This document shows positions 1-40,085 of a stretch of 40,085 nucleotides of DNA, piece by piece. Source of the stretch: Perkinsus chesapeaki ATCC PRA-425. Its lineage: Eukaryota > Protista > Perkinsozoa. The translations under genes were made by a program, and so were the position numbers. Numbering within the stretch: position 1 is the stretch's first letter; every line of letters begins with the position of its first letter. The notes under the pieces were generated by a model that was not told the origin of the DNA, did not search any database, and saw only the letters and a program-made list of their open reading frames with translations. The stretch lies in NCBI GenBank assembly GCA_013115145.1, contig JAAPAO010000319.1, positions 1 to 40,085 of the forward strand. Reading direction: 5' to 3'.

Positions 1-110
1 TTATTAGTAATACCTTTATTTATTAGTAATACCTTTATTTATTATTAATACCTTTATTTATTAGTAATACCTTCATTTATTAGTAATACCTTTATTTATT
101 AGTAATACCT
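1..110. repeat. 19-bp AT-rich minisatellite (TTATTAGTAATACCTTTAT), about 5.8 copies, may continue off the left edge
   Basis: Units start at 1, 20, 39, 58, 77 and 96 with single substitutions and no spacers. Confidence 0.95.
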
Positions 111-198
111 ATTATTTTGTTAGTTTATTTATTATTCTTTTCCTAAAGCTTTTACTGGTATCATTATCTGTAGTGTGTTTTCCTCCTGAACCGGTACT

Positions 199-1661
199 TT
201 GAGAGACGTTGTTTTGCCTGCGGATTTGAACGGGCAAGTTGTCGAAATTTCATCGAGTTCCTCACACTGCAGCTTGCCGCTATCCTGGGAGACCTACTCG
301 CTAGGTGCAGCTCCCCTTGATGATGCTGATGGTTCGATAGAGAATAGAGTCTGTATGCCCTTCCTGGCCGGTTACTGCACATTCGGTAGTATTGGGGGAG
401 GGCACGTACTTTTACATAGGGTCGAGTGAAGTAGGAGCATTTGGAGGGATCTTGGGGTTGCTGGAGGGATAGGAGCGTGTGCTGTGCTTACCAACGTGTG
501 GTAGATCTTTCTGTGGAGCGAATTGTAGAGGTATATTTGTATTTGAAAAGGTATCAAGTTTTACCAATATAGAAAGGTTCGTTGTGCATTGAGAGAGATT
601 TTAGTGAGGGTATATCTACCGGCTGGAAGGAGAAAATCACAAAAGAGACTGCAGAAAAGGTGCAATGCATGACGAGATCGGAATTGATCGAGAGACCATG
701 AAGTTGGCTGTAGTGAAGGAACGTCCTCAAGGAGGAAACTTGAAGCTTTCGTTTCTGTAACTGCTCCTCAGTTCATTTTCTATTGACAATGGTGGCGTGG
801 ATGACTGGTCTGATTTCAAAGATGGATGACAGTTGATGATAATGTATACCCCTGGTCGTTACTTTTCAGGTGATAAATGCTTCAACTGTCATCCGGAGCC
901 TCAGCAAGTCAAAAGGCTTCTGGCAAAATATTCACGGACAAAATGCCGATTTGGAAAGGACTGCAAAACGTAGGGCTTGAAATTCTTCCGAGTGCGATGG
1001 GCGTATCTTTGTGATCAGATCAGGTTGCTTGTATAACCACGGAGAAGAGCCTGTAGCGGGCTGGATGGCCCCGAGTGTTGATGTCGGGAAGGTGGAGGCG
1101 AGGCCAGTACCGAGGAGTCTGCTGTATCAGCAAGCAGCACAACGGCAATATGGGGAGAATAATAGAGTACAGAGAACGGTGGGTTGGGGTGGTGGAAGGC
1201 TGGTAGAGAAAATTGTTGACGATTGAATTCGTCAGGGTTATCGAGGAATATCGATTTGACGGGCGGACGACTGTCTCTTAATGGTTGATTATAATATAAG
1301 TATTATATAGCTGCTGTGTCTTGGTTAAACAGGGCTTTTATATAGTGTAGATTTAGGCATATATTTATCGGGGTTTCGGTTTGGAAGAGAGTCTAAGGCT
1401 CTTTTAAAAAAGAAAAATAAATATTCGGATTTGCGGATAAAAGTTTCAACAGCTTGCTGTAGAGGTGCATCCTTATTATAGGTATATGCCAACGGTCCAA
1501 CATATGTGCCTCATACGAGCAATGATGGTGGCAGCAGCTGGGTCGAGGTTCAGTTAGATACTGTTAAGATACCCGATGGTGTTTGGAGGAACCATGAGGA
1601 TGGTACGGCAGCAGCAGCATTCTCTATACAGGACCCGGTGGGTTGGGAAGGAACGTGTTAG
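199..1661 (+). CDS. Tandem CCCH zinc-finger protein, 5' end unresolved; exons about ..385, 870-969, 1019-1166/1178, 1482-1661
   Basis: Splicing 386-869 and 970-1018 (GT-AG, phases match) gives C-MPFLAGY-C-TFGDK-C-FNC-H and C-RFGKD-C-KTSG-C-LYN-H. The last exon VYANGPTY...WEGTC* is open in phase 0. Confidence 0.8.
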
Positions 1662-1979
1662 ATTGCCTTCGGTGTTCGGAGTTGTAGATAGGAGGGCTTC
1701 GGCAAAATGCACTAGTACCTAGCTGAGTGATACAAATGGGGTCCAAAGTGGTCCTGTTCAGCACCTTAACAATGAAATTTAATAAAATTCCATTTTTTCG
1801 ATCTCCTTTTTTCCAAGTGGACGGATTTCAATTTTCAATCCCCTATAAGGGCGGGGTTTCATCTTGATTCAACGAGTGAAGCGTCACGCTTCAAGCGTGA
1901 GGCGTTTAGCATGAAGTCCCACTCAACGCTAAATCCAAGACTTAAGGATCTAACGACCGCACAATCTATTGCGGCATTA

Positions 1980-2345
1980 TCAATTTCGCTTAGTCACTAG
2001 GACCTGGTGAGTGATCTTGAAGATCGCACGTGCGTTTTCTTCACTTTCTTCCGTGTTATTGCCTTTTTGTATCAGATTGAGAGATTCAAATACGTAAATG
2101 CTGACAGGCCGCTGCCCACCGGCCAGGACGGGGACATTGTCATCGACTTGCACTTCCAGTCACTGAAGAGCGTGGAGCAGGCTTTGGATTTCGTAGGTCT
2201 CTTTCGGTCGTGTCCACGGCGCTTTCCAAAGTTTGGAGGCCTCCACGATGCCGCCTTTCGCTGCTTCTGGTTTATTATTTTTACAACGCGAGTTTCGAAA
2301 CGCGTTACCGATCTTTTTCAAATGTTTTTGCTGCTTATAAGTCAA
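1980..2345 (-). other. 121-codon frame interrupted by one TGA (2160-2162); unidentified, possibly a pseudogene or spliced exon
   Basis: MTYKQQ...LHALQ-TGA-LEVQVDDNVP...VTKRN*; no family recognised. Confidence 0.25.
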
Positions 2346-2580
2346 CGAGGTGCATCTTACGTTCCTAAATTGACATGCTTGAAACGAGAAGTTTCAGGCG
2401 CTTAATTTCGCACTATGGCGACATCCATGTTTGTCGGTTTGGGTCGTTACTGGTGTGGGTACTCACGTTCCAGAAGGACATCAGCGAAAAGGGGGAGTAT
2501 TGTTCGAGGCGGTGAAGGAAGTGAGTCATATTACATGGTGTTTCAGGAGTACCGTGTTTTGATCGATCAAGTTTTCAACA

Positions 2581-2651
2581 GCGCTCGTAGTGTAACGGTA
2601 TCATACAAGCTTCCCATGCTTGTGACCCGGGTTCGACTCCCGGCGGGCGCA
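2581..2651 (+). tRNA. tRNA-Gly (anticodon CCC), intronless
   Basis: Acceptor stem GCGCTCG/CGGGCGC, anticodon arm CAAGC-TTCCCAT-GCTTG, T arm CCGGG-TTCGACT-CCCGG, discriminator A; closely resembles eukaryotic tRNA-Gly-CCC. Confidence 0.97.
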
Positions 2652-2652
2652 G

Positions 2653-2673
2653 TTTTTCACGTTTATTTTTTTT
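2653..2673 (+). terminator. RNA polymerase III oligo-T terminator of the tRNA
   Basis: T5 at 2653-2657 and T8 at 2666-2673, immediately after the tRNA. Confidence 0.8.
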
Positions 2674-2903
2674 CAATCATACTCTTGTCAGTCCGTTCTG
2701 CACCGCCTCTCCATGAGTGCTCCTTATATTGTGAACCAGATTTTAATAGGAGTAGATGGAAGTGGCAGACCCGGTGCTCTCTGGATAAAAAAGAGTCTCT
2801 ACCGTTAATAATCGTGGATTGCGTTGGTGGCTCTAAGTGATCCAACAACGACACACTCAGACCGTACGAACAGCAGATCCACGACAGCTTATCACTTTGC
2901 CTC

Positions 2904-5900
2904 ATGCATGCAGCGTCACGTCACACTGTTAAACCTCTGAGCGCAGCAGCAGCGCGTGCGAGTACGGGGTCAGCGTCCATTCTAGCGTATTCGGCTCGCG
3001 CGCTGGAAGAAGACGCAGGAGGTGGCCAAGTGTACTTAACCCGACACTCTCACTATTGGCGTCCGATTAAGGGCAGCGTTGGTACGCGTCATGAGGACTT
3101 TATACAGAGTCAGATAACCGCTAAAGGTGACAACGGCAAGTGACTGAGGGAAGTATCCCGATTATCGCATCGGTTACAAAAGTAAATGGGCTTGAAAGCT
3201 GTTTTTGATTCAAGTTCAGACTAGCCTTTGTGCTGTTTTCTGGCAGGCCGTAGAAGCCGGTTCCTATCATGTTCGATCAGGCACAGTCGAGTTGAAGAGT
3301 ACGAGTCTCCCTCCTGGCAGGAAGTACCGTGAATTCATAATGCAAAGTAGCGGTATTGATACAATAGAGGCTGCGAGGCATATCGAAGCGCAATGCGGTC
3401 TCGAAAAAGGTGTTCTTAAAGTGGCAAGAAAACGGCGAAGTGCCTATGGTACGACCGTGCAGTTGCTGTCGGCAGCAGCCGGGCACGAGGCTGACCTTAG
3501 TGGCTTCAAACAGGGCGAAAATGGCATCTACGTTGGGCCGGCTCCCAAGGTGTGGCTGGATGAGGAGAATAGAAAGACCATCGGTCAGCGGTATACTTGT
3601 GTGGTTCGTGGGGTGTCCGCGGGAAGAGATGTTATCGAGGAAAGGATTAACTCTGTTATCAATTCCGGCGTGGCTAATCTATGGGCGCCAGACAAATTCG
3701 GTAAGGCAGAAATACGCACGTACGAGTTGGGTGCGAGGCTCCTGAAGGGCGACTACGGAGGATTTATCCGACTTCTGGTCGGGGCTAACAGACATGAATC
3801 ATCGAGGACATGGGAAGCTTGGAAGGTAGCCAAGATTAGCGGCTTTTCGGTACTCGGTGGGCTACTGGGCCAGAACGTAGAAAGTGTGAGAATACGTGCC
3901 CTATGATCTCACAGTTGTTATTTTCATTCTTGCTTCTCGATAAGGATCGAGGCGGTGGCTTTCCTTTATGTTGGCTCCGACTGGGAGCTCGATACTCTAG
4001 TGTATAGACGATAAGAAGCGAACTGGATCTGCTGCCATTGGACTGCCGTTCGACAGTATATAGTCATCATGACTGATACCGTTCGCCTTCATCAACTCTG
4101 TTTACTATCTATAGCTCTGCGTCCTTTATCCCTTATACTGTTCGAAGTGTAACCATATTGCCTTCGGCTGTGTAGCTGCTAGCTCTCGACTATTCTTGTT
4201 GCGAGCCATTTATTATAAATGATTTATAGGTCTATTCTTTTATTACTGCATTTTCTTTTTCTAGGCCTTCCAGCAAGGAGATCTATCCGCCTGTGCTGTT
4301 GCCTTGCCCACCGATGCCTGTAGAGTCACTACTGCTGTGGTGATGATGCTTAATAAGACTGCCGGAGATGCAGTAAGACCTTCGACCGTTCATTTCTGAG
4401 CCATAGGCGCAGCACTTATACTTATACTTATACACTATATACTTATGATACACTTGATGCATGGTATATGATATGACTTAGTGTCAAATGAAGGCCTTGC
4501 CCAGTTAGTACTCGGTGGAGGGGACGAAATGGCAAGCCCACCGGTCACTGTGCCTGTGGTGTCTGAAATCGCTTACGCAATCTCTTCGCCGGCTTTCGAA
4601 GGGTGGATCATTGCTACTACTGGGATCATGTTCCATAACAAATTGGCAGCAGCCGGCATCATCTCCGTGCATATAATAATGGTCTGTTATCAGCCGTACT
4701 ACGTTCTTCATAATAATTATAATTCTAGACCTACCCGTGGGGCCTTCGAGTTAGGGATGTCTCTCTGGTCAGGAGGCGGCAATGAGAGCTGTGCCATCGT
4801 GGATGAGATGGTCCTTGAAGAAGGCTGTGGATGCCTATGTGTGGAACCAAGTAGCCAAGTTCAGGCTGACGTCTATGCTTACTGACCATGCTGTTGAAGG
4901 TGAGAAGGCACCAGCAACTGCTCCTAGTAGTGCCGGCACCTGTTGTAGAGAAATGATATAGAGGCAGCTCCTATTTCTTATACAGTACGCGTCATCTAGG
5001 AAAGCGCAAACTTGGCGGGCAGTGAAGGAATCAGAAGATAACTCGTTATGGGTGTTGAGAAAATTGCCCGCCAAGTTGGCGCGTTTTTCTAGATGACGCG
5101 TACTGTAGGTCTTCTGCGAAGTTTATAATTGTATTTATATGTTATATCTTGTTCAATTGAAATTCCATTGAACAGGATACGACTTACAGATATAATTTTA
5201 TCATATATTAATAATTTGTATCATAATGATATATAATTATTCGACATCCCACTATCGAATGTCTCAAGTTGTCTTTCCTCAGGCGATTGGGTTCTCCTTG
5301 ACGGAGGTTCTGTGACACGTGTTACCTCCCGTGATGCCAGAGCAAAGACATACCCCATCAGTCGGGTGCTTTTACCCATCAGTCCCGTCTCTGAGGTCAG
5401 TGGTTCCCTGAAGATCGGAACGCTAGTTAGTTGTTATATAATACCTTAAGAGCATCTTAGTGCTATTTATGGAAATAGGTGGTTATAAAGTAGCATAAAC
5501 CAATGCACTTTTTTCTCAACTATCGTTTCGCTGAACTTTGAACCTCAGTAACTCGCCGCACTTTTGGATTAGCAGTGCTACTTGCTCGAATGCACGGTGA
5601 GGTGTGGCTTGGGATATGACCGTGCCATTTGCAGCGTAAGACATAGTTCACCTCAGACGGAGCCGCAAGATTATCCTCTCAACGCAGCCGCGTTCGCCTA
5701 CACAAAAGCCAGGGAAAATCTGGGCCTCAATGACTCAGATTTGAAGGAGGCGATTTCACTCGTAGGAGAGTTGTTCTAGTCGTGTTGGCACTCGGAGAGG
5801 CTTAGATGGGCAAAGTCGACGAAGGCGAAGAGAAGCCGCTTTTGTATCGGCCGCTGGTGGCCTTTCCTACCGAGGTTCAGTGGGATCTAGTTACGTGCCC

Positions 5901-6746
5901 AGTTGGCCAGTCAGTTGTTACGACAGATGCTGTCAGGAACGGCTTAGCAGGTGAGGACGGGATTGCGGTTGCTTATGATGCGATAGGTCCCCGGATCAAA
6001 TCTTGGGTGGTGTGTTTTAGATCACGATTTATCGAATGATGAGCGTCATAGTGTCTCTGGTGGCAGAAAGCGAGGGCCGAGATCGGAGACATGTCTGAGG
6101 CTTAGGTGAGCTCTTGGATGGGGGGGGTCGAATCGACTACGATCACAGCAAAAGTTGGTATGAACCGTTTTAGCAGAATCACTATTGCCGCGAGTGCACC
6201 TGATGAAAAGTTACCAGCTCAGCGGCTCCCATACAGTACGATATAGAGCGAGATTTCGGTAGTCCAAAGTAGAGGGACGTTGTTATTGTGTACCATGCAG
6301 TTAGCAAGGACTTTAGAGGACGATGCGTTGTTCCGCCAACTTCCTTCGCCGCTTCTTAGGAGCATGTGCACTACGCGGAATCTAAGGGTGCAATTTCGTA
6401 TGTGTGCCCAGTTTCCCAGCTACAGTGTTAACCGAACCTTTCTGGGGTAATTGTTTCAATACCATTCGAAGAGAAACATGCGACTTGGACCAGACCACGA
6501 TCATCATGCTCTACCTCATCACCCGGGTCTACTTTCAAGCGTCGCCATCATGGCAAGACAATTGACAGTAGCGTTGTTATCGTGATCAATCAATATTGTA
6601 TGGGGGCTCTCCCAACATCTACATTCAGGTTCACTCTAGAGAAGGCTCATGACTGCGGCGGTCGGATGGTGCTGAGAGAAATCCTACAGCGTCCGATCCA
6701 CGAGTTCATGCCAGCATCTTTGGCACGTCAAGACTTGCTATTTTAA
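2904..6746 (+). CDS. Multi-exon TruD/PUS7-family pseudouridine-synthase-like protein, apparently lacking the catalytic Asp
   Basis: TruD-like motifs occur in the expected order across exons: GSVGTRHEDFIQ, GQRYTCVVR, GVANLWAPDKFG, ELGARLLKGDY, KAVDAYVWNQVAKFRL (about 4820-4870), GDWVLL...RVLLP (from 5283), LYRPLVAFPTEVQW and FRFTLEK...VLREIL ending at TAA 6744-6746. Several exon boundaries are uncertain. Confidence 0.8.
4983..5105. mobile_element. 123-bp MITE, Tc1/mariner/pogo-like, inside intron 4900-5282 of the TruD-like gene
   Basis: TA duplication at 4981-82 and 5106-07. Terminal inverted repeats CAGTACGCGTCATCTAG are perfect for 17 bp and continue with AACTTGGCGGGCA (perfect for 13 bp). 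No coding capacity. Confidence 0.85.
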
Positions 6747-6877
6747 TATCATGTTTCCGTTCAAATAGTTTCCAGGCGCGCGACGTTTTGCAGTGTTCCT
6801 CGCAAGATGGGATTCTCCAGCAGCTCTACATGTCCCCTACATCGAGCTCATCATCGCTGAGGAAAACAGTTGCCACC

Positions 6878-9800
6878 ATGGCGGCGATCGGCGGCCTTAG
6901 TGTAGCGGCTTTCGCCTTTGCACGAAGTCGACGGCTATCTCGAGGTGAGGACATCTAGCGACAAGGAGAGGATAAGTTTGGTCCACGAGCTTCAAAAACA
7001 CAGCTAGGTGCTTGGTCTATATCGTCGATGATCTCATGCTGCACGCTTGGGCGCACGGAGCGCCCAATCGTGATTATATCGCCGCATTAGAGTTTTATAA
7101 TTGTTAGGCTATTATAAATAGATCCGCAAGTATATAAATATATATCCGTTCATCACCAAGCTCATAATAAGAACCCCACTCCTTTATAACTTATACACTG
7201 CATGCCGAATTCTTATCGATGACGGTTTTTCACGTCTTAAGATTCAAATATCAATCCTTATGTTCTCGGCACGTTGTCAGCACAGTTCCTATTAATGCGC
7301 ATACCTGATTTGATCGGCCTTTTCGCACGTATACAGGCCATGATTTTCTGACACCTCTAGCTTTTACTGTATAGTTATTTCGCAGGTAATCGATCGAAGA
7401 AAGAATCGGGTGGCTGGTGGGCCCTAGTTGGCAATACTCCTCTCATAAGAATAGACTCAATTTCGGAGTTACTCGGTGAGCAGCGGAGCGAAGCGTTTCA
7501 TGTTTCCACATTTTCTCATGTCAGGTTGTGAAGTTTACGCAAAGTGCGAGTTTGTGAATCCTGGCGGATCGGTAAAGGACCGAGTAGCCAAAATGATAGT
7601 ATCAGATGCCGAAGATAAGGGCCTGTTGAAGCCAGGGGGGACTATATATGAGGGCACCAGTGGCAGTACTGGCATTAGTCTCACGTAAGGGCCGCTGGAT
7701 AGACTATTTTCTGGACGCAGCCATTTTACGGACCCATTTGGTAGCGAAATGTATGAGGCTGATAGGCAACTATATGATGACGAACATTTTCTCGATACGA
7801 GTTTTTCAATGAGCAGCATAGAGCAACTTGAGGAGAAAATTGAATAGTCTGTTTTACTTGAATCGATCGACCGTATTGGAATGTGAACCTAACCGTTAAT
7901 CGACCTTCGGGTATGATGGAAAAATATACCTTGTTAGGAAATGGGAAGCTCGCAATTTGTCACTGGTGCATACGCTGGAGACCAAGGCAAAATTTCAGAG
8001 GAAATCTTACAAAATTCTGGCCTTTTTTCCGCATCTGCCAACACTTTTCGCAGCAATTTCGTGAGTAAATTTCAGGGCGGAATCGAGGAGGGGTGACAGA
8101 TATTCTAGTACGGTTTTCAGTGGTGCAGTTCTGAAGGCGAATTCTCTTGGTTTTAGGATGGCTGGCCTGGCCCGCGGGTACAAGACAGTTATCTTCATGC
8201 CAGACGATCAAGGTAAGGAGAAATCAGAGATGATAGAGACACTGGGAGGGGAGGTAAGCCAGGGAAGAAGTTCATACCGCTCTCCTGTTAAACTACCCAA
8301 GATCTCATCAAGTTGGTCTCGTGGACCACTGGGCTTCCCCGAGCTTAGCGCCTATATTCCATTCACGCTCTCTCCGTGTGCGCAGTTACACCCTTTGCCG
8401 ATATCTCAGGACTCGCTGATTGACTAAGAAAATGGTCGGTTCATTATCCTTCTTCATAGGTCCACCTATGTCGCCCTGTTTCCATAGTTGACCCTGAGCA
8501 TATGTGCAAGCTAGCAGAGCAAGCAGCCGAGAGGGACCCTGGCGGATTCTATGCTGGTGAGGCGAAATAACAGAGCGCGCGTGGCACGGCTCATTTAGAT
8601 CAATTCGAAAACGAGTCTAATTTCCGGGCGCATTTCCTCGGCACTGGCAAGGAGATCCTTGAGCAGACTAAGGGGAAAGTTGAGGGTAGGCCAATTCTTG
8701 CAATGAGGGAGATATTTTTTCTATTAGTGTTTGTGACCGCTGCTGGCACTGGCGGTACGTTGGCCGGTACGGCGGCCAGACTGAAGACAGAGCTTGGTGA
8801 AGACAACGTAACGGTGATCCTTGCCGATCCACCAGGTGAGGCTGCTGAGGCTAGAGACATGTGTAGCTCGTTTCGTGCAGGATCGGCCTTGGCTCGTCGC
8901 ATCAATACTGGTGTGTTATTTAATGAGAAGGATAAGGAAGGTTATCGAGTCAGACATCCATTCGATACTGTCACGGAAGGCATTGGTCTCGGACGACTCA
9001 CACATAACTTCACACTAGGTCAGATTAGTACTCGAGAACGCAAGGGCTGCATTAACGGACATTGTACGGTGGCAGCAGTCACTTCATGGCGTACTCATAC
9101 TGGGGCCTTTGAAAACTACGATTAAGGAATTTCGATTCGATTGCGGAACTGCTTTCACACGTAGAATGCGATCCTACAATCGCTTATGAAGCCCGGAGTT
9201 GATTTGATGAACATGACGGCTATCATATTGCAGCTTGTGTTCAGGCCTTCCCTTCATCGACTGTGCTGTGTCTATATCGGACGCAGAAGCTGTTCGAATG
9301 TCTCGATGGCTCTTGGCTAAAGATGGCCTTTTCGTGGGCAGCAGTGGCAGTCTTAATGTTGCTGCTGTTGTTAAAGCGTAAGCCATTTGCTTTAGTCAAT
9401 TGTTGTTGTCGATTTTAAACAAGGCTCTCTTAAGTGAGGAATTCCTGCACTGTAGTGGCCCGCTATCATCACGTATACAGTATCTAGTGTAGCCTAAGGG
9501 TAGTTGCTTTCGAAAGCAAGAGGGTGTGAGCGACTTGATACCCCAACGCCGAGAACAGCTAAGACAACTCGTTCCATGTTTTGAGAGGGGTTAATACCTG
9601 TCCTTTCAACCTTGATCCAAATGCCGGTGTGAAGGTATGCAGAATCAAATGTACTGGTAAACTGTTTTCCATAGTGTTTCCGCGAAATCGAATGAACATT
9701 GGCTTCTTTGAGAATCTTAGGTCGCCTGCTGTTAGATACAAAAAGGGTTACATCAAGCCAGGCCAGAGAGTTGTGACCATCATGTGCGACAGTGGAATGA

Positions 9801-9910
9801 GGCATCTATCCAAGTTCTGGAATAACTCCTATTTGGCATCCTTTGACGGTCTTGTCATTGCTGATGAGGAGAAGGGTCAGACTCCACTGGAGTTTGTTAA
9901 GTCCGACTAA
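6878..9910 (+). CDS. Cysteine synthase / O-acetylserine(thiol)lyase-like PLP enzyme (fungal MCY1-like subfamily), multi-exon
   Basis: Start in GCCACCATGG context. Spliced motifs: [74 protein letters not shown]; TAA at 9908-9910. Confidence 0.93.
7483..7494 (+). other. Intronic 12-mer GCGGAGCGAAGC, copy 1 (intron 7476-7524)
   Basis: Exact match to the three other copies. Confidence 0.8.
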
Positions 9911-10134
9911 ACGGTTTCTCTTACCAACTTTTCATTGAGTTTCTTCTCTCTCCTCAGGAAGCTTTTCACAATCTACTAGTTCTGTAGTTGCCTCATCCGT
10001 CATAGGCTAAGGGGAAACTAACTCGATGTCTTTAGCTTTCTTGGATCGAAGATTTACCCGCGTACTTGGCGCGCGCGGGCTCCCCGTTAGTTCATTTCAT
10101 TGAGCTTCCAGCATTTTTCGTCATTCCCTAACTA

Positions 10135-11730
10135 ATGTCAGCGCTTTCTCTTATAAGGCTGGTAGATACTCTAAACGCCAATCGCTTTATACTTGCCTCG
10201 AAGTCACCAAGAAGGCTGGGGCTGCTCAAGACCGTTACGGGCAACCGCCTCAATATCGAGGTGCTCGGGTCGACCTTCCCGGAGGACTTGGACAAAAGGT
10301 AAGCAAGGCTAAGCTGAGCTACTGATGATTTTCCCCTCAGCGCTCTGAAACCCGCCCAGTACGTGCTCGAGACTGCTACTGAGAAAAGCAAGGAGGTAAG
10401 AAAATCTGGAGGAGTCTCTCGCTAAACGATTTTCAACTTGAAAAAACTGAAATTTTTCATACTTCATGAAATTTTTCATGCAGTTATTGAATTTCCGCTA
10501 GTTTTCCCTTGTCATTTTTCTGTGTTCCATAATTGCTGTGTATGGGCTGCTTCCTTCCCGTCGAAATCCTTCCATGATTTCGCATGCAGGTAATCGGTCG
10601 CCTAGAGCCTCCAATGGACGGCCACTTCACTATGGTGCTTTCGGCTGACACTGTTGTGGTAAGCTAATTTGCCTGTATTAAACACCTTCGTTTCTTGCAG
10701 GTCGCGAATGGAAAGATTCTAGAGAAGCCAGAGGATCATGCTCACGCCATGGAGATGCTAAAGGCATTACGCGCACAAACGCACGAAGTTATCACCGGTA
10801 GGTTAGCCGTGCTTGTCAGCTCCAGATACGGTTGAATTTTCGCATCGTGAATACGCTACAATATGACCGGTGGATTACAGGTCCTGTGTGAGCGTCAATC
10901 ATATAAGGACCGTTCATATGGGAAGCACTGCGTTCTATATAAAAACTAGCACTTCCTATCATAGGAAGTCTGTTTTCAAAGCAGATGGCTTCCTGGATCA
11001 AACGGTTCAGAAATTTTGGCACCATGAGCTAACGCATTGTTTCATGCGCTCGTACTGCAGGAGGTCCGCAGACTAATATTCGTTGGTATGCCTGGAGAAA
11101 TCTTTGGTGTTGTTTTAGGTGTTTGCGTGAGTTGTAGGTGGTCTGATGGTCGAAGAGATCACCGTCGGTTCACTACCAGCACCAAAGGTGAGGGCATCTC
11201 GTTGAGTGATATGCTACCTCTGTAACATCCTCGAAACTTTCTCCACGAACAAGGCACTCCATGAGCGGAGGGCGCCATTATATGCAAAATCGAATGCCCG
11301 GAATTTTCCTGTTTGCCTGTTAAGCTGTATAAATATTGGCAACCTAGCTACGGTAGGAGAGTTCCTAATATAGTGGTGGTACGGGGAATGTGCTGAGGCG
11401 AAATTGACCCTACCTTTCGCGAACTGCCGCCAAGTCACGTGCACTTCGAAGCTCGCATATTGTTTTTGTTCAGTAACGTTCTCGGCCAACATTACTGATG
11501 AAGACCTTCAGGCGTACGTAGATACCGAAGAGCCGATGGGGAAGGCTGGCAGCTACGGCATCCAGGTGGGGAGGGCCGTCGATTAGCCATCGACAGCCCT
11601 GCTATTTGATTAGGGTATCGGAGGTCTATTGGCGTGCAAGGTTGAAGGGTGCTACTCCAACGTAGTTGGTCTGCCTGTACATGACACTGCCCAGGCCATT
11701 GCCGAGTTACTGTCTACAAGTTCCCAGTGA
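10135..11730 (+). CDS. maf: Maf-family nucleoside-triphosphate pyrophosphatase (YhdE/ASMTL-like), multi-exon
   Basis: ILASKSPRR, SADTVV, ILEKPED, THEVITG, EPMGKAGSYGIQG, GCYSNVVGLP; TGA at 11728-11730. Confidence 0.93.
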
Positions 11731-12086
11731 TCTTCTTGAAGTTTCTAGTGTAACTTCGTTGTCTTGCGCTACCTGATGAAATCTCAGTATTTCATCATTG
11801 ATAGTGTTTAGCGTGACTGATGAAATTCCATAGTTGTGCTATAGAGTTGGTTGCTCACCAGAATAAGCATGAATTAGCATTGGTATTGAATATCAATCGA
11901 AGCTCAGCTGTGCTCATTTCCTTAGCAGCTGGGACCCGAAGTCGCCGGCGGCCCATCTGCCATCCGACGCTCACCAATTTCGTGGCAGTGCCTCGGAAGG
12001 TGTTATCTTCATGTGACTTCCCACGGCTCGCATCTTTATATCATCCACCATCGTTTACATATGGGCTCTTGTCAGTTGACTTTTTA

Positions 12087-13108
12087 ATGCTGAAAAGAAC
12101 ACCTCGGAGCTCGGCCCCATCTCGGGGTTCAGGATCCTCTTCCAGCAAACGTGGTCGTGAGGAAGTTGATCCTGATTTAGTCGCTAAATTTGGGGAGGAG
12201 TTCGGCCCCCGAGACGGCCCGTATAGTATTGCATGCACGAACGAAATCGGGTGAGCTCATTCCACCACGGCGAGGTTAGTGTGCTGTCTCTGCTTCAGAT
12301 CGGCTTGGAAGGCAAATAGTCGAGGTCAGATTGTTCTGGGGAAGAAGGGCAGCCAATGGCACCTTTACATTCGTATGTCCATTAGCGCTGTCCTTTTGTC
12401 TACCATTTTTGCTTTTAACACGGTTTGCCTTTGATACTTGAGCGGCTCATCACTACGATAGCGGTTGGCTTCTCGACCTTCAAACCGTAATAGTACTTAG
12501 TCCAGATTGGGATACTAGGCTCAAGTGGTGCTGGGCGTTCACCAGCACATTCCAGATGCCTCAACGTATGTTACTCTATTAGTCGTGCTTCTTGAGATAC
12601 TCGCATAGGTCGGGAGGTCTACTGAAAATAAATAATATCGAGTCCTCTACGAATTGAACTACCTCTAAGATACTGCCTTTCAGATGAACTGGACACTTCA
12701 GCAGCGGTCGCCAGTCCCTCTCGATCACCCGGTGACACTATGTGCGTTGTAATGCTGGAGCTGGCTGATCGTCCCGGTAGTCTCTGCTCACCGCACTGGC
12801 AGGATCCCCCTCCCTCAGGTTCATTTGTCACCTGTGATCCCTCAGAGGGCACCGTATCATTGACGGATGACGAAAGGCTGTTAGCTTCTGCTTCCTCGAA
12901 GTTCTGGCTGAGAGAGCGAGTGTGGTCGGATGAATGCCAAGATACCTGTACGATCGTCCACCGTTGCGGATCGCCCAAGTCACTTCAGACGTCATCAGCC
13001 CCGTCGGGTATCCAAAAGTCTTTCTTCGACATAGCAACTGGAAGATACGCTGTGATGCTGCTGGCGTCGGCGCAGAATTTGAAGGCGACGCCACATTCCG
13101 ATGTGTAG
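12087..13108 (+). CDS. Hypothetical multi-exon protein; may extend to TAA 13551-13553 (KKLAKLASRRNSYKKKLVELKKK*)
   Basis: Phase-compatible GT-AG introns (12251-12298, from 12373) join MLKRTPRS... to an open exon of about 140 codons ending at 13108; no family recognised. Confidence 0.45.
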
Positions 13109-14045
13109 CTGGAAAACACTACGCCCATCTATCAGCGCTTTTGCTCTTGTGTAGGTCCTGGTAGCTGCGATAGAGGAGCCTAGTGAGATTGAGTAGGATC
13201 ACTCTTCATCGCTCTCTCGTCCCGAGTTGCTCGTTCTGTTATAATGAATGCGAAAGTGAATCATTTGTTTTGTACAGAAGAATACCGAGTTACTGTAGTT
13301 ATTGTCCAAACTAGTTGAGCGCTACAGTGAATCCCATCTAAAACCTTCGCCTCGATTCCCTACCAAATCTGTCAACGCTGCTGTCTGTGCAACTTGAGAG
13401 AAACCCCCGGCCACTTTTGTCCCAAGCCCAGTTTCTGGCGACACAATTTTTTGTCTCTTCCTCTCTATCAGCCTTCTCACGAAAAAGCTGGCCAAGCTGG
13501 CATCCCGTCGTAATTCCTATAAGAAGAAGCTTGTTGAATTGAAGAAGAAGTAAGGCCACAGTCTGCGCGTTAACAGTATAACAGTTGTTATACAGTCCTC
13601 CAAACTAACTTAGAATATCACGTTTTTGTGACCAATCTCTGCCAGATTTGCGACTCTGTGCCCCAAACTCAGTGAGTCTCGTTCTTATATGGCCTTCAAT
13701 ATACCACCCAAGTTTCAGCATCTTACTGGTTATTGAGAACTGAGAGATGTATGTGCCCGTTTATATTCCAACGCCAAAAGTGACTCAGGCGTATCCATTC
13801 TATGCAACTGCCGAAAATGTTTAATGCTGTAATTGTCACTGTATAGTTCATCGGGGCTGGAATGTAACTAGTGTCGAGAGACTCTACAGTCGTTGTCCTA
13901 GTTGAACCGGTTGTTGCGATAAGTAACGTATCATAAGCTCCATTGTGTTACTAGCAGAGGCAGGTATTGGTATTGAAGTCTCGCTCGGAATTTGGACATA
14001 GTAGGGATAGTCTAGCTAGGTCATTTTCGGCGTAGGACTATAAAC

Positions 14046-14408
14046 TCACACACACGCAGAAGTTGAAAAGTCAATGTGAAATGAAAAGGTTTGAGTTCGT
14101 ACCAAGCTGTCGTTCTCAGATTTGAGGAGGCCAAGGAGCTTGTACAGTCGCTCAAAAAGGATATACAATCCACCGAAAAGTACAGCCACATGCCCGTGAA
14201 AGATGATTGCCATTTGTAGGGAGCTTGAGGAGGCGAAGAAGCGAAAGCTCGACGAGAGTACTTCCACTACGGCCTCTACCGTACTGTGACGGCCGAGCCC
14301 ACTTGCTGTTTCTAACCAAGTCGCACAGCGGCTTTGCAGAATTCGCGATTGTTGTTGTATTAGTTGTGATGCTCGCCATTTGTTCTTGCCATCTGTGTTG
14401 TCTGACAC
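14046..14408 (-). CDS. Possible hypothetical protein exon(s) with one hydrophobic segment
   Basis: 120-codon ATG ORF divergent from the PPX gene; no motif recognised. Confidence 0.25.
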   Translation of the reverse strand: MSDNTDGKNKWRASQLIQQQSRILQSRCATWLETASGLGRHSTVEAVVEVLSSSFRFFASSSSLQMAIIFHGHVAVLFGGLYILFERLYKLLGLLKSENDSLVRTQTFSFHIDFSTSACV

Positions 14409-14546
14409 GGTGAGCGTGTTTGCTTTCGGATGAGCTATCTGCTCATGTCATTGAATGCCCACAGTCTCTTGCCTTTTATGTCTGGGTTGGGTTGCTCGCC
14501 CGATGAGAGAAATGCGTTACCGTCTAGTATCTTGTTATTGAATTAG

Positions 14547-16124
14547 ATGTCATCATCAACCTTTTTGCAGTGGGTATCTCAGCACACAGCAACGGCACTG
14601 AGAAGCCGCGTTAACAAGGCTACTGGTCCGATAGTAGGCGTAGTTGGAAATCAAGCTGCAGACGCCGACAGCATAATATCCGCTGCGGTGAGTATCACTA
14701 TTGCATTCTCTACCTTAGATGTATTTCAGGCTTTGGCGTACATCCGAGATATTGGTGGCAATCGCCGCTACCAGCCCTTCGTACAGTGCGACGAAGAGGA
14801 TCTCTCTCTCAGGCCTGAGGTACGAACTGCACATCCGCGGCGCACTGGACGGTTGTCTCAGGTTGGCCTGCTGTGGACACGTTTCACGAAGTCACCTAAA
14901 GTCGCGCTGCCTTCCACCAAAGCCGGCATACCGTCTGCAGTTGATAGTTGGGTTATTGTCGACCATAACGAGCTCACTTTGAAAGGCTCCAGTGCTCCTG
15001 TTATAAGCATAGTTGACCATCATGTCGATTCTGGAAAGTACTCCTACACTGCACATGACTATCGGTTTACTCGAGCTCGTCTTTAGGTATCCGGAACTCC
15101 GGGGCGAGGCCCGGGTCATAGAGCCAGTCGGCAGCTGTTGCACGCTTGTGGCACGGGAATATCTCGACAGCTCCAAGCCCGAGATGGTTGATGTCCCTTT
15201 ATGCGGCATTCTTCTTGGTGTCATTCTACTGGACACTGTTAACATGAGCACTGAGGCCGCTAAGGTCAGTTACCAGCTCCGAGTCGCGGTTAAGGCACCC
15301 GTGGCTTCAGGCAACAGCGGTTGACTGGGATGTTGTCGAGCGACTCTCCGCAGTGGTCGGCTTCGACGAGCACCAGAGGACGAGCCTCTTTAGAGAGCTT
15401 CAGCAGGCCAAGACCGATCCCAAAATGTGGGAAAGGATGTCACCCCGACAACTTGTAGACTATGATTATAAGTAGGCCACTCTTCGGTTAGTTATTATGC
15501 GAGCGGCACTCAGTGGTTCATCCAGTACAAGCCTTCTTCGAGCGCTATGTTCTAAGCTGGTTTGTTCGGCACGCAGCCCTTGATACAGTTTCGTATCGTT
15601 CCCTTGCCGTTTAAAGTTTATTTTATATAGCTCTTGCCCACCTTGATTGCTGTAGATATTTTGACTCTGGCATCGGCGTAGGCATGAGCAGCTTATTGGT
15701 GCCTCTACGAGATGTAGCACGTGAATGTGTTGATAACATTCGTAGCCGAGGAAGTGATGCTCCAAGGCTCTGGGTAATGCGAAAAATAGTAAGCGGAGCG
15801 AAGCAAGATCGTACGGCAGGTTTTGATGTCCTGCTTCACAAACCCAGCGGGCCACATTTGCAGAGAGCTTCTCGTATGTGTGAAGGAGCCCGAAAAGGAT
15901 GCCGCACTGTTGTCTTCCATTGTGAGCTTCCTCGAGGGAAAGGAGATTCTTCAGCTGAAGAGAATGGATACAGTAAGACACATATTCGCCGCCTCTTCGG
16001 AGAGCCGTCTTCTTGTCAGGAGATTCCCGGAGCGGTGGCGTACCACCAGGGAAATGTTAAAGCCAGCCGAAAGAAGGTGGCTCCAGTTCTCTGCGAGTTC
16101 CTCAATTCCCAATGCAGATGTTGA
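14547..16124 (+). CDS. PPX1: Exopolyphosphatase PPX1/Prune (DHH-DHHA2 family), multi-exon
   Basis: GNQAADADS, VDHN, IVDHH, VGSCCTLV, ILLDTVNM, DYDYK, MSSL, RELLV, QGNVKASRKKVAP; TGA at 16122-16124. Confidence 0.93.
15793..15804 (+). other. Intronic 12-mer GCGGAGCGAAGC, copy 2 (intron 15774-15819)
   Basis: Exact match; the intron joins ...APRLW to VLMSCF... Confidence 0.8.
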
Positions 16125-16461
16125 ACGAACACACCCATCCATTGTGTTTAGAGTGATTTCTTACATTATCGGTGTTTGTTATTTGTCAATCTGGGTCACA
16201 TGCGGCCGCAAGTTAGACTGAACACTACGCTCGTCACTATCATAGTGACACTATGATACCCTTGTATCTGTTGAACCCTTGTGACACTATGTTGGGCTTC
16301 CAATCATCTAATGAAAATGCGCTTGTGTGACTTTACTTTTGTGAATGCCATAGTTCATCCATAAAAAGGTCTTCTCTCCCCGATATGGTTTAATACGATC
16401 TTGCATAAGATTCACGTTTACGTTATATTGATAGGGCTCCTTCAGTTGTCGTGTTATCACC

Positions 16462-19400
16462 ATGTTCTCATGGCTAGGTGTACACGACCCGAGGGAGCCT
16501 GTAAATGAAAATGAATCTCGAGTCACTGAAGATCACGCTCTCTCTGACATTGCTCGCTCTGAGCTTTCCGTGGAAGCATCACCTCACCACACTCCCGCCT
16601 GGGTCTCATGGCTCAGGGATCAGACCGGAGCTTCTCCCTCCGCTGAGGAGTTAGAACAAGATGAAGGCTCTTCTTGGGGCATGTCAAGTGACAGCGATTC
16701 TGCCGCGGAAGTTGTTACGGGACAGCCGACGCGATCAAGCATTGTGCCACCATTGAGGTTGGACAAGTTGCCCACGTATGAAGAGGAATCGCCGATGCCA
16801 TCCGAGTCCAACGAAGGGGCTTTGGAGGGAATAGCGGACAAAGTCGTTGGGTGGTTCAGCAAACCTGATGGCAAGAAAGCCTCTGGCGACTCATGGAGCA
16901 TATCGAGCGAAAGCGATCGCGGCATGCAAGAAAACGATAGGGAGCTTCCGATGAGTGATGAACCAGTCAATGATCCTCAACCAGCGGAGAGGAGTGGAGG
17001 TGTCGTGAAGTGGTTCGAAAAGCTAGTCGAGACAGTGACCGATGATCATGATGAGACAAAAGATGGTGAACCTCTTACCGCGCCCGCAGTTCGACCCTCC
17101 GAGGATGACTCGCTGGATGAAGACCCGGACAGCGCCGACAGTGATAAGTCAGCCCCTGCGATAGAGACGTCCGTACCGGAATGGTGGAGCTCGGCAACTG
17201 CCGTCACTAGCAATACAGGAAGCAAATCTTGGGAGAGCCTGTCGGTGATGGTAGGGGATTTCAAGCCACCCTCATTAGATAGTGTTAGCTGGTCTGAGTC
17301 TTCTGATGGAGATATCGAGGATACCCTCAACGAGCCCATCATCCTCGACGCACAAAATGCAGGTGTGACTACCTTGGACGGGCGTACATATGATTATGTT
17401 GGAGACGAGTCGGATGATGTTTTGGTGGTAGCCGACCTGGAGCAGATGAATCGCGTACCAGAATCGGAGGCGAAACAAGAGCCCACGGTAAGGGACCTTG
17501 CGAGATCCTTCGAGGGAACCGCACCAACTGCATCCGAGCTCAACGAAGTCAAACTAAAACCAGCAAAGCCGCAAAAGAAGAGGTCTGCGACAGGGAAAAG
17601 GGGGAGTGAACTGACGGATAGCAAAGAGCAGCGAACAGCCCCTCCAAGGAAGGAAGGGAGGAGCTCTTCTCTACTTGAAGCAATGCAGAATAGAGATAAG
17701 CCTGGGCTTGAAGCAATGCAGAATAGAGATAAGCCTGGGCTTGAAGCAATGCAGAATAAGAATAGTGATCTATCGATTACAGTGGATGGCCAAGTAAAGC
17801 AGGTCACAGAGAGGATTAGTATGAAAAAAGAAACCGCTACGGTTACAGACGGTGCGAGTAGAATAGATGCCACTAGAGAACTCAGTTGGCAGAAAATAAC
17901 TCTACCCAAAGTTAACAATGACGGCGTAGCTGTTGGCATAGATGATATTGTCAGAAAAGAGGAGCCATCGGAAGAGAGGCTTGAGGAAGGTGTCGCATTC
18001 ACCGAGCCGATACTAGTCGACTGTGATCTGATATCAGAAGAAGTACAACGAAGGAAGGGCGAGGATTCGACCATGGTCACCCGGCAACCCGACGATGAAG
18101 TTGATGTTGGCGATCGTCCTCTACTTGATGGAAATGCAAACTTCGAAGTATCATCATCCAAAGAGTTACCATATGAACAAGATGAGGGTGTAGCTACTGA
18201 TAGGGGTAGCATCGGTAGTGAAGAAGAAGTTATTGAGCTGGATGACTATGACGATTGGCGGCACGATCGGCATGCTGGCGAAACGGCAACTGAACTGTCA
18301 CATGTGGAGGGGCTAGGAAAGGATATTTATTCTCTGAACATCGAATCCCAGCAAGAACCAGAAAGCTTTAGTGCAAAGCTAGACTATACTAAAGAGAGCG
18401 ATCATAGCAAGACCAAGCACCGAAACCTTATAAGAGATCTAGAACAGCCGAACGGCCAAGAATGTCGGCTCGTCGAAAGCAATGCCTTAGTGACTAATGA
18501 ACTCTGTGATGGTAACAAATTATCACCGGACCATATGGCCGCGGAAGAAGAGAGCTTCCGTATCGTATATCGCCAAAGCACCGCATCTTTGCAAAGCTTC
18601 GGTAGCGACACGGATAACAGGAGGAATATTGGCATTGCCGATTATAGCCCTAGTCGGCGAAGCGAGTCTTCAATGGGGTCTCATCCAGGAAGCACAGAGA
18701 GTTTAACAAGTCCCGCAACTGTTGTACTAGAGACAGTCTACTCACGTTGCGCTGGCGACACCTCCGAGGTGACCCTGGCCGACTTCTGCCCAGACATCAG
18801 TGCCACTGAGTTCGATGCAGATGAATACGTGAGGAAGATTGAGCACGGACATAGCCCTTGTCCTGCTGAACGGCGCCTCCTTAGACAAGCCTTCCTCAGT
18901 GGCTATGATGATGCACTCCTCGCAGTTGAGAGAGACGAGATCTGTAGCGGCTTTGAAAGGGTTCATGAGGAGCCTTCTGCTGTATTCATCGAACTGAGTG
19001 AGAGAAGGCGACAACGGGAGTCCCGCCGGACGACTATTGGTAGTTTGCAAACAGCGCCCATACAGACGTCTAAACAAAATCGAAGAGCGATAACAGCGAC
19101 CGTTCCTAAACATCGGGAGGAGACTCTTGACACTCCTCAGCGGCATGCATATATAACTGAGGCCATCACACCTACGGCACCCACGGAATACATCGAGCTT
19201 GAGGACTCCCCTCTGAGTGTTACCGAGGTACGGGAGGAGTGCTCAATGAGGATGCCATCCCGGTTCGATGAAGCTAAGATAGAAATAGATGAAGTGCTCA
19301 TGGAGCGTCAAATCGATGGCAAGAGTAGAAAGGAGGCCTCTGGTAAGTATTCGTCTGAGTGTTCTTTTCATTCAGATTTGCACATTGGGTCGGGCGGGTC

Positions 19401-19497
19401 TTTCCTAGACATACCCGTCACCATTCCCTTGAGCCACAGGAAGGTCAATAGCCGGAAGCCTCGTCGACAACGCAGACCTCGCCTTCCATGCCTGTGA
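16462..19497 (+). CDS. Intronless 1011-aa acidic, Ser-rich, probably disordered protein of unknown function
   Basis: Uninterrupted 3036-nt ORF, D/E/S-rich, basic C-terminus; no domain recognised. Confidence 0.8.
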   Translation: MFSWLGVHDPREPVNENESRVTEDHALSDIARSELSVEASPHHTPAWVSWLRDQTGASPSAEELEQDEGSSWGMSSDSDSAAEVVTGQPTRSSIVPPLRLDKLPTYEEESPMPSESNEGALEGIADKVVGWFSKPDGKKASGDSWSISSESDRGMQENDRELPMSDEPVNDPQPAERSGGVVKWFEKLVETVTDDHDETKDGEPLTAPAVRPSEDDSLDEDPDSADSDKSAPAIETSVPEWWSSATAVTSNTGSKSWESLSVMVGDFKPPSLDSVSWSESSDGDIEDTLNEPIILDAQNAGVTTLDGRTYDYVGDESDDVLVVADLEQMNRVPESEAKQEPTVRDLARSFEGTAPTASELNEVKLKPAKPQKKRSATGKRGSELTDSKEQRTAPPRKEGRSSSLLEAMQNRDKPGLEAMQNRDKPGLEAMQNKNSDLSITVDGQVKQVTERISMKKETATVTDGASRIDATRELSWQKITLPKVNNDGVAVGIDDIVRKEEPSEERLEEGVAFTEPILVDCDLISEEVQRRKGEDSTMVTRQPDDEVDVGDRPLLDGNANFEVSSSKELPYEQDEGVATDRGSIGSEEEVIELDDYDDWRHDRHAGETATELSHVEGLGKDIYSLNIESQQEPESFSAKLDYTKESDHSKTKHRNLIRDLEQPNGQECRLVESNALVTNELCDGNKLSPDHMAAEEESFRIVYRQSTASLQSFGSDTDNRRNIGIADYSPSRRSESSMGSHPGSTESLTSPATVVLETVYSRCAGDTSEVTLADFCPDISATEFDADEYVRKIEHGHSPCPAERRLLRQAFLSGYDDALLAVERDEICSGFERVHEEPSAVFIELSERRRQRESRRTTIGSLQTAPIQTSKQNRRAITATVPKHREETLDTPQRHAYITEAITPTAPTEYIELEDSPLSVTEVREECSMRMPSRFDEAKIEIDEVLMERQIDGKSRKEASGKYSSECSFHSDLHIGSGGSFLDIPVTIPLSHRKVNSRKPRRQRRPRLPCL
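17674..17760 (+). repeat. 33-bp in-frame tandem repeat (LEAMQNRDKPG), about 2.6 copies
   Basis: CTTGAAGCAATGCAGAATAGAGATAAGCCTGGG at 17674 and 17707, partial copy at 17740. Confidence 0.95.
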
Positions 19498-20127
19498 TAT
19501 TTACCAGTGTATCCGTTATTGTGTTAGTCCAGTTGCTGCCAGTATCGGCCTGACTGTCCGACATCATCGAAATATTTACTCGCGGCCTCCGCGATCGCTA
19601 CGAAGTGGTGCGCATTGGCCCTTAGCGGTTGGAATCTCGAGCTTGCTACGATCACTGTCAACTACGTTCCCACACAATTGCAATATAGAATAGCAGCAGC
19701 CGGTTTATGATTTAGGCGTTGCCACGTTACTAGAAAATCGAAGCAGAGATATTCCCTTCTGAATGAGGGAATACTATGGTGATTTATTTAGCCCATCATA
19801 CCACAAGCTTTCTGAACTCGAGTCCCAAAGAATCATGCCTGAGCAGCTTACTCAGTTTGAAACATTGAGTACTGTGAACTAAACATTGGTTCCTTTGATG
19901 ACAAGGTTTCGAGAAATACCGGAGAAGAGACGAGATACCAGCTCCTGGTAACCAGGGCGATACTCAAATCGACGGGTACGATTAAGTGTCTGTCGCATGT
20001 AACATCCAACAGGGTCTCATACCGTCGCTTTCATGTAGCTAAACTTTAGTGACTAAGGTAGTATTATTCGTGGGATTCGACCGACTGACCCACTCATAAT
20101 TGATAATAATTTGTAAAACATGGAGCG

Positions 20128-23100
20128 ATGACCAATTTGTATTGGAGACATTCTCCTTATCAACCCACTTTGGTTCTTCTCAGTACTCAGTACGGAGACT
20201 ACAGCAGCATCAGTGAGCGTCGTGGCCTGGCACAGTATATTCGGGCACTGAAGCGAAAACCGGCTCGTGGAGGCAGCTTTCTGTCATCTACACACATTCC
20301 TCCTATCTTGTTGCATACAAACTCTTTCAAATATGGCCAACGGTACACTCCTTGCTCGCCGACATTCACTGTTGGAAACCCAGCGAAAGGGGGGATGATT
20401 GCGGACGTATCTGGACAGTCACCATGTTCTCCACAACGAGGTTCTCCTTCGATGCTCTGAATTTCATGTATTGCATGGCACGCAATGAACCACGGCGCGG
20501 CGCCACTGGGCTCCAGCCACCAAACGCTGAGGAGGGCCTCGGATACCCTTTTTATAGAACGGTTCAAAGATACTCCCGCTTTCATAACTGGAAGGCTGGT
20601 GGTGTTTCTGGCCGCCTCACTTGTTCCTTCGTTACTGCTCCGATACCTTCATGTGTTGAGGACATCGGTATCCGTGGTTTCGCAACGAATTCGGGTACAC
20701 CTTGACTATAGACAGTGGCGCCTATGGCTCCGAGTGCAGGGCGGAGCCATTCTGGCGGTCGGCCAGAGCTGGCATTCCGAGTGTAGCCATAGCGGGATCA
20801 AGTCACTCGTTTTCTGGTACAAACACAACAGTCAAGGTCTTAGACCAAGAGGGATCAACCATCAGAAAATGCCGGCTTGGTACTATAAAGAGATACCGTC
20901 GGGCACGGGACAATCACATCTACACGAATGAACTTATGAATAGCCTCAAATGGTAGTATTGCTTGAGCGGAATACCATCCCGCGGGAATTCCTTGATTCG
21001 AGGCACATGTTCCTACCGGGACGACGCGGTGGGTAAGTGCTTCCCAGCACCGACCAGTGTCAAGGAGAGCACCGAAATCCCAGTCAAGAAAAGTATACGT
21101 AGCTATTAGCAAAAAAAATCGGACCACCGTGTCACAAGGATGCATACAGGGCAGAAAAGCAGAGCAATTCTGTGTCTCAAGCTCAGTTTGGAGCGCGAAG
21201 TGCGAGGCAGCCAAAGCATTTCTCGCTGCATGAGTAACTGAAATATAGTCTAGCGAACGGTGCCAAGTTTCCTGTGGTGCTCTGGCAGTTACCACTTCAA
21301 TCGCGATTGTCGTCTGAGCATGGCAATAGGTGTGAATCACACCGTGTGATGGTATTGAGATGCAGCAATGGAGCCGGTTCTGTGTGTGTGTCACACGTGT
21401 GTGAGTTTCAAGTCCAACGCTGGATTTGCCTTAATGAGAATATCGATTCTATGTGCATGTTGTAGTATAAGTCATCATTTGCTCCTCGCCATGGAGCTTC
21501 GTAAATTGCGATTCTTAGCTTCGCGGAGCTGTGCCCGCTCCGTCACATCTCTTATTTATCTCTTCCCTCGAACATGTCGAGTTCACACCCCCACAGGTCC
21601 CAGTGCCTTATCGTGGCTTGGGGGCCTATACTGGGATCGAGCTGCCACCCTTCTCTGAGCGAAGCTCTTACATCCACTTAACGAGTGCGATAGAGTGTGG
21701 CTTATGGCTCACGTACTCCCCTTGAGGAGTTGCTCCCTCGTAGCCCTTTCTTATGTCTTTAGCGTTCTTCTTCTGTCTTTAGCATTCTCTAAGTTGCGGC
21801 GACACTGTTACCAACAACTCCGACGTGGTCGACGACAGCCCTGAGGACGCATGCTACGTTATTCTCTTCTTTCCGTGGACATCTCCCAGGGGTTCGCCTT
21901 GCTGTAAACGTGGAGGGCTGGTCAGTGATCACTGGTCATCTTGGTTGAGCTCTACCTCTCATTGCTTTCCCCGGCTGAGATCAAGCGGGCCTGCACATCG
22001 CGGACTGACAGACCGCCGGTGGTCCGGATCAGCTCTATTTCCTCCCCTAAGAACAGCACTCGCAGTGTGCCTACTGTGACTCATCAGTAAATCGTTCTCA
22101 TCATTTCTCTAGGTATCGCAAGTCTGGCGGCTACCTCTAAGGCAGGCGGAGCAAGGGTCACTTTCTGTTGTACGAGTTAGTGGCATTCGTAAGGGTATGG
22201 GCGATTGGCCTATGGCCCGCAATGCCCGGCATAACCTTTGAGTTGAGTTCACAATCAACAATACATCCCTATGGTCTCCAGGAGTCTTCGACAACATATC
22301 TCTGAGCTCCAACTCAAACTGAATCGCCAGAGGGCTTCAGAATGTATCAGGTTGACACTACCAACCGCCCGATTCTTACCGAATCAGCCTGCAGCAAGGC
22401 ACTTTCCTTATCGATGCCCTACCAACTTAGTGGATTTACCGGTGAGACCTCAAGGAGAAAGAACCCCGACGGTTGTGCCTCAAGTATACAATGTGTAGAT
22501 GTGACCGCCTCCGGCGGTCACATCTACGGTTACTATACCGCCCCTAGGGGCCTGTCAATTCAGTTCCGACAACATCTCGGGCCGGGATTTCCGGCTGGTT
22601 CTAATATTCCATACATCCGCTTACCTTCAGGCTGTACATCTGATATTAATGTTATTTCTGACAATAAGCTTCAATACTACCCGGAAGAGTTGCTGAAAGT
22701 AAAGATATTGAAGGATGGCTGAATCGTTATGGTAGCTTCTGTAGCATGTCTGCATGGTCAGCGGCTAACCGCCGATATTTCCACCGGATGTCTCAGATGA
22801 GGATGCTGCGAAGCTAATCATAGAGAAGCTGCAATCGGTCCATGACGCTACTGAGCGCAGAGCTTTTCAGATACTTCTTGCTTTAACTTTTCAGCCAGGC
22901 AAGGCAAATGCCAATATCGATCTCCATGCCGCGCAGGTCAGAGAAATTGCGGCTATTGCATTGCACACGCTTGATGCCGTGGCTTCCGAGTTCTTATACT
23001 GTGAGTTCTTCTGGAAATCTATTCCTTGAACCGCTGCAGCTAAGCAACTACCTACAACAACTCTCGTATATGGGAGGCTGGCCCTCAACATCTAACCTAT

Positions 23101-24520
23101 GCGTTAGACTGGTGCCGAGCTTTATATGGCAACGTCGATGAAGCTGATAGTGGTTCTGTCACCTCGCCTGCCACTGTGGCAGGCTCTGGCAGTTCCACGG
23201 GTTTCTAATCTATCCTAACTTGGTCAGTGAGAACACACCACAGCACTACATTGCAGGTAATAAGAGACCTAACATCCACACTTAACAGGCCGGACTAAAG
23301 TCTAGTCACTGGCTTTGTCTACGGGAAAGGGGCGTTTGTAGCATGACACACTTGCGTAGGTAATGAGTCTAATCGTCAGCACTGCGCTCGGCTGCCTTCA
23401 GGCGTATGTGCATCGCGATGATTGGGAGATATCTCGTTCCAGGGTACGAACAGTCCATGACGAAGGAATGCTCTGAGGTTACTTCAGACTGCAACAACAA
23501 TTATATTATGCTTAGGGCACTCGCGAGTTCCCTTGCAGTTTGAGGATGCATGGCGGTCGAAGTTAGACTCTACTTCACTCACCCTTCAACGGTATCAAGC
23601 GATGGTCGCAGTGAACATGATTGGTTAGTCGAGTAGGTATGATCTATTAGGAATATTTCATGATTCCCCTTTGACTATGAATCTTCATCTTTGTCTGATA
23701 CCGAATTTCAGCCAGCAACTGTCCTTCGTCCTCTCGGCAACTCTGTCCTACGTCGCGAAGGGTCATTGTTCGAAGCACAATGTCTAACAATGAGTTGAAA
23801 GACGATAAGGGGACAATTGTTGCGATTGAATTTTCAAAAAACTGATATAAGGCTCTTGGCACCGTTTCAAATAACTGCTAGCAAGTGATTCCATTGTGCA
23901 CACGTCTACGTTGCTTAGTTTGAAAAGGGCAACGGTCGGCTCGCGTTCGAATCAAGAGGCTTGATTCTTACTACTGTTCTCTTAGAGTGTTTACTACTTA
24001 CTGGGTTCCCTGAGAAACACTAAGGGAGGCCCTCTGGCCCTTTTACTGTCCTGAAAGCGTGTGTTTCTATTGAGACAAGGACGAGTCTGCTTGCGACGCA
24101 GATGAGTTGCTGGTATCATTAGCTTACGTGCGAGTCAGCATTCAATTCCCATCCACTGTTGAGGAACTGAGTGAATCATTTCTTGCCTTGGAAGACGTGT
24201 AGCAGTGCGATACAAAACTCAAGTCCAAGATTGACACGGAGAACCTACATCACTTCATCTTAGGAACATCTATAGAAAGTTCATCAAGCGTCAGCACTCT
24301 TGCGATCTATGCAGCCTACGGAATGCTGCATACCATTACCAATTGACACATGGGCTCAGTTAGCCAAGAAGTTATAATTCTTAAATGGTAAGTAAGTATT
24401 GGTGGCGCTGAACTGAAGAACCGCTGACGGTCATCACGCGTGACGCAGAGCTCCTCGAAAAAATTATGCGACGAATAAGGATGGTGGTTGAACGATAATG
24501 GTTGTGACGAAGCCTGAACC
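20128..24520 (+). pseudogene. Zone of long stop- and frameshift-interrupted reading frames (decayed genes or mobile element, unidentified)
   Basis: Protein-like frames broken by stops at about 20218-20956, 21830-22722, 22784-23029 and 24080-24500; no clear short-intron structure and no recognisable domain. Confidence 0.3.
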
Positions 24521-24621
24521 AATAATATTGCATACAGAGGTGCTAGCTTATCATTGACAACAACTTATGAGCATTCACATAACATTTGTCGGCATGAGCT
24601 GCTGTGTGATGCCTGGTACTG

Positions 24622-27235
24622 CTAGGCGATCCACTTGCTCACAACTGCGGCTATTTTGTCTTCTATATGCCTGACAAAGTCTGTGTCACAACAATGACCA
24701 TAATACGCGGAAAGATAGCAGAAGACAATAGCTGCATCGTGATTGACACGGACATTTACACACTATGTGAAATATCTACAGCTAGTGATGGATAGAGCAT
24801 ATTGCGAATAGTCCAGTACTTACGGGATCTGCACCCGGCACCAAAAGCAATGTGACGCGTCTGACGCGTGAGATACTAAACTTGATAATGTTCACGAGGT
24901 CTTACCTTAATAACTTGAGTCCCCGGTCTTTCTTTAGTGATCCCGCTTGGATACCAAGGATCAGCGACACCATTGATCAATAAGATATTTTTAGCTCCAT
25001 GCAAGTCCTCCCCAACATATTCTCGTAGATGCTTAACGTTGCGACGTATCTTGGCATTCGTAAGCTCGTAAGAAATCCATACAATCTCTCACCTTATCTT
25101 TAGACAGCCCAAATCCTTCCTGACAGACCATCAGCCAAAAAGCGGCCCAATTCGTATTTGTATAGAACGGACATGTCCCTCTTTCGCATGCCGGCAAAAG
25201 CGCCCGATTGCCACATATGTAAAACAGGTCCATTCTCTCTGCACTTCTAACCTTCGAACTCTTCATCCTACCAGACACCAATATCTCCCGTTCGGCGTTC
25301 AACTTTCGCATCCACTTATAGAGTAGCTTACCTATTGATATAAGCTTTGACTTTATCACCTTTACATTCTCCAGGTGGTACGGGGTTATTCGTGTTGAAT
25401 ATGTCAGCCAGCTTATCGAGCGGGGACCCACTGAATGGAGAACACAAAAGCTTTTAAACTCCGACGAATAAAGCTCCTCCTTGCCTCCTGCTCGTGAGTC
25501 TGCCACAGACCTTCTTTATGTTATGGTAATTTGTCGTAAGGGAAGGATCGTTATTCTGTGGGTTCATTCCGAGAAGTGATCCCCCAATCGAGCTGAGAGG
25601 TCAGAGCTCGACAACCCACAGTGCTGCTTACCTGAATATCCGATCGTTCACATCCTCCAGATACCCGTCGCAAAATTGGAATTTCCTTTCGACTCCTCGG
25701 CGACCTTGGATCGTTTCCAAAGCTTGCGCATATTCTTAGTGAGCTTTGGTAAGCTATAATAATAGGTTGCAGTGTATTCGATAACATTCTTCGTAACTTA
25801 CCACATCCACACAGTTTGGACTACCTCCCAGGCGAGCGTTGGACAGTGCCTCCGACACATGAGGGTAGTACCTGGTCAGGATAATAATATATCCATATCG
25901 TGAGTACCATGAGTCGTACTGTATGGACCGTCCATACAGCTTGAAGCCTCGAATCGGATGATTTGAGATACAAGATTAAAAAGCGCATGATAATTGCATG
26001 GTGCAATATACACATGGCTCGCATGTAAGTTATACATTTGGATTATAAGCCAGTTGTGAAGCACGAGGAATTTAGAAGACACTGCTTGTCCAGCACTGCT
26101 GGTTTAAAGTTTGGAACACCGAGACTCAGAGGTTCTCCCGGTAACCCACCTATCATCTATGACCGTGATCTTAAATGGAGTTGAAGATGCGACAGCCCCA
26201 GCGAAGATTTCCGGATGTCTCTGACAGGCCAGAGCGGCTATCATCTGCAGGGACAGTCAAGTTTACATATTTGGCACGTCCGACTCAGACGATTCGAGCT
26301 GTACCCCTGTCAAGCTGCAGCCGAAGAGAACTATCTTTACGCCAGGTACCCTCAACCGTAAGTCGTTACCAAAGCGTACGACATCCTCGACCATCTGTTT
26401 GACTGTCAGCAGCTTCTTGAGTGTTCCGGTGGAATATTCACCCGTGGGAAAACTGGTGCCAGAATATCTGTACTTTAGATTTCAGCAGGACTCTTATAAA
26501 ACTAGAGGCTCGTTTAAGCCTTTCTAACCTATTCTCCATTACAACCATAGCCGCTTTGATTTGGTCCGCTGGCTCAAAAATATCACATATCTGGGCTCTG
26601 TCCAGGCCCACCACGGTGATACGCACAAGGAAGATCTGACAGTAGTTCTCCCACTGGACCAAAACATCAGTCAAACTTACCGGTTTTCTCTTATCGTAAA
26701 AGTCAAAGGATTGTTTATACTGCTGAGCAAATATACCGGCCTCCATACCTAAAAGAAATCCTCATCTTACGCTTTATTTAAAAAGGCTTCGGGGATAACT
26801 TGCCAGCAATCTTGTCCCCCTAGTTGACTGCAAACTGAAATTCTAGAATGGGAGAAATACACTTCATGCGTATCTTTGCGGTAGGCATGGTATAGACACA
26901 CCTTATTTACCATGCTCCGCAGCCTGTAGGGAACCAAAGCTTTTGAAGGTGCGCTTGCCGAAATATCCTATTTCGATTCACCTTTAGAGTGATCAACAAG
27001 TTGTGGATACGATAACTTATCCCAGTGAATCAACTGCAAATTGCTTCCATGCCCCGGAGAACCGTATCTGGCAGATGGGCGATTTGTATTATATAGACCC
27101 TACCGAGCTGTTAGAGAAGCTAGGAAGATGTAATTATATTTTTAGTTCTCACCTGTCCTGGCTGTCCAGGAATGCCGTCGAATTTTGTGAAGCTCCACAC
27201 CAGTTAAGGTAGCCAAGGAGAACAATGGTTATCAT
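24622..27235 (-). pseudogene. Secreted S28 (prolylcarboxypeptidase-like) serine protease with an in-frame TAA; probable recent pseudogene or sequence error
   Basis: Signal-like MITIVLLGYLNWCGA, QLVDH, MENR/YSGTS, nucleophile FGCSLTG, GAVASSTP, NGVADPW, ASHC, C-terminal SKWIA*; premature TAA at 25736-25738. Confidence 0.8.
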
Positions 27236-27415
27236 GCTTTTGGTCCAGGAGGGGAAACGACTGGGTATTCGACTGGTTCATCAGGCACCAGCGCATGTAC
27301 GTACGCGTGTCTCATAAAAGTGGATAACTTTTGGGTGCCTTGCCAAGTCTGGGCAGTGGCGCGGCGCATACGCGTGAGCGTGTTCTGCCAAGAGTACCTG
27401 CCGATCAGTATTCCT

Positions 27416-27990
27416 GAACCAAGGCATATTGAGAACACGGCTCGAGTTCGACTGTGCGCAGGTAGAACGTCGCTGAGAATATAAACTTAAATTGCCAGTA
27501 CCGCGGCGATAGCCTCGCCTCAGTGCCCAATCCCAAGACTTTAGTCGTCGTGGCTCATAGGGCTCCATCTGAAGTTTCGCCACTTTGTGGAGCCCTGATT
27601 CCGTAGTCATGGCCTTCGCGATATCTACAGCAGAAGACGAGCATTTTATACTTGGATTTATCATGTCTGGTTACCTTATTGATGGGGGTCGCGCAGCCAC
27701 TGGTAAATAGGCTCCATGCTGTTGTAGACGGCGGCAGGCGCCGCGCCCGCTGAGGAATGACTAGGTGTACATGCGGTCCTTCAAGAAGCAGGTCGCCCTT
27801 CATTGATACTTGGTTTAACGGTTAAACTGACACATCAAGCGCATAAAGTCTCAGCTCTGGTTCTCCCAAAGTTCGGCACTGTACCTACAGAGAATGGAAG
27901 TCCTCTAGATGTATCTAGCTCCTCCACGATATGGTGTGTGCGCGCCACAATTTGATCATGCTGCGCGAAGGTAATGTTAGACACTGATGC
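27416..27990 (-). CDS. Possible short multi-exon hypothetical gene upstream of the S28 gene
   Basis: Open exon-like blocks (SNITFAQHDQ..., DIAKAMTTESGLHKVAK...) flanked by GT/AG; structure unresolved. Confidence 0.25.
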
Positions 27991-28965
27991 TATTGCTCGC
28001 TAATAAGCACGGCACTACTTTAGTCGCCGTCGTATAACTGTGACAGTTATTGTATAGGTATTAAACCGTGTCGTAAAATCGACATTCTTACTAAACTGTT
28101 GTGCTATGATCTTGAGCCATAGGTTCGCCGAAGAAGGATTATAAATAGTCTCGAAAGATCCTATTTCTCCTGGCAGAATTCACTTGCACTGCCAGCGGAC
28201 TGTGAACAACTGCCAAACCCCAATGGCTGCCTCAGAGGGGCGACACCATTTTCATCTCTGGGATTCGAGGTATTCGGTCTTGCCAATCCGCTTCGTTCAA
28301 TCAGACTCTACGAAATGAGCTCAGTAAGGCTATAATAGCCTGGCGGTTCAGTGCTTCTAATCTCCATTCCGAAAGCCTTTTAAATATAGCTTCTTAGTGG
28401 AACTTGCGAACGCCGCACGCATCGACTCACACACTGTTATTTGACCAAGGCCTGTTCTGGACCACAAAAGAAGGCCGAGAGTGTGGTCGATTCGGTTTTC
28501 CTAAACCGAATATTAGCTGTGAGCAATCTTCCTCCGCCCCACAGCAATTAAAGTTGGTATCACGAGGCGGAACATCCAGGCCCGGACAAAAGAGCTGTGC
28601 GTTCAGTGGAGCAGTATCCTGATAAGCTGTAACAACTCACCGTTGTGCTCATCAGCAGAGCATGGGGTGAGACACATCTGAGACGTTCAACGTCTGTACA
28701 GAGCGTTTCTTTGCACCGGCAGGTCGAGCTCAACTTTAAGGCTTTCCTGAAGTGCTATCATGCCCCAGCAGGGATTGAATAACTGATTAAAACCGAACTC
28801 CTCACTATGGACAATAAATAGTGTCCACAATCACATGCATAAATCAGCTCCTAATCGACATGTATTCCGAAAAATGTTGTAACTGTTCGTATTACTTATA
28901 AACTCTTGTAACTCCAGCAAGAATTTCTTATATAGCAAAGATATTTAACGACCAAGAACTCTAGT

Positions 28966-30117
28966 CTATGGGAGCACTAAACTCCTAGACCGTTGTCCCG
29001 CGCTGGGTCTATCATCGATAAGTTTTGGGTTTGCCAGAGCGATGCCGATCTGGCGTGCATCCCATTGATAGTGTAAGTTGTAGTGACGAAGCAGGGTGAG
29101 CCCGACTGCAGTGGGGCCGCGAGATTCCTTGATCATAAGGGTGCAGCTGCGGCCCCCTCGCGTTTCGAGGACGTACAGCTCGCTTGGTACTGTTACATTG
29201 ACATCAGTATCGGATTTGCCTCGCAATACAAGCTTGATCGAAGGGAGGTAAACGCGGTCACTACAGCTTTGTAGTTTATGAGACGACGCAGGGCTAAAAT
29301 TCAGTACCAAGTCTCGACCAGCAGCCTTGAGCCTTGCTTGAATGGCCTTGAGTATTGGGGCAATCACCTTAAGGCTGCCGAATAGCGAGTTTGCCCCACT
29401 GTCTATCAATATAGGACGAGACGTGGATGACATCTCTCCCCCCACTTCAACGCCTTTCAGATCAATGGTCCAGGTCTTCGCCCCTACTGTTAGCGGAACT
29501 TGTAGGAATGGCTCTTGATACTCTGTGGTATCCTTTCCACCAATAATAAGCTCACCTTCATCCATGTTTTCTGGCTGAAAGTAAATTGAAAACTCTCTCC
29601 TAGTGATAACACCCTTATCTAGAAGCTGATCTAATAAAGGAGCGTGATCTCCGTCCTCAGGTCGAGGCGCAAGTCCCAGTGTTGCATGAGGGGGTAGCCC
29701 GAAGGTAGAGTAGTGTCTAACTATACCGAAGTCGACCTCTGGAATCTCGTCTCCTCCAAGCGTGAAGGTACCTTTGTGGTAAACCATATCCACGCGAGAC
29801 TTATCTTGGAATACGACCGACGTCCAATAACCTTCGTGAGGTTCAAGCTTGCCATGATAAGAGCCATAAATCAGTTTACCACAGGGTTCGCCATCGCAGA
29901 TTGATTGGTCCGAAAGGACAAAAGTATCACCTGCCCCAGTGTCTATCATAAGATTTAGGTCCTGACCGTCCGCTTGAATCAGTACAGTAATTTCATCGGT
30001 GACCACCTTCCACTTCACAATCCTCCTCGACATTGGTAGGCGCAAAAGTGTACCACCAGAGCTTTCTATACATAGCAACCACAAAGGAAAGAGTCGTTCC
30101 AGTAGTGGTGGTGACAT
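28966..30117 (-). CDS. Intronless pepsin-like (A1) aspartic protease, copy 1
   Basis: 383 aa; hydrophobic N-terminus, LMIDTGAG, LGLAP, FSIY, GELIIGG, LIDSGA, VGLTLLRHYNLHY. Confidence 0.93.
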   Translation of the reverse strand: MSPPLLERLFPLWLLCIESSGGTLLRLPMSRRIVKWKVVTDEITVLIQADGQDLNLMIDTGAGDTFVLSDQSICDGEPCGKLIYGSYHGKLEPHEGYWTSVVFQDKSRVDMVYHKGTFTLGGDEIPEVDFGIVRHYSTFGLPPHATLGLAPRPEDGDHAPLLDQLLDKGVITRREFSIYFQPENMDEGELIIGGKDTTEYQEPFLQVPLTVGAKTWTIDLKGVEVGGEMSSTSRPILIDSGANSLFGSLKVIAPILKAIQARLKAAGRDLVLNFSPASSHKLQSCSDRVYLPSIKLVLRGKSDTDVNVTVPSELYVLETRGGRSCTLMIKESRGPTAVGLTLLRHYNLHYQWDARQIGIALANPKLIDDRPSAGQRSRSLVLP

Positions 30118-30844
30118 TATATTACTTCAGGCTGTGTTATGCCAAAATGTACGGTACTAAACAATCGCAAGTTGTAGCCAAAGTTAGCCGAAGTTCCAAT
30201 CTCGTGCCGACGAGACGAGACGAGAAAAGGGCTCTGGTGTATTCAGAGGCGCCCGAGACACGCACCGAGAGTGGCTACATGCCGCGTGCTGGCCTCTGGA
30301 GAGGCTCGAACAGGTAAGATAACCTTGAGATATGCTTGGTATAAACGCATGTGGAAAACAATTTGTTTCATGGCACAAAATTGGCTAACAACATTCGACA
30401 TTAAACATTTCTCCCTGAAACTGTTGTGGTATATGATACTGGCTGAACAGAGCCCCTAAGGGATAAAAGACTCGGATTTTGTTGAGTGACGAAGGTCTAT
30501 CTCACTTGTCGAAGCGCTGTGCACGCAATCGAGAGATTGCTGAGGTGCGAAGTTAAGAAACGTGTACAAACGAAGAGCAGGCACGCTCAAAACTTAAGGT
30601 GTACAGAGGACATTGAGCTTGCTATCCATCTTTTCAAGTCTTCCCGAGTAATTACTCGTTTGCCGAAGATCGACGAGCTTCGCGGAGTCGTTGCGCCAAA
30701 AACCGCTGAGTATTGATTCTCACTGAACTCATCGCTTCTCAGTTTGAATTGTCCTAATACCCCAGGAACTGGTCTTTCCAATGTCGCATACGTATTCAGA
30801 ATACGATATTGTTCATTCAGGCTCCATTCTCCTATTTCATGATC

Positions 30845-32041
30845 CTATGCGTCCGGAAAGGTCCGGACCTTCGATGGCTGTGATTTTCTTACTCTTCTCC
30901 TCAACCGCCTAAAAGTGGGTTTTGCTTTTGTCAAAGCGATACCGATCTGACGTTTCTCGGCTTGGTAATGCAAATAATATTGACGAAGCAGACCAAGCCC
31001 GACTACGAACATTCCGGGCAACTCTACGATTAGAATGGAGCATCTCCCACCCCCTGGCCATTCTAAGACGTACAGATCTTTCAGTATCGTCACGTTGACA
31101 GCATCGTCTGATTCCCCTCTCAAGGCAAGGTTGATGGCTGGGAGATAGTCTCGATCACTGCAGCTTTGTAATTCATGATACCCAGAAGGTCTCGATAACA
31201 TATACCGACCAGCAGCATTGAGGCTCGCATTGATGGCTTCGAGTATCGGGCCGGTTACTTCCCGTGGGGCGTAGAGGGAGGTGGCACCGCTATCTATCTC
31301 AGCTGAGTAGGAAGTATAGGGCAAGTTAATATGCTGGCCCGCCACTTCGACCCTCCTCAGATCAACGCTCCATGCATTCGTCCCAACCGTTAGTGGGACG
31401 TGTGCCAATGGTTCTTGGTACCTGGTGGTATCTTCTCCACCAATAATCAGTTCACCCTCATCCATATTTTTGGGTTCAAAGTAAATCGAAAACTTTTTTC
31501 CAGTGATAATGCCTTTATCTACAAGTTGGTCTAATATGGGAACGAAATCGCTATCGTTATCTTCGTCGATATCTTCTGATCTTAGTCTGAGTCCCAGTGA
31601 CGCATGAGGCGGTAGCCCGTTGGTAGAATAGTCTTTTACTATACCGAAGTCAACGTCCGAAACTCTAACTCCACCTAGCTCCAGCTCACCCTTGTGGTGG
31701 ACAATAGACGTGCTGCTATCATCTCCGAAGACAACCTCCGTGGATTCGCGATCGCAAACGGCAAGCTCGCATTGATAGCAGCCAAAAACCGATCCACCAC
31801 AGGGCTTTCCATCGCATCTCGACTGGTTCGATAGGAGAAAAGTCGTGTCTGTCCCAGTGTCCATCATGAGGTTCAATGTCTGGTTGTCGGCTCGAATCGG
31901 CACAATCATTGAGACAGTGAAGATGTTCTCCCATGTAATAAACGTTTGCGAGATTGGCAGCCTCAAGAGTGTGCCATCGATACTCCCTAGGCATAGCAAC
32001 CATAAAGCAGAAAGTTGTTTCTGTCCAGCTGATGGCTTCAT
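30845..32041 (-). CDS. Intronless pepsin-like (A1) aspartic protease, copy 2 (start taken at MKPSAG)
   Basis: MMDTGTD, FSIY, GELIIGG, EIDSGAT, VVGLGLLRQYYLHY; colinear paralog of copy 1. Confidence 0.93.
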   Translation of the reverse strand: MKPSAGQKQLSALWLLCLGSIDGTLLRLPISQTFITWENIFTVSMIVPIRADNQTLNLMMDTGTDTTFLLSNQSRCDGKPCGGSVFGCYQCELAVCDRESTEVVFGDDSSTSIVHHKGELELGGVRVSDVDFGIVKDYSTNGLPPHASLGLRLRSEDIDEDNDSDFVPILDQLVDKGIITGKKFSIYFEPKNMDEGELIIGGEDTTRYQEPLAHVPLTVGTNAWSVDLRRVEVAGQHINLPYTSYSAEIDSGATSLYAPREVTGPILEAINASLNAAGRYMLSRPSGYHELQSCSDRDYLPAINLALRGESDDAVNVTILKDLYVLEWPGGGRCSILIVELPGMFVVGLGLLRQYYLHYQAEKRQIGIALTKAKPTFRRLRRRVRKSQPSKVRTFPDA

Positions 32042-32656
32042 ACTTGAGCTTCGTGTTGCGCGTGAGTACAAAACACAAATGAACGGCTTTACCTTCCCCC
32101 GATGAGACGAGACATAACACGGCCAGTGACCGTCGGCCACTTGTGCCCTAGGAAAAGACCTTTTCCAGAAGTTTCGCCACCATCCTATTGGGCATGATCA
32201 AAGAAGGACGAGGGCTTGAGCTATGTTCAGGATGGATATTGAACCGAGTCTTTTTTTCGGAGAGTTTCAGGGAAATATCGCAAATCGTGTCTCGTCTCGT
32301 CGGTGACGTGATGGGGACGACCTTTCGCCTCCTTCTCTGCTGGGCTAGTCCCTATACGAACTCCGGATAGCGCGGCCGGGATCTTCGTCATTGAGAAGGT
32401 ATCATATTTATTCGAAAACCAGCGGTTCTTTCCAGTACGTCGCGCCTGGGTGAGTCTTGATACACGCTAGGAGCATGTGAATTAAAAGATCTTCCATTCA
32501 CGTTACCTCTGCGACTTTTCGCGCCATCCAGTCCTTCCGGAGCACAGATAGCACACTTCTTACTCTTACGTACAGATAGCCTATACGGAGCAGCCCGTCT
32601 AAAGACGGGCTCAAGTGAAAGGAAATGTCATCTACAACTTCCCTTTTTTGTAGCTC

Positions 32657-33866
32657 ATGCTCTCATATTCCTATGTCCACTTGTTCCTGGCATTTTCGCC
32701 TATACAAAGCATCTATTATCGGAACTACCACAAAGCTGACGTGTTTTACGATACCACAATGCGCTTTCTGTTCACCTCGTTATGTGAGCAGGCAGTAGGG
32801 ATTCCCTGTCGTGTTGCGGTTGACCGAATCGGTGGGCGAGAGGTGAGCTGGGACACGCACGTCTGTCTACTTTCGGGCCTAAAAGGCTGAGTCAGCTACA
32901 ACATGCCTGCTATGAACATATATCCTGTCTTGCAGCGCGTCGTTGGTTGCCTTTGGATGAAGATCCCTCACGAGTTGGATGGGCCAGAGGAAGAGTTGGT
33001 CAGGGCGCATGTGTACGTAGCATCGCACTGCGGGTTGTTACACTCAACGACTCGTGAAGAGTCCAAGCGCTGACGTCCGATCCGCCCCATCTCGACAGTC
33101 GCGCTATACAACTGAGATCCTCTATCAGGTCAGTTCCGAAAAGGCATGGTGTATTTGGCTCTATACAATATGTAAGCTGTGGGCACCGATATTGTCAAGA
33201 TTAGCAATCTTCGAGGCGTGATTAAGACTTGCCGTTGGCTTCGTATGAACGAATGGCTTCAGGAGTATCGCTCGGTGCAGGACATAATACACTCCCATCT
33301 TCACTAACTGACACGTCGAATTATTATATCGCGCCCCGATCTCGATCGGAGTTAGTACTTCCAAGTTCGTACCTGCTCTTAGGTCGAGGTTGCAGGGCCT
33401 TTCAAGGAAAAAGGGATTGGAGCTGAGCTCGTAAAGTATGCTATCGACTATGTAAGAGTGTTAGCACGCTCAGCGCATATCAACAAGGTGTTTCGCTCGC
33501 TTCAAAACCAAGGTGCGATTTGCCGCTTTTCGAGGATTTAGAAACAACTAATATGGCGGGTTAATCAACGAGTACCCTGGTTATCATATCTAAGATGAAA
33601 GTTCTTTACAGTGCTATTCAACCAGTGTTCGTTTTAGGGCAAGGAGATGTCAGATGTTCTCGCGATCACTTTGCGCACGAACCCAACAGGGTTTATGGCT
33701 CAGAAGTACAAGAAAATGGGATTTATCCAGCTTACTGGTGAGCTTTGCTTGCTCTGGCTTGAACCAGCGACTTGAACCACGAGAGGGAACTCTGGACCAC
33801 TTTGCTTTTTTAGAGGATCGAAGAAACCCACTCGCTCTCTTCGCTTTGTACTATGATCGAAGTTGA
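32657..33866 (+). CDS. GNAT-family N-acetyltransferase, multi-exon (start approximate)
   Basis: RVVGCLW, acetyl-CoA motif FQGKGIGAELVKY, AQKYKKMGF, ends LYYDRS* at 33866. Confidence 0.75.
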
Positions 33867-34234
33867 ATGAACACATGTACTTCATCACACCTTGCTTGTT
33901 CGCTGAGTGTGCAGGTCAATGTGGATCCTTTCAGCCCATTGCTTCCCCATTGCTGTCATTGACCACTTTCAGACTTGAGTTCAAAAGGACCACAACATAT
34001 TCGAAGTGTCTTTGGCCGAAGTCTTGCTAGATTCCTTCACAGTCTCTTTCTCGTGTATAAGGAAATGCTACGACCTTAATCGCACTTTACGAGTTTACTA
34101 ACGCAATGCATGCCATTCGTTATTGTGCAACTTCATTTCAAAAAAACTCAAATCGTGGCGGCGCCGTGCAATGATAAAAATACAAACTTATCAAATATGA
34201 TCATTCACCATCCTGTCGGACATGCAGTTCACAA

Positions 34235-34889
34235 TTACCCTAGTGTGTTTTCGCTGCTGTACGTGACATACCTAGCCACACAGACTTCGGAAGGAACGCA
34301 GACGAGTGCGACGATTACAGGAAACCGTCTTCGTCTTTGAACTTTTCGTAAAGTTCGTTCATCGTGTCGCCTAAACAACAATGTTAAGCCGTTGATGAGA
34401 ACACTCGTATGCCACCTGTTTTAGGGACCACGTTCTTCCCGACGAAAATGTATATTGTCTCATTCGAAGAGTGCTTCACAGTCGATCCTAAACGAGATGA
34501 ATCCTAGCGGGTGCGCAATGGTCCGCCTTGCCTTCGCCGCTCTCGTCAGGCTGCGCGTCCGCGTCGGGCCTGAAAATGCTTTTATGCACAATGTATTTGA
34601 ATTCGCCGCAAAGCATGTTGCCCGGCACTAAGAACTTTTGCTTCTCGATATCAGGCAACTCGGTTCTCTCATGTCTGAATGCATTCAATGATGATGCTCT
34701 GCGACAACACTTCTCAGCAGCCCACTTCTCAGCGATCACAGGGATCCTCTCGGGGTACTTCTGCAGGATTTTCTTAGACTCACTCCTGCGCTTCTCTGAG
34801 ACAGCTAACTGCAGTAAGCATCAAGGTTTCGGTTGCCCACCTAAAGAGTGTTTGTTGCGGTACGAACTAGCTCGTGGCGATGACGACAT
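34235..34889 (-). CDS. ATG8: Atg8 ubiquitin-like autophagy protein, apicomplexan type, five introns
   Basis: [57 protein letters not shown]. Confidence 0.95.
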
Positions 34890-34929
34890 GCCAAAACTAT
34901 CACAACTGTTTTTCTAGTTCGTTATGTGA

Positions 34930-36260
34930 TTGAACAACTCAACAGGTAGGAGTGGTTTATGCGCAAAATTCCTCCTCCCAATCCTCTATGCCTATCCGGG
35001 AGCTGAAGCCGCTACGTGTTGCGTCATCGTCACCAGTCTGTGGCTCTACCACTCCTCCGAAGATAGCAACCCACAACAGAGACCACACGGCCTCGATAAG
35101 TTGGTGAATGCTGTATAAAAGAATCATACGAATATGGTAGTGGGAGCAGCAGCAGTTCGCAGCAATGAGATAAGGGCCCAAGGAAAATCAACATAGAACG
35201 GATGATGACAATCATCACGATGATGAGATCAACAACTTGAGATTACTAAGTAACCACCATGGAGCTCTCACCACGTTAAGAGGTTTCCAGTCGAGGAAAA
35301 GAGTTGGCGTAGTTGGCATCAGCAATGACCCCAACCGCCTTATGAGCCGCTGAGCTTCACGCTCGTAACGACTCGGGCGATGTGGAGGCGGAGCCAGCCA
35401 AAGGATACACCAAAGCTTAGGTAAGACCGGATATGTTATTCTGGGCAAGAATACTTGGGGCGAACCTCTTGGATCTTGCCATGATACAGTATAAGGGAAA
35501 ATACAAGGATAGACGAAATGATGATGACGAAGATTTTCATGATGATGCTAACAACATATTTACTAAGGCAGCAGTAGTAGCAATAGTAGCAGCGGAGGAG
35601 GACTAGTGGACACCGACGATAGCAATTAGTGGTTAAATGAGCACCTTCGGAAGCAGCACCTCACAATCGCTCTGACGAATAGATGAGGGTGGTCCGCTGG
35701 TGCTCAGGGGAATAACGTAGATTTTGGGGTAGTAGATTACGTCCGCACACATGCACACCTTTTCTTGATATTAGCAATAATAATAAATGATAACATCGCC
35801 TCCGTATGGCATAATGGAGGATAATTATAGGCTGTTATTAGGGCCAATTATCGACTACTGGAGGTCATCAGCATTTCAAAGGTAGGCAGCAACCACCGAC
35901 AGGGCGGTGGTGGTGGCGGTAATAACAGCAGCAACAACAGCAATGATTATTACTACGCAGCGATAACTAACTCTTCTTCTTCAACTACTACTAGTAAGAT
36001 GTGACAACTTTGGTGATGAGAAGGCAGCAACAATACATTCGATAAGACGGGCATCGACAACGAGTAGTAGCAGTGGGGGAGGATGGGCAACAAATAGATA
36101 TCAATACAGGTGATGATGCGACAGCTGAGTTCGATACGAACCACGAGCCGCCGCATCGTTCAATAGACATCATCATCATGATAATAATAATAGCCATTTC
36201 GGACTGTACTAATCAGATAATAAGAAGCTCGCCCTCGAGAGCACCTCGTCATTGTCGATA
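34930..36260. other. Low-complexity, trinucleotide-rich (GAT/CAG/AAT/GGT) region with broken hydrophobic frames
   Basis: Many short triplet runs; no continuous or spliceable gene could be built. Confidence 0.4.
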
Positions 36261-36278
36261 ACACCGTATACATTAAAC

Positions 36279-39096
36279 TTAGAAGTACTGACAACCGGTG
36301 TGCTTCATCACTTGTCGAGCACAGTATCTGAAGGAATTCAGTTTAGGGGGCTCTTTCCGGCAATGCTTCTGCTGTTGCTGCAATCCTACATTCCTTCTTC
36401 GACACCGTCCATAATCATCTGTCTGGTGATTGAATGCCAAGCGATAGATCGGGAGCCTGACATCAAGCCAAATTGGAAAATATCAGGCGATTCGTTCACG
36501 AGCGTGGAAGGCATTAACCTCACGGGCGAGATTCTTAAACGTGTAAACAACCCTTGTAGCCTATTATCACGTTGTTTATATACAACGAACCCAAGAGTAT
36601 AAAGATAATTTCCCCAGCTTCGTGCGATAACCATCGGAAATAAAAGTCTCACCGTCATCAGGCAGAACCTCGCTGGAATCGTCGTCACTGAGGCTCGAGA
36701 GCGAACTCTCGACTGGGGATGGAACACTACGTGGGGTGAGATCGCGGGCAAGCAACCTGAACCGCCGCCGCCATCACTTCCGCATCACCAATCCTCCGAA
36801 CTCTTACCTGGCGTATATAGCGGCGATGAAGCCTCCTACAAAGCCATCACCGGCGCCGATGTCGTCGGAGATGGCAAGAGGGTCCAAATCTCTCACAGTG
36901 TGTGCGAATGCGTCGCATGTATCCGTTAAGTTGCTGCAGCAAATGACCGGGTCGGGACCTGCCGAGCAATGTCTATACGGCAAACCGTATCTGTTGACCT
37001 TGGGTCATGATAGCCCATGCGCCTGGCTTCATGAATGCTGACACGGCCTCTGCGATCTCGCGCGGGCTCATTTTAGATAGACCCGCGATACCTGCGTGAG
37101 AGTGCAGTTCCGCCGAGGTGAATCGAAGGCCTCACCGAGATGCTCGGCAAACGCGGTAAACTCCACCTCGTTCCCGAATATAACGTCACAAGCGTTTTTG
37201 GCCATATACGTCTGAAAGAGAAAAGTTAGGCGGAGCGAAGCAACTCGTTGACTTACGAAATCGTCGTTCTGGCAGGCCCAAGCAGCGCTGAGACCCGCGA
37301 AGAGCTTTGTGTAGCCAGATTTAATCTGTGGATGATTGGGGATGTATCTGAGAGGGCCGGATGGAGACGCGATCTGACGGAAATACGGTATTATTTACTC
37401 TCTGCACGCGTATCCATCCCCGCAAGCGTAAAACGCAGTCGTATAGAGTATTCTGCAGTCAGTAGGAATGCCTGTCAACAACACTGCTCCTCATTTCCAT
37501 CAACTCTGACCACCTACCTCTATCGGGACCAGCTCGGAACTCCGGCGCTACTCCCAAATCCGTAATCATCGTTCCTGAAAACAGTGCCATCCAAAAACAA
37601 CAGCGGAGCGAAGCTCTTTATTACGCTTCTTTTCCTTAAGAAGAGCGCAACATTTGCCAGTACGTCCACCGGGGAACACCTGAGCGCAGTATCCTCCCCG
37701 CCACGAGCACAGTACTGCCGCCGGTGAATCCTACCTCGAAGTCCGTCTCGAGCCCGGCCTCGACGCAGGCCTCGCGCAGTACATTAGCATATTCATCATC
37801 GCCGACACTGCCGACGATCCGAACCGACGTGTTGGCGAAGCTGACGTCCTGCAAAATAAGTAGCGCTCGCCCGGATGATCGATTATTATGCCACGAAACT
37901 TACGTTGTACTCTGGATCGGTCTCGTGGCGGTCAAACCACCACTTGACGCCTCTCAAGGAGTTCATCGCCTGCCCGCCCGCAATGCGCTGAAAGGATGAC
38001 GCTGGTGGGGACGGCGGCGGTGACAGCTGGGAGGCTTACATGAACTGTTAGCTCCCCGTCCCCCAACATTCGCGCAAACAACTTCTTATCTTCGTCGCTT
38101 CCTGAGATAAAATAAAGTGATAAACTATTGTGTTAGGAGTTATAATATAGACTATGAAGGTGAGTATTAATAGTGAAAACAAAGAGGCCTTGCAAAGGGA
38201 AAGATTTAATATGTTTATCAAGCTGATAAATAACAATACCAATTCCCTATTATATTTACCCAGTGGATAAGCTACCAGGGTTATACTATTTTATATTCCT
38301 AATATGAGTACAGAAGAGAGGAAGGAGTGTGATGAAATTGGCAGTAAGCAGTAGTAGGATAATAGTAATACCATCCGTGAGCCTCTGTGTGTTGACTTTC
38401 AAGCCAAAGCCACTAGCGTCATCAACAGTCGCAACCAAGTCGAGAATAGGGTGGTCGTATGATACAACGCTGAATGTTTCAGCTCCACCCAAGGAACAGG
38501 GACACGTCGTCGAGGAGGACATGACTGGAGTAATAGTCCTTGATAATGATGACGCCTCATCATCATCAGCGGCAGCAGCAGCAGCGACGGAGTAGTCGGC
38601 GGCAGCAGCCATACTAGAGGGGCTATTGGGAAAGAAGGGCTGACACGAATTCAAATGAAAGATGCGACAACCGAAAGATTTTCGAAAAGCTCGCCGAGGA
38701 TCATAGGAATCGACCACGTGTCAGCCCGACTAGCCCCTACCGACCACCGAACCACAACCGTCACTGCGCCAGGAAATTACTCCATGTTCCTTGGGCGTTG
38801 GTAATTACGAAAACAGACTCGCCGAGCTGACACGAAAGCCGTTCCAGAATCCCACCCGTCGTCAGTCGCTGCGTCGCTGGCTCAAGTCCGTAAGTGTTGA
38901 AGTCATCGATCGTTGCCACCAAATCAAGAAGAGGGTGGCACATGCCAACAATGCTGGCGTACTCGTTGGACAGAGCCTCCAAGCGATGCTGAGCAACCGA
39001 GACTCGCTCGTCGTCACAGGTGCTCAGCGTGGATGATGCAATGTCATCATCATCCTTTACTACGACGGGACTTGACGTGGAGGCGATTATCGCCAT
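36279..39096 (-). CDS. Adenosine-kinase-like PfkB/ribokinase-family protein with two alternative first exons (38856-39096 and 38372-38612)
   Basis: HP[LI]LDLVAT, IAGGQAMNSLR, GSVGDDEYA, TGKCCALL, VIFGNEVE, MTQGPDP, DDIGAGDGFVGGF, MKHTGCQYF* (TAA at 36279-36281). Confidence 0.9.
37230..37241 (+). other. Intronic 12-mer GCGGAGCGAAGC, copy 3 (antisense in intron 37212-37256)
   Basis: Exact match. Confidence 0.8.
37603..37614 (+). other. Intronic 12-mer GCGGAGCGAAGC, copy 4 (antisense in intron 37575-37624)
   Basis: Exact match; shares CAGCGGAGCGAAGC (14 nt) with copy 1. Confidence 0.8.
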
Positions 39097-39180
39097 GAGT
39101 TTGGAGGAAAGATGCTGCTCGAAAACGATGGAGGAGGAGAAGGAGAACTCGAGACCAATCGGTAAAATGTTAAATTGTTA
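39097..39180 (-). promoter_or_regulatory. 84-nt intergenic spacer with a polypyrimidine tract and AG, candidate trans-splice acceptor
   Basis: The minus strand reads TTCTCCTTCTCCTCCTCCATCGTTTTCGAG/CAG...CTC-ATG. Confidence 0.45.
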
Positions 39181-39681
39181 TCAGACCAAATTATGCTCTC
39201 TCTTCAGCCGCTCGATCTCGGCCTTCTGCCCCTCGGCGTCAAGCTTCTGCTGCAGACGTTTCTGACTGTAATAAAGGCACACAAGGTACCGACCTGACGA
39301 CCACCACGCGCCATCGTTGACAATGCCATCTCGCAAGGATCCCTACCTGCCACGTTGAAGCCGCTGAGATGGTCCACGGCATTCTTGGCATCATATATAT
39401 CGTCGTATATCACAAAGGCTGTCCCCTAAAATATCTCCCAGTGACGAACTACAGCGGTCGACCGGCGGCTACCTTCGTGCCGGGCGCGTTGCCTTTTCGT
39501 ATTTGCCGAATTGAGCCGAATTTGCCAAAGACATCGTAGAGTTCATCGGGCTTGATCTTGTACGGAAGGTTACGAACCTGAAATACGAAACCGTAAGATA
39601 CGCGTATCTTTTACTGGGCAACCTCACATAGATGATCCGATTAACCTCCGGAGGCAGCCGAACTCTTCCGCGAGAGGTCAT
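39181..39681 (-). CDS. SF3B6: Pre-mRNA branch-site protein p14 (U2 snRNP SF3b), RRM
   Basis: [70 protein letters not shown]; TGA at 39181-39183. Confidence 0.96.
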
Positions 39682-39827
39682 CAGGAGAAAGCCCTACTGG
39701 CCGAAAACTGTCGAGCGAGCCCCGCCCCCAACTCAAAACAGTCGATGCAAGTCCGCGGTGCTCAACGACATATCTCCACAGCGCCAACCAGATGGCATAT
39801 CAATTGACCGGAACCGCGCAGCCTCGA

Positions 39828-40085
39828 TGATGAAGACGGCAGTGGAGGTGAGCCGGAAATATGCATTTGACGTAGAGTGGTGTGGCTCACACCAAGAAGG
39901 AGTCTTCGGGCTGCTAGGTCGCGAATTACAACTCTCAATAGAGAGACGACAATCAACAACGCTTTCGCGAGGTTGACTGAATTGTGGTAGTCACGACGGC
40001 GGGAAAAGATAACAAATAGGTTAGGAGGAGATAGAGCATGGCAACCGGCGAAAAGACGTGTAGGGGCTTCAGGGCGACCGCACCA
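39828..40085 (+). CDS. Possible start of a divergent multi-exon gene running off the window
   Basis: GT...AG intron-like segments and a short open block (SLRAARSRITTLNRETTINNAFARLTELW). Confidence 0.2.

Follow-up and report, generated by a model that had tools for sequence, protein, structure and literature searches.

A nearly invariant 12-nt word forms the core of a dispersed sequence family in the genome of Perkinsus chesapeaki and recurs in very short introns

Bacterial REP elements comprise hundreds of 20-40-nt units that lie in both orientations in non-coding space and are targeted by specialised insertion elements. B-box (extra-TFIIIC) sites and SINE-borne CTCF sites are binding sites of architectural or transcription factors that have been spread by mobile elements, and both Ty3 and the Dictyostelium TRE elements dock at Pol III genes. 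Transposon-derived families of introns, the introner elements, have been described in Micromonas, Aureococcus, dinoflagellates and Amoebophrya (PMC7789003). At the level of DNA structure, GCGNAGC is a mini-hairpin motif with a free middle loop base that is found at phage and plasmid priming sites (PMC13037366).

The DNA analysed here, a stretch of 40,085 nt from the shellfish parasite Perkinsus chesapeaki (the window), carries four exact copies of the 12-mer GCGGAGCGAAGC, beginning at 7483, 15793, 37230 and 37603 and all read on the + strand. An earlier note on this DNA held such a recurrence to be rare by chance, and the exact count bears this out: 0.01 copies are expected in the window, and none of 100 shuffles gave four. 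No further exact or one-mismatch copy was found in a scan of the window. All four copies lie inside GT-AG introns of three unrelated genes (the intron of copy 2 being probable), with exons searched individually for domains. The 12-mer is sense in the cysteine-synthase gene and probably in a DHH/PPX1-like gene, and twice antisense in a PfkB (adenosine-kinase-like) gene. The features are as follows.

7476 to 7524, + strand: 49-nt GT-AG intron, almost entirely long-form unit, placed by frame and motif continuity (...SELLG joined to CEVYAKCEF...)
7482 to 7514, + strand: 33-nt long-form unit, R + 12-mer + G-W-TTCATGTTT + N5 + TTTT, 18/20 against the family consensus
7483 to 7494, + strand: core 12-mer, copy 1, exact match, sense to the cysteine-synthase gene (PALP domain on the + strand)
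15774 to 15819, + strand: 46-nt GT-AG intron (probable), excision of which links + strand frames of 53 and 133 codons
15793 to 15804, + strand: core 12-mer, copy 2 (short form), exact match, probably sense to the DHH/PPX1-like gene
37212 to 37256, - strand: 45-nt GT-AG intron of the PfkB gene, GTAAGT...TTTCAG, in frame and stop-free, splitting ...NDDF from TYMAKNACDVIFGNE...
37230 to 37241, + strand: core 12-mer, copy 3, exact match, antisense to the - strand PfkB gene
37575 to 37679, - strand: intron of copy 4, 105 nt, 5' end most likely at 37679 and acceptor at 37575, joining open frames of 73 and 38 codons
37603 to 37614, + strand: core 12-mer, copy 4, exact match, antisense to the PfkB gene

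The intron of copy 1 has an intron-likeness score of 9 of 10; the exon 5' of it ends in the motif GNTPLIRI...G, and PALP begins directly downstream at profile position 22. For copy 2, a DHH domain lies upstream on the + strand (14547-15086), and sense orientation is probable rather than proven, because a competing 45-nt GT-AG intron on the - strand has the same intron-likeness score and a domain search around the copy, on either strand, gave no match that could decide; a protein atlas lookup of the PPX1 tail did not settle the strand. Copies 3 and 4 are antisense because they are flanked by PfkB profile segments on the - strand, 51-83 at 37639-37899 and 228-269 at 36807-37004. The intron of copy 3 scores 7 for intron-likeness, and the 105-nt intron of copy 4 gives a PfkB-like join, ...VLVAGRILRSG to TMITDLGVAPEF.... 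PDB sequence searches with PfkB exon pieces returned nothing useful, and neither an allele nor a paralogue of this region was found in the assembly. The introns had been described as 45-50 nt long, which holds for copies 1 to 3 (49, 46 (probable) and 45 nt) but most likely not for copy 4, where the 50-nt version proposed earlier (37575-37624) restores no frame and the 105-nt version fits.

The earlier note had also proposed a genome-wide count. The 41.7 Mb genome of P. chesapeaki holds 880 exact copies, against 3-5 expected and 3 for the reversed control, divided equally between the strands (448 forward, 432 reverse). One-letter variants number about 590, and allowing up to one mismatch gives 1622 matches against 152 for the control; divergence within the core is about 5% per site. 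Together these copies form a dispersed family, of which the 12-mer is the nearly invariant core. That the recurrence is due to chance or to an assembly artefact has next to no probability, given the control and given copies inside unique genes with domain-level support; all that speaks for an artefact is that 18 of the copies lie within a repeat at contig ends. Outside this genome, no copy was seen in 230 kb of DNA from other organisms, a metagenome scan for the long form gave no hits, and metagenome loci of RPB2 relatives included no Perkinsus-like contig and no 12-mer. The relevant papers do not contain the 12-mer, and our literature search found no paper on Perkinsus intron motifs.

A consensus built from 100 genome copies shows that the family has two forms. 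In about 44% of copies the 12-mer heads a fixed unit of 33 nt, the long form, which is a true unit; half of the copies are alike over 13-14 nt only, and the split between long and short is bimodal. Of the 100 copies, 98 have a purine at position -1, and a purine at +13 is likewise conserved, but short-form flanks are random from -2 and +14 outwards, with information close to zero beyond -1 to +13. Similarity ends at 12-14 nt in the short form and at about 33 nt in the long form, columns farther out being uninformative. The second half of the long form comes in two sub-variants, TTT and AAT. In its strict form this half occurs 66 times in the genome, copy 1 included (C2394:7497-7514), and since an exact 12-mer precedes nine of the 11 checkable occurrences, we rejected the reading of it as a generic intron 3' signal. 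The membership of copy 1 in the 33-nt family leaves the statement that the rest of each intron differs unsupported.

The repeat at contig ends is 73 nt long, is identical at no fewer than 13 (at least 13) contig ends and carries the 12-mer 10 nt from its tip. It is known from contig ends alone, its interior being present in no contig. At five of 11 independent junctions of this repeat, a copy of the 12-mer with at most one mismatch begins exactly 11 nt further on, a spacing with a chance probability of 2e-5 per junction; a further, sixth case was deduced from coordinates. At six junctions no copy was found nearby. Integration at a fixed distance is what is expected of a site-specific mobile element, and the five junctions display it. 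We regard the 73-nt repeat as a young repeat and, if the family is mobile, as a candidate living relative of it.

Across the genome, some 37-40% of 12-mer copies score as micro-intron contexts, compared with 9% of random positions (p about 1e-13), while about 60% of copies are unplaced. The contention that the 12-mer occurs only inside introns is true of the window but unsupported for the genome. The AT-rich island around the 12-mer is only about 50 nt wide. For placing copies, an ORF-continuity classifier (three versions) and a periodic Markov model were tried and discarded, random positions passing equally often; ORFs of at least 100 codons span 46% of genome positions, and one proven intron is spanned by an antisense ORF of 164 codons. 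A Pfam search of 20 long ORFs flanking copies of the 12-mer found nothing. Proof of a motif intron consists instead of consecutive Pfam profile coordinates across the intron, as in genes of the window and in the following four.

RPB2, profile 183-228 and 230-274: motif intron with the 12-mer sense, by Pfam continuity
SYF1, profile 59-98 and 99-155: motif intron with the 12-mer antisense, by Pfam continuity
Protein kinase, profile 162-208 and 225-258: motif intron with the 12-mer antisense, by Pfam continuity
AAA_2, profile 46-89 and 109-134: motif intron with the 12-mer sense, by Pfam continuity

The polarity of the 12-mer relative to the transcript varies accordingly: it is sense in RPB2, AAA_2 and cysteine synthase, and antisense in SYF1, two kinases and PfkB. 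As the earlier note had argued, occurrence in proven introns of unrelated genes in both orientations speaks against a single strand-specific RNA splicing signal of the ordinary kind, and for recognition at the level of DNA. Equal use of the strands, presence in introns both ways and a sharp core with free flanks are all properties of a DNA word, and the 12-mer has each of them.

Orientation is nevertheless related to form, in that the long form is found 12 times sense and six times antisense, compared with two and 12 for the short form (Fisher p = 0.0045). Long-form copies in micro-introns are mostly sense, with the donor 4-14 nt before and the acceptor 22-37 nt after, and long-form copies also precede start codons by 20-70 nt and have an AG after them, in keeping with a trans-splice acceptor region. 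This arrangement would suit an RNA-level signal for very short introns. In sense the signal would serve as a purine-rich enhancer close behind the donor, linked to a module of branch site and pyrimidines, and in antisense as a pyrimidine-rich stretch. We think such a signal improbable. The 12-mer is equally common antisense in proven introns; whole long-form units exist in antisense (L003, L083 and L037), where the second half is unusable as branch site or pyrimidine tract; no structure is predicted; and the junctions of the 73-nt repeat, with their fixed distance, arise at the level of DNA. In addition, a comparison covering U2, U6 and SL RNA of this genome showed no match or complementarity to the 12-mer.

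SL RNA, U2, U6 and tRNA were also discarded as a source of the word: it is absent from the SL RNA genes, which removes the SL RNA intron as origin, neither U2 nor U6 snRNA contains it or its complement, and 37 tRNA genes have no such 3' end or common trailer that would make it a tRNA tail. An Rfam search near copies of the 12-mer matched no family. B-box words are in excess in this genome, at no fixed distance to the 12-mer.

The earlier note had further suggested a single-stranded DNA hairpin. Two overlapping GCGNAGC units are indeed present, at positions 1-7 and 6-12, and, such motifs being known from phage and plasmid priming sites (PMC13037366), the selected feature might be a mini-hairpin acting in replication priming or transcription. 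The details make this very unlikely. A mini-hairpin tolerates any middle loop base, yet position 9, the free base, is overwhelmingly A (880, against 46 G, 25 T and 6 C, together 77); the conserved purines at -1 and +13 fall outside any hairpin; and the 12-mer has no strand bias relative to transcription. Folding z-scores at the 12-mer are +0.1 to +1.4, with no structure predicted, under standard parameters that do not model the mini-hairpin (PMC13037366).

The explanation that we tentatively favour, while holding it short of probable, is that of an old family of miniature insertions, the core of which has turned into a binding word that a putative protein reads in either orientation. A miniature insertion element would long ago have spread the family by landing, in one direction or the other, in very short introns and 5' leaders, or by creating them. 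The 12-bp core may later have been kept by selection, read on double-stranded DNA by a putative sequence-specific protein to which direction is irrelevant, and the T-rich second half may have survived mainly in sense, where it could at the same time supply the intron with its branch-site and pyrimidine part. Selection, protein and ancient mobile origin are all things that we infer from the pattern of copies.

That the copies are instead mere remnants of an introner-like mobile family and do nothing for the host, the 12-mer being its best-kept or most recently copied part (a transposase-binding site, for example), is in our view an unlikely but substantial alternative. In the genes of cysteine synthase, SYF1, a kinase, an AAA protein and an ankyrin protein, among others, the 33-nt unit fills micro-introns in either direction, with splice sites at or just beyond its ends; the young 73-nt repeat has the 12-mer near its tip and inserts beside other copies; the next 12-mer copy lies within 2 kb in 11 cases, compared with 4.1 expected; and the TTT and AAT sub-variants resemble transposon subfamilies. 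However, a neutral family at about 5% core divergence should retain neighbouring bases, and half of the copies share only 13-14 nt; nor does the bimodal split into long and short forms agree with such relics. No whole intron is common to two copies of the 12-mer. Inverted terminal repeats were not seen around the 33-nt unit, the consensus lacking inverted ends, and while some motif introns begin and end with GTAG, inspection by eye of 35 micro-intron contexts revealed no consistent target duplication. The proportion of exact to one-mismatch copies would be compatible as well with a neutral family of fairly recent date, provided that the short copies had an independent origin. A link to a mobile element, as put forward in the earlier note, receives some support from the filling of micro-introns both ways and from the 11-nt junctions; the more specific proposal of a footprint is unsupported, short copies retaining nothing of the tip of the 73-nt repeat.

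More speculatively, and with rather less confidence still, Perkinsus micro-introns could hold a vocabulary of DNA words (the 12-mer, B boxes and others) at which chromatin or architectural proteins dock; at least one living mobile element would dock on the factor bound to the 12-mer, and micro-introns would be kept partly as housings for signals. Intergenic space is scarce in this genome, and its mRNAs are trans-spliced.

If the 12-mer is a selected DNA-level signal, it offers a reason beyond splicing for the thousands of introns of about 45 nt in a compact parasite genome, and a defined 12-bp bait with which to fish for its binding protein; very little is known of gene regulation in this lineage. 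Should it instead be the core of a mobile family that fills introns, that family would have the shortest introner-like unit described, and the 73-nt repeat would be a candidate living relative with fixed-distance integration. Either reading bears on the origin and persistence of introns.

How, then, does the family compare with known systems? With mini-hairpin DNA (Kimoto and Hirao, PMC13037366) it shares the two GCGNAGC units, but its loop base is fixed, it uses both strands to the same extent and its word is bordered by conserved purines. In contrast to Dada, Ty3 and TRE, the target of the 73-nt repeat is no known RNA gene, and there are the six junctions without a nearby copy. Docking at a fixed target distance is nonetheless a likeness to the Dada transposons of P. 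marinus, which sit in tRNA genes (PMC3706591). Like bacterial REP elements, the family consists of hundreds of short units that lie in both orientations in the sole non-coding space that a compact genome offers, and it has, in the 73-nt repeat, a candidate insertion element that targets them; it differs in its eukaryote host, in the location of its units in spliced introns and in having no palindromic stem. As with extra-TFIIIC and CTCF sites, the 12-mer is short, sharp and orientation-independent, present in hundreds of copies with free flanks and borne by a putative mobile element, though its copies lie inside micro-introns of protein-coding genes rather than in intergenic DNA, and its binding is putative. 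Finally, as with introner elements, one short element forms introns in many unrelated genes in either orientation, and the ends of the unit coincide with the splice sites or lie just within them. Unlike introner elements, 12-33 nt are held in common and not the whole intron, the unit has no inverted or direct terminal repeats that we could see, and the splice sites are canonical GT-AG. The 12-mer core is also kept far better than the remainder, a pattern that points to selection on an old family rather than to a recent burst.

The 12-nt word GCGGAGCGAAGC has four exact copies in the window where 0.01 would be expected by chance; all four (7483, 15793, 37230 and 37603) lie on the + strand. There are no copies with one mismatch in the window, and the two matches with two mismatches are at chance level. 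The positions agree with those claimed in an earlier note, and the segments that house the copies are as follows.

Host segments of the four window copies
7476-7524, + strand: copy 1, 49-nt GT-AG intron of the cysteine-synthase gene
15774-15819, + strand: copy 2, 46-nt GT-AG segment whose excision joins two + strand frames downstream of the DHH domain
37212-37256, - strand: copy 3, 45-nt intron of the PfkB gene
37575-37679, - strand: copy 4, 105-nt intron, frame restored with a PfkB-like join

Exons were searched singly. For copy 1, the GNTPLIRI...G motif forms the end of the upstream exon and the PALP profile begins at position 22 directly after the intron. Copy 2 is only probably sense to the DHH/PPX1-like gene, since a 45-nt GT-AG segment on the opposite strand scores equally and the tail of the gene is recognised by neither Pfam nor the protein atlas. 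Copies 3 and 4 are antisense because their host, the PfkB gene, lies on the - strand; the 50-nt intron earlier proposed for copy 4 does not restore the frame, whereas the 105-nt segment does. The claim that the word lies only in introns holds for the window, but is not established for the genome. Elsewhere in the window are two aspartyl-protease (PF00026) paralogues, 54% identical (28966-30117, - strand, and its neighbour), with a third on contig C442 of the same assembly. Outside this genome, one window protein has its closest relatives among Perkinsus proteins.

Recurrence beyond chance, claimed for the window, generalises to the genome. The 41.7-Mb assembly of Perkinsus chesapeaki contains 880 exact copies, 448 forward and 432 reverse (against 3 for the reversed 12-mer used as control and ~5 expected from assembly length), and 1622 copies with at most one mismatch against 152 for the control. 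With the control subtracted, real one-off variants number ~590, which corresponds to ~5% divergence per core site. In 230 kb of DNA from other organisms the 12-mer does not occur, metagenome scans found nothing related, no second allele is present in the assembly, and we found neither the 12-mer nor any Perkinsus intron motif mentioned in the literature searched. Clustering is modest (11 copies have the next one within 2 kb, against 4.1 expected), and clustered neighbours show no preference for the same or the opposite strand. Two loci, L028:1440-1560 and L034:340-460, share a repeated context in which the 12-mer precedes an imperfect copy of its own sequence in inverted orientation, GCTTCACGAGTTCCGC; the two may belong to a small repeat family of their own.

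Flanking sequence was collected for 100 distinct copies. The preceding base is a purine in 98 and the following base G or A in 86, and in 45 the likeness is confined to 14 bases, namely the word and both flanking bases. A further 44 continue into a long form of 33 nt (G, W, a second half TTCATGTTT, five free bases and TTTT), with T at position +31 in all 44. In its strict form the second half has only 66 genome copies against one for the control and, in contigs with known 12-mer positions, follows an exact 12-mer in 9 of 11 cases. The 33 nt of the long form therefore belong together as a genuine unit, rather than being the 12-mer with a general intron signal behind it.

Form and orientation are associated. 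Among 35 micro-intron contexts, long forms number 12 sense and 6 antisense, and short forms, which lack the second half, 2 sense and 12 antisense (Fisher p = 0.0045). The sense layout runs from the donor through 2-12 bases, word, second half and 0-15 bases to the acceptor; an entire unit may likewise fill an intron in antisense, the word then adjoining the acceptor (loci L003, L083, L063 and L041). On a simple account, the T-rich half would have been retained where it is usable as a branch-site and pyrimidine region and have decayed or been lost elsewhere, while the 12-mer would be retained in either direction. That the word is a micro-intron signal acting at the RNA level seems unlikely to us. 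Our main argument about the core comes from its neighbours: at ~5% core divergence, neutral neighbours are expected to be ~95% alike, but in half of the copies they are random, and the division into long and short forms is bimodal. From this we argue that the core is kept by selection or else is a unit on its own. As for the reading that the copies are plain mobile relics, we hold it to be doubtful.

Placing introns by open reading frame proved useless in this genome, where ORF length is no evidence of coding: ORFs of at least 100 codons span 46% of random positions and motif sites at the same rate, and one proven intron lies under a 164-codon antisense ORF. Long antisense open frames are very common (e.g. 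window 15466-15981, - strand). Domain continuity identified four genes.

Genes in which the intron divides consecutive Pfam profile positions
RPB2 domain 6: profile 183-228 and 230-274; word sense, short form
SYF1: profile 59-98 and 99-155; word antisense, long form
Protein kinase: profile 162-208 and 225-258; word antisense, long form
AAA_2 protein: profile 46-89 and 109-134; word sense, long form

One-sided domain support was found for another kinase, an ankyrin protein, a DUF726 protein and an AAA_5 protein. An intron-likeness score combining donor and acceptor letters, pyrimidine tail, a length of 40-58 and GC contrast reached at least 7 in 10 of 12 reference introns (five proven by split domains, three one-sided and the four window copies). 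The same threshold is reached by 37% of all copies against 9% of random nearby positions. This suggests that micro-introns house ~40% of the copies, which are thus enriched there four- to five-fold. AT-richness around the word is confined to an island of ~50 nt. Outside micro-intron contexts, short forms have a composition near background; longer introns, exons or spacers may house them. Some ten long-form copies precede a start codon by 20-70 nt and have AG after them, an arrangement that would agree with a 5' leader intron or with a trans-splice acceptor region. At window 16410-16440, a solitary TTCACGTTTAC stands before a T-rich stretch and AG, with the ATG (16462) of a 1011-codon ORF ~50 nt downstream; this resembles a 5' leader or acceptor region. 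The single U2 snRNA gene (L109:1500-1720, - strand, contig C2990) reads GUAUGUA against the branch-site-binding GUAGUA of other eukaryotes, and the one extra U may bear on branch-site choice in micro-introns.

A 73-nt sequence (contig C1:1-73, identical to locus L001:1-73; also L091-L102) is 100% identical at at least 13 contig ends (18 when variants are counted). It adjoins the contig terminus in every case, and the interior of the repeat is assembled in no contig. The sequence closes with the word and ten further bases, after which unique DNA starts. At 5 of 11 independent junctions, the word recurs in genomic DNA exactly 11 nt past the junction on the same strand, with at most one mismatch and mostly in the long form (chance ~2e-5 per junction); a sixth case was deduced from coordinates. 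The terminal 33 nt of the repeat stand in tandem in one contig (L101). A mis-join via the shared word would not yield a pair of copies at 33-nt spacing, so we take the junctions as a real joining event at fixed distance, which shows that something recognises the word at the DNA level. The recogniser could be a site-specific mobile element or a recombination system, and for the repeat itself the candidates are a site-specific mobile element, a recombination site and a chromosome-end structure; as a possible mobile element it can be likened to the Dada transposons of P. marinus, which are site-specific in tRNA genes (PMC3706591).

The earlier note had also linked the word to a DNA mini-hairpin. 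It does hold two overlapping units of the mini-hairpin motif GCGNAGC, in which any base is allowed at N (PMC13037366), but position 9 is A in 880 copies genome-wide against G in 46, T in 25 and C in 6. With this position fixed as A, flanking purines conserved outside the hairpin and equal use of the two strands, recognition is sequence-specific beyond the hairpin's needs, and the mini-hairpin as the selected feature is very improbable. Folding of ten host segments gave z-scores of +0.1 to +1.4, which is weak evidence, as this hairpin is not covered by standard folding parameters (PMC13037366).

The SL RNA intron, U2 and U6, tRNA tails and trailers, and Rfam families were each tested as the word's origin and rejected. 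B-box-like words (GGTTCGANYC) number 28 against ~5 expected in 100 motif loci (79 kb) with no intact tRNA genes near; linkage to them was rejected, as they lie at no fixed distance from the 12-mer. Downstream of tRNA-Gly(CCC) at window 2581-2651, the trailer (2656-2673) matches the long-form second half (TTCACGTTT, five bases, TTTT) with the 12-mer missing; no other tRNA gene of the genome has such a trailer. At locus L104 (602-700 and 858-926), an SL RNA gene, its exon ending in CCGTAGCCATCTTGGCTCAAG and followed by GTAAATATCC, and an opposite-strand tRNA-Gly(GCC) gene stand ~160 nt apart. Another word, (AA)TTTCGTGGCGCG(TGA), is likewise in excess, with ~15 occurrences in 265 kb (e.g. L069, L104:540-600 and L107), and the related GTGGCGCGC precedes both SL RNA genes by ~55 nt; this word may be a promoter element.

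The reading we tentatively prefer is that of an old miniature insertion family, the 12-bp core of which is now an orientation-blind, putatively protein-read DNA word largely housed in micro-introns. As such, the family counts as a variant of two known kinds, introners and element-borne binding sites.

Follow-up and report, generated by a model that had tools for sequence, protein, structure and literature searches.

The window analysed here, a stretch of 40,085 nucleotides from Perkinsus chesapeaki ATCC PRA-425, carries an adenosine-kinase-like pfkB gene on its minus strand at positions 39116-36280. Two alternative first coding exons, termed A and B, are followed by 13 common exons (Table 1), and the common-exon set (36280-38101) rests on transcript joints, GT..AG checks, translation and the match to orthologues. 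Joining either donor to the first common exon at 38101 (hereafter exon 2) gives a 437-aa protein in which the first 80 residues differ. The isoform-specific part consists of an N-terminal extension of about 44 aa, followed by the first beta strand and the start of the lid.

Table 1 Features of the adenosine-kinase-like locus, listed in the direction of transcription
Feature	Position	Strand	Description
Spliced-leader acceptor AG of A	39115..39116	-	mRNA body from 39114; 18-nt 5' UTR
Exon A, alternative first coding exon	38856..39096	-	variable N-terminal extension, then first strand and lid start (GMCHPLLD)
Donor of A, phase 1, G/GTGGG	38851..38857	-	invariant in all lineages
S1, conserved 12-mer CGTGTCAGCTCG	38823..38834	-	5' arm of hairpin
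Poly(A) site of short unspliced exon-A transcript	38769	-	in hairpin loop, within conserved block, 6 nt before in-frame stop 38763-38761
D, invariant 13-mer CGGGCTGACACGT	38716..38728	-	complementary to both S1 and S2
S2, invariant GTGTCAGCCCT	38636..38646	-	immediately 5' of the pyrimidine tract of exon B
Probable spliced-leader acceptor AG of B	38623..38624	-	body would start at 38622; 10-nt 5' UTR
Exon B, alternative first coding exon	38372..38612	-	SYDHPILD; annotated start of KAF4663384.1
Intron from B to exon 2	38102..38371	-	GT..AG, 270 nt, 30% GC
Common exons 1-7 of 13	38101-38040, 37987-37904, 37848-37735, 37679-37625, 37574-37518, 37471-37399, 37347-37257	-	
Common exons 8-13 of 13	37211-37136, 37091-36999, 36958-36808, 36756-36653, 36456-36390, 36327-36280	-	stop 36282-36280

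Family membership was assigned by profile matches and by comparison with solved kinases. The annotated B form, apparently from this locus, matched Pfam PF00294 (pfkB) with 71.6 bits (E = 9e-20; cut-off 25.8), the A form of P. olseni scored 74.5 bits, and a PfkB family match was also reported at E = 1e-20. The closest solved relatives were adenosine kinases (3loo, 3.5e-21; 1dgm, 6e-20; and 1bx4), each covered over about 310 residues, and the ribokinase match was far weaker (5.7e-5). The common exons carry DDIGAGDGFVGGF, the C-terminal DxxGAGD with the catalytic Asp, and FGNEVEF, the NxxE motif, whose counterparts in solved kinases are DTNGAGDAFVGGF and FGNE(T/E)E. The gene is thereby classified as a pfkB family member of adenosine-kinase-like type with putative activity on adenosine.

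The boundaries that the initial annotation had given to exons A and B proved exact. Each exon comprises 241 nt (80 codons plus 1 nt), begins with its own ATG and ends at a phase-1 GT donor, located at 38855 for A and 38371 for B. Both fit the single common exon that starts after an AG at 38101, where the carried G is added to produce G-SDEDKKLF. The near-gapless alignment of the two exons was likewise reproduced by BLASTP of the 80-aa translations, with 20 of 35 residues identical and no gaps (E = 7e-12). Identity over the last 35 codons was 57%, and ungapped comparison of the whole exons found 32 of the 80 residues identical. Ungapped nucleotide identity reached 0.44, compared with a mean of 0.25 (sd 0.03, highest 0.436) for 20,000 random segments of the window. 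Over codons 45-80, identity at the first, second and third codon positions was 0.56, 0.67 and 0.33, a pattern indicating that synonymous sites are saturated while the protein has been kept. A Pfam search with the single exons A or B returned nothing useful.

The synteny comparison suggested at the outset showed the same order of an RRM gene, A, B and the common exons in P. olseni and at two loci of P. marinus type. An assembly artefact was ruled out because the same arrangement is found in independent assemblies of three species. These alignments identify A and B as paralogues. They go back to an old tandem exon duplication, which took place before P. chesapeaki, P. olseni and the two P. marinus-type loci diverged. 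The equal length of the two exons, which had been noted at the outset, is a coincidence of P. chesapeaki: exon A measures 241, 259, 274 and 226 nt across the lineages and exon B 232, 181 or 220 nt in the relatives, so that phase alone (length = 1 mod 3) is conserved for both in all four lineages. Pairwise dN/dS among the four lineages was 0.10-0.24 for exon A, on a saturated dS above 1, and 0.21-0.44 for exon B; by this measure both exons are under purifying selection. At the donor of A, the last 45 nt of the exon had an identity of 0.77 and intron positions +7 to +51 one of 0.25, and a similar drop (0.85 to 0.29) was found at the donor of B. The interspecific comparison thus marks exon A as a selected coding exon whose conservation stops at its donor. 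The intron from B to exon 2 is only 60-80 nt long in the relatives, which compared with 270 nt here indicates a lineage-specific AT-rich insertion. An introner reading of this intron was rejected, with no second copy or terminal repeat found within the window.

Orthologous loci in sister species are already annotated with both forms. Pairs annotated as adenosine kinase, or adenosine kinase, putative, are present in P. olseni (KAF4660576.1 as the A and KAF4660575.1 as the B form under one locus tag, and KAF4697606.1 as A with KAF4697605.1 as B), and in P. marinus ATCC 50983 (EER05508.1/EER05509.1, EER12063.1/EER12064.1 and EEQ99264.1/EEQ99265.1). In these pairs, A-type and B-type first exons are again joined to one exon 2, with close similarity over the common part. 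In contrast, P. chesapeaki is annotated with the B form only (KAF4663384.1), in a model that misses the last intron, and exon lengths vary by species. Exon A has no annotation in P. chesapeaki and appears as a small partial ORF (KAF4757201.1) in one P. olseni isolate. A further P. olseni model, KAF4655699.1 (514 aa), fuses part of A to B, indicating that automatic gene models here cannot always be relied on. A literature search found no paper on the two-first-exon arrangement of the Perkinsus adenosine-kinase-like locus, nor one on how the P. olseni and P. chesapeaki genomes were annotated. Nevertheless, GenBank already records two isoforms for P. olseni and P. marinus, which makes the P. chesapeaki case only moderately new and limits the surprise.

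Exon A aligns to lVGLGNPLLD of Anopheles adenosine kinase, and exon B to vfaiGNPILDLVAEV of Toxoplasma adenosine kinase. Within the nucleoside-strand motif G-x-G-N-P-L-L-D, the Asp and the Pro-Leu-Leu (or Pro-Ile-Leu) are kept in A and B. The Asn is replaced by His in both isoforms and in a 40%-identical outgroup, and part of the Gly residues is missing (GMCH in A, SYDH in B). According to the alignment with solved kinases, the His-Pro-Leu/Ile-Leu-Asp and Gln-Arg-Leu positions, which we take to be those touching the nucleoside, are common to A and B. The initial annotation had described enzymes with swapped substrate-side N-termini; two paralogous ends that can join the same exon 2 in frame were confirmed, but the description is too strong, since with shared contact positions the swap affects mostly flanking residues and the 44-aa N-terminal extension. 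An AlphaFold model of the P. olseni A isoform, built on an 11-row alignment, had a mean pLDDT of 53, with values below 50 over residues 1-114.

Transcript evidence came from small runs (1-5 million letters). Their 454 libraries were amplified and apparently leader-primed, which biases them towards short cDNAs. Leader trans-splicing had been proposed upstream of each exon. For A it was detected: contigs in two runs of one sample carried at 39116 an overhang of 21 letters that is the reverse complement of a dinoflagellate-type spliced leader. The acceptor context, CAG/CA, is kept in the relatives. At this site the genome agrees with the leader at only about 7 of 22 positions, arguing against mispriming. 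In the reads, the leader has the canonical DinoSL sequence (ATTTTGG) and not the ATCTTGG form of Perkinsus (PMC3101222), and these letters probably come from the library primer. The canonical letters, the compactness of the gene and the introner-like AT-rich intron had pointed to Amoebophrya as the source, a reading that was dropped when protein comparisons assigned the locus to Perkinsus. For B, the support consists of a 100% identical contig (38622-38441) that begins exactly after the AG at 38624-38623; no leader letters were seen on B in the transcript contigs of the small runs. This acceptor AG, followed by CCCCT or TCCCC, is kept in four lineages. Concerning the two expected junctions, the joint from B to exon 2 (38371>38100) was present in a run from a 90-97% identical relative, together with most of the downstream introns as joints, whereas no junction from A to exon 2 was seen in any read or contig of the small 454 runs. 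The latter absence is weak evidence because the libraries are tiny, amplified and biased towards short cDNAs. Searches of transcript-derived protein fragments for this junction found only genomic read-through ORFs, and exact look-up with two B-type orthologues matched no contig.

The only exon-A transcript found, again in two runs of one sample, was a short stub. Its contig extends from 39116 to 38769, runs unspliced past the donor and continues into 11 T on the plus strand, where the genome has no A-run; there is no stop codon before the poly(A) tail. Furthermore, the poly(A) site of the upstream gene lies at 39164, and its distance of 48 nt from the acceptor of A fits the processing of a longer precursor.

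The locus very probably makes two versions of the enzyme. We consider it likely that it is one gene with alternative first exons A and B, each provided with its own leader acceptor AG, ATG and phase-1 donor, between which the isoform is chosen as follows. Transcription would pass through both A and B. By one route, the donor of A would be cis-spliced over 754 nt to exon 2, giving isoform A. By the other, polyadenylation at 38769 and leader trans-splicing at 38624/38623 would give isoform B, and a capped, polyadenylated non-stop stub of exon A would be left as a by-product. Within this scheme we infer the junction from A to exon 2 in P. chesapeaki, the leader on B and the manner in which the choice is made.

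The interval between A and B contains three conserved copies of a 10-12-mer (S1, D and S2), which form a strong hairpin around the poly(A) site at 38769, with two alternative pairings possible. The trio is unique within each locus, and its cores are invariant except that S1 has either C or U at one position, both of which pair (G-C or G.U). The energy of the S1:D duplex was -36 to -43 kcal/mol and that of the D:S2 duplex -24 to -34 kcal/mol, compared with a background of -13 to -15 kcal/mol (sd 4). RNAalifold together with our own script found two-sided changes in 2 of 45 predicted pairs of the interval, one of them in the S1:D helix, and the one-sided changes keep G.U pairs; covariation is nearly absent because the S1/D/S2 core is invariant. 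An Rfam search over 38300-39200 gave only chance-level miRNA matches, and a metagenome scan for the D..S2 pattern gave no match.

Two readings of these elements bear on how the choice is made. The choice may be transcriptional, with both isoforms real, a promoter of B located in the A-B interval and the three 10-12-mers acting as protein-binding DNA sites, an alternative that we regard as possible but not probable. It agrees with the occurrence of the motif in both orientations, as transcription-factor sites can have, and with the position of the conserved blocks 25-220 nt upstream of B. However, the complementarity of S1 and D extends over 19-24 bp, beyond the shared 10-mer, and includes G.U pairs that are valid on the gene strand only. 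The sense strand of the interval also folds better (-58.6 kcal/mol, z = -3.4) than the antisense strand (-37.7 kcal/mol, z = -2.0), and the exon-A stub indicates that transcripts from A do enter the interval. Alternatively, S1, D and S2 might form an RNA switch, in which D would pair either with S1, in a 20-bp hairpin enclosing 38769, or with S2, and thereby decide between cis-splicing of A on the one hand and cleavage, polyadenylation and trans-splicing of B on the other. We advance this mechanism tentatively and hold it to be rather doubtful.

It is unlikely that exon A does not serve the kinase as a first exon and is instead the remaining 5' end of a lost tandem gene copy or a small gene of its own, with the RNA from 39114 to 38769 as its only product. 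Such an origin would account for the unspliced stub as the sole exon-A transcript in two runs, and for the state of the annotation, in which exon A is missing from P. chesapeaki and only a partial ORF in one P. olseni isolate. Nevertheless, the stub reaches its poly(A) tail without a stop codon, the amino-acid sequence is conserved exactly as far as the donor, and the tails obtained by reading through it show no relationship from one lineage to another. A relic would not be expected to combine the low dN/dS of exon A (0.1-0.24 on saturated dS) with indels that all keep the frame and a phase-1 donor that is conserved, and a separate gene would encode an 80-aa piece, comprising one strand and part of the lid, that would hardly fold alone. 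That A and B are joined in one mRNA by splicing of A just upstream of B, giving a protein with a duplicated N-terminal segment, is highly improbable: although the 514-aa P. olseni model is built in this way and the donor of A would be in frame with the acceptor of B in one P. marinus-type locus, the three AGs nearest to the ATG of B (1, 10 and 27 nt before it) are all out of phase with the donor of A, as the initial annotation had noted, and reach stops, the nearest acceptors are also out of frame in P. olseni and in the other P. marinus-type locus with most readings meeting stops, the 514-aa model uses another donor inside A and differs from orthologue models in a downstream stretch, and the exon-B contig starts at its acceptor without exon-A letters.

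The arrangement of one gene with alternative paralogous first exons resembles several known systems. Alternative and mutually exclusive exons reportedly arise from tandem exon duplication, as Kondrashov and Koonin in 2001 and Letunic, Copley and Bork in 2002 are said to have described. As in those cases, two homologous exons of the same phase are present, either alone completes the protein and both are kept by selection. In Perkinsus, in contrast, the duplication concerns the first coding exon, which brings along a start codon and a 5' end of its own, so that the choice lies between 5' ends (leader acceptor or promoter) and not between internal exons. Mammalian adenosine kinase, a member of the same enzyme family, also has two isoforms, long (nuclear) and short (cytoplasmic), that differ only N-terminally through alternative first exons. 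However, the first exons in mammals are unrelated to each other, contribute no more than a short N-terminal tag and are selected through their promoters, whereas those of Perkinsus are paralogues whose coding sequence extends to the first strand and lid start, each with a trans-splice acceptor (that of B being probable).

In kinetoplastids, alternative leader trans-splicing produces N-terminal protein variants, and nematodes have alternative leader-capped first exons. Perkinsus would share with them two leader acceptors per gene, different 5' coding ends and an upstream poly(A) site near the next acceptor. Unlike in those systems, use of the upstream acceptor in Perkinsus would require subsequent cis-splicing over 754 nt, with loss of the downstream acceptor and exon, and we know of no such cis-splice after an upstream leader in perkinsids or dinoflagellates. 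Competing RNA pairings between a docking site and selectors operate in the mutually exclusive splicing of Dscam exon 6 and 14-3-3 xi, and here too a single conserved element (D) could pair with either of two conserved copies (S1 and S2) beside alternative exons. The Perkinsus elements differ in comprising two selectors only, one after the donor of A and the other before the acceptor of B, and in that the choice would be between cis-splicing and trans-splicing with polyadenylation.

The locus is a clean case of an evolutionarily old first-exon duplication, within the coding region, that has diversified a protein in a spliced-leader lineage. As this lineage caps its messages with a leader, the duplication offers a defined Perkinsus locus at which to study the choice between long cis-splicing and polyadenylation with trans-splicing. 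The RNA switch, if true, would represent a docking/selector-type mechanism acting on the choice between cis- and trans-splicing in an alveolate. The conserved hairpin trio is a concrete, mutable candidate for isoform control, and transfection and genome editing are reported for P. marinus (PMC8062965). For P. chesapeaki, the annotation is corrected by the addition of isoform A and the last intron. Perkinsus is a parasite of oysters and clams, and the apparent retention of two adenosine-kinase-like enzymes that differ in their N-terminal extension and at the border of the nucleoside site may bear on purine salvage in the parasite.

According to the initial annotation, an adenosine-kinase-like gene on the minus strand carries two paralogous, equally long first coding exons, A and B, each with its own ATG and a GT donor that fits one common exon 2. 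The coordinates, the split codon and a gap-free alignment confirmed this pairing. An AG precedes exon 2, which starts at 38101 and, once the split codon is filled, reads G-SDEDKKLF; 32 of the 80 residues encoded by each first exon are identical, with 57% identity over the last 35 (E 7e-12). The ungapped nucleotide identity between A and B was 0.44, compared with a mean of 0.25 and a maximum of 0.436 for random window segments (n=20,000); in the core, codon positions 1 and 2 were 56-67% identical and position 3 was at the random level. As originally stated, none of the three AGs that most closely precede B's ATG is in phase with A's donor. The equal length held in P. chesapeaki but not elsewhere, where exon B measures 232, 181 and 220 nt, and is a coincidence specific to this species.

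Paired first exons and conserved 10-12-mer copies between them
Feature	Position	Strand	Remarks
Exon A	39096-38856	minus	241 nt, ATG start, GT directly after
Exon B	38612-38372	minus	241 nt, ATG start, GT directly after
S1	38834-38823	minus	shortly 3' of A's donor
D	38728-38716	minus	orientation inverted relative to S1 and S2
S2	38646-38636	minus	adjoins B's pyrimidine tract

The gene model combines direct sequence reading with splice joints from a set of related transcripts, and its introns were checked for GT..AG. Its common part comprises thirteen exons (38101 to 36280) separated by introns of 40-62 nt, except one of 196 nt, and either first exon leads to a 437-aa protein. At 270 nt and 30% GC, the intron 3' of exon B (38102-38371) is longer than its counterparts in P. 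olseni and in the P. marinus-type loci (about 60-80 nt), which speaks for an AT-rich insertion particular to this lineage; no further copy of it was found within the window. Elsewhere in the window there are a 19-nt tandem repeat of five copies at the contig start (1-129) and a tandem duplication of ~1.9 kb (29022-31549) with copies 73-76% identical.

When both first exons were used to build a search profile, the matches were one B-type protein of full length and several short ORFs of type A, assigned by cluster look-ups to Perkinsus olseni, P. marinus and P. chesapeaki. In P. chesapeaki, the B form KAF4663384.1 (423 aa) equals our B protein apart from a missed last intron: 36328-36389 is read through there, giving the end ...EEGM, and is spliced in the related transcript and in orthologues, so that the 437-aa protein has the conserved end ...GIYCARQVMKHTGCQYF. 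In P. olseni, one locus tag covers both annotated forms (KAF4660576.1, A, 444 aa; KAF4660575.1, B, 435 aa), with a second A/B pair in KAF4697606.1 and KAF4697605.1, and P. marinus ATCC 50983 has three adjacent 'adenosine kinase, putative' pairs with A-type and B-type starts. The A-to-exon-2 junction proposed for the window is exactly that of the annotation models for A-type proteins in the sister species. The loci compared came from two assemblies of P. olseni and from a pair of contigs in a single Logan run that match the two P. marinus gene types; all showed the same order of an RRM (SF3B6-like) gene, A, B and the common exons. One P. olseni model, KAF4655699.1 (514 aa; L004:4001-6560), fuses a truncated exon A to exon B; it departs from the other orthologue models in one downstream stretch and is probably a prediction artefact. 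Counted from the alignment over a short core, the residues that a 40%-identical outgroup protein with a single N-terminus shares number 19 for type A and 15 for type B. A 1352-nt Logan contig (SRR19327883) encodes a 40%-identical homologue lacking the N-terminal extension; its 5' end, CTCAAG, is the final six letters of the spliced leader, which makes it a transcript capped with the leader, from a more distant relative.

Both first exons are under selection: among four lineages, dN/dS was 0.10-0.24 for exon A, with dS >1, and 0.21-0.44 for exon B. Exon A varied in length (241, 259, 274 and 226 nt), always 1 mod 3, and its donor G|GTGGG was invariant. Nucleotide identity fell from 0.77 in the final 45 nt of A to 0.25 just within the intron, and likewise from 0.85 to 0.29 at B's donor, while the short ORFs of type A had mutually unrelated read-through tails. 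These sequence patterns fit a coding exon ending at its donor rather than a relic or a stand-alone small protein. Between two P. marinus-type copies (L002 and L003), dS was 1.39 for exon A and 0.46 for exon B; the contrast may reflect gene conversion or differing constraints on the B side.

Transcripts were found in two small, apparently leader-primed marine metatranscriptome runs at 100% identity to the window. In these runs a complete short exon-A cDNA carries leader letters attached at AG 39116-39115, and its body (39114-38769) runs unspliced across A's donor into poly(A). This stub has no stop codon ahead of the tail, and its poly(A) site lies 145 nt 5' of B's acceptor. The leader letters have the canonical DinoSL rather than the Perkinsus spelling and are thus probably primer-derived; genome and leader agree at only ~7 of 22 letters there, making mispriming unlikely. 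An exon-B contig from a third run (38622-38441) begins exactly past AG 38624-38623, a conserved site that follows a pyrimidine tract. Leader addition at the AG before each first exon, as had been suggested, was seen for A and is probable for B. Of the two expected junctions, B-to-exon-2 (38371 to 38100) was present in a transcript set 90-97% identical to the window, which also gave most downstream introns as joints. A-to-exon-2 appeared in none of the runs examined, a weak absence given that these hold 1-5 million letters and favour short products. The original observation is confirmed and its interpretation largely supported.

The upstream SF3B6/p14-like RRM gene (39164-39695, minus) is leader-capped, with its acceptor at AG 39695-39694, and has three short introns recovered as splice joints. 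Its transcript ends in poly(A) at 39164/39168, only 48 nt 5' of A's leader acceptor, a spacing that would fit processing of a longer precursor. The A-B interval is largely unalignable across lineages, yet contains invariant blocks, and S1, D and S2 are copies of a single 10-12-mer. Within the 40-kb window, the 10-mer has exactly three occurrences, each of them in this interval, and every relative has it once per position, an arrangement found in all four Perkinsus lineages. The predicted S1:D helix spans 19-24 bp at -36 to -43 kcal/mol (background -13 to -15, sd 4), and D:S2 pairing is predicted at -24 to -34 kcal/mol. The best predicted fold used D:S2 in P. olseni and S1:D in the other three lineages, the two folds being 2-9 kcal/mol apart. 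The loop of the S1:D hairpin contains conserved blocks, one of which includes the stub's poly(A) site. No Rfam family was matched.

In the most probable account, a precursor RNA would run through exons A and B. By one route, cis-splicing would join A's donor to exon 2 and eliminate B together with its signals; by the other, the RNA would be cut and polyadenylated at 38769 and the leader trans-spliced onto B. The S1/D/S2 pairings are a speculative candidate, with a rather small chance of being correct, for setting the balance between these routes. The main alternative is that the copies form a DNA-level promoter motif for B; against it stand the G.U pairs in the S1:D helix, which are valid on the gene's strand alone, and the predicted better folding of the sense strand than of the antisense. 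Our literature search found no paper linking Perkinsus to adenosine kinase or to alternative trans-splicing. The two-isoform arrangement is already visible in sister-species annotation, and what the present locus adds is its mapped processing sites together with the trio of conserved hairpin elements.

The protein matched Pfam PfkB far over threshold, with adenosine kinases of Anopheles, Toxoplasma and human as closest solved relatives, and contains the GAGD and NxxE motifs. Exon A aligned with the strand lVGLGNPLLD of the Anopheles enzyme and exon B with GNPILDLVAEV of the Toxoplasma enzyme; in both isoforms His replaces the Asn of the classical motif. In solved adenosine kinases the nucleoside is contacted by three first-strand residues, Asn, Leu and Asp, and by a Leu in the lid. 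At these positions A and B are nearly alike (His-Pro-Leu/Ile-Leu-Asp, Gln-Arg-Leu), so that what chiefly distinguishes the isoforms is their flanking residues and a 44-aa N-terminal extension with conserved features particular to each. The proposed swap of substrate-side N-termini thus concerns mostly the flanks and the extension and hardly the presumed contact residues, and the difference between A and B may matter more for location or regulation than for substrate.
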